From Sphagnum compactum (lineage: Eukaryota): 64,000 bases of DNA. Below are positions 1 to 64,000 of the stretch, piece after piece. Below the pieces are notes generated by a model that ran no database searches, was not told the DNA's origin, and saw only the letters and a list, made by a program, of their open reading frames with translations. Position numbers and translations under genes: made by a program. The stretch is from positions 930,001 to 994,000 of the forward strand of contig OZ234493.1 of NCBI GenBank assembly GCA_965153455.1, given 5' to 3'. How positions within the stretch are numbered: position 1 is the stretch's first letter; every line of letters begins with the position of its first letter.

Positions 1-189
1 GGTTTTTGGATGCAGATTCAAGCTTGATCATTTAGTCCCTCTTCTTAGTCTAATCCCGGGGCTTCCAACTCGACCCTCTACCCCTTTCTAGAGTTGGAAG
101 TCGGGAGCGTGCCTTGTGGTCCCAACTTTCCGCAATTTCACATTGGTGAACCCTCAAGTGGGTTCACCCCGGGACCGAGGAGCGCGTCA
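1..189. repeat. End of an LTR-like repeat, cut by the window edge
   Basis: GC-rich block with internal palindromes (TGAACCCTCAAGTGGGTTCA; CTTCCAACTC..GAGTTGGAAG) ending in ...GCGCGTCA, then an abrupt change to AT-rich DNA. Confidence 0.5.
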
Positions 190-594
190 GGAGAGGTGAA
201 CTATTTTCAAGAGGAGTAAGTTGATGCACTTGCATTCAAGACCTTAATGTCCATGTTGTTTTATGCATGAAAGTTGCAAATGAGAATTTTGGTTCAAACT
301 TAAGACATTTGTCTTTCACTCTATCTTTTTCGTTGTAGGTTAATGTTTGTTTGTTTATAAGACCTTAAGATATTTGTCATGAAATGACTTGGTTATGTGC
401 ATGAAGCTAGCAAACTAGAGTTTTGATTTAGATTTCAAACATTTGTTTTTCATTTTATATTTGTCATGGTGATTCAATTTTCTCAAACTTTAAACCTTGA
501 GACACTTGTCATGGAGTTGATTATGTGCATGATACTAGTAAATTAAAGTTGTAATTCAGATTCTAGACTTTTGACATTTGACTGTCACTTTGTA

Positions 595-990
595 CTAGTG
601 TAGCCTGTGCCATTGACCCAACTGTGAACTAGTTACTCAACTAATGTTTCCTTGCAAATCCATTTTTGGTAATTTAATTGAATTTCCAATGACAATACTT
701 ACTCAGAATTCAATATCTCCCACACCTCATGGCTAAAAATTTCCAAATCACCTTCATGAAGTCCTTCTCATCAAGGGTTTTCCTAAAATACCAAAAGTTC
801 ACTGAAACTCCCTAATATATTTTAGTTTGATTTAAATGAATTTTTAATGAAAATATTGCTCAATATTCAATAATTTCTCCAATGTAGGTTGAAACATTAT
901 GAAACTAACTTGGTGCACCCAACTTAATCAAGGTTTTCCAACAATACCAAGATATGGCAAGAGGCACCATGAATAGATGCTTGATGTTAT
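595..990 (-). mobile_element. Helitron-like element, same family as 22214-22652
   Basis: The minus-strand 3' end reads TGGGTCAATGGCACAGGCTACACTAG|T, and the internal sequence (TTTCCAACAATACCAAG, TGCACCC) is shared with the family. The 5' boundary is approximate. Confidence 0.65.
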
Positions 991-2889
991 TTTTAAAAAA
1001 AAATCAAGTGAGAAGGAAAACCTAAGTAACTAACATCTAATTACTCTTTTAAATGTTTCTTAGAATTTTTTTATTAAGGCCTTATAGTCGCACTACAACC
1101 AATTCTTAGGGAGGTGATTGATGCAAATCAATTTGCTTTTCTCCATAAACCTAGCATCTTTTTTATCTCACTGCTTGGACACATCTTTCTAATTTAGCTA
1201 GAAATTTTGTGTGAGCATTGGACTCCATAATTTGGTTACATTCATTTTGAGAACTTCTTTCAACTTGAGTAATTCTTTCCCTAATTTAATGTTGTATCTT
1301 GCCATTTTTATTTGTCTTTTTCACCTCCAATACCTAGGGTCAAACATTCAAAATAGTTTTTTGCACAATCAAAAAGTTTTAGCCTACCTTGGGCGTTAAC
1401 CCCCAAAAGGGAGTTGAGATCCCAATTATGGTGGTGGGGTGAACAGGTAGCACTGTTGAAATACAACACTAAACGAGGGAGGCAAATATTGAACCAGAAA
1501 AAGCACTCATTTGGAACGCATCCAAAAAATGGCAAGAAGCCTTTGCCATTAACACATGGAAAGTTAAACTTGACCATAATATTCAAATTGAGTGTCTTTC
1601 CTAAGAGAAAACATGCCAAAAAAAAAGCCAAAAAAATATCCTTCAATATTACAATCTTTTATTTTTAAAACGACCTTAACAAAGTAAATTAAAAACTTTT
1701 TCAAATATCATTATGAAACCGTTAAGCATTTTATTAACTTTATAATAAGTTGCATATCAAGTTTCAAAAAATTTAATGTAAAAAATATGTAACAAATACA
1801 TTTTAAACTAGCCATGTAAAATGTGATAGAACATAGGGGCAGTTTACACTAGAGGGCTTGGGCTTGGGACCACACAAATTTAAAATCCCTCATTAGTCCA
1901 AACTATGAAGGGTGGTTAGTTTGGGTTTATACTAGGGTGAAGTAGGGCCCAAGCCCAAGCCAATGACTTTGGATGAAAAAACTTGTTGGAATATTACATT
2001 CATAGTTGTGAATGATATTGCTTCGACCTTTGGTATTTTTTCAGGCTTACTTCGAAGAGGTGGGCCTAATAGCGAAGTCCATGGGTTCCAAAATAATCGT
2101 AATTGTTGATTTATGATATTTTATCTATGTTTATAATTTTTTTGAAAGATAAAATTGGAGGGAAATTTTGGTGGGTCCTTGTAAAAAAAATTCCCTTTAA
2201 TGTTTAAACAAAATAATGAAAAAATCATTTTTTTGGCTGAAAAATAAAGTGAAGGGAATTTTTAATCGATAGCCCCACAAAATGGCCACCCCTTGAGCCC
2301 TAAAACAACAATAAAATGCCAAGTATTTAATGAGTGAGGAATGAAACATGGGGGAATTGGACAACATGTTCTGCCCACCAAATTAAAGGGTTTTCAATTT
2401 CAATTGGTCACACAACCAACCGCCAATATAATTGTAATTTGTTCTTTAAGGTGGACATGATTGCATCATCACTTGATACAATATTTTCAACATAACATGG
2501 GATTTTTTGCAATATTTGCAATTGAATTTTTCAATAAACAAGAGAAGTACAGACTTCTACAGTGATTTTCATATTCATATTGTTGTGTGAATTTTTTGTA
2601 ATATCAAAAATATAATGAAATGATTCATTCTTAGACACATAGTTTTGAAGTAAGGATAGATGTAGGTACTTTGTAGCAAAAACTACAAACTTTGTTTTTG
2701 ATACCACAGACAACATGCATAATTTAATAATACACAAGTATTTTTTAAGGTTCCATTAACTTGAAAGTAGAAAAAGTTCAATATTTCATCTACTTGCAAC
2801 CCATTTTGTAAGATCGAAAATTTCTTGCAAGTAGTTTCAATTTTAATAAAATCTACTTAAATATACATGAAGATGTTCATTTTTTAAAA

Positions 2890-4331
2890 TTACAATATTA
2901 AAGCTCTGAAATGGATTAATGCACACCAAGGATGATACAAGTGTGTACATGTAGAAATCACAATGTCATTATGCGGGAATGCACATAGACAAACAACACA
3001 AGGCAAGATTTTCAAGAAATTGAGCTTGTCAACTTTAACATTAGGATTACATAAAGGATGGGGGTATAGGGATAATCCATCACCCTTCTTCATGAGAGCA
3101 ACATGTTGCTCCCCCAAAGAAGCATACTGCAACTCACAAAATACCCCCCTCTGTTCTAATTCCCTTAGCTCAATTTCCTTCACATCTCATTTAGCTCACA
3201 CTTTCTTACATTGAGCTTCATGTTTGATGTTTAAATTCCTTTAACATTTCTCTTGCATCCTCTAATCAAGTAGAACATTTGATTCCAACTTCAGTTGCCC
3301 CTGCATAATTGGTTTTGGTGACAAAGGAACTACATTACCCAAATTTGCAGGATCAATGGAATCCTTTGGCAAAGACTCTGAGGGTCTTTCAACACTTATG
3401 GGATTCAAGTTGCAAGCCAATTGTCGTTGAAGCTCATCAGCCTCCAAGGCTTTTTTTTTTTCCATCTTTTCAAGCAAAGATGTTTGCATTAACTCCATAA
3501 ACATCCAAACGGTGCATGCTTGATCAACAAGCCATTGTTTCTCCTTCATCACATGTTCAACTTGAAACTTAAATGCTTCAAGTTCCATTGACACGAGTTG
3601 CAACAATTGAGACACCTCACTTGCCAATCTCAAATTCCATTCCTTCAAAATCGATGGTCTTTCAATTGCACGCGATGTCTTAACTATCTCAGTCTTTGTT
3701 GCTTTTGTTATAGACTCACTTTCAAGGTGTGAGTCCCGCTTCCCATGCATTGATTTTAGTGCTTTCAACTCCTTCCTTTGTAGCTCCATCTTTTTTAACA
3801 ATTTGAAAAACTTGGAGTGTTAGTAGGTGTTAGTTTCCTTAGCAAGTGCCGCCCAACTAATGGGTGTCCCAAACTTCTCTACAATAATGCCAAGAACAAA
3901 CTCCTTTGTGATGAGCTTTGTGTAAGGCATCTCCATATTTCCATAACATAAGGCCCATATCTTTTCAACTTTTGTTTTGTTTTCAACTTGTCACGACATT
4001 TGGTGTATCAAAAACTCGACCAAGGAGTGCCCTTACCGAATACCTCCACAAGCTTTTCTTATGTAATGTTTCTTCTTGCCTTCAATTTATGGGGATTAGT
4101 ACCACTTCCACTCAAGCCTATCCTCATGAAATGACCAAAGTCTTTCTTTGGAGGAGGTTTTTTCAGCCTTTCCATTTTTTGATCTAGCTCCATTTTATTC
4201 TTTGCACTATTAAACCTATTAGATTTTGTGTCTAGGGTAATGTCATTGCTTTCAAAACCCTCCTCTTCTTCAAAATGATTTTCAATGTTTTTCGACTTCA
4301 TTTTTTCGAACCTCACTTTTGTCAAAAGCAA
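2890..4331 (-). pseudogene. Decayed gene: novel N-terminal domain + coiled coil + RING-H2-like (copy 1)
   Basis: Joins ORFs 4059-4331, 3262-3801 and 2890-3183 plus the intervening frames. Reads NPHK..IT*EKLVEVFGK..WALCYGNMEMPYTKLITKEFVLGIIVEKFGTPISWAALA, then an E/K/L-rich heptad region, then PCVVC..STCTHLYHPWC. The last two RING Cys are lost. Confidence 0.75.
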
Positions 4332-5995
4332 ACAAATTAACTCAAGTACTATGAACAGTTAGCAACATCACACAAAACCCAAAAAAATGTTAACTTGGAT
4401 GTGTGAGTATTTGCTATGAATCGTTGCTGTAGCTCTATAACCTTCACGTTGTAACAGATAAACATAATATGACAAACCAAGAAAACCCTAGGGGACGTGC
4501 TGGGCTAAGAGAGATGACCCTATTTTGATGGGCCTAGGAAACAAATTTGATGAAATCTAAAGTGTTGACACCTATCCAGATAGGTTGAGTGAGAAACCAT
4601 TTTGAGCTTATACCTCACATTTCTTGTTTCATGATGGGTCCCTAAAATAATATAGGCCAAAATCAATTTGGCACATTTATGAGTTAAGTGTCACTTATTT
4701 TTGTCGTGTTTAATCATGTGACCAACTAGATTTGAATAAAAAAAACTTTCATTTAAAACAATATTGGCTCAACCAGGACCATAGTTTAAATCAATAGACC
4801 AAACTAATTTTTAGCAAAAAATGTTATGTGTACATTATTATACAAGTTGTGTACTTTTAATATTGACCCTTTTGACTCCATCTATCTACACCATACCTTG
4901 CAAACACCCCATTGTTCCATTACAGATAGCAATAGGAGGCTTTGGGTATTCAAGTGGAAGCATTGACTGAGGAGAGGAAGGAGAAGGAAAATGTTTAGAC
5001 AAATTTGGAATTGGTGAATCTAAAGAGTGTTTTTATGTTTAATTCTGAAAAACTTAGAAAAAGAACAACATAGGTAAAAAAAGAGAAGTTGATGGAGGCA
5101 ATAGTGTTAAAAGAATCTGTAGTAGCTACAGGCAGTAATTGGAAACTGCAAATGAGCAAAAGAAGAGTCTGGACCCAGCTGGTGTGATGAAAATATAGGA
5201 TATGAACAGATGTTGTACTATTACATTTTGATGAAGAAAAAAAACAAGATGATGGATTCTGATGCAACATCTAAGGAATGGTGGGAAGTTACAGAGGAGT
5301 ATTTTGCAAAAGAGTTGGAGAAAAATCTGGCCCAACATAGAGCTGATGAAAGCACTATAAGAAATCATGGTTTTTTTAAATGTTCAACTTGACTAAAGTG
5401 TCCACATTGATCAAAAGGATGTTCGTCATGAAAGACACATGGTTCTTTTGGTTAGTGTTTTTGATTGAAGCAACCATTTTGACCAAGTGTTAAGTCATAC
5501 ATCCAATCAAGAAGAACAAATTTTTTAAATGGTCCATCAAAATGCCCACGGTTTAATCAAATCGGCCATACTAAATGGCCATGCTTAGTCAAATTGGCCA
5601 TATCAATTTGGTTAATTAACCTACTTATTACGCCTATTAAGGTACCTACCTACCTATTTTCCTAACACATACCCACCTATTTACTTACCATCTACTTACT
5701 AACTATTATTTACGTACTATTTACCAAAATTACCTATTTATCTACCTACCTACCTATATTTTTTATATATTTACTTATCTACTATCTACCTACATACCTA
5801 CCTATAGTTTACATAAGTAGGTATGAACATTTAAAAACATAAGTAGGTAGGCATGTATACCTACCTATCTACCTAGTTAGGTACCTACTAACCTACTTAT
5901 GAAAAAATTGAAGTTTAAATGTTGTTATACACATTGACAAAAAAATTCATGGATACATGTTAAATCCATTTGGTATCATACTGTTTTACAAAGTA

Positions 5996-6061
5996 GTGAG
6001 GTGGTTTGATGGCCAAGACATTGGTGTGGAACCAAGGAGACCAAGGTTCAATCCCCTTCAC
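5996..6061 (+). other. tRNA-derived pseudo-element (pol III A/B-box-like)
   Basis: Shows an acceptor-like stem GTGAGG/CTTCAC, an A-box-like TGGTTTGATGG, a TTGGT/ACCAA stem and a B-box-like GGTTCAATCCC. The geometry is not that of a functional tRNA. Confidence 0.55.
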
Positions 6062-9000
6062 GAACATATACTATGTGAAGTATGTATATTCGTATATATA
6101 CCTTGTACATGTGTGTAAATGTATAGTATCTAGGCGGGTTGTGGATAGGTTAGTAGGAGGCCATGGTGGGTAGGTAGGTCATGGGTGTTTGGAGTAGATA
6201 TTTACTATTTATTTATTATTTGCATTTTTATATTTACAAATTGAACTATTTTCTTAATTAAATTTTTTTGGTTGCCCACATTTTTGTCCAATTTGACTAG
6301 TCAAAACATTAGTACAAAAGTGGGGTGTAGTTCATTAGCCTAAATTTTTTTCTTCTAATTTTTTTGAAATTTATAATTTGGGGGAAGTTTTGGAAACTTC
6401 CCTTACAAAATTGTTGCTCTTTAATGTTTAATCATAATGGTTTTTTAAAAAAAATTGAAAAAAAAATTTGGGGGAATTCTTTTTGCCCCCCTCACAAATT
6501 TGTTATCCCTCAAGGTTTAAACATTATTAGAGAAAAAAATTGTGCCTTTCTTTTAATATTTTGAAAAGAAAATAAAAGGGAAATTTTGGTAGTCCCCCCC
6601 CTCCCCCCCCCAATTATTATCCCTTAAACCCAAAACATAGCCATCACAACAAGTTTTTTTTTCTCATCCATGATGTGTGATTGTTTATGAAAGGTGCAAA
6701 GAGGAAAAAACAAACAAAAAATATAGAATGAAAGAAAAAAAAACTTAGAGTGATCAAGGGGAAAAAGATAGGAAATGAATAAAAAGTTGAGGTAATCACA
6801 TTCCAAGCTTTATTTTAACAAAATATATATATATATATTAAAAAAATGGCCGAGGCCCATTCTTTTGGTCCAAATTGAGTTTATAATGTGAACAAAGGCT
6901 CTTGAGCCATGGCCCATGGTTTTTCTCATGGTTTCATCCAAAAAGTGAGGTACCATTAGGTTCTATAGACCATGGCCCAAGACTTGTAGTCTAAACAACC
7001 CTTTAATTTTAAATTAAAGATTTGACAAAATATGATTTTACTATGCAAAAGTCTAAAATAATGAGCCATTGACTTGAAGTGTTACTGGCAATATTAGGAA
7101 ATTCAATGCCTTGGAAACTCGACTCCAAAGAGTTACTTAATGGGCCGAGAGGAATGGTTTTCAATAGCATCAAATGGCATGAAGTCGAATTAGAAAAAGT
7201 TATATGTGATGGATTTTGCTCCTCTCTGCAATGGATTTTGTCTATTTGTTACCCTTTTAAAAAAAACCTTTTACCTTTAGCTTTATAATGCAAGAATGGC
7301 TAAGAAATTAAGAACCTCTTCACTTTATAGTTAGCACTTACTTCTTGGATTTCGGTTTCACGTTTTGTGGGTCTTTCCATGCATCAAAACCCTGCAAAAA
7401 AAAAATCATTTATAAACACATTGCTGTTTCTGAAAATGTACAAAGGTATTAGAAAAAGGGAGAATTTAAAGTATGTCAAGTTAGCACAAACTAGATGTCA
7501 AAATCTCCCCACCTCAACAAGCTACCATCTGTAATAGGTCATCACATGATGATGAGGGATGTGTCACAAAGGAGTGGAAGTCAGGAAGTAGTCAGGCCTA
7601 TGGCTATTGCTCAACTTAAGATGAAAGATGCTTGCATTCTTTGTAACTAATTGAAACTTTTGTAATTGAATTTTTTTTTAAAACAAAGACTGGTACTTCT
7701 ACCCATGTAAATTTTTTATAGAAAAGGCTCATGTCCTGCTGACACATGATGATGGCCTACCGCTACAGATAATTCTGAAAACAAATTTATGTCTAAGGAG
7801 TTGGGATCTGTAAGATTGACCACATAGGTATACTAACTGTATCTGGTGTCTCAAGTTACAATTGTCCATGACCCTTTAGCCAATGGTCATCATTCCATTT
7901 ATGGTGCATTCACACTTGACGTTAAGTCAGTGTTGAATGAAAGTCTAGGTGGCATCTAATTTGAAGACTTTCCAATTTGAGCAACAATGCAAACTTTCTT
8001 CAAGTGATAAAAAAAAGGTTGCTTCACATTAAGCCCGGGGCCTACTCATGAGTATCAGATTTCAAAATTGGCATATTTTTTCAAAAGAAATGTCCATGGA
8101 TTTGCAAAATTATAACAGGGAATTTGTACCTCATAATTGAGGATTTATGTTTTATTTCAAAAATCACACTCTTTTTTGTGTGGAAGAGGGGCTTATAAAT
8201 TGTGTTTGTTTTTGGTCTCAACCAGTAGGGATCTGGCTTTCCATCACATACATTCCTTCATTCAACAATTTAAAAAATACCCATCTGATTTCTTAACTTT
8301 TGTTAAACACCCAACTCATCATGGGCATTAGAACAAAGACCAATGAAAACACCCATGACTTAAACATACACAAGAAAATTATAGTTCAACACTATAAAGT
8401 GATTTGCAAAGTCAATGTAATAAGGAACTAGAACCCCCAGTTTAGCTGAAACAGGGAATGAGATGCCAAAATGCTGCCCAAAAGAAAGTATGTTGCTATA
8501 AAATGAATTATGAAATTGTTTTTGCCACCATTGTTAGTAGTGGTAAAAGTAATTACATCCTAAATCCCACTTATATCACATTTGACAATTACTCTTACAC
8601 TAAGTATTCAACAACTATTTTGCATTTATTATTATTCCATGTCAAGTTTGAGAGGGTGATTCTCTATTAAGGGGCTTTAAGGATAGCTCACTATTAGACA
8701 TGAAAATGTAAATGGAGGCCCAAATGCAAAATGAAACATGCCGTAACTTTGTGGATTTCTTTAATACGTATAAAAATAATGCAAATATGGAATCAAGATG
8801 AAAACAAAACAAAATGTGATGAAGTATAAAAATAATAGTGTAACCATGAAATTTAATACAGGATGATAAACCAAAGTATAAGGAAATGATTTCATTTTAC
8901 CTTTCACTAGTATTGTTTAAATTAAAGGCAAGCAGTCATTTACACATGTACTCTTATTTATGAAGGGAAGTCTTATAGATTTTTCGTACATCCTTCCATA

Positions 9001-10299
9001 GGACTTGTCATCTAAGAAAACAAATTAAATGTGAAATCTTTTTTGACGCATGAACACATCAATCATTGGATGAAATTATTAATTATGGGATTTAATAGTA
9101 GAAATTTTATGTTATTCTCCAAAATATTTTGAATATTTTGAAATATTTTCTGGGGGCATATTTCTTAATTTATCTATGAACTCTGATATGGATGAACTTA
9201 TTTTGAGCTTTGTTGATGCATCCATCAAAGTGCAGAAATCTCAACAAAATTTGTTCTTCTGTGTGGTGTGCAGCATTGGGAAATTATTTAGATTTTCAAA
9301 TAACAATCATATCTAGTTTCTTTTTATTAACATATGAAAAAATTGTGGGGTTCTAAAGATTTCAAAAGAAAATTCAAGTTAATTCTTTGCAAAATTAATT
9401 ATCTTTTAATTGATACAACTTGTCCACGGGGGAGTCAGTTACATTTGTACACAATTAATGTTATTTCCAAATAAGGTATTTACTTTGGAAATATAATTTA
9501 TGACACATTTAGAAATAAATCAGGCCCCCAAAGCACATTGAAAACATTTATAAATTAGATTAAGTATTTGAAAATATACCTAAAGGTGTTATTTCATTTA
9601 CAAATAAGTTTAGATATTTATCAATTGCCAATAGAAAGCATATTTATAAAATAATAATAATAGATAGTAACATTGATCCTCTTCATAATTAGGTAGAAAA
9701 AAAACAAGCTCAAAATGTAGGGGTACCACAAAATACAAAGATTGGTTCCCTTGAAAACTTTTCACATGGTCATGGTTCTTTAAGTTTTTGAAATGAATAA
9801 AGGAAATGTAATCCATCTAAATGATGGTTATATTTTGGATTTATTCAAAGTCTATGGTTTCAAGTTGTTCACATAATTCTTTATTATCATGTATGTATGT
9901 ATAGGCCATTAGGTCCTAAAATAACTACAATAGTACCTAGGTTGGTTAGGCATTAATTAATTACATTTGAGTTTATTGAAGATTTTGAAAAATACCATGC
10001 CCAAAATTTGAAAAATATTTTCAAGCATACAAGCTTTATTATTTAACATAGTGCCTAATTCTAAAATATTATTATTATTGCTACCAAGGTTAATGACCCC
10101 AAAAAAAAAAAAAAAACCTTGTATATAAAAATAAAGGATGGGAACCCATTTATCAAAAGTACAAGGCAAATGAAAACACAAGTAGACATAACCCAAAGAA
10201 AAAACAAAAACAAGGTAAAAACCTTATGCAAATAGGACCCATGGTTATGAAATGATGATCAATGATAACAAAAAATACCTAAGACGAAAGAACTATCAT

Positions 10300-12620
10300 T
10301 TGCCACAAATTGGCTAGTGACAAAAGTGCATTAACTATGATGTGTGGAAGAGATGAAGAACTTAACCAAGTGTAGCAACCTACTGAAGAATCACTATGGC
10401 TTGCACACACTATAGAGCTATGGACATGCATTGTCGATAATAAAAAACAAGCATCGAAAGGATTAAAGAAGACCACCAATGGCGTGTGATAGTGGTTTGT
10501 GCATAAGTAGTCAAAAATAAATCAAAACGAAAATGAAGACACCCATATGTCTCAATAACAAAGGGAATGCAGTAATTTCCTAATGTTTGATTGGTGTATG
10601 ATCATCTTTTCTCCTAAGGAGGCATCATTGTTGCATGTGCTGTCGTTGTTGATGTTTGTTGCACCATATTTATGTGAGTTGAATTAGTAATGACATCATC
10701 CATTAAAGTTTGAACATTGTCTTTGGTGATAAAGATATCCACTTGTCATTAAATGTGGTAAGGGAAAAGGTGGGAGACCTCCCTCTAAACATGTGTTCCA
10801 TTCTGTAAAACAATAAATGCAAGAGTATCCTGAAATGTGTCGTGGGTTGCTATATGTTCGCTTTTGTAGGGGCACCAAAGTAAATGGTTACCTAGATCGT
10901 CAATGGTATGACCACACTAACATTGTGAAAAATGGGCGATTATAGAATGTGGCAAACCATGACAAGTATGTAATTTTGTAAGAAAATGGGTTAGGGATAA
11001 ACGAAATACAAATGTGATAGGATAATTAATAACAAAATGCTTGCCCCTAGACTCGCACATGAGCGAAGACATGTTCGCACAATATTTGAAGGAGTGTTTA
11101 ATAAAAGTGAAGCAACTTTGTGTTCATGTAGGTGATTTGCCAAAATAGCTTGCAATTGGGGATAAAACTGAACCATTAGGCTCTCAAAAGGTGGGACTTA
11201 AGAGTAAACAACCTGGGGTAACATGGTTCGAGCATGTCATAATGCCATCTGGAATGGAAACGTGCCAGTCTCAACATGTGTTATTGCATCGAGAAGAATA
11301 ACGTGATCAACTTGTTGGAAATAAATGACAAATGCAAGAACGATTAGTGCCCAACACCCCAAGAATGTGGGGGTAATAGTTTGAACCACAAAAAAGAGGC
11401 CGAACTTGCCCGAAGAAGCAAGAAGAATGACTTGATAATGAGCTAAGTGACTAATAAAACGACCAAAAGATCATGCACCAAGTAACTTTTCCAACATAGT
11501 TATGGTATGGGTGTCGAACTCAACGTAATGTTGCAAAATCCATGGAAATGAAAACATTATATGAAACAAATAACTTGAGCACTGGGCATAACACAACAAG
11601 AACATTACAAAAGTCTTTTGAAGATGTGTAAGCATAGGGAGATTAAATATCGTCACAAAATCCTCATGAAGTGCCTTAGCCACAAATAATTCAACGAATG
11701 ATGTGGATCCCACCAATGCGCGCAAAATATGAAAACTCGAGTCAGGAGTAAAAAAGATAGGAAGAAGTGATATAAAATGGTCCAACCCCTGTGGAGACCA
11801 AACTACACATTTCATTAGTAGCACTAAAAGCCATAATGTTAATAAATCCTGTAACAATTGTAAAAACACAGGAACCACATCTGATGTAGGACCTACTATA
11901 TGTGTATCATTTGTTAAAGAAGGGAAAACACAAGTAGGGTGGGTTGTTATTGTAGGGCGAAAAATGTGAAGGTGAGCTAGAGTAAACAATGTTCCTTCCA
12001 ATGGGTCCCCTTGTTGTGTACCAAATTTTGACGAAATGACTATGACATCTCCATGTTGAAAAATTTGAAAAACATACACTAGGGATTGACGTGTGTAAAA
12101 ATGTTGAACAAATGGGAAAAGCTGATCTAAAAAATCAGGCAAAAATCATAATTCTTGAAAAGTGGCTGATTGTGAATCTGAATTAAAGGCATTACAGACA
12201 TCCATTTGTAGCACCACCCAATTTAGATGCAAATCTAACATCGCTTAAATGTCATGAACCATTGTTTCACACCCATCACGAATTGTTACACCAAACTGAT
12301 GAGGACTAAATTGCTTTGTGAAAATATCCTTAAATTAAATAGCAAGAGTGTGAGCAATTAGATGATAAGTCAATTCATTGATCACGATGAAATGTATGCA
12401 TTCGGATTACTTTTCCAACACTATGAATCAAAATGTAAAAAACAAACACAATACTGAAGGTGGAACATGACTTCGAACAATGTGCTCACATACTTTGAAA
12501 AAGCGGTCGAAAACAATCGCAAAATCATTAAAAAAAACACTTTGTTGCCAACCCAACCCAGGTACTACTTTATAATTATTCCATTTCAAAATCTCAACTT
12601 CTTTTATCATTGTTTTTATC
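10300..12620 (-). mobile_element. Degenerate non-LTR retrotransposon with RT, CCHC knuckle and restriction-like endonuclease (CRE-clade-like)
   Basis: Minus-strand translation across stops gives FSPHQFGV..DGCETMVH, LQMDVCNAFNS, GTQQGDPLEGTLF and FPSLTNDTHIVG (decayed xADD). It continues RSCASLGA, GLPH..C*CGHTIDDLGNHLLWC..E...HD and QVDI..D..IETYGCLH, an RLE-type C-terminus. Boundaries are approximate. Confidence 0.85.
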
Positions 12621-12809
12621 TCTTTCTCACATATCCTTTACTATTTTTCATTTAAAGTCCATATAATAATTGCGTGTGTGTGTCTTTGTGTCATTCATTC
12701 CTACCTGTTTCAAGCTTATTTACTTAACCCCCTTGTCCAATACACCTATAATATATACACACATGAAAAGGCACATTTATGTGGCTTTTCATGTCCATGT
12801 TATCTATGC

Positions 12810-13420
12810 TGAATTGTGATAGATTGTGTTTTTATATGATAAATTGTTAATTTAAATGAATCCTTTCAATGAATTTCTAAAATTGTGATGGCAAAAACAA
12901 TCTCGTTGAATTTATTTTACACATTATGATTACAAAATGTTCACTCATGAAGATTTATTTTTTGAAAATTGGGATTGTAGAAATATTCATTATGAAAAGT
13001 TTTATTACAAATTACATTGCAAGAATCCTCTTAATGAATTTCTCTTTTTTTCTACTTATTGTGATTGTAGGAATCTTAAGGACAATCTTTTAAAAATAAA
13101 TATGATTGTAGAAATGATCATGATATATTTTTTAGTTTTGCAAATTGCGATTGTAGGAATCCTCTTAATGAGTTTTTTTGCCCTTGCATATTGCAATTGA
13201 AAAATGTTAATTCATGATATATTTATTTTTATTTATTTTGCAAATTGTGATTGCAAGAATTCCCCTAATGCTTTTTTAAATGAATGAATGAATTTTTTTG
13301 GGTGGCCAACTTGCAATTGTAAGAATGTTCATATACTTTTTTAAATTAAAAAAATTGATGACAAAATGCTCATTCATGATTAGTTCTTCCTACAAATTGT
13401 GATTGCATAAATCCTCAAGA
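12810..13420. repeat. Degenerate tandem array (~45-50-bp units)
   Basis: Recurrent AAATTGTGATTGYARRAATCCTCTTAATG / ATGTTCATTCATGA motifs. Confidence 0.7.
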
Positions 13421-15399
13421 TGGATGCAAGTGCAACACCCATAATGAAAACCACATGCACTCCCAACTAATGATTCTAAATTTTACATTACATTCCCCAC
13501 GATTGATGGTGTTTAAGAATAACAATTTATCTAATTTATTCTTTTTTTTACAATGTATAAATAACATATATAAATAATGAAAGTAAGAGCTAACACAAGT
13601 GGAATCATAATATTTGGATATTTAAAAAAATGTAACTATATATTATGAATTAACACTATTTAACCAGCTTTTTCCCCAGACCACAAGGCTTCAGTATTTT
13701 GTTTTAAAAGAAAATCACTTGTCAAACTTTAGAGACTTCATTATACATATGTAGAAAACAAGTGAGGGTTGACAGAGGGGGGGGTTTGTATGGCTTTTAC
13801 CTCCCATCTGTCCATAATCAAAGAAACCCAAAATTTAATAATCAACTTCGTTGGGGTTCATCCACAAAATGAGTCATGATAATGTCGTAACAAAGCTTCT
13901 AAAGGATGCTGGTGGCTGTTGGCCCTGTAAATGAAAATTTGTCAAATGGAAGGAAATAAGGTAACCATATTTAGATGAAATCTATAGAACATGTAGGCAT
14001 TTGTCATCTGTGTTTTCCCACAAATCTCTCTTTCATTTGATTGATATGGTTTGGGTTTGAAGGGCTTGCAACTTTTTGCCATGAATTAGAGGGATATAGC
14101 CATTGTTGGCAAGAAGATAGCTTGTCGGCTGATATACAACACCACTATTAGAGGGATTTGGCCATTATTAGCATAGGCAATAATGTTACGGGCCATATCA
14201 ATTTGGTATATGGCTACCTATAAATATAGTGGGTTCAATTGTTGGATTTGGTGGGTATGAAAGTTCAAGAGATATTACTGTTTACTAGACCACCTGATAA
14301 GGAAACATGAAAAGATTACCTCCAATGCTCATTCTCCCCCTTTATTGCTTCATGACTTGTCTGAGTTGTATTTGTGAATGCAGAGTAAGGTTTAGTTTTT
14401 TTAATTAATACAAATGGAAAAAAATGCAAATTATGGTTTGATATGGTGGTTATTGTCATTTTGTGAAATGTTGGAAGATGAGTTAAAAGAGATAGATAAC
14501 TTTGAACTTTGATTCATGACACATTTAGATTTTATTAAATAAGGATTATTTCTGTAGCTTGAAGTGATGAATTGTTGTAATTAATTTGAAGTTGGGATTG
14601 ATTACATTTTAGAATTTGACATGCTTTTCATATAACATTCATATTAATTTTGGTGACAAGAAATTTGGAGTTGCATAATCCTTGGTATAGTTTTTTGCCT
14701 TGATGATTTCAGATGTAATGTCAAAGGTCATACAAAGGATTATACAAAGTTTTTTTTTTTTTTTTTGGGATCTCTCTGTTTTGAGAGCTATTTTTAATTC
14801 AACATCATAGTCACAAATGATGGAAGTGATGAGCAAATTTTTAGTACTTTTTACATCAATTTGCATCTTGTTATTCATTAATTTAATGAAACACAATTTT
14901 CACAAAATCAACTCATTTTTTTCACCATTTCATGGTTAGTGCTAATATGCAATAGAACACACAGCCCAAGTGTTCACTACTTGTTAACATTGATCATCTC
15001 TAAGAAATGTTCTCAGAGCGATGTCTTTCATTCCCATATTGATAGATGACAAATGACATGTAGTTGCCCAAAACTGCATTAGACCCCCTTTGATAGGCCA
15101 AATAAGGCTTCAATTTTAAGCCCTGGCAGCTTAAATAAAGTAAATAAGTAAGGGACTAAGAAGGTAGAAATTGTGATCCTTTTAGCCCCTCTAACGGCCA
15201 TGTTCAATAGGTCCGTTAATTGACAAATTTTTTTGGGTCACTTTCATGGTGTAGCCAAAGTGACAATCCAGATGTAGCCAAATTTGGCTACAAGAAAAAT
15301 ACAAAAGTCAACATTTGTAACATCTTTTTAATATTTTTGGTTAAACTAATTGAAATTATGTATAGAAATGTGGTGTTTTTTCTTAAAACCTAATAATAT

Positions 15400-15740
15400 T
15401 ATGGCTATTGAAAATTTCATTTAAAGTTCTCTTTAAAAAGCTGGTGGGAAATAAGATATTTTTGGCGGAAATCAAAATGAGATTAAAATGAGATTTTTAT
15501 GGCTATGAAAATTTTCTTTTAAATGTCATTGAACAAAGGCTGTGTGGGAATTGAGATTTTTTCGGCGAAATTAAAATGAGATTAAAATGATATTTTTGTG
15601 GCTATTGAAAATGTCATTCAGATTTCGCTAAAAAAAGGCTGCGTCGGAATTGAGATTTTTTGGCGAAATTAAAATGAGATTTTTATGGCTATTGAAAATC
15701 TCATTTAAAATTTCGCCAAAAAAAGGTTACGTCGGAAATC
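15400..15740. repeat. Tandem array of ~90-bp units upstream of the LRR-RLK
   Basis: About 4 units containing TGGCTATTGAAAAT...GGAATTGAGATTTTTTGGCGAAATTAAAATGAGATT. Confidence 0.8.
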
Positions 15741-15784
15741 GCACCACTCCTGTTGCAGTGCACTCTCAGAGCCTACACAGTGCG

Positions 15785-16008
15785 GAGAGAGAGAGCGCGC
15801 GCGGGCGCGAGAGAGGCACGGAGACAGTAAATGCACACATGTACTTACGCACACCGTGTCTTAAGTGTGAGCTCTGCCAGTTGCCCTCATAGCCTGCTGC
15901 GCTCATCAAGCATATCGCTCAGACTTTCATTACCGGCGGAACTGAATGAAGTACGGTATGTGCGCGCAAACCCATGATGAGACTTGTCCGTCCGTCCGTC
16001 CGTCCGTC
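15785..16008 (+). promoter_or_regulatory. Probable core promoter / 5' leader of the LRR-RLK
   Basis: CpG-rich island within otherwise CpG-depleted DNA, with a GA/GC repeat (15785-15815) and a (GTCC)5 microsatellite (15986-16008), 360-580 bp upstream of the ATG. Confidence 0.45.
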
Positions 16009-16368
16009 ATTGCTTCTCTTCTTCATAACTAGTGTGAAGCTCCTTTGACGTTTGCCTCTTGCTTTCTACTTGTTTAGCCCAATTATACCTGCATTGTGAT
16101 GTCTTTCCTTTTTTTTCCCTGAAGAAAGGAGATGTAGGAACAGTTGGGTTTGTTGAAGAATGTAGCAGTGGGTGTGGGTGAACTCTGGCTTCAAGCATTC
16201 ATTCAGCTGAGAGTTTTGCAGAGAGGTGGTGGGAGAACGCGAGCAGTAGAAGAAGTTATTACAGTTGGTTCGGGAGGCAGGAGGTTGTGAGCTTACACAA
16301 GCTGGTTTTTTGAGCTGGTTGCTGAAGGAGAAGAGTATTATTACAGGGGACTTTTATATGTTGCAAGT

Positions 16369-19300
16369 ATGAGAACGATTGGAGTTTTGAACGCGTGGTG
16401 GTGGGGGCTGGCTCTGCTAAGCCTGCTGGTGGTGGTGATTCAGTGCGGTGCAGTTATGGTGCCCATGAGCGATGACATCCTAGGTCTCATGGCGTTCAAG
16501 GCAGGTGTGCAGGACCCGCACGGTGTGTTAGAGTCGTGGCAAGAGGTTGATGCCAGTCCCTGTAACTGGACTGGCGTCGCCTGTGACGACGTGACTGGCA
16601 GGTAGGACTCTTTTTGTTCTCTCGAGTCTCTCTTTCGAAATACGAAGTTATATGAAGCGCCGGGTTAAAGACTTTCACTTTGCAGCGATTGTCAGCCTCC
16701 AGTAAGACTTAAATCATGAGGGTTGTTTCTTTTGTTTGCGAAGTTCGGTATAGGTGAATGGCAGGTCCAGGGGGTATTATGTTGTTTGAGGGCATCGGAA
16801 CGAGGGCGGTAGTTCAAGTTCCCAAGCCCCAAAACAACAGAATATCCCATGTGACTTGCCATTCACCTACTTAAAAACCTGACCTAACTTGAAATTGTGC
16901 AAGAAGGTTGTGTTTGGTAATGGGTGCCTCATCATCTGCGATGAAGGTTCTGCTTGTGAGGAACCTCCAAATACGAAGTTAAAAATAGGTCAGGTTTTTA
17001 AGGAATGCAAGATTGAACCTTCTCAGTGTATGTTGTCTGTCATTGCAAGAACGTGACCCAGCCCCATCTGATTGCAGGGTTACAGATCTCACTCTGGTAG
17101 GGCTATCATTGGGAGGTCAGATTGGAAGAGGATTTGTGAAGTTGGCAGAGCTTCAAACAGTGACCCTGGCATATAATAATTTCTCAGGAAGTATTGACAC
17201 TGAAGTTGCACAGCTGTTGATGCTGAGTACATTCAATGTGAGCAACAATGCATTGTCGGGTGCCATTCCTTCTTTTTTCACTAGTGGCAGTAGTGGGAGT
17301 CTCACAACTCTTGACCTGTCAAACAATCTCCTTTCTTGGGCTATGCCAGATGCCTTCTTCATCAATTGCCAGAATCTTGTCTTTCTTTCACTAGCTCACA
17401 ACATCCTCAATGGCTCCATTCCTTCATCTCTCAGTTCATGTGTTCAGCTCACGCATTTGAACCTTGCAGCAAATCAGTTGTCAGGTGATATTCCCGTGGG
17501 TATTGGACAGCTTTCAAAAATCAATAGTATTGACATGTCACAGAATTTTCTATCTGGACTTATCCCAGGAGAGATTGGATCCCTACAAAATCTAACAAGC
17601 CTCAGTCTCATGGGCAACAAGTTTACAGGCAGCATTCCTTCAGGACTCTTCTCTTGCAGTAGCTTGGTGGCTATTGACTTTAGTATGAATAGTTTGACAG
17701 GGACACTGCCAGTGCAGCTACAGAACTTGAGCTCTTTAACTCTCATCAATGCTGGCAGCAACATGTTATCAGGGAGTATTCCAACATGGCTTGGAAGTCT
17801 GAGCAGGTTACAAAGTTTAGACCTTTCAGAAAACCAGTTTTCAGGGTTTGTGCCAGCTTCACTTGGGCAGTTATATGTGCTCCAAGAGTTGGACCTTTCT
17901 GGGAACCTGCTTTCAGGTAGTATTCCTGTGGAGTTAGGTGCATGTACGCAGCTGAGGATTCTGGATTTAAGCCACAATAACCTGTCTGGTGATGTACCAT
18001 CCCAGCTTCTTGCCCCAAATATACAGTTCTTAGCACTCTCAGGAAATTCCCTGACAGGAAGCATTCCTAGTATAAGCTCAGGGAATTGTACCTTTCTGCA
18101 GTTTCTGGACATTTCTGGGAACAGATTGGAGGGACCCATACCAGGACAGCTTGTACAATGCTCCAATCTGGTGGCTGTAAACCTCTCTGCCAATTCACTT
18201 TCATTGCAGATTCCATGGGAGCTTGGCAGTCTGCCCTTTTTGGTGTATCTTGATCTGAGCAGGAATTTCATCAATGGAAGCATCCCACCGACTTTGGGCA
18301 ATGCTGCTCACCTAAATGTGCTTGACTTGCGTCAGAACATGCTCAGTGGTCCAATCCCATCAGAGATTGGGAACTGCAGTGCACTCCTTAACTTGTAATT
18401 CCTACTGCCTTCAACCAGATTTGTGACATATGCCATTTTCATTTAGCAGATAGGACTTGTTTTGGTTGTCTTGATTGTGAGCTTTGTAAGCATGAAGAAT
18501 ATAATGTTTCAGATCTTCTACATGAGGTGAGAAAGGTATCTCAATGGCTAGCTCTTGATTGGTTATAGAGTTTACATCAAGTGTTCAACTGCCTGCTTGA
18601 CTGTTGTGCTAAGTACAAATGGTAGAAGAGGGACAATTATGAAAAAATAGCTACAACAGAGTGTTGGATGCTTGAGGCTCTATTCACAAATTTCCAGTCT
18701 GACAAGTTGATTCTGGAGTCTGCTTAGTGTCTGTTTGAGAGACCAATTCCACTTTCTGATGATCAAATGTGACTTTTGAATGGCAGGAATCTGGCGATGA
18801 ACAGATTAAGTGGGCAGATCCCTGTGGACCTGACAAACCTCAGCTTGCTTGAGTTTCTTGATCTGTCTTCTAACAATCTGTCAGGGGAGATTCCACCAGG
18901 TTTTCAGTTGCTTAGGAGTTTGGTAATGGTCAATGTATCCAACAACCAGCTGAGTGGCCCTATTCCCACTCAAGGTGTCTTTGTCAATGCCAGTGCACCT
19001 GAGGTTTCAGGGAATGATGGTTTATGTGGTAAACTGGTTGGTGTGGCATGTCCCCCAGGCCCTTCAAAACCCATAGTGCTTAACCCAGGAGGACCCTCAT
19101 CAGGCAATCCAGTCACCCATGGGAAGGGGAGCAGAATTGTGTTAAGTATTTCAGCTATCATTGCCATCTCAGCAGCAGCAGTCATTGCAATTGGGGTTAT
19201 AGTAGTCACTTTGTTGAACATACGGGCACAGACACGGCCACAACACACTACAGTGGGCATAATGGAGAGTGTTCCACAGTCACCCCTTACAGAACATCTG

Positions 19301-20242
19301 GCACTTGGTAAGCTTGTAATGTTTCGGCAAAGCCGCAAATTATCAGGAAGTGATTGGATGGCAGGTAGTGCTCAAGCTTTACTGAATAAGCAGCATGAGA
19401 TTGGACGAGGAGGCTTTGGTACAGTCTACAAAGCTACTTTGCCAGATGGTCACATGGTGGCAGTGAAGAAGCTTCTAGTGGCTAGCCTAGTGAAAGGGCA
19501 AGATGATTTTGAGCGAGAGGTTGGACTTCTTGGAAGTGTTAAGCACCAAAATCTAGTTGCCCTGCAAGGCTATTACTGGACCCCACAATTACAGCTTCTT
19601 GTTTATGACTTCATCCCTAATGGGAACTTGTATAGGCGATTACATGAGCTAAGAGATGGTGAACCCCCCCTAACTTGGGATGATCGATTCAAGATTGCAT
19701 CAGGCATTGCTCTAGGGCTTGCACATCTCCATCATGGGTGTCGACCTCAAGTTATACATTATGATCTGAAGTCAAGCAATGTACTACTTACTCAAGACAA
19801 TGAGGCTTGTATTTCAGATTATGGCCTTGCCAAGCTACTCCCAGTGCTTGATAGCTATGTGATGAGCAGCAGATTTCAGAGTGCACTGGGATACATGGCA
19901 CCAGAGTTTGCCTGCTCAAGTCTGAAAATTACTGAGAAGTGTGATGTTTATGGCTTTGGTGTGTTGCTCTTGGAGCTTGTCACAGGACGCAGACCAGTGG
20001 AGTACATGGAAGATGATGTTGTTATCTTGTGTGATCACATCCGAGCATTGCTGGAGGAAGGCCATCCCCTGTCATGTGTTGACTTAAGCTTGCATGGGTA
20101 CCCAGATGATGAGGTGCTTCCAGTCATCAAGTTAGGCTTAATTTGCACATCACATGTGCCATCTAATCGTCCATCCATGGCTGAAGTTGTTCAGATTTTG
20201 GAGCTCATCAGGCCAATTGTTGATGCACAGGATTTTCAATAA
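16369..20242 (+). CDS. LRR receptor-like Ser/Thr kinase, IRK/PXC2-like (LRR-VII); exons 16369-16601, 17078-18394, 18787-20242; 1001 aa
   Basis: Exon 1 encodes a signal peptide and LRRNT cap (SW...SPCNWTGVAC). GT..AG introns at 16602-17077 and 18395-18786 join the three ORFs in frame (233+1317+1456=3006 nt). About 20 plant LRRs (LxLxxNxLSGxIP), a C-cap (GNDGLCG), a TM helix (LSISAIIAISAAAVIAIGVIVVTLL) and a kinase domain (GRGGFG, VAVKK, HYDLKSSN, DYG, GYMAPE, DVYGFG). ALLNK..EIGRGGFG and PVEYMEDDVVILCD match my recollection of the IRK/PXC2 clade. Confidence 0.95.
16751..17002. repeat. Two abutting foldback (MITE-like) elements in intron 1 of the LRR-RLK
   Basis: 16751-16869 is an imperfect ~50-bp-stem hairpin (TAGGTGAATGGCAGGTC / GACTTGCCATTCACCTA). 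16870-17002 has a perfect 17-bp inverted repeat CTTAAAAACCTGACCTA / TAGGTCAGGTTTTTAAG. Confidence 0.8.
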
Positions 20243-22213
20243 TGCAGTCCTAGTCACACCCCAGAAAGTCAAGTACCTTACTGGGTCTGCATTTGTGAAA
20301 ATCCTCTTGCCAAATTGTTTTAATTTCAGCGTAGTCATACTTTCCATTATGCATGTTGAACTGAAATTAGTCGCTTTTTTCCTCTATTACAAGCTTCACC
20401 ACCTGACTTGAGCAACTGAAAATAGGCTGGACCTACTTAGTGATGTGATTGTCAATCTGCGGTGTACACAGATTTGTGATGTAGATTGCAGTGTCACTTT
20501 TTCTGTCCTCTAATTCTAAACCGGTCAATTGTATTGAGCTGTGTATTGTATAGATCTTTGGTGTCTGCCACTCATCATTTGTCTCTCCTGCTTCATGCTT
20601 TGGTTCATGTCAAAAAAAGGTTTGAAACAAGATCCTTCATATCAAAACCTGAAGAGCAAATTTTGGAGTACTGTCCCAGCAATGATTGAGATAGTCTCAA
20701 CTAACTGATTGACACTATCTCTCATGTCACACTGGTGCAGAAGATTTTCCAAACTCTTCAATGGATGACTGGAATATGAATGATTTGCTAGTACTCTTGT
20801 GGTTTCTATCAACGGTTGCTAGTGCTCTTATGGTTTCTATCAACAATTTCTTTAGTGGTTCTCGTGACGCTTGACTACAAAAGGATTCAGATCAAGCAGA
20901 TGTGTCTTGATATGTTGACAGTTTGGAATGCAGGGTACAGGAACAGTGGCCACCTTCTTTGACACTCTGGGGTGAAGTGGCCACGATCCATATCCATCAT
21001 GTCTACAAAAATTAGACTCAGCAATTTCTTGACTTCATGAAAGGCTTAAATGAGGCCAAGTTCTTAGTTTTCTCATTCATTGTGCAAGTTCTCATGGATA
21101 CCTGAAATAGGGGAATTGGGCACAACGTCTTTGGATTTTGTCCATTGTGCAAAATTCTTCCCCTCCCCCAATGCCTTTCTTGTGGAAATGGGACCAAATT
21201 TCTCAAATTTTCATTCATATGCAATTTCTCAGATGCCTTCCCCCATAAGGAAGGCCAGGCTACCTGGATGCTTAGGGGAAAGAAAGTCCATTGTGATGCT
21301 CTTCTTTCAACATCTTTCTTAGATGCTTTTCACCAAGAAGTTTGGCCAAGCCCACCAGGTGCTTTCCAAAGGGAGATAAGGCCATATTCCATGGATGCTT
21401 CCCCACAACAGACACCTTGTTCCTTGGATGCTTGGACCACAAGGAAGGCATCCAGCTGCGCCCTTTAAGGAAGGAAAAATAAAAGAAGTTTCAAATGCTA
21501 AAAGCATTGCGTGCCAATTCTGTACATGATTAAAAAGGTGGTAACAAATAGTGAAAGGGTTTGGACTCAAACTGAAGCTAAGATTCATCATGGATTCACA
21601 TGGATTCATCAAATCCAGGATATTTGTGACAATCCATGACATTGTGAACATTAGTGTTCTTAAATTTTGAACCATGAGCATATTACAATTTTCAATGATA
21701 TATACATTGAACATTCAAGCCCACTTTCTTGTAATTTTTGTCAAGACTTTCCAATATCATATCAAGTTCTTGATTTGAACAATTATATTTAATTGTCCCA
21801 ATTATGTGAACTAATAGTTCACCCCAAATTTTTTACAACTTTGTATCTTGAAACTTTAAATGTTCATAACCATCAAAAAGTAACTTTGTTTTGAATATAG
21901 ATGTTGCCATCAGTAAGAACTTGTCAATGATAGCATAATCATCAATTTGTATGAATAATTCATGAGAGTCAAGTTGATGGGTGAACCACTTTTGATGTCA
22001 CAATGGTAGTTCTTCTGATGTGAGTTTGATTTTAATTTTTGTATTTTAGAATTTGTCAATAGGGACTTGTTTCCAGATTATGGACTTGAATATCCACATA
22101 ATGCAATTACTTAATATGCAAAATGTTTAAAACTACAAGAGCTATGGATTTTCAAATATTCTATTGAAAAACAAAAGTGAATTTATGTTGGAGTGCATAC
22201 AATTGCAAAACAA

Positions 22214-22652
22214 TCTATCTATGAAGGAAGGTAGTTTGTTTTGTTTTGTTTTGTAGTTATGACATCCACTGAACCAGGATGCTTCAGATCATGTTCTTGG
22301 TGTCTTTGGAAAGCTCTCAACAAGGAGGGGTGCATGGGCTTCTCCGTGATGTTTGGACTTGTGGTGCAAAAGGTCTTGAATATTGAATGATTTCTTCACT
22401 GAAATTAAATTAAATTGTAGCTGAAAATTTCGGAGGAATTGGAATGTGCCTTCGGTGTTCTCAGAAAAATCTTGATGAGCAAGATTTAATGGAATTTATT
22501 TGGTAAGATTTGGATTCAGAATATGGGAGAGATTGATTTTAAAGTGATTTCTGCTGCTGAAAATTCTAATAAATCCAAAAAACCAAGTTTTGGAAGGAAA
22601 AAATCAGTTGAGGATGTGGTAACACTTGGGCCAACGGCATAGGCCATACTAG
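22214..22652 (+). mobile_element. Non-autonomous Helitron-like element
   Basis: Starts A|TC and ends with a GGCC..GGCC hairpin followed by CTAG|T; no TSD. Related copies occur elsewhere in the window. Confidence 0.8.
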
Positions 22653-25559
22653 TCATCTTTAAATGGGCTTTGACATAACTTGGAATTTTCTTTGCTTTAA
22701 ATCAATGGATGGTTGTTGTTTAATTACCTAGGACCATACAAGAGCTCAAAAAAAATAAAATTAAATGAACTTGTAAGGATACGTTTTCTTGTGGGTTTTT
22801 GGTCCACCTTAACATGCATTGACCAAATTTTTTTTGACATAATTTTGTCAATGAACACACATAGATCTTTTTATGTGATTGTCATAAAAAATGTTTGAAA
22901 AAAAGCACATTATTTCAAGCCCCATCAATAGTGAATTAAAGAAAATATATTTTTGAAAAAACAATTAGCAAAATTTTTACTTACATTGAACTTACATAAG
23001 TGTAATCATAACAACTTCACTGTTAAAGCTATCTCCATTTGAACAAGGAAAATCCAAAATCTTATTACGGTCACAACCTTGCATAGATTGAATGATGTAT
23101 TGCTAAATTTTCTAATCACTTGAAAGATAGAATCAATGTTCAGAGAAAGGGACAATAATCAAACGTTGATATTATACATAAATCCACTTGTATAAATTTC
23201 AGTGTTTTCTTTTTAATTTGTGATGTTGCCACATTGGCAATCATCCACAAGGAGATTTAGCCACATTGGGCTATAGACTACCTATGAAGTAGAAATTTAT
23301 TAAAATTCTTTTATATTTTTGACTATTTGCTTGAACAATGTGTAGAAACATAGCAAAATTTCAGATTTTTTTTTCGATTTTTGCCAAATGTTTTGAAAAA
23401 AAGGAGAATATTCAACAAAATATTATGGTTTTGAAAAACAATTTGCCACACAAAAAAACGATGGTAAATATTGACACTAATGGGGAAAATTAAGCTATAT
23501 ATGTATATACAAGGTTAACATGTTGCCCTCTTGTCATCCTTGCCATTTTTCTCGCTGTTGTCATTGCCCTCTTTCTCATGCCTATCACATAATCCATTGT
23601 CCCACCTTCTCCTCAATGTCTTCATGGTTCCCCATTGTTCTTCATGTTGTCACCTAAATTAGATGTAGTCGTCCCCAAAACTAGGATGCCACCAATGCAA
23701 ACCACATTTTCAGCGGGACATCCTACATGTTGAGGTCGCACACATGTGGCATACCCTAGCCTAGTTGTTTTTACGACTTGTTCAATTTTGATTGTTTACT
23801 TTTTTTTTTAAAGCTCTAGGTGGAAAACTACCCCTATAAATTATTTTGTTTGAATGGTATGTGCAAGTAATGACATGTTGAAGTCTTGAAATGGCCCATG
23901 ATGTCACCATCCCATTTGACATTCAAGTCTTTCAAAAGCAGGGCCATTAGCAACCTAGTCGAATTCCTTCATGAGTCCAGTTGCATGGTCGGGTTCAAGT
24001 ATGAACTTGGTTGGCCAATCTAGTTTAAGTCTAGAGGAACACGAAGTTGCAAGAAGTGTTGTTAGCAGAAATAAGAACCCAAAATTGGGAACTAGCCAAC
24101 ACAAGGCTTCACCATAAACAGAATCTATTGGACTCCTACCTCTTTGGAAGGTGGTCCAATTCTAGGCTTGTGAAGGGACAACAGGGTTGCCCAATTCATC
24201 CCCATGGGTTTGACCCCAAGTATCCCACGGTTTCCTCATGAATAGATGTGGCACGATCTAGTGTCTCACAACCATACTTTGAGTTGGATTTGTGTTACAA
24301 CCACCTAGGTTGTTTGCAAATGCGTACGGTGGATCCATTTCTATCTAAAGCACCACTCATTCTACAAATACCAATCAGCCTTTTTTTGCGTGTGATGTTT
24401 TGGACATTTTCTGTCACAAATACAATAGCTTCTTCAAAGGAAAAAAAATCATCAAAATTTGATCTAAGTAGAAAGGTCCCGGATTTCTATATGGTTCAAG
24501 TAGGTAGCCAAAAACAAATAAGGATATTAAATTATATTAAATATTATTTTCATACTCCAGATTGATGATGATAATTGAAACTGATTTGGTTTAGGTGAGT
24601 GAGATGTTATGTTCCGTGTTGTGAGCATTGTGTTTTAGTGGTCATCACCATAGAGGTTGATGTCCTCTTCCCAACAAATCATCCATTAGAGATGATATCA
24701 ATGTCATGTTACAGTAATAAACAGTCTTGTACTCACACATTGGTTGCTCACCATACACTTTTCAGTGCCTTGGGACTCACCACCAATGGGCCCACTTTGC
24801 CTTAAAAGCGTAGTGTTCAGTGCTCATCTGTTGGTGGTTCTACCAAAGGGGATACTCTACTCTATTGTAGGACTACATTCCTACTACTAGTGGGGGGGGG
24901 GGGGGGGGGGGGGCGCTTCTCTCCTTGTGGAGAAATGGGAGCAAGGCCCACCCACTACCCCACCTCATTGGGGTGTCAGTTAGGTGTGATAATGCTATGA
25001 TGGAGAGCCAAGCAACCTATGCTTCTGTCGCCTGGAACATAATATGAAATCAGCATGACAAGAATACACTATAATTACAGCATGGGCCACTCAAGTCGGC
25101 ATGACAAAAGGGTCTTGATGATGGAACGAACCCCTGGACCGTGGCCCTACACTTACTTCAGGAAGTAAGTATTTTTGACATGGGTGAACAACAAGTATTT
25201 TAACAGCTTCCACTAACTTAGTGGGGAAGCCTAATTACATATCAACTCAGATAGATCAACACAATCACACCATGACCAAACAATGATAAGCTCTCTAGTC
25301 AGAATGTTCTGGCTAGGTTTCAACTGTGAAACTAACATTCAAATCAGAATTGGGTAGTAACTAACTTAATGTGTACATGGTTATAAGTCCGAGTCCCACA
25401 AATGTCTCAGGGTTTTATCAAAATTTAGACCCTGAGATCATTCTTTAATCTTCATGTGTCTGGAGACAAATATATGTCTCCAAAATGGGTGAATAGGTAC
25501 CCTTGCTTTTACGACAGGGTATTAGTTAAAGCCAAAAAGGTTAACAAGCAGTTTTAGAA

Positions 25560-26995
25560 ATAGAATTTGCATGTAGCCAATGAGATAGCTGAACATGCAC
25601 TCAAGAGGGCTCAGCTTTTTACCTTGGTTGGGAAGGAAGGGGCCGCATAGAATTTTTAAAATTTTCGTGTTTCTTATATGTTCTCAATGATGTTCCTCAA
25701 GTTTTCAATATGTTCATCATGATATTCCTCAAGTTTTCGATATGTTCATCATGATGTTCCTCAAGTTCCCAATGTGTTCCCAAGGGTGTTCCCAATAGCA
25801 CCTCACTTTTATCCCATATGGTTTGCCTAAAGTTCTCCTCTTCTCACCTACATAGGTGCGCCAAATGGGAGGCACTACATTTTCACATAGAAAAAAAATT
25901 CTATGTTGGGGAGCTCTCCAAAGTTTCAGGATTTTATTTTTATTTTCTTGTGATGGACCAATCAAAATGTCTCATTGCAACAAAATAAACCAACAGTATT
26001 CTTTAAAAAAAAACTTTAAATGCATCTCCATCTAATTAATAGAAGTAACAATAGATACAACAGCCCCCAATTGTGTGTCCCTACATTAGACTAGGTCGAA
26101 AATGGTGACAAAGAAATGTATGAAAAGAAATTTTGTTCAGCCAATGAGGCAATGTAACATGCACTCAAGAGGCCCAAGCTTTTTTTTCATTTGGCAAGTG
26201 GGGGGATTGGCCTATTGGACTTTTTGATTTTTTCTGTTCCCAATGTGTTCCCCAAGATGTGTCCAGTAGCATCAGACTTTTATCCCCTATGCTTGGCCCA
26301 AAGTTGTCTTCTTTTCACCTATATAGGTGGGCCAAAGGGACCAAAGTTTTTTTTGTGTGGTGAGCGGCCATTCAAAATGGTTCATTGCATAAAGTTGAAC
26401 TTGAGAGGTACCCCCATTTAATTAATTCATATATGAATAAGTACTCTAGAAATATGATGAATAAGTGCAACATGTTCAAAGAGAGCATTATTAGTCTAGG
26501 CAATAATTGGTGATGAAAAAAATTAATAGGATATAAATTCTATGTAGCCAATGAGGTGAGATAGCATCACCTATAATTAATTAATTTTGGCACTTGGGCA
26601 TTGAAATTTACCATCCCATACATAATTTCGTTTTGTGTTTGGGTGGGGGCAGGGAGGGCATAGTGAGGTTTCCAGAAATTTCTGGATCTTGTCTCCTATG
26701 TATTCCATATGGTTTCTAACACCATTGATGGTTCTTTACAATGTTCCCATGTGTTCATCAAGTTGTTCACAATAGCACCACACTTTACCCCATGTCCTTT
26801 ACTCTTGTAAGCTATATAGGTAGGGCAAAGGGTCAAAGTACATTTTATTTATTTTGGGATTCTCCAAAGTTTGATCACTTATTTTAATTTATTTTATTTT
26901 ATTGTGTTTTTTTGGGTGATGGGCAATCAAAGAGGCCCATCACCCAAGAATAAAAGAATTTTGTCTACACCCACAACTAATCAATAGAACGAACA
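25560..26995 (+). repeat. Three tandem diverged copies of a dispersed repeat
   Basis: Each copy starts at AGCCAATGAG (about 25576, 26139, 26546) and contains TGTTCCCAA..TAGCACC..CTTT.ATCCC and GTGATGG.CAATCAAA blocks. Confidence 0.7.
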
Positions 26996-28421
26996 ATGAG
27001 TAGGTGCAGTGTCTTCTTTTCAGTTTTGTGATGTAGCTGAAGGGGTAATCACCCATAAGATGATTTGATCATATTTGGCAATTTAAAATATGAAAATAAA
27101 AATATTTAACATATTTATGTAATTTTGGCGATTTTGTAGAGCTTAATAAGGAACCTGGTGATATTGAAAAAAAAGTTAACTTCTTGTGAAATATGGCCAA
27201 TAAACAACCCTTTTTAAAAACTCTGTTTCAATCTAGAAATAAAATTCATCAGAATAAAAAATACAGGTGTTAGGAACCCAGCACCCACAATCACAAAATG
27301 CAATCTATGAATGAAAATGATGGTCAACACATCTTCACACAAAGTAAGTCACAAAAATCCAATAAAAGAATGATGGCCGGAACCATCACAGGGGAGACAA
27401 AAAGGGAAGGCCAAAGAAAGGCCAAAAGATGCACACCCATCTTCACACCAGTTCTTAAAGCAACTCCACCTGTGCATGTTCAATAAATTTTAAATGAAGA
27501 AAAGTCAAAACATGCCAATTTGGCTCATCAAAATGATTTTGACCCAACATTATTATACAGGATACTGAGGTTGGCAAAGGTACAACAAAGCCTACACATG
27601 CTATTGAATGGCTAAATGTTTTGATTGGTCCAAGTGGGTTGTTATTAGTATCTCATCATTTGCAGTCCCAGTTTCCTTTTTAGGGGGGAGTTAGAGAAAA
27701 CGTAAATAACCCCACTGGTACGTAGTACGTGACGCGGCACATTAAACTCCAAGCAAAAAAGGTCAATATTAAGCCTCTTGGCTCATGAAAATGGGTTTTC
27801 TCCTCCATGTTTGCTCAGTTTGCTGATGCTGGGTAAAAGCGCAGCAAAGTTGTGCATCTATTAGAGAAGAGTGTATAAATATGATTTGACTGCTGGTTCC
27901 TGTTTCTGATTGCCCAATCATAATCATTGGTCCAGGTGGTTTGCTATTAGTGGTTCCCACCTATTTGCAGTGGCCATTTCAGTTTTATTGGTGGGGTTGC
28001 AGCAATGTAAATAACTAAACTTGGATGTGAGAAATGGTTTTGCAGGGTCACATACTGGGAGCTTAGTTTGATCATGACTCGTTTTACTGAGCACAGCTGA
28101 GGATGCTCTAAGTCTTCAAAGATGGGAAAACTAGCTAGTAATTAACCCTGAGTACATATAAGATGAAGATCAAAGTTCTCTGATCTCTTGAGAACGCGTG
28201 GACGAGTTGAAAATTGAAAATCAGTAAGCAGCCTCTCTGACCATGGTACAACATACCAAGTGGAGTTAGGAAGCAATCTTTAAGATGCTCTGTTATGAGG
28301 CCTCTCTGTTAATGGGACACCCATAAGCGCTTTCCATCTATTCGGTGCTAGGTGGGTGTATTAATTAGAGGGGCAGAGACTAGGGAGTGATGGATAGTAA
28401 ATACATTTGGTCATACATCTT

Positions 28422-28716
28422 CAGGGCAGGACTTTTCTTTCCCCAATTTTTGATGTCACTGAAGTGGCGGTCATCCATAAGATGATTTAACCAGATTTGG
28501 CTACATACTAGATATGAAAGTAGGAAAAAAACCAGAATCCTTCTATTTTCTTGGCTACCTACTGGAAGTTATCATAAATTTTTTGACAATTTTTATTTTT
28601 TTTCCACAATCTGGCGAATTTGGGCCATTTTTTTGCCATGAAAAATCCTTTGGATATGTCGAAATCATATTTTTCAGGTTGAAATTTGGCGAACTTTTGC
28701 CAGAAAAAAAACACTG
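28422..28716. mobile_element. CAG...CTG-ended MITE family (GATGTAGCCAAATTTGGCTA core)
   Basis: Runs CAGGG..AAAAAAAACACTG with CTT on both flanks. Diverged copies lie at about 15240-15420, 23200-23463, 27007-27268 and 57990-58180 (the last inverted). Confidence 0.65.
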
Positions 28717-31700
28717 CTTCTGGGCCAAAGACAACCAGCACCCATCAGCCTGGAGTGAGCAACTACCAGCGCACCAGTTGGCCGTTCTGTCCACTGGATG
28801 GGGCCAATTTTTTCAATCCTGGACCTATATGGGCTCATTTACCCCTTAAACCTATTAAATCTACCAACGCAAAAAGATCATATGTTGTCGTTGTCATATG
28901 CATGTATTGCCTTGACATCCTTCATTGAAATAAATTTTAATGCTTCAATGATAATATAACGTGAAGCTCAGATGCAAGTATTACACCAAATTATATTGCA
29001 ATACCTACAAATATTTGTGATATATTATAAAATTATCAACTACCATTTAAGTAATGGCTTAAACAAAAAGTGAGTAGCCAAATGTAATACCCTCATGTAA
29101 TACTAAGAACTTAAAATCGACAATGTGAAAATTCCTAAAGTAAAGTTAAGTCATTTGCTTGGGAGTTCACCAACCATTGCACTAGTAGGTGCTGGTTCAC
29201 CTAGGCCCACCCATTAACCGCACCATGCAAGACAGATGGCATGCAGACATCAAACACTTTTCCATTACAATCATGTCCCATAATTAAGCATCATGGTATG
29301 ATGATTAGATATGTACTAATCGTCCACATGCATCTCTACCTAACCAAGCGCCTTACCTACCTTACATAGTCATCACATACATTCCCCACCTTCCTACCGG
29401 ATCCTTGCCCACATGCATAGGTAAGTTAACTGGGGACTGTGAGGGGCAAGTAGGAGGGTTTGGAGGACAGGTTACCTTGGTTCTAAATGATGGGTGCACT
29501 GGTGAGTGGTGGGTCACATATGATTCTGAGGAACGTTTTGTATTTGAACTGCTGCTAGCTTGGAAGGAGTGGCCAGCTCTCTTATAGAGCCAGTTCTTTT
29601 GCAGAATCAAGTTGAGTGTTCACATGCACCAAAAGTGATGCTAGACTAGTGCAGAGACATTAGCTGCTTGTTGAACACGGTGTTTCCATTGAATCCAGCA
29701 CTCAGTCACACCTTGACAGACCATGGGGTCCTTTTTTCCCCCTTCTGTAGATCTAACATGTACTCCTAGTAATGCAAAAGCTAAATGACTGGTGAGTCTG
29801 TAACGGCATTGGATCCAATCCACATGCAAAAGCAAAATGCTTTTTGCTTTTTGTGTCTAGTGGACTCAACCCAATGCGCATGCAGTTGGTGCACATGAGA
29901 TAGGTGAGGTACGTTCAAAGATCTCGTCAAGCTCTTTGGGGAGAGAAGCCTGACAAGAGGAGGAAGAGTGGGCTTGCCTACACAGAAGAAAGAGGATTCA
30001 AATGCAACTTGGAACATATAAAAAATGTCTCAAACCATTAGACTAAATCCCAGGCAAACTAATAAAAGTTGTTGCCTGATGACCAAAGATGACTTAAGCA
30101 TTTATTTACTGATATATCTTTCTCACATTTTCAAAGCGAAGCTTAAATTCAAATTTAGAGATTTATTTAACTATTAGAGTGCATTCCATAAATCCAGAGC
30201 GTTCTCCCCAGCCAGCGGGTTCTAGTTTTTTCAGTGATGTGGGTGCTTCTTCAGCCAAATTCCAATCTGCTCCAAAAGGGTTTATGAACTTGTCATCTTG
30301 TCCCTTTCACAACCTACTGCTGAAATGACGTCCAGGTCAAATCTCTCCCACAAATGTTCCCATCTTTTTCAATTGCAACTTTTAACCTGACCCTTGACTC
30401 CATTGTCCTCAAAGTCCTCCACAGTGTATTGTTTTCCAATTTTGTGATGCAGCCAAAGTGAGCAACCATCCCTCCAGAAGAAATTTTAGCCAGAATTGAA
30501 AGTAGAAAAATATAAGGATTCCCTCTATATGCTTTGGCTACCAACTGGAACCTTTTATTAATAAAAATTGGGATTTTGAATTGTTTCTCTCTAAATCAGC
30601 CAAATCTGGGACAAGATTTGGCAAAAAGAAAATCACTGCCTCCACACCTGTCGCCCACTTTTGAGGTTCAGTTTGCAATATCAGCAGACTTACTATAAAA
30701 AGCTCTCAATGTTAGATGAATCTTGTTAGCTCCATCTGTCACTGGTTGAGTGATATGTTGGTGGTGTCAGCATACCAGAATACTCATTCATAAGAATCCA
30801 AAAATCTGCCTCAAGAGTGCAAAGGTGCATGCTTTGACTTGTTTCAATAAATGGGAGGATGTCTGATGACATTAGTCCCCAAAGGTGTACAGACTTCTAA
30901 GAAAGTAACTTGCCTGCCAAAACCAAACCATTTTGACATGGTCAATAGTCAATACCGTCCACTGATGATAGGAGATTTTATTTTTTTATTTATTCTCAAA
31001 ATTGGATTCTGAAGTGTAAATGGTGCCTGTTTTCAGCATAGCCCACATGAGGTGGGTGTAAAATAATTAAAAAAGGACTGTAGGAATCTCTGTAGTTCAG
31101 GATGCTAGATAATGCAATTCCAACAACTCAATTTGCCTTAGAGACAAATGGTCCTCAAGAGGAAGATGGTTCCATCATTGAAGAAAAGATGTATGTTAGA
31201 AAATTTGCACAAGAGTTTTGTGGGAAGTTACTAGGTACCACTCACTGCCAAAGCTTTATAATTCAGAAAGAAATATATCTTTTCATTGTGCCTCTTTTTC
31301 TTTCAGGAATCCAAGTTCCAACAGCTCTTTATTCAGAACCGCTTTTTATTTATTGCAGAGTTCCTTTCCAGGCACAAGGGTGGGACCTGAAGTAGCATAA
31401 AGGAGATAGGATTCCAATGAAGGATGTGAGGTGTCCCCATGTGGTCATCACTGACTGTGTTAAGTTTGTTTGTGTTACTTTTTGACAATGTCAAGGCAGT
31501 TCAAAGACTAATTTGACGTGTGTAAAACCCTTGCACACTTTTTTTAACACACATTGAATGGCAACCCCAAAGAATAATTGACAAGTCTCATGAGATGTGT
31601 TGGGTGCAAAGAGCAAGTCACTTGCGTGGACACCAATATTTTCATTTGACACATGTATATGACCTTTTCAGTATTCCTTCCATAACATGTATATTCCTCA

Positions 31701-32364
31701 TGGGGTAAGGCCTAGACCTTCTTCACTTCCTCTGAGGTCTTAGCTCCCACTCATAGCTGTTCCATTCTTCTCTTATCACCAAGCAAAAGTTGCCCAACCC
31801 TCATATTATGCCCTTAGCTTGTTGATTGTCTTTTGTTTTGCTACAGAAAGCACTTGGGTACAATTTTTTTAGTGTAAGTGGTGAACACCCGAAATCCAGG
31901 AATATAGCCTCCTTGATAAGAGGATCCAGCTCACACCTACGTAAAGCACTCTGAGAAAATTTGTAGTGTATGTGGAGGGCACCTTATATCCATCACTTTC
32001 CCTCCTAGAAATGGGAGGGGGGGGAGGGATACTATGCCTAGTCCTCAAGGATGGCAGGGAGAACATGCCTACTTATAGGTGTAAGAACCCTCGCACTATT
32101 GAGGATCAGGCATAAATACACCTTGTGATCTACATAGGTTGGGTTCATGATAAAATTTGCCTCATGCTTGACAATAGGTAAAGCCCTATTGGTGGGGGAC
32201 ATTCCCAAAATGCAAGGCGGGACTCGGCTATTGCTTCAGCATTGGCCCCTTTATTTGAGAATGCCCTGACCTAGGGCTTTACCCTGCACATAGGAAAGCG
32301 AATACATTTCCATAAACAAAAAATCACACGGAAGGAATTTCATGGCCACTGGTAAGGTCTTCAT

Positions 32365-32673
32365 TAGTGTTGGGTGGTACTAGAAATGGCACCTAGTAAT
32401 TGGCGATTCTACATGCAGTTCTTTAAGATATATAACCACAGTTCTTCAACAATAAAACAATCACTCAAATAACCTTTTCATAAATCCACAGGTTCTTTTT
32501 TGGTTATTTCATGAAAACCACTGGTTTGTTTTGTAGTTTTTGAAAACCCTGGAACTGAAATTCTTCAACTCTGAGAATTTTCAAAAAACCATAACCAGAG
32601 GTTCTTTGAAGTCCAAATTTCATAAAACTGGAACTGAAGGTTATTAAAAACAGCAAGTAACCGTGCAACACCG
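32365..32673. mobile_element. MITE with (C/T)AGTGTTG...CAACAC(C)G TIRs, hAT-like
   Basis: Ends are TAGTGTTGGGTGGT and AACCGTGCAACACCG. The 8-bp flanks GTCTTCAT/GTCCTAAC match at 5 of 8 positions. Confidence 0.55.
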
Positions 32674-33164
32674 GTCCTAACTACTAACCTGCTTCAAACT
32701 TCAAAGGAACAATCCTGTAGATTCCAACAAACTTTACTCTAATAGCAAAAACCTGCCATAAAATTTCACAATGTATTTGGAGATACCTTTCTACAGCATA
32801 ATTTTTCGTCCAGGAGGGAGAGGAGGACATTACGGTTTTTCCAGAGGGCACTACATTTTTGAGGAGGGCTTTATCATCTCAGGGGCCCTTATTTTGGCCT
32901 TTATTTTGGTAAAGCCCCTCTCATGGGGTTTTACCATGCACTAAAAGTACCTTTGGGGTTTCTACAGCCATTCATCATTGTCCTTCAAAGTACATTTGAT
33001 TGCATACTTTGTCCCTACTGGACTCTAATTGACACTCATTTTTTTCATTTCAAGGACTTTCAATTTACACTCACAACATTCAACTGTTAATGCAAGCTCA
33101 GAATCCAAGTTTGCACAAAGTGGAGTCAAAGTTGCAGTCTAGCATGTATACCTAGTGACTCTTA

Positions 33165-33371
33165 AGGTGCATTCACACTTGGTGTTAAAGACTCTAGTAT
33201 TAAGTCCCCTAACACCAAGCTAGTCATTTAGAACCTAAACCTATTTACCACAAAGATTTTATGTTAAGTTAACATTCACTTAATATTAAATAATCACCCA
33301 TTTAACATTGGGCGCCACCTAAGATGCCACCTAGATTTTACACTGACTTAACATTAGGTGTGAATAAACCT
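33165..33371. mobile_element. Tourist-like (PIF/Harbinger) MITE
   Basis: TIRs AGGTGCATTCACACTTGGTGTTAA / TTAACATTAGGTGTGAATAAACCT with a TTA TSD on both sides (33162-33164, 33372-33374). A one-ended fragment lies at about 7903-7958. Confidence 0.8.
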
Positions 33372-36300
33372 TTAGGTCCTCCTTCTCAGGATTATTAAAC
33401 GGTCAAGTGACCTTGCTGGGAGAGACCTTTTTGGGATATTTGGAACATCTTATGTGAATTAATAAACACATTTTTCTTGTTTGAAGTCAATTTTCATGGA
33501 GTTTTTGGGTCATTATTTGGTGCCCTGTGTTGACAAATCATCATTGTCTGGCTTCTATTTACTAACCCCTTGTGAACATGTTGTTTACTCCAGTACCCAT
33601 GCTATTGTGCTTATTATCCATAGGTATTGCTACCTTGATTGGTTCAAACTGGTTTCGGCACCAAAAGCTCTAGGTCAACCTAGAGCTTTAGGGATTCAAC
33701 TAGTATTCCTAACTATATTACAGTGGTTTATTTCAGAATCCTGGACACCCATTTTTCCACTAATGTACAGTGGACTAGTTTTTCCCCAATCATTTTAACC
33801 TTTTTTATTATTGTAAACCTACCTTTGGTTTTAAATATGTGACATTTTTCAAATTTTTATGTCTATAATTTCCAATGCTTGTCTAGACATTGGTATTGGT
33901 CAATTTTTGACAAATATCAATTGAATAGCCAATAGATTAAATTGATAGCTAGGTATGAATACAAAAACCATTTGAACAACCATTAAACAAGTAATCCATT
34001 AGTTATTTAGAAAAAGAATATTCTTTGCTTTTGGATAATATTATTGATTGATTCCTAAAACGATATCAACGATTTATATATGAATATGTTAGGGGTACTT
34101 TAGATGAGGATCCAAAGTGAGAAAAGTCAAATTGAGATTACCCCTACATGGCATAATTTTGGAGGGATAAAAAATTGGTTCAGACCAAAACCTGAGGCCA
34201 GCTCATGATTTGGGAAACCAAGAAGCAAGCTAAGGTCCCAAGGTGCCCCTTTCATTGTTTTTCATTATTTCCTAATGTTTTATGTTTCATTTATGAAGTT
34301 GTGCAAGAATGAAAGATATTTTATGGATTGAGGATCTATTGAGTGCATACTCGTTGCTTTGTTTTTGAACAATTCTAGTATTGACAAGGTTGGACTTCTA
34401 GATCTACACAAGCTATTGCTCAAAGGAACACAATTTTCAACCCTTGAAGTGCACAAAATGAAAGAGTTTCATGTGGGACAAAAGGTGGAGCTTATGGAGG
34501 GTTGAAAAGACCATTTTTTCTATTTGTTTAAGAAATTTGAATTTGCATTAGATTATGAAACCAACTCGCCTTCTCAAAAGAAGGCAACAAGGAAGAGGGA
34601 AGATGTGGTTGTGATGACTAAAGTGAAATGGCTACCTAAAAAATAGTTTGAGCATTGAATTATTGTATCTAATTGCACGAAGAGGAAAATGGAGCTTTAA
34701 TTTGTCAAAAATGACAAGGTAAAATGTTTCATTCCAACATGTCATTGTCTCTTTTGAAGTTCATTTTCCATTTGAAACTTGAAACCCTCAACATGCTTGA
34801 GTTGAAATTTGTTTGAAGAATACTTCAAACCCTAATTATGTTTGCATTATATTTATTTGTAAAAATATATATTTCAATTCTAAAATTTGAATATTCATCC
34901 TATACTAGGTATTGATCTGATGGAATTTTTGAAAGCCAAGGTAAAGAAAACGAGTGCAAAACTCATAGCCAAATTACGCGAGCATGGTCTTTTAAAGGCC
35001 TTGTCCTCTTGCCCTTGCCCCGCTGTTCCCCCATTGAATGTCGTATTTGAGCCACCATGTGGATCAAACCTTCATATTCTTGGGGCAAGGGAAATAATGG
35101 TACCAAGCTAATATCATCATGTCAAATGATTTGACATATCAATAAACTACATGTTATGAATGTAAATCAACTTTTCTTTTTTTATTTAAAGGTTTGTCTT
35201 CATTTCATAGACATGAAATTTGACTCCAATTGCTTTGCATTTCATTGGTGGATACTAGTGTTGAAGATTCCTCCTTGGCCTCAACCAACTCTTCAGCCAA
35301 GTGACCATCACTTCAACTTGCAACAAATAATGTCAATGCATGAATATAAACACACACACACACAACTTTATGAAATGGTTTCCAATGTTCAATCACATAA
35401 TTCAGTAATTGTACTTACGTAATTTTACAATTTTATTTTTATTTAAACTTTATTTATTTCATAATTTCTTGATTCAATTTTATTTTTTATTTTCAAAAAA
35501 ATTTAAGTTTATACTCAAATTAATATCACATATTTTGACTTTCATAATTACATTTTAAGTTTAAAAATTCTCAATAAAAATGTTAAAATGTTAAGATTTT
35601 ACATTAATCTAAGACATTTATTTCAAAACATGTAACATAATATTAATTACAAATGGATATAAATGATTTCATAACTTGCCAAATTTTCCTTTTATTAATA
35701 ATTGGTTTAAATGAGTCCGTATGTCACATTGTCTATCTAAAAAAACATTTTGTTATGTGTGTGAATGCATTTCAAGGTTTTAATTTATTTTTTGTTCAAT
35801 TTTTATATCTGGACTTTAAATATTTCACTTTTATTTTATTTATTTCAGTCAAATGGGATCAATAGAATAAATGGCCAATGCATTCACAATTGGGGTACAT
35901 AAAAGGAATCTCTTACTTCAAAGTCACATTGAAACTTAACTTTGTTAGCTACTATAACTAGAATAATTTATAAGCTATATTAATGTTATTTTGTCAATTC
36001 ATAGGAATGAACATCATGAGCAATATGGTTTAAAATAGTCATAATTTTGATGATCAAAACAACCCTTAAGTTTCTTCAAACATAGAGTTTTAGAAATTTG
36101 TCCTACTACACAAATTTATCAAAAAAAAATCAAAAGGAATGACAATATTGGTGCAAATTGCTTCATACTTTAACCAAATATAAAATAAAATATTTTCTAG
36201 ATGATGACATAAGGTTTTGATATTATAAAACACTAGATTTCATGGAAATGATGTTGAATTTTACAATCAAAAGAATAGTTATTTTAATTTTATTAATAAT

Positions 36301-39300
36301 TAGACTTTATTCCAAAGGATTGGAAGGAAATATAGGAGACATGGATTTAAAAAATAGTGAATTATTTAATGTTATTAATAAGACTTTGGCACTCAAAAAG
36401 TGAAACATTCATGTATTGAAGATGTCTTAGGATCCTATTATAGGTCTATGTTTCATTAATAAGACATTTCAAATTTCATAAATTCATCATTACCATCCAT
36501 TGTGGCACATATTAGTTGAAGTATTAAACATATATATCCAACATCCATTCATTAGCATCTCAAAATGTTCATTTCTCTTGAGGACACAAGACACATGATT
36601 AGACAAGGTGATAGGACTATGATTCATATTGTAGTATTATGAATGTACCCAAATCTTCAAATTACCCTTTTCATGTGATCCTAATCATGATTATGGGTGA
36701 ATGACATCAATCATATAAGCCCAACAATGACCAAGTAGTTCACAAACTAATTATGCATGGCCAAATTGCACACATGACTAAGTGACCAAAAGTAGGACAT
36801 AGTTACCAAATGTCCTAATGATGGATGTTAGGTTTCAGCATAATGTGAACCCAAAGTAGCATTATCTTTGGTAAAAACGGTATAAAAATTACACTATGAA
36901 TCTAGGCTTTTGTTAAAACTCAAACCAAAATTTACTTATTTTACTAAAATTTAAATTGCTACCCAAATTCTTATAGGATTTTATTATGATCTTTTGATTG
37001 GTAAAAATATCCAATAATCAAGTTGATGTGGCCAAATTGTCATTTGGCCGATATTGTCAACATAAAACATAATAATACAATTATGGCCAATTTGTTTTGT
37101 AATTATTATGGCCATATTATAATAACTACAACATAATATTAATCCAGTGACAATATGTTTTATGTTTTAATGACAATTTTCAGCATAATAAATTTTGGAC
37201 AAATTATAAAAATTTACGTAGAAATTTTTATAAAATCTTATTTTTAATTGTTAACCATATATATATAAATTTTTTTTCCAATAATATTTGTTGGTCATAG
37301 GTTGGTCATAGGTTGGTCAATTCTAAGTAAGTTGTAATACCTAGATAGGTAGATACATTGTACATAGTCATAGGATATAGTACTTAAGTACATTAATGTA
37401 CATGTAGTTGAATTTCATAGATTTGAATGTAACTCCTAGCCCTTTAGGTGTATTATAGGTCACAAGTGTAAAATGTCACAAGGGAAATTGAATCCTTCAC
37501 CTTCATGTGTGCACACGACCAAGTCCTTAATTAATTAACATTCCACACATTTTCACGTTGTGACAAATTTATAAAGATGTGGACATTTTGAATCCTCTTG
37601 AATATTCAAAAATTGAAATGAATTTTTTTCTCCCTCAATTTTTTTTTAAAAACCTTCATTTTCAAGATCAATAAAAAATCTAATCATTGAATTAAACATT
37701 ATTTATAAAGGTTTTCTCATCTTTGAGGAAAGCTTTTCTTGAGGTTCAATTGTGTTCACAAATTCAACTTGATGTTATTTCTTTAAGTCATATTTTGAAT
37801 AAAAGAAAAAATCATCTTATTCAATCTTTCAACGTGATTTTTGTGGGCCCAACTAAAGTTTAAATTGTGCATATAAACGTCATTTGGGCATTAAATGTTG
37901 GGATGTAGAAGTTAATAAAAATTAAATGATGGTGCATTCAATTTTTCAATTTTATAATCATGTGCACATTTTCACAAGTTAAGGTGCACTTACACAAAGT
38001 TTTCAATGTGCCCATGCACTTCAAAATATAACAACCTTTGATTTAATAAGTGCATCTTGCATTTTTATTATTTAATGTAATTTTACAATTAGTTGTAAAT
38101 ATTGAACTTATGAGTTCAACTAAGAGGATTCGTTCTAAATTAGTAAATTTAATTGTAAAGAAATATTTTATTAATTGCATAATGATCCATTTCCTATCGC
38201 TAATAGATCACAAATGTAAAAAAGTTATAATCTGGTTGTGAGAAAACACAAAAATGAAGTTATGTAATGGTACTCAAATAGTTGTATGGTAAGTTGCAAA
38301 TTAAGTGCAAATTAATTGCAATGGATATCAATAGATTTTGCCCATCGATAGATGAATGAAATGTCATGTTAAATTTACATTCGTTCAAAGGCTATTTGCA
38401 TGGGAAACCCACATGGACAACGTAGTTGTAACAAGTTGCACCTAGATTGCATGGAATGGTAGGTATTTCCAATAATATACAGTTCCATGTATAAATACAT
38501 TGCAAATGATGCAACTCAAGGTGTAGAAATACATGGAGTTGCAAATGATCATTAATACAATTCAAAAATCTAGTTGTAAGGCAAGTTGTAAGACCCCCCT
38601 TTTTCTCATAATGTGCATTATGTAGGAACCCTTCTCAATCCCTACATGGGTGAAAGCATACAAAAGTATGCCAAATGGTGATCCTTGTTGTCCCAATAAA
38701 AGTAGGCAAAAAGTAAATTTTGAATACCTAGCTAGGCATGAATAGTTAGGGGTTAGTAAGCTAGAAAAGGGGTAGGATGGTTTGGGTTGGGTTTGCCCAT
38801 TCATTGTAAAGGAGGAGGCTTTTGCTGTTTGCACTCGTGAATTTGCAACAAGGTTTTGTTATTGCCGACGCAACATTACAGCCCACTGATGTTGAAGCTT
38901 GAATTCCCACCCAAGAGGGGAGATCAAGGAGCAAAAAGTCATACCCAAAGGTGCCAAAGTCTTGCCTAGTACCATCCATTCAAGTGATTTACCTCCCCAG
39001 TACTCATCTTGCACCTAGTTTGTATTTTGGAATACTTTGTTATTTTGACTGCTTCAAATCAAGTTTGTTTCTTTTCTTTTTTTACTATTTTGAGTGTCTT
39101 GCTACATTCAATGCCTCAAGTTGATTTTAGTTTTCTTCTTGTTGTTTTGAGTGCCTTTACTACTTTTAGTCCCTCAGGTTTGTTCAATTACTACAATAGT
39201 TGCAAAGTTGTTTCTATTGTTCAGAGTGCCTCAAGGTTCAATTTGGTTGAAGTGCAAAATCTATTTGGTTAATTTGTTTAGGGTTTGAAGCATTTGCATG

Positions 39301-39384
39301 GGGAATCACAACAGTCATATCTTTTAGCACTTGTTGTAGTGCTTGAATCAAGTTTTATCTTTTTTTCTTTCTTTTCCTTTTTCC

Positions 39385-40955
39385 ATGGCTAATCTTTTGA
39401 CCAAAGCTAGGGTTATGTTTTTACCCTTGAGCCCCACTATTTTAGCATCCTTGAACCTTAGGTTCACTACAAAAGAATTAAATAAAATGGATAGAGCAAA
39501 ATTGGAGAGGGTTAGTCATATTTTTGGACGAGTAGATTAAAGCTTGGATGATTATCACCAAAGGCTCAAATTGAACAGTGTGGCTTTAGATCCACACAAA
39601 GATGTAAATTCTAGTCATGTTTCCAATGAAGAGCTTGAAAGTGTCTTTGGGAAAAGAAGGCAGAACAATTGGAAAGTGAAAGCACTACAACAAAAGGTGT
39701 CCCTGTACGCCAAGTGATTTCACTAATTGTAGTGTACAGGGACCAATGAAGAAGCAGTGAATTCACTGGTCTAGTGAATGGGGACTAGTGAACTTCATCC
39801 ACATTTTGTAATAATGAATTGAATGAAAATATATTTGCTACAAGTTGTTCTGCATTGTTGAAGCTTTATGAAGCTATTTATGTTCACTTGCCCCCTAATG
39901 GTGATTATTCAATAATATTTATGCGTGGCTAACTAGCCCAATGTAAAGGTGAAAAAGTGAACTATACTTTGTATGCTCATGATTGCATAGTGCAATAGAT
40001 GAAAAAAATGACCCGAACCCCCTTGGCCTCCATCAACAATTGTAGTTACCTAGTTCCAAATCAATAAGCTTGTGTCTGAGCTCAAGTTATAATGATTATA
40101 ATGTTGCACGTGAAGATGAAACACAATGTGTTTTTCCAAGGGAGGGGACTTCTGCATAGTTTTTTTCCCACACCAAGTTGCACTTATGAAGAAATTGTTG
40201 CGAGAAATGCAAGATAAGGAGGAAGAATTTAGTCCCAAAATGGCAACATTGGGAGAAAGGACAATCTCTAGCAGCATAAAGTTCAAAAGTTGTCTCACAA
40301 CCATGCTGACAGGGCTATGTCTGTTAAACAACAACAACAACAGTTGATTCATTTATAAGAGAAGTATAGGGATTTGAAGAAAGAGGTGGAAAACAAGGAG
40401 ATCAAAGTGCGTGCAGGTGAAGACTTAGGCATGTGTTTGTCTATCTTTGATGAGATGAAACTCTGTGTATGTAAAGTTATTACTTATTTGCAATATGTTG
40501 AAAAGGAATTAGAATTACATGGATTCTTTTTTAAGAAAGAATCCACAAAAGCAACTGTAATCCAGAAGGAACTACAAGTAGCCACCAAGGAGTTTCAGAA
40601 CTTTTAATTGGAACTTGAGGAGCTCCAATTTAGAGTTGAAAATAACAAAATATGGATTGCTGGTTTAATGTGTTAGATCCACCTTATGACTAGTGGAAAT
40701 GGGGTTACAAGTAAACCCCTTCCCATTGAAAACCTAGTCTCCTTGCCCTTAGGAAGACCCAGTTCTGTGACGATCACATCTTGTCCAATCTATGGCATGT
40801 CTTATCCCTATAACAACATAGTTGTTTCATCTTGTGGATGCACCTACGATCTATTTTGCCTTGGTATATATCTTCAAAGCAAACCTAGTGTTTGTGCTGG
40901 TCGCACATGTGGGAAAGCTTTGTCCATGGATTGGACGACAAGTGTGGGGTTTTAG
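39385..40955 (+). pseudogene. Decayed gene: novel N-terminal domain + coiled coil + RING-H2-like (copy 2), interrupted by a 134-bp CACTA-like MITE
   Basis: Reads DPHK..VSNEELESVFGK..LYEAIYVHLPPNGDYSIIFMRG*LAQCKGEKVNYTLYA. Coiled-coil ORFs lie at 40126-40607. The decayed RING reads CPIY..SSCGCTYDLFC..CAGRTC..DWTTSVGF. Confidence 0.7.
39683..39816. mobile_element. 134-bp CACTA-like MITE inside RING-gene copy 2
   Basis: The left end CACTACAACAAAAGGTG pairs imperfectly with the right end CACATTTTGTAATAATG. Flanks are AAG/AAT (near 3-bp TSD), and removing the insert restores the host reading frame. Confidence 0.7.
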
Positions 40956-41317
40956 CACATCAACTTGCTTTTGAAGAAGCCCAAATTGGAGAAAACTAAT
41001 CCAAAAGCACCAAATTCCAATAAGGAGAATTGGTTGTCAACTAACTCCAGTAGCTGTAAACATCATTTCAAAACCTGTTCCTTTTACTTTGTAATTTTCC
41101 AACAAGTAATTCAATGTCCATTGATTTGTAATTAAGGTAGAAGTTGCCAACTTACTGTGTGTGAATTTTTGGTCAATGTAAATGTAATGAATTGCAAGTA
41201 GGTCAACTCATACTCCATTTGTTTATGGTGGTCAACAAGTAGAAGTTATCCTCCAAGTCTAGGTTCAATAAATTGCCAATTGTAAAAGTGTTGTTCAAGT
41301 GGTTATAATGTCTTCCA

Positions 41318-41721
41318 GGGTGATAGCATGAAATAAAAAGCCAATTGTGCCAAGGTTAAAGTCATTTCTAAGGATTGCATTTTCCATGTGATAGTTTTTA
41401 TTGGTTTATATTACATTTTCACACAAATTTTCAAACAAAATATCAAATTTGAGGCCAAATATGATATATAACATTATAAAAACTCAATTTGTTTTACATA
41501 AAGCCTTAGATTATAATCAAATCTATAACTTTATTTTGAACCATGATTACAAACTCAAAATTATATTAGTGCTTAAAAATGTTTGAGTATCAAAATCTAT
41601 AAATGTATATGTATTTTTATTTTTTGAATGTTCTGAACATATGGATCCCTTTTTGTGGAATATATTATATAAAGTTCACAAAAATATTGAAATGTTTTGA
41701 TGAACATTTGATAATGAAAAA
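41318..41721 (+). mobile_element. Left part of a second GGGTGA-TIR element, cut by a CACTA-like insertion
   Basis: Collinear similarity to 60212-60606 stops abruptly at CACTATG (41722). Confidence 0.75.
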
Positions 41722-41954
41722 CACTATGTAAAAAAAGGGTGTTTTGCAACTAACCTTACAACTCAATTTTTGAGTAATAGAGGACACTTGCAACTTACTA
41801 TATTTATACGCTATGAATGCTAACGAACAAGTTGTATGAATTTTAGAGTTGCAATTCATCGTATATATAGTGCAACTCAATTGCAACTTAATCAAAGCAA
41901 CTTGTTTTCAACTACTATGCAATTCCATTATGACTACACACATGATGTCATTAA

Positions 41955-42256
41955 TGTTAACAAATAGGAGATTTAATCAAGTGCAAACATAAATTTTTAT
42001 TGAAAAGAAACTAAAATAAGATGCTCACAATATGGAACATAACATCAAGAACTCTTCAAGGTTCTTGTCACATGAAATGCACAAATTTCTGCAATGAAGA
42101 AAAGAGAGCCAAACCATCAACACTAAGGTATTTATCTAAAAGACCAAACCACAAATAACCAAACTATTATAAGTAAAGAAAGTAATTCAACATTGTGAAA
42201 GTAACCTAGTTATTTTCCTATTCTAGCAACTAATGAAACCTAACTAATTTTCAACA
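41955..42256 (-). repeat. 3' LTR of the copia element
   Basis: Reads TGTTAACAAATAGGAG...TTTTCAACA on + and abuts the PPT. Confidence 0.95.
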
Positions 42257-45200
42257 CTCCCCGTCAAGCTCAAATCCACTTCTAGTACACCAAGCATTTT
42301 TCTAAACTTCCTTAGCTTGTTTGTGCCTAAAGCCTTTGTGAAAATGTCAACAACTTGATCTTTAGTACTGACATGAATAAGGTTAATTTTATTTGCTAGA
42401 ACTTTTTCTCTAATAAAATGGCTGGCTTCATAAAAAATTCCACACTTCAATGTATGTTCTATGTACTTCAGTATGCGCCTCACTACATCCAAATGTGGCT
42501 CTCATGGTGTTTGCATGAATTGACTCACCATTCCAACTGCATAATTCAAATCTAGCCTTGTGATGGTCATGTAAATCAAACACCCCACTATGCACTTGTA
42601 CATAGTGGTATCCTCCACAAGGTCTCCTTCATCTGCACTTAACTTCATATTTTGCTCCAATAGAATTGAAATGCGTTTGCACCCCGTCATCCCATATTCG
42701 GACAATTTGTTCAAGGCATATTGCCTTTGTAGTAACCATATCCCTTTAGGGGACTTGATTATTTCAATGCCAAGGAAGTAACGTAACTTTCCTAAATCTT
42801 TCATTTCAAACTTTTGCTTCAAAAGCTTCTTCAAATCAAAGATGTCTACATCATTATCTCCTATGATAATCAAGTCATCAACATAGACGACTATGACTAC
42901 AATCCCACAATCTTTCTGTTTCACATATAGTGAAAAATCTGCATTGGATGTTTGAAATCCACTTGTGACAAGATACTGACCTTTCTTGTTTGACCAAGCT
43001 TTAGGTACTTGCGTCAAGCCGTACAAAGCTTTCTTCAACCTACAAACCAAATTAGGATGTGTTTAGTCCACATAACCTGGTGGTTGTTCCTTTTTCCTGT
43101 AAATCTCCATGAAGAAAAACATTCTTTACATCCATTTGATGTAAAGACCATCCTTTTGCTATTGCCATAGCAGTGATTGCTCTTACACTTGTCATTTTGC
43201 AACTAGACTATAGGTCTCCTCATAGTCTATGCCATAAGTTTGGGCATAACCTTTGGGAACCAATCTTGCTTTGTATCTGCCCACAAATCCATCTGCATTA
43301 TGCTTGACCTTGTACACCCATTTGCACCCAATTACTTTCTTGTCCTTTGGTATAGCTACCAATTCCCAAGTAGCATTAGCATCCAACGCCGCCATCTCTT
43401 CATCCATGGCATTATTCCATTTAGGGTTTCCAACCGCTTGTTCAAAACAAGTGGGTTCAACCTCCTGTATAACTCTCACCATGTATGCGTAATGATGAGC
43501 TACAAAGCCATCATATGTGAGTATTTGTATAGGGTACTTGACTTGTGTGGATCTTTATATTCCATTGTTGTGGTCAGGTGTTTACAAAACTTTCTTGGCC
43601 ATCCGAGCTTCGGGAGTAGTAACTGAAGGGATTCTTGATTTTTCACCCACACTCTTCTCTGAATCACTTGACTCATCATCTAAATGAGGATTTTTAGAAG
43701 ATGTTTGAGAACTCCCATGTATAATGTTTGAAGATCTTAATCTTCCTTTCCATGGAGTGCTACTGGACCCATTAATTGAAGACTCTTGTGGTCCACTAAT
43801 CAATTGTGATTCTTGTTCCACATTTGATGAAACATCACCATTTCTAGCCTCTCCATCTTTTGTTATCTTCAGTGGTGAGTATCAGCGAACCATCTCATCA
43901 AACACAACATTTCTACTCACTTGCAACTTCCGAGTGGAAAGGTTGAAACATTTATATCCTTTTTGTTCTAAGGAATATCCAATGAAGATACATTTCTCAG
44001 CTTTTGGATCTAGTTTTGATTTCTTCTTATCAGGAACATGCACGTATGCAATGCAACCAAACACTTTGAGGTGTGAAACATCTGGTTTTTTGCCTGTGAA
44101 TTTTTCTTCGGATGTCATGCCATGAACTGCTATTGTGGGTGTTCGATACATGATATATACTCGGTTGCTACCGCTTCAACCCAAAAGTAATTTGGCAAAT
44201 TTTTCTCATTCAACATGGCACGTGTTATTTATGTAATGTGCCTGTTTTTCCTTTCAGCAACTCCATTCTGTTGTGAGGAATAACTACATGGGTACTTCCT
44301 TTGAATTTCATGCTCCTTTAAGTACTCATTGTATTCATTTGAAAAATACTCTCCCCCTCCATCGGACCTTAGGCATTTGATGGTCACACCCTTCTCCTTC
44401 TCCACCATTGCTTTGAAATTCAAAAAATGTTGAAACATTTCACCTTTGTGTTTCATGAAGTAGACCCACACCTTCCTTGTGCGGTCATCAATGAAACTCA
44501 CGTAGTACTTGCATCCTCCAATGGATTCTGTCTTCATAGTCCACACATCCAAGTGGATCATTTCCAAAGGTTTGGAACTTACGTGAGTTGTTTGAATTGG
44601 GAATTGATGCCTTGCTTGCTTCCCCAATTGGCATGTTTCACAAACTTTTGACATCATTTCTTCTGTTCCAAATTTGGGAAGACCTCCAACAAGATTTTGT
44701 TTCTCCATCAACTTAAGACGGTGGAGATTAACATAGCCAACCCGCTTGTGCCAAATTCCAATGTCTCTAGCTCCTTTTCCATGTGTGAATAACATGGAAT
44801 ACACCTTAGGCATGTTCACATCCAAGGTGAACATTCGTCCATTCCTTTCCCCTTTTGCAATCAATTTGCCTTGGTTCTTCATGTCTTCCACAAACATCCA
44901 TTAGGGTTGAATGTCACCTGTAAACCTTGTTCCACCATCTGGCCTACGGAGACCAAATTTTTTGTTATAATTAGAACATGAAGTACATCTTTCAAGTACT
45001 TTGTTTGCCCATCTTGCATGGACAATGGCACCTTGCCAATTTGTGTGATGGGATGCGTAATGTCATCACCAGTTTCCACAAACCTTGGTGTTTTCAAATC
45101 CCTTGTGTCTCTAAACCATTATCCATGACTAGTCATGTGGTTTAAAGCTCCAGAATCCACATACCAGACATTGTTATCTGATACACCTCCTATCATTGAA

Positions 45201-46170
45201 TTTGCCATGTGCTGCATCACAAACAGTTGCTCATCACCTTGATTGCTAGTTGAGGCATAATTCCCTTGTTGTAGTTTTCCATTTCGTGCATCATGCTCCT
45301 TTTGATAGCAGTTCTTTGCCATGTGCCTAGGTTTCCCGCAATAGTAGCAATTTGAGTCGCTATTTGGTTGTTAACCTCGATGACTTCCACCACAACCTCC
45401 ACGACTTCCTCTTCTTCTAAAGTTTCCTCATCCAACTCCATGAAACTGACCTTCATGTTGATGATATCCACCATGCGAGCTTTCATGTCGACCTCGAAAT
45501 GAGGTTTTACCACCTTTACCTCTACCTCTATTAGTATTTGAGTAGAAAACACTTTCTTGTGATCCTCCATTGGATGAAGTACTAACAATTCTCATATCTT
45601 CACTTATAAGTAAGGTTATTAAATCTTTGAAATCGAAAAATGTTTCTCAAACTGTAATTAAAGTACGGAATTAGCTATAGTCTTTTCCAAGTCCATTCAA
45701 GGTCATGGCCACCAAATCTTTATCATCTACAGGGGCTCCTATAGATGTAAGAGCATCTGCAAGGTTTTTCACCTTTGTAGAATAGTGACTGATGTTCATC
45801 TTGTTTTTTTATAGATTATGTAACTCTTACTTGAGCTGCATTTTGCGAGCTTATGTATTGGTACTATACATCTTCACCAATGTATCCCAAGCTTGCTTGG
45901 GTGATTTTGCATCTTGAATATGCACAATCATGGAATCGGACAAACTCATAGAAAGCCAATACAAGACTTTCTTTGCTTTTTCATGCTAAGTTTTATTGGC
46001 TTGAATTTGTTGTTGTGTGGGGTTTTCTAGGAGAGGAGGTTCTTTCTCATCACCAGTCATGAACTCCCAATAACCTTTCCCCATTAAAAATTCATAATCT
46101 CAAATTTCCACACTTGGAAATTGTTCTTGTCTAATTTCTCAATTGTAATTTGAAAAAGACTGTTTGCCAT
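42244..46170 (-). pseudogene. Copia gag-pol polyprotein, broken by stops and frameshifts
   Basis: Start ATG at 46170. Motifs seen: gag zinc knuckle CYYCGKPRHMAKNC, protease WYVDSGA, integrase WHKRVG..CETC, HLDVW, FIDD, LRSDGGGEY, QQNGVAERKNR, RT GCKWVYKVK, LKKALYGL, YVDDL, and the RNase H C-terminus HFIREKV..DIFTKAL. The sequence is split across more than 8 ORFs. Confidence 0.95.
42257..42270 (-). other. Polypurine tract of the copia element
   Basis: Minus strand AGCTTGACGGGGAG lies directly before the TGTTG of the 3' LTR. Confidence 0.8.
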
Positions 46171-47393
46171 CTCTCAACACAACACTCAATGTTGTCTTGG
46201 GGTTTCACAAATGATTTTATTTCCTTCCTTGGGTTCCTAAGATTAGGCTTAGGGTTTTTTTTCCTTAGGTTTCTAGGATTAGGGTTAAGGTTAGGGTCGA
46301 ACAAGATGGACCTTGCATATCTATGTATGTTTTGAGAATTATACGAAAATTTATACTATACGTATATGTACATATTTTGTATGGTATTAAGTACATGATT
46401 ACATACCAAACTTTTGTATGAAGGTCTTGATAATGTATTTGCGCTTCCCAATCTTCAAACTCCTTCCTTCAAGTTCTCCCAAGTTTTATTTGCTCCACTT
46501 CAAAAATTTGTTTTGATGTCTTTTCAATGTAAACTTTTGTCACAACAACTTTGTAGAACTATACCGCTCACATATGATCTTGGATCGATCTGAAATTTTT
46601 GTGAAACATGAAAAACTATGTCTTTTACTCATTTAATAATTTGAGTAAAATTTCAAAATTTCAACTCATTTAATTTCATAAAATGAGAGATCGTGCTACT
46701 TTCTTGAAATCACCTCAAACTAAAGACCTGAACACAAAGTGACTTACAACTCATTCACAACAACTTCAATCTCCTTGAGATTTGAGGAGACACATCAAAT
46801 ATATGTCTTCTATATCTGTTCAAAATTTCAATTCTATCGATGATGATCACAAAGAGTTATCACTTTCAAAAGAAACTGACTTCAAAATTCAGGCTGAAAC
46901 TTTAGATACTTGGATCTCTCTTCATACATATCCAAATGACATGAAATTTCTCTCACATATATAGTCTTTTATGATATATAAGATCCCAAAGCTGCAGATC
47001 TAAAAATGTTCAACAAATGAGATATGACCAAGAAACCAGATCTAGCACAGAGTTTTCAAAAACTCATAACTCTCACAAGACATATCCTTTTCTTTTGAAA
47101 ATTTGAGAATAGAAGCGTATTATAGTCTTCTATAATCTCTATAAGTTTCACTTCAAGATATTTTCACAGTACATTTAGATCTAAATTTAAATATTTGACC
47201 TACACAACCCTTGATATGTTGATCTCCTCTCAGCTCTTTTCTTTTCCTTTCTTTCTTTTCACATTCTTTCCTTTCCTCGTTTCTTTTTTGTAGTTAACAA
47301 ACTCCTATGATATTACTAGAAAGTTTCAAGCTCTAGTTCTAGAGACTTTCTAGCTCTAAATCTCTTTCAACCTTCTCACCAAACAACCTAAAT

Positions 47394-47403
47394 TCTGATA
47401 CCA
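47394..47403 (-). promoter_or_regulatory. Primer-binding site (tRNA-iMet type)
   Basis: Minus strand reads TGGTATCAGA immediately after the 5' LTR, matching the canonical TGGTATCAGAGC initiator-Met PBS of plant LTR elements. Confidence 0.9.
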
Positions 47404-47694
47404 TGTTAACAAATAGGAGATCTAATCAAGTGCAAACATAAATCTTTATTAAAAAGAAACTAAAACACGATGCTCACAACATGGAACATAACATCAAGAA
47501 CTCCTCAAGGTTCTTGTCACATGAAATACACAAACTTGTGTAATGAAGAAAAAGAGCCAAACCATCAACACCAAGGTATTTAATTTTATTAAAAGACCAA
47601 ACCAAAAATAACCAAACTAATATAAGTAAAGAAAGTAATTCATCCTATTCTAGTAATTAATGAAACCTAACTAGTTGAACTTGAAGTCTCAACA
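47404..47694 (-). repeat. 5' LTR of the copia element
   Basis: Reads TGTTAACAAATAGGAG...TCTCAACA on +, is homologous to 41955-42256, and abuts the PBS. Confidence 0.95.
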
Positions 47695-48049
47695 ATTAAT
47701 TGTCATCCATCTATTCAAATCTAACACATGACATTATGAAGATTTTTGGACATAATTTTTTTCTTCAAAATATTGATTTCCATTATCCATTATGATTGTT
47801 AATAATGGTTTGAGAATGTGACACATGGCACAATAAAAAGATTGGCACATGGCATATTAATTATATTTTGGAAAAAAAAAATTAATTAATTTAAGTAGCT
47901 AAGTAAGTTGTACTTAACCATAGGTTGGTAGGTTTTAAGGCCTACTATTTACTTACCTAGGTAAGTAAGAAGGTAAGAAAGCATAAGACTAAATGCACTA
48001 AAGAATAGCCATGAATTTTAATTTGTTTGAATTTCCAACAACAATACGT

Positions 48050-48815
48050 ACCCACCAAAAATTCAATAATATTGTTCACATTTTAGGTCTCAAAATTACA
48101 AAATCAACTTTATTAAATCAAACTTGGTGAAGGCTTTCCAACAATACCAAGAACACCCCCAAATTCCAATATAGTTTTCAATCTTCGTTTTTCAAAAAAT
48201 TCAATGAAAAAATGGTTCAATAATTAATAGATTCCACACTGTAGTTCCAAACATTCTAAACCAAGTCATTGCACCCCTATTCATTGAGAACTTTTTGATG
48301 ATAAGTTCCATAACATAACCTAAGACACCATGGTTTAGGAGTATCATTATGACAAAACAAAACAAACTACCTTCCTTCATGGATAAATAAAGTAACATGT
48401 GTTGTTGGCCCCAAATGTGAACACACTCAACTCATTTTCCCTTCTAAACCCAATTTGTTTGAATTTTCAATAACAAAATTCATTCAAAATTCAATGTTTT
48501 CCACACCTTAAGTATGAATATTATGAAATAAATTTCATTAAATCTAACTTAGTGATTACTTTCCAACAACACCTGGTACACCTTTGGATTTGAGTAAAAA
48601 TTTTATTTATGATTTTATTAGTGTTTATTAAAAAAATGGTTCAATAATCAATAACCTTTGCATTGTAGCTCCAAAAAATTTCAATCCAAGTTAGTGCACC
48701 CCTATTCATTGTTAGGTTTTCAAAGATATCAATAGCATTATATGAAGTAATTTGGTTTGGGAAATTTCAACATGATAGAATAAAACAAAACAAACTATTT
48801 ACTTTCATTAATAGA
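48050..48815 (-). mobile_element. Two tandem degenerate copies of the same Helitron-like family
   Basis: ACAAAACAAAACAAACTACCTTCCTTCAT (about 48352-48380) and a similar motif at about 48782-48815 are reverse complements of the 22214 5' end. Shared internal blocks are also present. Confidence 0.65.
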
Positions 48816-48869
48816 CTAAATTATGTGTAAATTATCTTTGTATAAATTTTTTTTGTTCACACAAATAAT

Positions 48870-49810
48870 AAAATTTCATTGAAGGAAATTTAAGGAAATT
48901 TTGAAATATAAATTTGTAATAGTGTGCATGTTCAATACACCTAACTATTATTCATATGTAAATTGGATTTTAGTTTACAACATATCAAATAATGATACGT
49001 AATTAATATTTTTGTGAAATTTTAATGTTTATTAATCTTTATAGACATGATATCTCAATATTTTTTAAAAATTGCAATAAAATTTCATTAAACATTAAAC
49101 TACATGTAAATCCTATTTGTGCAAATGAATGCTTATATATGATGCAAATATTTTTTGTGCACCTAATATTAAAATTTAATTTCAAAATAAATTTAAGGAA
49201 ATTTTGAAATATGAGTTTGTAATAATGTAAGTTCAAATATGTAATATATTATTTCTTTGTAAATCAAATGTTAATTTACAAAAAATCAAGAAATGATAAA
49301 TTATCCATAATTTTGTGGAAGTTTAATGTTTATTCATTTTTATACGTATGAATATATTTTTTAAATTGCAATAAACATTCATTAATTATTAAGATACACG
49401 TAAATGTTTTTTGTATACATGATTGATAACATGTCTGATGAATTTTTTTGTGCATATAAATATTACACTTTAATTTGAAAATAAATTTTAAATAAATCTT
49501 GAAATATAAGTCAACTTAATAATGTGTATGTTCACTACATGCATAATATCATAATTTCTATGTAAATTCAATTTTAGTTTACAACATATCAAGTAAGGAT
49601 ATTTTAAAAATATTTTTTTGGAATATGTTCAATACATGTGTGATTTATTATTTCCATGTAGATTCAATTTTAATTTACAACATATCAAGTAAAGATATTT
49701 AAGTAATTTTTTTGGAATATGTTCAATACATGTGTAATTTATTATTTCCATGTAGATTCAATTTTAGTTTACAACATATCATGTAATGATACATAATAAT
49801 ATTTTTTAGA
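48870..49810. repeat. AT-rich local duplications (~300-bp and ~95-bp units)
   Basis: AAATTTAAGGAAATTTTGAAATAT recurs at about 48887, 49189 and 49483. The block at 49621-49710 is repeated at about 49714-49790. Confidence 0.7.
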
Positions 49811-50619
49811 ATTTTAATTTTAATTCTTATTTTTGCTATTAGTTCCAATAAATTTTTCATTTATTAAAATTCTTTATTATTTATTTATGACTAAATTATA
49901 ATAATGTTTAAAATAATAAGTAAAAAAAAAAATTATCATATAATTTCAGAAATGATAAAAATGACCTAGAAGACAAGCAAATATAAGAGCATCAAATGAG
50001 ATGTAAAGTCTTCAATTTATCCAAGTTATTATAAAGTTGATACAATTTAAGAACATCAAATGATAAAGGAAGGTTTGGGACTTCTAGAGGGCTTCAAATG
50101 AATAGAAAAGGTTGAAGATTTAGAAATTACAAAACATTTATAGATTTGACAAAGGCGACTTGAAGCTCAAAAAAGTTTCAAAACCAACATAACTAAAAAG
50201 AACTTCAAGACTTTGGCTTTGTAGTCATGTTAACTCCAACAAAAAATCAAAACATGTGCCAAATGTTGAAACAACATAGCTGAAAGAAACATGTTTGACC
50301 ATGCACAAGTCACAAATCATGGACATAGGCGCAACAAATTTGGACCAAATGAGACCACACCTCAATATGACATAGTAGCAAGTTTGCACAATTCAACAAG
50401 ACATTACAAAAAATGTAAGAAAATAAAGCATGTGCCATTTCTAGGTTAAACAACAACTACATACGCTTACAAGTATAATTATTTTTTATTCAACTAATAA
50501 AAGAAAAATGTGTGGGGCTAGTTGTCAAAATTGACCTAATGAAGTTATTTGAAGGCTTTTAGCATTTCTAATACCTTGCACCTTTTTCAATGACACATAG
50601 ATCAACCACAAGCTTTAAC

Positions 50620-51455
50620 AGTCCGAATGAAGCACACTAGTCCTCCTAAAACACTTCCTCACAACTAGCCCCCTTGCATTTTCTTGAATACATTGTGAGT
50701 GCCACCAAACACCATGGATGATATGTGTGACAACACAAAGTGGTACAAATATCATAATAGTAAAATTCTTCACCACAAACTAAACAAGGTTGAACATTGA
50801 TTGTATTGATGGCATATTGAGATGGTGTAGATGGCTTAAGTTGTTGTAGTGGCTCAAAATAATGGCTTGCCCCTGATTTCATTCGAACAAGTTGTTCAAC
50901 GAGCATGGTTATAAGGTCTTGGGCAACCTTCAAGTTCAGCATAGAAGAAACTAGTGCTTCCTCATAGTCAACAACATTAAAATCACATAAAAGGTAATCA
51001 ACTTTTGTTGATTTTAACTTCAAAATGCATTGTTGCAATTTTAAAAAATTTCAATCCTAATTCATTGTTGTAATTCCTCAATCCTAGCTTGTGCAACATT
51101 CAGATTAAGGACTATTTCATCATTTGTGTTTTCATCAACACACAAGACTTGAGAAACCACAAGTCCACCAATAGGTTCACATGAAGATAAGGTTTTATCA
51201 AGATCTACCCTCACCTTGTCAAGAACACTTTTTACTGCACAATGAATCACCTCTCTATTGTTTACATGTAGGTGAGCCCTCCTTTGTGTTTTCTTTTCCT
51301 TTGCAACTTGCCTCGTAATTTGTAGAGTGTTGTGCTTCTCATGTGCAACAAGTGCATAAGCAGCGCAATTCAGTTGAATTCTAGAATTTTTGACTAGTAA
51401 TTCATGCACAAATTCTAGGTTTATAGTGTCATTGAAAACTTTGTGTTTTTCATAT
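50620..51455 (-). pseudogene. Decayed gene: partial N-terminal domain + coiled coil + RING-H2-like (copy 3)
   Basis: ORFs 51062-51508 (NDTINLEFVHELLVKNSRIQLNCAAYA) and 50646-51038 carry an intact ligand set PCLVC..LCCHTYHPWC..KCKGASC, followed by *ED*CASFG. Confidence 0.78.
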
Positions 51456-51971
51456 GGGTGAAAGCACGATAAGGTGATACAAAATCGACAGAGATAATGA
51501 AAGTCCATTTTACTTTTTAAAGGGCCAAAATGGGCAAGTTAGTTCAAATCGAAAGAAGAGGGAACAGTGGCCACGTGATATTAGTGGATGTCACTATACT
51601 CATCTATGCTAGTCTACGGGCTGGTCTTGGGCCAATCCTTGTCTCTCACACCTTTCTTGGCTTGAAGGTGATGGTAGTCATAGTTTTGCTAAAAAGGAGT
51701 TCACACAAAAGTATAAGATGTATCATCTTAGTTCGAACCCAAAACAAATTAGAATGCCTAGAAACTACACCAAGGAAGAAATCATAACGCTTTTTGGTCT
51801 TGTAGCGAACAAAAATGGGCACCGCTACACTAGCTATGTGGACCCAAAGCTTAAAACAAAAATTGAGAACCTTACATGTTAGCTAGAAAAGTCATCACCT
51901 TAGGAATGGTAGGAGGTTTAGTTTGTGAGGAGAATGGGAAGCAGATGAACTAAGTTGCTTACGCAAAATGA

Positions 51972-52948
51972 ATGAATCGAAAGCAATTTCGACAATGTCA
52001 TTTAAAAGATCCGGATTTTTTTGAGGATCAAAACACTTACAAGTTTGAGCAAGAGGAGGTTTCAAATGATGACATAGAAAAACTAAAAGATCCTCGACAG
52101 GTGAAGGGTTCGTTTTTTTCGCAATTACAAAGGTACTTCCTCTTTGTTCAAAAACTGGTTGTGTTAACAGAAGAGGCCTTGGCCATCAAGGAGCAAGAAA
52201 AGAAGAAGGTGGTTAAGGCAAATATTCTCGCTCAAGGCAAAAGGGAGTACATGAACACGTTGTTAACAAAAGCTATAACAAAGTTGGAGATCCTAGTTTC
52301 TACATTTCAAAAAGAAAAAACCATTGTGGTTTCAAACCAATTTGACAACATTGTAGTTACTTTTTTTTTAGGGTTTTTCAATCCTACAATCCATGCCCTA
52401 TGTAGGCAAGTTGATGTTCAACGAGGTGTCATAGAACCGTTTAAGAATTTGGCAAATGAAGGAAAAAGTGCATTTTCAAAAGTGCACAAGGAGAGATGTT
52501 GATTTTTTTGCTTCACTTGCTAAGTTGCAAGAACAAGTTTTGATTTTCAATTGTCATAATGTGCAATTAAAGATCTAATGAGTTGAACTCAAAGGGGTTC
52601 ATTTTGGAGTGCCACTGCAACCTTATGTTGAGTTGCAAACCACAACAAAGTTTTAAAGAAAGATGTGGCTACCCATAGAACATTGTGTTTTATGTGGTTT
52701 AGGATTTGCTCCTATGTGGGTAGTTAGGATGTCTTCTTGCAAATATGTGTACCAGGATTAGTGTTCTACATACCACTTTGGTATGTCTATTAAGTGTGTT
52801 GTCAAGGATTGTGAGGCAAAAATGCATGAAGCGTGGTGGGGCTATGTTGGATTGATGAAACTAGGAGGGGTTGAAGGGTTTGACATCTCGAAGATTGAGG
52901 CAAGAAAAGGTTGGCAACCCCAAAAAACAGTCAAAGGTGTGTTCTAGC
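51972..52948 (+). pseudogene. Decayed gene: coiled coil + RING-H2-like (copy 4)
   Basis: The 176-aa coiled-coil-like ORF 51972-52502 is followed by an unannotated frame at about 52663-52860. It reads MWLPIEHCVLCGLGFAPMWVVRMSSCKYVYQD*CSTYHFGMSIKCVVKDCEAKMHEAWWGYVG, with the same spacing as the other copies. Confidence 0.7.
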
Positions 52949-53329
52949 TTCTACTGTTGAGTTTTACTTGATGCAAGCTTTCCATTTTTGTTATAATAGG
53001 TTGGTGTCTAACTATTGTGTACATTTAATGTGAATTATGAATCCAAATTGTGTTTGAATGTCTAATGACGTTATAATCATGTGTAAGTTGGAAAATGCAT
53101 GTAAATAACTTCACCTTGTCCATATCTAAGCACTCTATTCATTATAATTAAACTTGGGTTTGTAAACATTGCATTAAAAAGTCTTTCATGTAAATGAATT
53201 ATCACTGTTATGGACAATTGCAGCTATTTGTTGACTAACATGTATAGTCGTGAATGATGAGTACATAAGGCACCCATTTTGCACATATGTTTAAAGAAAA
53301 GGTTGGCAATGTAATCCTAAATGAAAAAT

Positions 53330-55290
53330 TGGAATCCTTAATCATCATTATCAAGTCTTTAATCTATAACCTAAAGTCTTTAATCTAGTCAACATTTTTG
53401 GAGTCCTTAATTAACATGTTAGGTTCCTTAATTAGGAACCAAAGTTCTTAGTCAGCATTCTAGAGTCCTTAATTAAGAACCAAAATCTTTAATTAACATT
53501 ATGGATTCCAAGAATCAATGTCCTTAATTATGGAGTCCTTTATGTCCATAATGTTGATAATTGTTCTAAATCTCATTTATTAAAAAATTCAAATGTAATG
53601 TCTAAAATATAATTATTTAGATAAAACATTTACTTTCACAATTACATTGAATTTTTTAATGTCTTCAATTTCAAAACGTGAATAAGTAATTAAGTCACTT
53701 AATTAAAAATCATATATAATGTATTAAATCTTTGATTGAATTATAATCTATAACTATTTAGGAAAAAAAATTTATTATCATAATCATATTGAACTTTGTG
53801 ATTCCTTTCAATTTCAAAACATTTTCAATATTTGTTTCAAAAGTTCAAGCAATGTTTTTTTTTGCTTGGGTTAGAAATTTCACATATAACTATTTGGGTA
53901 CATTTGATTTCCTTATTTACATTATTGAATTCAAATTTTTAATATTTTTAATCCAAAGTTTTAGATGCTCCATTAATTTACATATTTTGATTTATGCCAC
54001 ATGTTTGTCAAAAATAAAATTTTTAACAAAATATCTCTAAAATTTCATTAAAAAAAAATCACTTTTGAAATTATGGTATTAAAATTTTTATGCCTTTAAT
54101 CTTATATCAAATTTTGGAATAAAAGTAAAAGAATTGAACTCAATGTTACAATGTTTTTGTAATAACAATGGATTTCACTATAAATTTTATAAGTTAATTA
54201 ATTTTTATTTTTTAAAATTTAAATTTAAATGAGATGTACATTAATTTTTTTTCTATTTTTTTTATAAAATTAAAGGAAGCTACTTTGTTTTATTCCATTT
54301 TACTCATGTCATTTGATCATAAATAAATAAATAGATTAATTTAATTTAAATTCGACATATATATTCATCCAATTGATTCATCACAAATATGAATTGAATC
54401 ATGGAATTTGAATATGTCAAGATTAGCATTTAATTAATTATTATGGTCTATTTTTTATAATTTTGATAAAAGTAGCAAATTTTAAATTAATATTCCATGT
54501 TTTAATTTAATTTTTTTTCAAAATTTCCCCCTTGTAAATTATTTATTTATTTGAATACAATTATGAATAATAATTGAAATCATGAAAACTATATCTTTTG
54601 TCAATGTTTTGTGATGAAGTTTAAAAATGAGAACATGACATTTTTTCCCCATTTTATTAATACCATGTCATTAAAAATGACATTATAATCATGTGTGTCA
54701 TATTTTATGACTAATTTTAGTCATGTTAGTTATATTAGTCAAAATAGACAAATCCATGTGGGCACCCACATTTACCACTTGTGCAACATATTGTCTAATT
54801 TGACTAATGCTAGATTTTTAATCATAACAAACATTGCAATTTTTTATCTTAGTCATGATGGACACATTTAGTCACTTCAAACTATTAATGTATTCCAAAT
54901 ATTGACTATATAGTCATTTTAGACATGATGTTAGCAATGTAAAAATCATCATTTTCTAGTAGTGCTTTAATCAACATTATGGAGTCCTTAGTCAACATTT
55001 TGGGTTCTTTAATTAGGAACCAAAGTCCTTAGTCAACATTTTGAAGTCCTTAATTAGGAACCAAAGTCTTTAATTAGCATTATGGGTTCCATAATTAGGA
55101 ACAAAAGTCCTTAATCAACATTATGGGTTCCATAATCAGGAACCATAGTTTTTTATCAACATTCAAGGTTCCTTAAATAGGAACCAAAATCGTTAATCAA
55201 CATTATGGGTTCCATAATTAGGAACCAGAGTTTTTAATCAACATTAAGAGTCCTTAGTTAGGAACTAAAATCTTTGATCAACATTCTGGG
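53330..55290. repeat. Tandem minisatellite (~20/41-bp unit) split by a CACTA-ended insert
   Basis: GTCCTTAATCAACATTATGG / TCCTTAATTAGGAACCAAA units occur at about 53330-53540 and 54965-55290. The intervening block ends in TTTTCTAGTAGTG at 54964. Confidence 0.75.
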
Positions 55291-58200
55291 TTATTATTCT
55301 TCTTATACCAAGTAAAGTAGTTAGCACCAAATCATTTTCATAAAAGCTTACTATTACTGTAAATGTACACCAAGTCTTCAACTTGCTTTAATGTGAATTA
55401 GTTTCACATTTTGCTATGGGCAAATGAGTATGAACTCTAAATTCATTTACATGATGATGCAAAACACACTTGTGCTAAGATGTGATGGGCAATGGGTGCA
55501 AGTCTACATTACCAACTCCAACCAAATTGCAACATCCATGTGAGAGCAAGTTGAGGGCATCAATTAGGGGGGTGTAAAAAAAAAAAAACCTTCAACTTTC
55601 AACAAGGTCCTTTAAAACTTGAGTATAGGTTGTTAGGCTATTGGTGTTTTTTTTAAACACATGGTTGAATGCTTCCTTAGCATTTGCAATTACATTGAAG
55701 TGGGTTTCAACTGATATGTGGGTGCAAGCATGCAAAAGTAGGTAAAAAAAGTAAACATTACAAGTAAAAAACATAAAATTGTCAACTTTGAAGGATAAAA
55801 AGTAAAACTTAATCCTTAAAAACATACAAAAGAACTACATGAACATATGTGGTATGGTACAAATATGTTTTTTAAAGCTTAAAATGTTTTCCCTTTGTTT
55901 TAACCTACTAAATCATTTTACTTTCCAAATTTACGTTGTTGTCCCAAATTGCACAAAATAACTTAAATGTATATCAATTAACTATCATTTGACAAAAAAT
56001 TCATATGTCCTATTTTTAAATTGTTAGAGGATTTTTTTGACATATTATATGCAAGTATTGATGTTTGGGTTCATGTAGAAAATTATGTTTTAGACACGTA
56101 ATTTTGTTAATTTGATTGTTATAATTTCTTGGATGGTGACTGAAGTTTTTGAACCTCTCAATGAGAGCTTTCCAAAAACATATGACTCTTGATTTTTCCA
56201 AGATCTGCACATCTATAAAAAAAATAAAACAAAAGTATCACTATTGTATGCATTTGAATCTTCACTATTTCATAGATTTGAATAACAATGATATCTTGAA
56301 GATTTTATTTTTCAATATAAAGATTTGTAAATAAACATATTTAGAATCTACATGGTTTTTTTTGTATATATATATAACACTTCCCCACCTTTTAAAAATA
56401 TAATGAACCAATAAAAATGGTTTAAATGTTGTGTTATATTTAGTTGTAATTATAAAATTATTTTAAAATAAAATATGTTAATTATGAAACATATAATATT
56501 ATTATCAACATTTTAAAATTTTATTAAAGATATTAAAATTATTTAAATGTCAAAATTATTAATTTATACACGTATACTTTTTAATTTCTTAACTTTTTTC
56601 AAATTTTATTATGAGTTGTAAAATTTAATCTACTTTCAATTTTTTTCAATTCATTAAAAATGATTTAATATAAAATATTAAAAACCTCCAAGTTGTATGA
56701 CCAAATATTTTGATAAATTACTAGAGATCAAATTTTATATTCCTTGTTACCCATCACATAGAAACATGAAAAATAATGCCATTTTCGGGCATGTGGATTT
56801 CTTTTGAAATTCAATAGTTATCATTAATAAGAATACATTTCATTATTTAATGTCAAGAAATTATACATATATATATATTCATTTAAATAAACCTTTAAGT
56901 AAAAGTTTCAACTTAAAAGTTTTAATTATATTCTAGGCATCAAGAACTTTGGCAAAAAAATTTCATCTTTTTGGAATTTTTTCAAAAATGAAAAAAAATT
57001 CCCCCAAATTTGTTTTAACCATTATCCAAAAATTCACATTAAGTAATTAATGACTTGAAGGCAAATATTCTAAAAATTATAAGGTATTAGTCATTTATTT
57101 GTGCACTAATTATGTGTTTGATCATCTACAAGCTTATAATATGCTTATTATATAAGTATGTATGTTTACCTTCTAGTTCTTTTCCCTTTTAATTCATAAG
57201 TTTTTAATGTTTCAAATTGTATATTATTAAATAATTATATGGTGTTCATGAAGAAGATTTTTAATCCTGTAATCCTATCCATGAAGAGTTTTAATTATGT
57301 AGTCATATCCATGGTTACAAGAATATGACTAGGGACAAAAACATGGCACATATGATTAGAAATGGTCACTATCATATTTGTCCTAGTCATAAATGTCAAG
57401 TTTTGGCGTAGTGTTTTCAAAAAATTGGATAATAATTATGATGATCTTAGAGATTAACTTAAAAAAGTTTCAAATAAATTTGATGTTGGAATTATTAGAA
57501 TTACTTTTAAACTTTTACTTATAGGAATTAACTTTTTTCTTTGAAATTTGTGATTTCAAATTTTTGGCAAATATTAGGGCAATTTTGAAATTTGTGATTT
57601 CAATTTGTTGTTTACATTCTTTCTTGAATTTGTACTATTTTTTCCTTTTTTTCCCAACAAAAATTGACAAGTTAGGAAAACCCAAAACCGAAAAAACATG
57701 TTGGTTGTGTGTGAGGGGGGGGGGGGGGGGGGGGGGGCTTGGTTGAAGGTGGGGTAATTGAATTATTTAAACCCAGAATTCCACCAAATTAAAATGTTTT
57801 TACTCTTTAAAAGGAAAAAAATTGTAAAATATACTTTTACATCATTAAAAAATAATAATATGTTGATATTTTCTTCAAAATTATGTTATTAATAATTTTT
57901 ATTATTATATGATTCATCTCGCTAAACAAATATGGTCTTGATAATTAAATGGTTATATTGTCTATTTAATTAATGTTTATTCTTGTGGCCAATTTCTACC
58001 AATTTAAGGGGGCAACAACATTATGAAAGATTTTTTTTTTGAAATTAAAAATATATGTTGCCAAATTTTACAATAAAATATAGTAAGTAACCATAATATT
58101 GAAGGACTTAAACAAGTTTCCAACTAGATTACTTATCTATAACCAAATGTGACAATCTTCTTATGGATGATTACCATAAATTTTCTCACACCATGTCGTG

Positions 58201-60211
58201 ATAGAAATGCAATTTGTGATTCCATGATCCAAAAAGCATTTTTTTTTGGGTATGATAGCATGGTGCATTATTTCATGTCATAATTTTTAAAATTAAAAAT
58301 TATCTAGTGAAACATGTGACTATTTAAAATGATTTAAAAACATTTCACTAAAAATTTCCTATTCAACTAGTATTTTTTAACAAAAACCATACAAGTTACA
58401 TATTAGTCAATTTTGTTTTATTTAACTAAAAACCTAGTGAATTTGGGTAGTGGAAAAAAACAAAATTTCTTCTTGTGATTCTATCCTTGCAATATGAAAT
58501 GACAATGCAACAAACTTGCGTTCCACCTTATCTAGCTTGTCCTGTGACATCAAATACCATGGATCCAAGTGTTCCACCTTCCCTCATTGAAAAAACACAA
58601 GAACAATAGGCTTCATTAATAGATTAAGGTATGTAACAATAGGATTGGACTCCACCTTCAAGGCTATAATTGAAATTAAACACCAATGGCAAATGCAATA
58701 TGATGATTTGAAACATCAAACACCCATAAAGGTTTCACCCTTCCTTCCCAAGGTATATGGCAATGGTTGCATATTAAACAACACAAGGCCTATACACCTC
58801 AAAGAAAAAAATGAGTTTAATTTGTAAAGTTTGGTTTATATTATTAAACACAAACAAATTTTGTCACCAAATCAATTGTGGAGATGAATCCACCATTGAT
58901 CAGACAGTAAAAGATGAAAGGGTTATTGTCGTTGGCAATCATTAAAGGCTAATGGAAACTGAAATGTTTTGGTTGCTTGATGTATGGCAACTAAAAATGG
59001 ATTCGGTCACTTTTTGTTGCCACAAAATTAGCCAACCAAAATTTTCTAGTCGTTGCAAAAGTGGTGACCAAAAATGGATTTGGTTGCCATAGGATTGGTG
59101 ACAAAAATGGGTAAGTCATGTTAATTATGATAGCCCTACTTATAGTGATGAATTACACGTGTACATAATTGTGCATCATTATTTTGGTTCACAATCATAA
59201 ATGTAGTAAACACAAAATTGAACTAATATGGATAACCATTTTACATGTTTTTTTACATGATTATTTTTTACACACAGTGACTAGTGCTTAGAACTCAAAA
59301 TTTTGAACCTAATGAATATAAATGACATGGTAAAAAAAGGACGTCCTTTCCCTTGCAATTGTTTGGTTCAAAATTTCAAGTTTTCAGATTTTTGATATGA
59401 TTTGCTTTTTTATCAAATTCACCTAGTGAACGTGTACTTGCATAAAAGGAAACATGTTTTTCTTCAACAATTTTTTTGAAATCAATTACATGATTTTATA
59501 CTTTTTTTAAATTATTATTTTAAAAAATGTAGTTGGGCAAGTTTGTTGTAGAATGAGCCATTGCAAGTATAACCATTATTTAAAATTCAATATTTCTTAT
59601 GTTACCTACATGTTGTGATATGATATACACTCAAGAATCACATATAGAAGTATGAATCACTCTATCAACATTTTAGGGTGAAAAAGGATTAATTTAGCAC
59701 TTGTAACTACTTCCAAGGTTACAAGTGCTAAATTGAGTGAGTCAAATAAACATTTTTGAAATGAATCCAATTTGTTTTGGGAATTTTGAACATATTAATG
59801 CAAATTGAATCATTACTACATTTTACATAGCTTGGGATCATCATTTGGACTCATGCACAAATAAATTATAAAATTAATTTTTTGAATTCAAAAATTTAAT
59901 TGGAACATAAATTTTGTTTAATAGTTGCACACCATATCACTTTCCAACATAAACTTTTTATTTTTCTAAAAGAAAACAATGCGTTGAATGTGGTTCCTAT
60001 TGATGTGGATTTACTTAGTTTAAAAAATGAATACAATTAATTTAAAGAATCAAAAAAGACATTAACATATTATTCAAATTATTTCAAATTTTGTTCAAAA
60101 AGTTGATAAGACATCGTGTTTTATTTATTGACATAAAAAAGTCCGATATAATTGTAACAATCTAAATAGAAAAAAAATCCAAAGTTGGATTTTGGAATCC
60201 TTTAAAAACTA

Positions 60212-61329
60212 GGGTGAAAGCATGAAAAAAGGAGCCAATTATGCCAAGGTTGAAGTCCTTTCCAAAGACTGCATTTTCCACATGCTGATTATTTATTGGT
60301 TTACAATGCATTTTCACAAAAAATTTAAACTAAATATCAAATTTGAAGCCAAATATGACATATAACATGATAAAAACTCAATTTTGTTTGCATCAAGCTT
60401 TACATTATAATCAAATTTATAACTTTACTTTGAACATGATTACAAATTCAAAACTATAATAGTGTTGAAGGACGTTTGAAAATCAAAATTTAAAAGGTAT
60501 ATGTATTTTTATTTTTTGAATGTTTTGAACACATGGATCCCTTCTTGTGGAATATATTAAATTTCACAAAAATTGAAATGATTTGGTGAAAATTTGATAC
60601 TGAAAAAAGACTTTTGAACCAAAAAAACTACTTATCTACATGCTTTTCTTGAGTGTTTTAAACACGTAAAAGGACTTTTGAAACATGGTGAATTTTTATG
60701 AAAAATTTGTAATTGCAACTTTGAACTTGTATAATAACTTATTTAAAAAATAAACAAATTTTTTGATATATAGTGTTCCCATAGTATTTTTTCGAAAATT
60801 CAAATAAAGGTGTGTTTAAGGAATTCTATCCAAAATATGTCATGCTTCAGAAATTTCCCTAAAAATAATTGTTTTTTACAATACTTTTTTTAAAACACTA
60901 ATTATAATGCTTTAATGAATGCTTTTGAGTCTTGGTTTATTGGAGTGAACCAAAAATGGAAAATATTTTGGAGTTTGGTATTCAACTCATAAAATTTACA
61001 CTTAAAATGGGGTATTTAAGAAGCTTTGTTGATATTTTGACAAACTTAAACACTAGTATCTCTTCGGAAATTTTATATTAAATTTGATAGTAAACGTGCA
61101 TGAATAATATTTTATGGTACCTCTAGTGAACCAAGACCCTAAATTAAGTATTCTCTTCTCATTATATTCATTCCAAATCATATCACATGTTTCCATAATA
61201 TATTAGAAACATTGCCATGAATGCTTTTAAATGATTTATACCATTAATTTATAATTTTTGACATTGAACATGAAAAATTTGTAAGGACTATCCACACTCT
61301 TTGTGGTTCATTTTTTCATGCTTTCACCC
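60212..61329. mobile_element. 1.1-kb non-autonomous TIR element with GGGTGAAAGCATGAAAAAA TIRs
   Basis: Perfect 19-bp inverted repeats at 60212-60230 and 61311-61329. Its left ~400 bp are homologous to 41318-41721. No TSD was recognised. Confidence 0.8.
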
Positions 61330-62949
61330 AGTTCCTTTTCGGAACTTCAATCATGAATGATCCCATGTTCATTTTAAGAGGATGCACAAATTTTTATATA
61401 TCTATTTGGGTGAAGGCATGGTAAAATAAAAAGGTTGACAAACTAAAGGCAAGTTTTTAAATGAGACCCTTTTTCACATAAGTACATGAAAGTATATTTA
61501 AAATATAATCAAGCTTCAATGTGAAATCATTTTTATTATCATTGAGTTTTAATATAATTTGATTACAAAGTTTGAAAAAAAAGATAATAATAAAAGTAGA
61601 AAACAAATATTTTTGAAATTGACTTGTCAATTTATCATATTCAAAATTATTTTTCCATTAAAAAATTTAATTTAATAGATATGTACTAAGTTGATATATT
61701 AATATCATTGTATTTCAAATAAGGAATTTTAAAAAATGTACTTTCCCCATACTTGACACATACAAGTGAAACAATGTTACACTACAAAAGTAGACCTTAA
61801 AAACTGTTTACATTAAAAAAAACCCTACTTTCAACCTATTTTTACAATGCATAATTTGAAAATTAATGCACAATAATGAAGATGTTGCTTGTTTTTATGA
61901 TTCAAGTAAAAATATTGGATGTGTAACAATTCTATGTTAAGTTTCATTATTATATTCTATCAATTTAATAAGTAAATTGTTAAGGTAATATGTTTGTATA
62001 TTTTATCTTGCTTTGACCCATTTCTTATTAAATTCCATAATATAATACAAATAAGCTTTAAATGTGCCTTAAATTGGGCCGATCTTAATCTTTTATCATT
62101 ATGCAATCTTTTGCAACCAAGCTTCCAACTGAAATTTACAATTTTATCAAACACTTGCACACTAACCACCAAACATAATAAAAGGAACCAAGGGTGCCAA
62201 GATAAAATCCCATTCCAAATATTTTATGTTCATCATGTGGCGTTCATGTGTTGGTTTAAATTATTTAATTTTTTTCATTTCTCATACCCAATTTACAACA
62301 ATGTGTTAAATATAAATATAAATTGATTACATCTTGATCTTATATCATGTATGTTATGCACCCATGCTCTTTGCCACATAAAAAGGAATAAATTTTATGA
62401 AAGACACATCTTTAAAATTAATGATTTTTAGTGGCAAAAACATGTTTGAACCAGAAGTGTCAAAATGCGTTGTAAACATGAATCAAAATTTTGAACTCAT
62501 GGTACTCTTTTGATCATCAATATTAAGATTCACTCCAATTTTGAAAGGAATGGTGCACATTTGATGTGAAAAAATGATGTTTTCCAAAATATGATTGTCC
62601 GGAAATAGATTTTGAGTGATTGCAACATGCAAAAGAACTTTCCAAAAATCATCCATTTGTATCAAATTTTGATCATTAAAAATAGTATAATGGAGCCTAC
62701 TCCAAAAACAAAATGACAATCCAAATTATATTGTGCTCCCTTTGTGATGTAAAAAATATTCATGATTTAAGCATTATCCACACCCCTTGTGCTATATTTA
62801 TTGTGTTTGCACCCCTATATTTTAATGGAAGATGAAATAGACAAATTGTATCAATTTCAATAGACATGATGTGGCACCACAAATTTAAGGGTGTGTTTTT
62901 TTTATGAACAAGTCAAAGGTGCCCATATTTTTCTAAGTTGCCCATCCTT

Positions 62950-63740
62950 GTGGGTGACTGAAACAAGCAGAAGAGGGGTTTGTCATATTCCCCCCTTTTT
63001 TATCACCAACAAATTGTGGGGACTAAATTTGATGAAGACCAAAATGGTTTTGGTCACCATCTACTAGTAGTGATAGAATCCATTTTGTTCACCATCCAAC
63101 GGTGGCAACTGAATCCGTTTCGATCACCATCCTATGGATTGAATGAATTCGACGAGGGCAAGTGAATTCAATTGCCATCTAGTGAAAACCCCTCTTTTTG
63201 TTTTCTTCTTCCATCCCCACCATTTGGGTTTTTCTTCCTTGTTTTTTGGTTTTTAACCCCCCTATTTTGCTTGGTTTTTTACCTCTTTCGTCCCCACTCC
63301 CGTTTTGTTTTGTTTTTTTTTCGTTGGCCCCCCTTTTATTTTTAAGATTCTTCTTTGGTTCCAAACCCTTTATTTTGTTTTGTTTTCTTTCTTCTTTTGT
63401 TTTTGTCTTGTGTGTTTTCCTTTCTTCTTTTGTTCCTACCCCCCCATTTCCTTCTTTTTTTTCTTTATTTTTTTTCTTACTTTGCTTAGTCTTGCCAATA
63501 TTTTTTTCTTGTTCTCATTGCCTTTTTTTCCTTTTTTTTCTCCCGTTCTTATTCTTCCTTTTTATCTTCTTCCCCTTGTTCTTATTACCATTTCATGCCT
63601 TCCCCCCATGCCTTTCTAGGCGATTGAAATTTTTTGATTGCCATCCAACACACCCCTACCAGCAAATGGCAACCGAAATTCTTTGGTTGCTATCCAATGG
63701 TGTGGCTATATCGGATGGCGACCGAAATTAGGGGGGGGGG
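62950..63740. repeat. Repeat with GGCAACCGAA / TTGGTTGCCA motifs and a T/C-rich low-complexity core
   Basis: The motif cluster is also seen at about 58960-59110. The Phe-rich ORFs at 63198-63731 derive from the low-complexity tract. Confidence 0.55.
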
Positions 63741-64000
63741 AACATGTCATATTTTTTGGACAAGATATGGGTTGGTACTTCCATGTCGTTTTAGTGATGG
63801 AAGGACAAGTCCACCACATTGGGCAAATAGGGCTTTGACTCGTGGATGTGCCTTTGAACACATTGCAACTCTAGCTTGCCCATTGCCATCATATTGATAA
63901 CCCAAATGGAAGAACATTCTATCCTTGTAGTATGAAACAACATTGCCATAAATGTGGACTCCACACGTTCCGCCTTCCCTCCATCAATAAAACATTGTAC

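Follow-up and report, generated by a model that had tools for sequence, protein, structure and literature searches.

The 64-kb window, by which we mean the whole stretch of DNA that was analysed, contains four loci with the signature of a single protein family, L1 and L3 on the minus strand and L2 and L4 on the plus strand, and all four copies are pseudogenes. On balance, we regard them as the dead relics of an old, lineage-specific and intronless host family of RING E3-like proteins, presumptive ligases that evolve by birth and death. The family is a new one of a familiar kind, and in the window it is present as relics only.

The four loci are genuine rather than chance matches: the strict finger pattern occurs twice in the window, in L1 and L3, against a mean of 0.0 across 50 shuffles. 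Read from the translations, L1 has CVVC-x13-C-T-H-L-YHPWC (2923-3000, first six zinc ligands) and L3 has CLVC-x13-C-C-H-T-YHPWC-x10-C-x4-C (50661-50786); both keep zinc ligands 1-6, and L3 keeps all eight. The fingers of L2 (40761-40952, CPIY...CGCTYDLFC...C-x4-C-x7-W-x2-S-x-G) and L4 (52660-52866, CVLC-x14-CKYVYQD*C-x10-C-x4-C-x7-W) have decayed. The initial annotation had recognised the same Cys/His signature at all four loci, and this was confirmed by the shuffles and by a comparison of 165 family proteins with the window, which matched at these four positions only; its claim of one such pattern per locus, however, is true in the strict sense of L1 and L3, with six ligands only in L1, and not of the decayed L2 and L4. 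At the protein level L1 resembles L3 (E 3.7e-8) and L3 resembles L2 (E 7.9e-4), while L3 and L4 match only at E 0.38. No nucleotide similarity among the four was found by blastn at E<=1e-10, and stops and frameshifts break every one of them (4/4), both as had been described.

L1 (2905..4358, minus strand), of a P0004/P0006/P0043-like subfamily, was delimited by translations, tblastn, the profile map and blastn ends. Its N-terminal domain lies at about 3829-4190 (profile map) and its coiled-coil ORF at 3262-3819 (translation). Alignment by tblastn to P0172 and P0043 revealed that the frame changes near 3939-3978 and that stops interrupt it; stops are located at 3822, 3264, 3243, 3198, 3189, 4061 and 4010. 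Every blastn match of L1 to its relatives ends at 2905-2907, indicating that the 3′ end of the gene is missing from 2905. The P0032/P0113-like L2 (39553..40955, plus strand; profile map and tblastn) is the most decayed copy, with a piece of the N-terminal domain at 39553-39693 (profile map), a coiled-coil ORF at 40359-40607 (translation), stops at 40605 and 40674, and a degenerate finger in which C-x4-C-x7-W-x2-S-x-G is intact. It had been placed at 39385-40955, but its recognisable part begins at 39553. A small dispersed repeat (39683..39823) lies within L2, where it separates the N-terminal domain piece from the remaining gene; blastn matched it at 71-74% identity to the metagenome loci L030, L039, L051/52 and L059/60, at places unconnected with their RING genes.

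L3 (50616..51640, minus strand; translation, profile map and tblastn) is P0003/P0153-like with 83% identity, its finger (50622-50786, translation) has a TAG at the conserved Trp, and remnants of the N-terminal domain were mapped by the profile to an ORF at 51062-51538, with a frameshift near 51050-51062. L4 (51625..52947, plus strand; tblastn and profile map) is P0020/P0023-like, with its N-terminal domain at 51625-51873 (profile map), a coiled coil at 52074-52490 and the finger described above. It has two frame changes, its stops fall on conserved Trp codons, and tblastn covers residues 57-485 of P0023 in three frames. Because L3 reaches about 51640 and L4 starts near 51625, their 5′ ends abut head to head; the initial annotation had the four places right but ended L3 at 51455 and started L4 at 51972. 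Contig word depth over L3/L4 was 16.4 (X1) and 8.1 (X5) against 10.5 and 4.7 in the flank, close enough to show that the pair is not recently amplified. About 12% of the one poly(A) RNA run with the same species label yielded 0 placed reads, a figure that is no measure of expression.

A profile built from the four zinc-finger pieces and run against 1.84 billion proteins recovered 432 of them at E<=1e-3, of which 99 also passed E<=1e-10. Intact members have 400-630 aa, and an alignment of 18 long members gives their layout as a conserved N-terminal domain, then a coiled coil in the form of a helical hairpin and, at the C terminus, a RING-H2-like finger whose last pair is C-x4-C. Where it is intact the gene has no introns, as had been proposed, with L014 consisting of a single ORF of 492 codons that spans profile positions 8-418. 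No Pfam family reached its own cut-off in the 10 long members scanned, and the sources searched gave no name beyond "hypothetical protein". We found no mention of the family in the literature consulted, which included passages of PMC6118397, and supplements might list such genes; the motif string YHPWC had no literature match. The profile search, the alignment and an AF2 model therefore agree with the earlier description of an uncharacterised family that joins a coiled coil to a RING-H2 variant.

The AF2 model of the member P0023 has a mean pLDDT of 79.9, with blocks above 90 at residues 41-170, 231-380 and 411-470. Two helices (226-304 and 311-384) are predicted to form a long antiparallel hairpin within one chain, and a two-copy prediction of self-association for residues 220-485 scored 0.00, which makes no call either way. 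Folded alone, the N-terminal domain reached a pLDDT of 91.6 and a pTM of 0.85 and is predicted to be compact alpha/beta. It had no match among solved structures by Foldseek against PDB (best E 1.9), by VIA wide (best Z 3.2, 0 of 48,161 chains at Z>=5) or by phmmer against PDB sequences (none at E<=10), and none in BFVD (best E 0.82), an absence of fold match that does not prove a new fold. Fold searches with the whole P0023 model returned coiled coils only. The second-ranked chain in the structural comparison of the N-terminal domain, 9lnk_A, is VANC21, the anti-silencing protein of the MULE VANDAL21, and was aligned over 117/136 residues; with a Z of 3.0 and an rmsd of 4.2 it is tied with unrelated rows, and such a transposon is absent around the family genes. 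We rejected this kinship as noise-level, given the Z and phmmer results above. Word-indexed searches with the 18-member profile and with the P0023 N-terminal domain retrieved 5 and 7 proteins, respectively, all unnamed and of the same family, and a search for longer proteins with L3 gave 0 at E<=0.01 among 73 candidates, so that no other domain partner of the N-terminal domain was found within the limits that shared words and length set to this search.

All eight ligands were present in 101 of the 150 best hits, in the order C-C-C-H-H-C-C-C and most commonly with spacings of x2, x13/14, x1, x2, x2 and x10. The ligand order and the spacing up to ligand 7 are those of a RING-H2 finger, but the last pair is not the C-x2-C of that class: among the 101 complete hits it is C-x4-C in 85, C-x2-C in 9, C-x3-C in 6 and C-x5-C in 1, which makes the unusual pair first noticed in the window a trait of the family. 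Ligand 4 is Cys in 19 of these 101. The zf-RING_2 model matched 47 of 150 members at E<=0.01 (best 6.2e-7), against 4-23 members for each of the other RING models and 3 for the PHD-like zf-HC5HC2H. In the 10 long members no RING model reached its Pfam cut-off, with zf-RING_2 scoring at best 17.5 bits against 27.3, and the pieces from the window scored 19.4 and 18.8 bits. A finger-only profile against PDB placed RLIM, RNF126, RNF24 and RNF13 first (E 0.008-0.02), and the RING-H2 E3s in the top rows, with weak E-values, align ligand to ligand with the C-x-H-x2-H-x2-C spacing. In the AF2 model of P0023, the finger contains two short strands and a helix, and its pLDDT is 82-96 at residues 401-470 and 81 at 471-480. 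We conclude that the family probably encodes putative ubiquitin ligases. The Pfam scores below cut-off, the off-canon last pair and the weak PDB E-values are points against an E3 function. The finger might instead be a structural or a chromatin- or nucleic-acid-binding zinc module, PHD-like or other, which would be compatible with any origin of the genes; the C-x4-C pair, the Cys at ligand 4, the low RING scores of the long members and the few PHD fingers among the weak PDB matches fit such a module, but the excess of zf-RING_2 over zf-HC5HC2H and the RING-H2 E3s heading the PDB matches with their ligands in register make it unlikely.

Compared with RING-H2 E3s (zf-RING_2, PF13639; RLIM, RNF126, RNF24, RNF13 and Arkadia/RNF165), the family has the same order of ligands, the spacing C-x2-C-x13/14-C-x-H-x2-H-x2-C-x10-C with weak but consistent profile matches, and, as modelled, short strands and then a helix after ligand 6. 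It differs from them in its last pair, which is followed by a conserved W-x2-S-x-G, in the frequent Cys at ligand 4 and the sub-cut-off scores, and in its N-terminal domain and hairpin, which are absent from those proteins. TRIM-type and plant F-box/RING families are established examples of evolution by birth and death (PMC3030570 and PMC2657112 are related reports), and the family resembles them in joining a RING to a coiled coil and to a further domain that putatively binds the target, and in its many paralogues, clusters and many pseudogenes. Unlike in TRIM proteins, the order is reversed, with the putative target domain N-terminal and the RING C-terminal, and the hairpin is predicted within one chain. 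Pfam scans of family members detected no B-box, and no sequence relation to the TRIM-type, F-box or RING families was found.

Selection acted on the coding sequence of the family. The dN/dS of L1 against its relatives is 0.11-0.40, the true frame gives 0.28 against 0.67 and 1.08 in two wrong frames, and for the open copies L014 and L021 the value is 0.24, compared with 2.46 and 1.22 in wrong frames. The window copies are long dead and highly diverged, with dS from 0.8 to saturated, and the DNA is AT-rich. A single clade of L1-L4 was rejected by the AU test (p 2.8e-65), and identity among the four (23-36%) is lower than the best outside identity of each (67, 83 for L3, 55, and 37-45% for L2); each of four deep subfamilies is thus represented in the window by a single dead copy. 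The proportion of dead copies, 4/4, is very high if this is a host family and counts against that reading. Of 38 distinct metagenome loci, L014 alone has a whole ORF, while those of L021 and L035 are open as far as the contig ends that truncate them.

The initial annotation had placed the copies among TIR/CACTA remnants and proposed a high-copy mobile family spread by transposons, in which case the gene would have spread as the accessory ORF of some element, such as a DNA transposon, and the window would hold four dead insertions. The death of all window copies within repeat-rich DNA and of most related loci agrees with this, as does the one good inverted pair near L2, 53 nt at 79% (38562-38614 / 41721-41773). 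That pair, however, belongs to a separate, unrelated small repeat, split by a copia element, which at other loci lies 2.2-2.7 kb from RING genes without collinearity, and no terminal repeats enclosing L1, L3 or L4 were found. No transposase domain was detected in 60 window ORFs (9 + 51 scanned) of at least 85 or at least 140 aa, a size range that badly decayed transposases could escape. At the 38 metagenome loci (490 kb), the 46 flanking ORFs gave host genes and a few pieces of unrelated retroelements, with no DNA transposase among them; the similarity common to many loci stops at the coding region, pairs at 85-96% are collinear over whole contigs, and moderately diverged pairs (77-83%) share their flanks too. 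With four copies from four deep lineages and no relative in IMG/VR, the proposal and its TIR/CACTA setting did not hold up: enclosing repeats, a linked transposase and shared non-coding sequence were all missing, so that a transposon-borne status is not supported and we judge it very unlikely. Copies this old would lose terminal repeats and poly(A) tails anyway. The annotation had expected its idea to fail if only a few syntenic, intron-containing host genes without transposon termini were found; association with transposon termini is indeed lacking, but the genes have no introns and form a large family.

A selfish or retroposed family would likewise be in keeping with the decay, the absence of introns and the repeat-rich setting. 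Retrocopying would mean that the mRNA of a few expressed intronless source genes was reverse-transcribed many times, with most copies dead on arrival. The copies are intronless and dispersed, old paralogues are alike over a transcript-sized part only, and a dN/dS of 0.1-0.4 is the mix expected if each path were partly neutral, but the intronless intact parent L014 makes the lack of introns uninformative, the pairs at 77-83% share flanks as well, and the presence of three subfamilies in 13.5 kb, including two copies head to head, is a better fit to a gene cluster, all of which leaves retrocopying quite unlikely. In the 300 bp that follow L2, L3 and L4 downstream, no A-rich tail was found, which is a weak argument against it, because loss of poly(A) and target-site marks is expected in copies of this age in AT-rich DNA. 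We consider it extremely unlikely that the loci are remains of integrated viral DNA, such as a giant virus or polinton-like element with RING genes. Judged by language-model features, L3 (0.92-0.90) and P0049 (0.82) come nearest to clusters of small viral RING proteins, yet these rows share generic RING families only, with recognition values below the tool's mark, an IMG/VR scan with a subfamily alignment gave 18 pattern matches and 0 confirmed relatives, the N-terminal domain lacks a BFVD match, and the neighbouring genes are plant genes.

Under the preferred reading of an old host family that evolves through duplication and loss, the head-to-head L3/L4 pair and the three subfamilies within 13.5 kb would be the remainder of an old gene cluster rather than the result of random insertion or of four transposon insertions. 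Its members would act as single-subunit ubiquitin ligases, with the finger recruiting a charged E2 and the N-terminal domain picking the target, and the basic stretch that follows the N-terminal domain hints at a nuclear location. More speculatively, and with little confidence, the family could be a plant counterpart of animal TRIM-like restriction factors, a putative nuclear E3 set whose N-terminal domain, of new fold, is directed against fast-evolving targets such as transposon or viral proteins; in that case an arms race would have left its mark in the many dead copies and the deep subfamilies. In a bolder variant, the gene itself may be selfish, spreading by a route without known transposon marks.

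With these results the plant RING repertoire gains an unnamed protein family, one that pairs a confidently modelled domain without a solved-fold match with a RING-H2 finger whose last pair is non-canonical, and they remove the tempting but unsupported claim of a transposon-carried E3 ligase. If the family is a ligase set driven by defence or conflict, its many dated pseudogenes would be a record of gene birth and death in a plant lineage. The window also encodes a receptor kinase of plant type, as well as a copia element.

Read through stop-to-stop ORFs and three-frame translations, the finger signature is present at all four places in the window where the initial annotation had reported a common Cys/His pattern, and 165 family proteins match the window solely there. 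Extents taken from the profile map and from tblastn to the nearest long relatives are 2905-4190 (-) for L1, with an ORF to 4358, 39553-40955 (+) for L2, 50616 to about 51640 (-) for L3 and 51625-52947 (+) for L4; a small dispersed repeat (39683-39823) lies inside L2. The strict form C-x2-C-x13-C-x-H-x-YHPWC occurs in L1 and L3, giving two matches in the window vs a mean of 0.0 in 50 shuffles. The full pattern ascribed to each copy holds only in part. L3 has nearly all of it, continuing after the core with x10-C-x4-C-x7, a TAG at the family Trp position and x2-S-x-G, while L2 and L4 keep the entire finger domain in a single frame with some ligands lost (L4 has a TAG within its YH-x-W-C core) and the L1 finger ends past ligand 6. 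The blastn matches between L1 and related loci all terminate at 2905-2907, so its 3′ end is gone. All four copies are broken, as had been noted, each by multiple in-frame stops and one or more frame changes. They are related at the protein level only (L1-L3, E 3.7e-8; L3-L2, E 7.9e-4; L3-L4, E 0.38), and the earlier remark that they show no obvious DNA similarity agrees with the lack of any nucleotide match among them at E<=1e-10.

Built from the four finger pieces, with X standing at stops, a profile matched 432 proteins at E<=1e-3 among 1.84 billion representatives, 99 of them at E<=1e-10, a narrow and specific set for a RING-like profile. Among the best 150 of the 432 matches, 94 are below 200 aa and 15 reach 390 aa or more, and all eight ligands are kept in 101; many of the short "proteins" have lost ligands and resemble pseudogene pieces called as genes. 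The last pair was said to depart from the canonical C-x2-C, and 85 of the 101 complete matches do end in C-x4-C; ligand 4 is Cys in 19 of them. Ten long members (P0023, P0025, P0044, P0049, P0085, P0091, P0095, P0131, P0088 and P0121) have one plan in common: some 120-140 conserved N-terminal residues, in which motifs such as F-x-E-K-Y-G-L, F-G-P, N-G-x-R-Y and N-W-A-x-Y-A-E-W-T recur, then a basic stretch, a helical part of about 160 residues and the finger. The description of the family as uncharacterised stands, as no Pfam model reached its cut-off in these ten and the ten family clusters checked carried only "hypothetical protein"; a search of papers apart from their supplements found neither a name nor a report of it. 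The family is an unnamed addition of a well-known kind, of which the window holds only relics.

At the finger, zf-RING_2 was matched by 47 of the 150 members at E<=0.01, other RING models by 4-23 each and a PHD-like model by 3. RING-H2 E3s came first when a finger-only profile was compared with the PDB, with ligands in register and the C-P-V-C of RNF126 aligned with the family's C-x4-C. All finger match values, Pfam and PDB alike, are weak, which makes "RING-H2 variant" the most suitable name for the domain, though an unproven one. The AF2 model of P0023 (150 aligned rows) has a mean pLDDT of 79.9 and is confident at residues about 40-180, in helices 226-304 and 311-384, which form a hairpin, and in the finger at about 400-480; fold searches with the whole model returned coiled coils only. 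Folded alone, the N-terminal domain from the intact genomic ORF of metagenome locus L014 reached pLDDT 91.6 and pTM 0.85. It gave no clear match with Foldseek in the PDB (best E 1.9), and none in BFVD (best E 0.82). Of 48,161 chains compared with VIA none reached Z 5, the highest Z being 3.2, and the sequence of the domain found nothing in the PDB at E<=10. VANC21 (9lnk_A) ranked second with VIA, at Z 3.0 over 117 residues, but unrelated rows tied with it, and we rejected the likeness as noise.

Identity among L1-L4 is 23-36%, below each copy's best outside value, which comes from a different group for every copy (L1, 67% to P0004; L3, 83% to P0153; L4, 55% to P0020; L2, 37-45% to P0032/P0113/P0068). 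The copies were placed apart in a 93-row tree, and an AU test rejected them as one group (lnL difference 137.9, p 2.8e-65); this tree has few columns, and its filters, which excluded rows with no regex match or <40 residues before the finger, removed P0003, P0004 and P0153. The dN/dS check suggested earlier gave 0.11-0.40 for L1 against 32 HSPs of related loci where dS was computable (dS 0.74 to saturated). In a frame control the ratio was 0.28 in frame vs 0.67 and 1.08 in the wrong frames, and for L014 and L021, the two open copies, it was 0.24 vs 2.46 and 1.22. The lineages thus separated while their genes still functioned, and the copies decayed afterwards. Stops at 51951, 51969, 52759, 50639 and 4010 fall on a conserved family Trp (TGG to TAA, TGA or TAG), each obtainable by a G-to-A change, and between samples 7 of 10 differences in the independent run X5 are C>T or G>A; both may reflect decay of methylated DNA.

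Scanned with a subfamily pattern, JGI metagenome contigs yielded 79 loci in 38 distinct groups. Only L014 has a whole ORF, a single one of 492 codons that bears out the intronless reading; L021 and L035 have open frames that run off the contigs, and the remaining motif-bearing ORFs have 34-186 codons. The initial annotation had proposed a high-copy mobile family spread by transposons, and the surroundings of the copies argue against it. In 14 long loci the coding region is matched by many groups (up to 13-15) and the flanks by only 1-3. Where two loci are 85-96% identical, they stay collinear for as far as both contigs reach, as in L004/L002 (about 10 kb) and L018/L042 (about 16 kb); such pairs are one region seen in related genomes or subgenomes rather than element copies. 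Pairs at 77-83% have flanks in common as well. The linked transposases that had been envisaged did not appear, as the flanking ORFs of at least 140 aa, 46 in number, include xylanase-inhibitor-type aspartyl proteases, P450, peptidase M16, LRR and a few retroelement domains, and no DNA transposase. Nor were the TIR/CACTA remnants recovered in the window, where 60 other ORFs matched only an LRR receptor kinase and copia parts and a search for inverted repeats gave a single good pair, around L2. As transposon ends this pair was rejected: it belongs to a small repeat, split by the copia element (halves 41721-41953 and 47697-47934), that elsewhere lies at varying distance from RING genes. No relative turned up in IMG/VR.

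The simplest account is a lineage-specific, intronless, RING E3-like host family under birth-and-death turnover. A stretch of 13.5 kb, or 7.8 kb once the copia element is subtracted, contains L2, L3 and L4, with the last two head to head, which fits an old cluster; two family copies also lie within 4-6 kb in L059/L060 and L073/L074, so clustering is not peculiar to the window. A selfish or retroposed origin stays alive as a rival because the share of dead copies is very high. We infer that family members may have E3 activity, choose targets by the N-terminal domain and act in the nucleus.

In each of these loci both copies of the pair lie on the same strand, at 2738-3228 and 8902-9367 in L059, 3539-4029 and 9703-10168 in L060, and 8222-9641 and 12132-12601 in L073. 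Upstream of the intact gene, L014 has tandem units of about 130 nt with telomere-like GGGTTTAGGGTTT at 1500-1870. GC is 44% in the L014 contig and 44-45% in L021 and L035 vs 31-37% in the other loci checked, a contrast indicating that the intact copies belong to another organism than the dead ones.

Independent same-species DNA runs confirmed the L3/L4 sequence, with contig depth near flank level, although depth is not copy number. Over the L3 finger core (50647-50767) contig word depth is about 2.5 times that of its surroundings in two runs, and at 50690-50729 contigs break off and continue differently; the genome must therefore contain a near-identical short stretch at another place. The L3/L4 pair lies between AT-rich repeats, tandem and dispersed, at 48946-49844 and 53396-55255, with units of about 95-300 nt on one side and, on the other, a 115-nt segment (53396-53510) that recurs from 54977 with 41-nt spacing.

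Elsewhere in the window, a repeat at 10553-12203 is common to L057/L062/L063 (74-75% over 1.66 kb) and in L062 directly precedes the RING gene, in the same orientation; the 224-aa ORF of this repeat (11471-12145, -) matched no Pfam family. At positions 1-195 a dispersed repeat ends that recurs with 74-83% identity in at least 13 of the listed loci, among them L036, L057, L059, L060, L062, L073 and L074. The Ty1/copia retrotransposon (41954-47696, -) contains RVT_2, integrase and gag-pre-integrase pieces between LTRs about 93% alike (41954-42190 and 47403-47642). The plant-type LRR receptor kinase gene (16989-20242, +), which lies where GC content in the window is highest (0.45), looks intact, with two long ORFs (469 and 489 aa) that encode LRRNT_2, numerous LRRs and a protein kinase domain.
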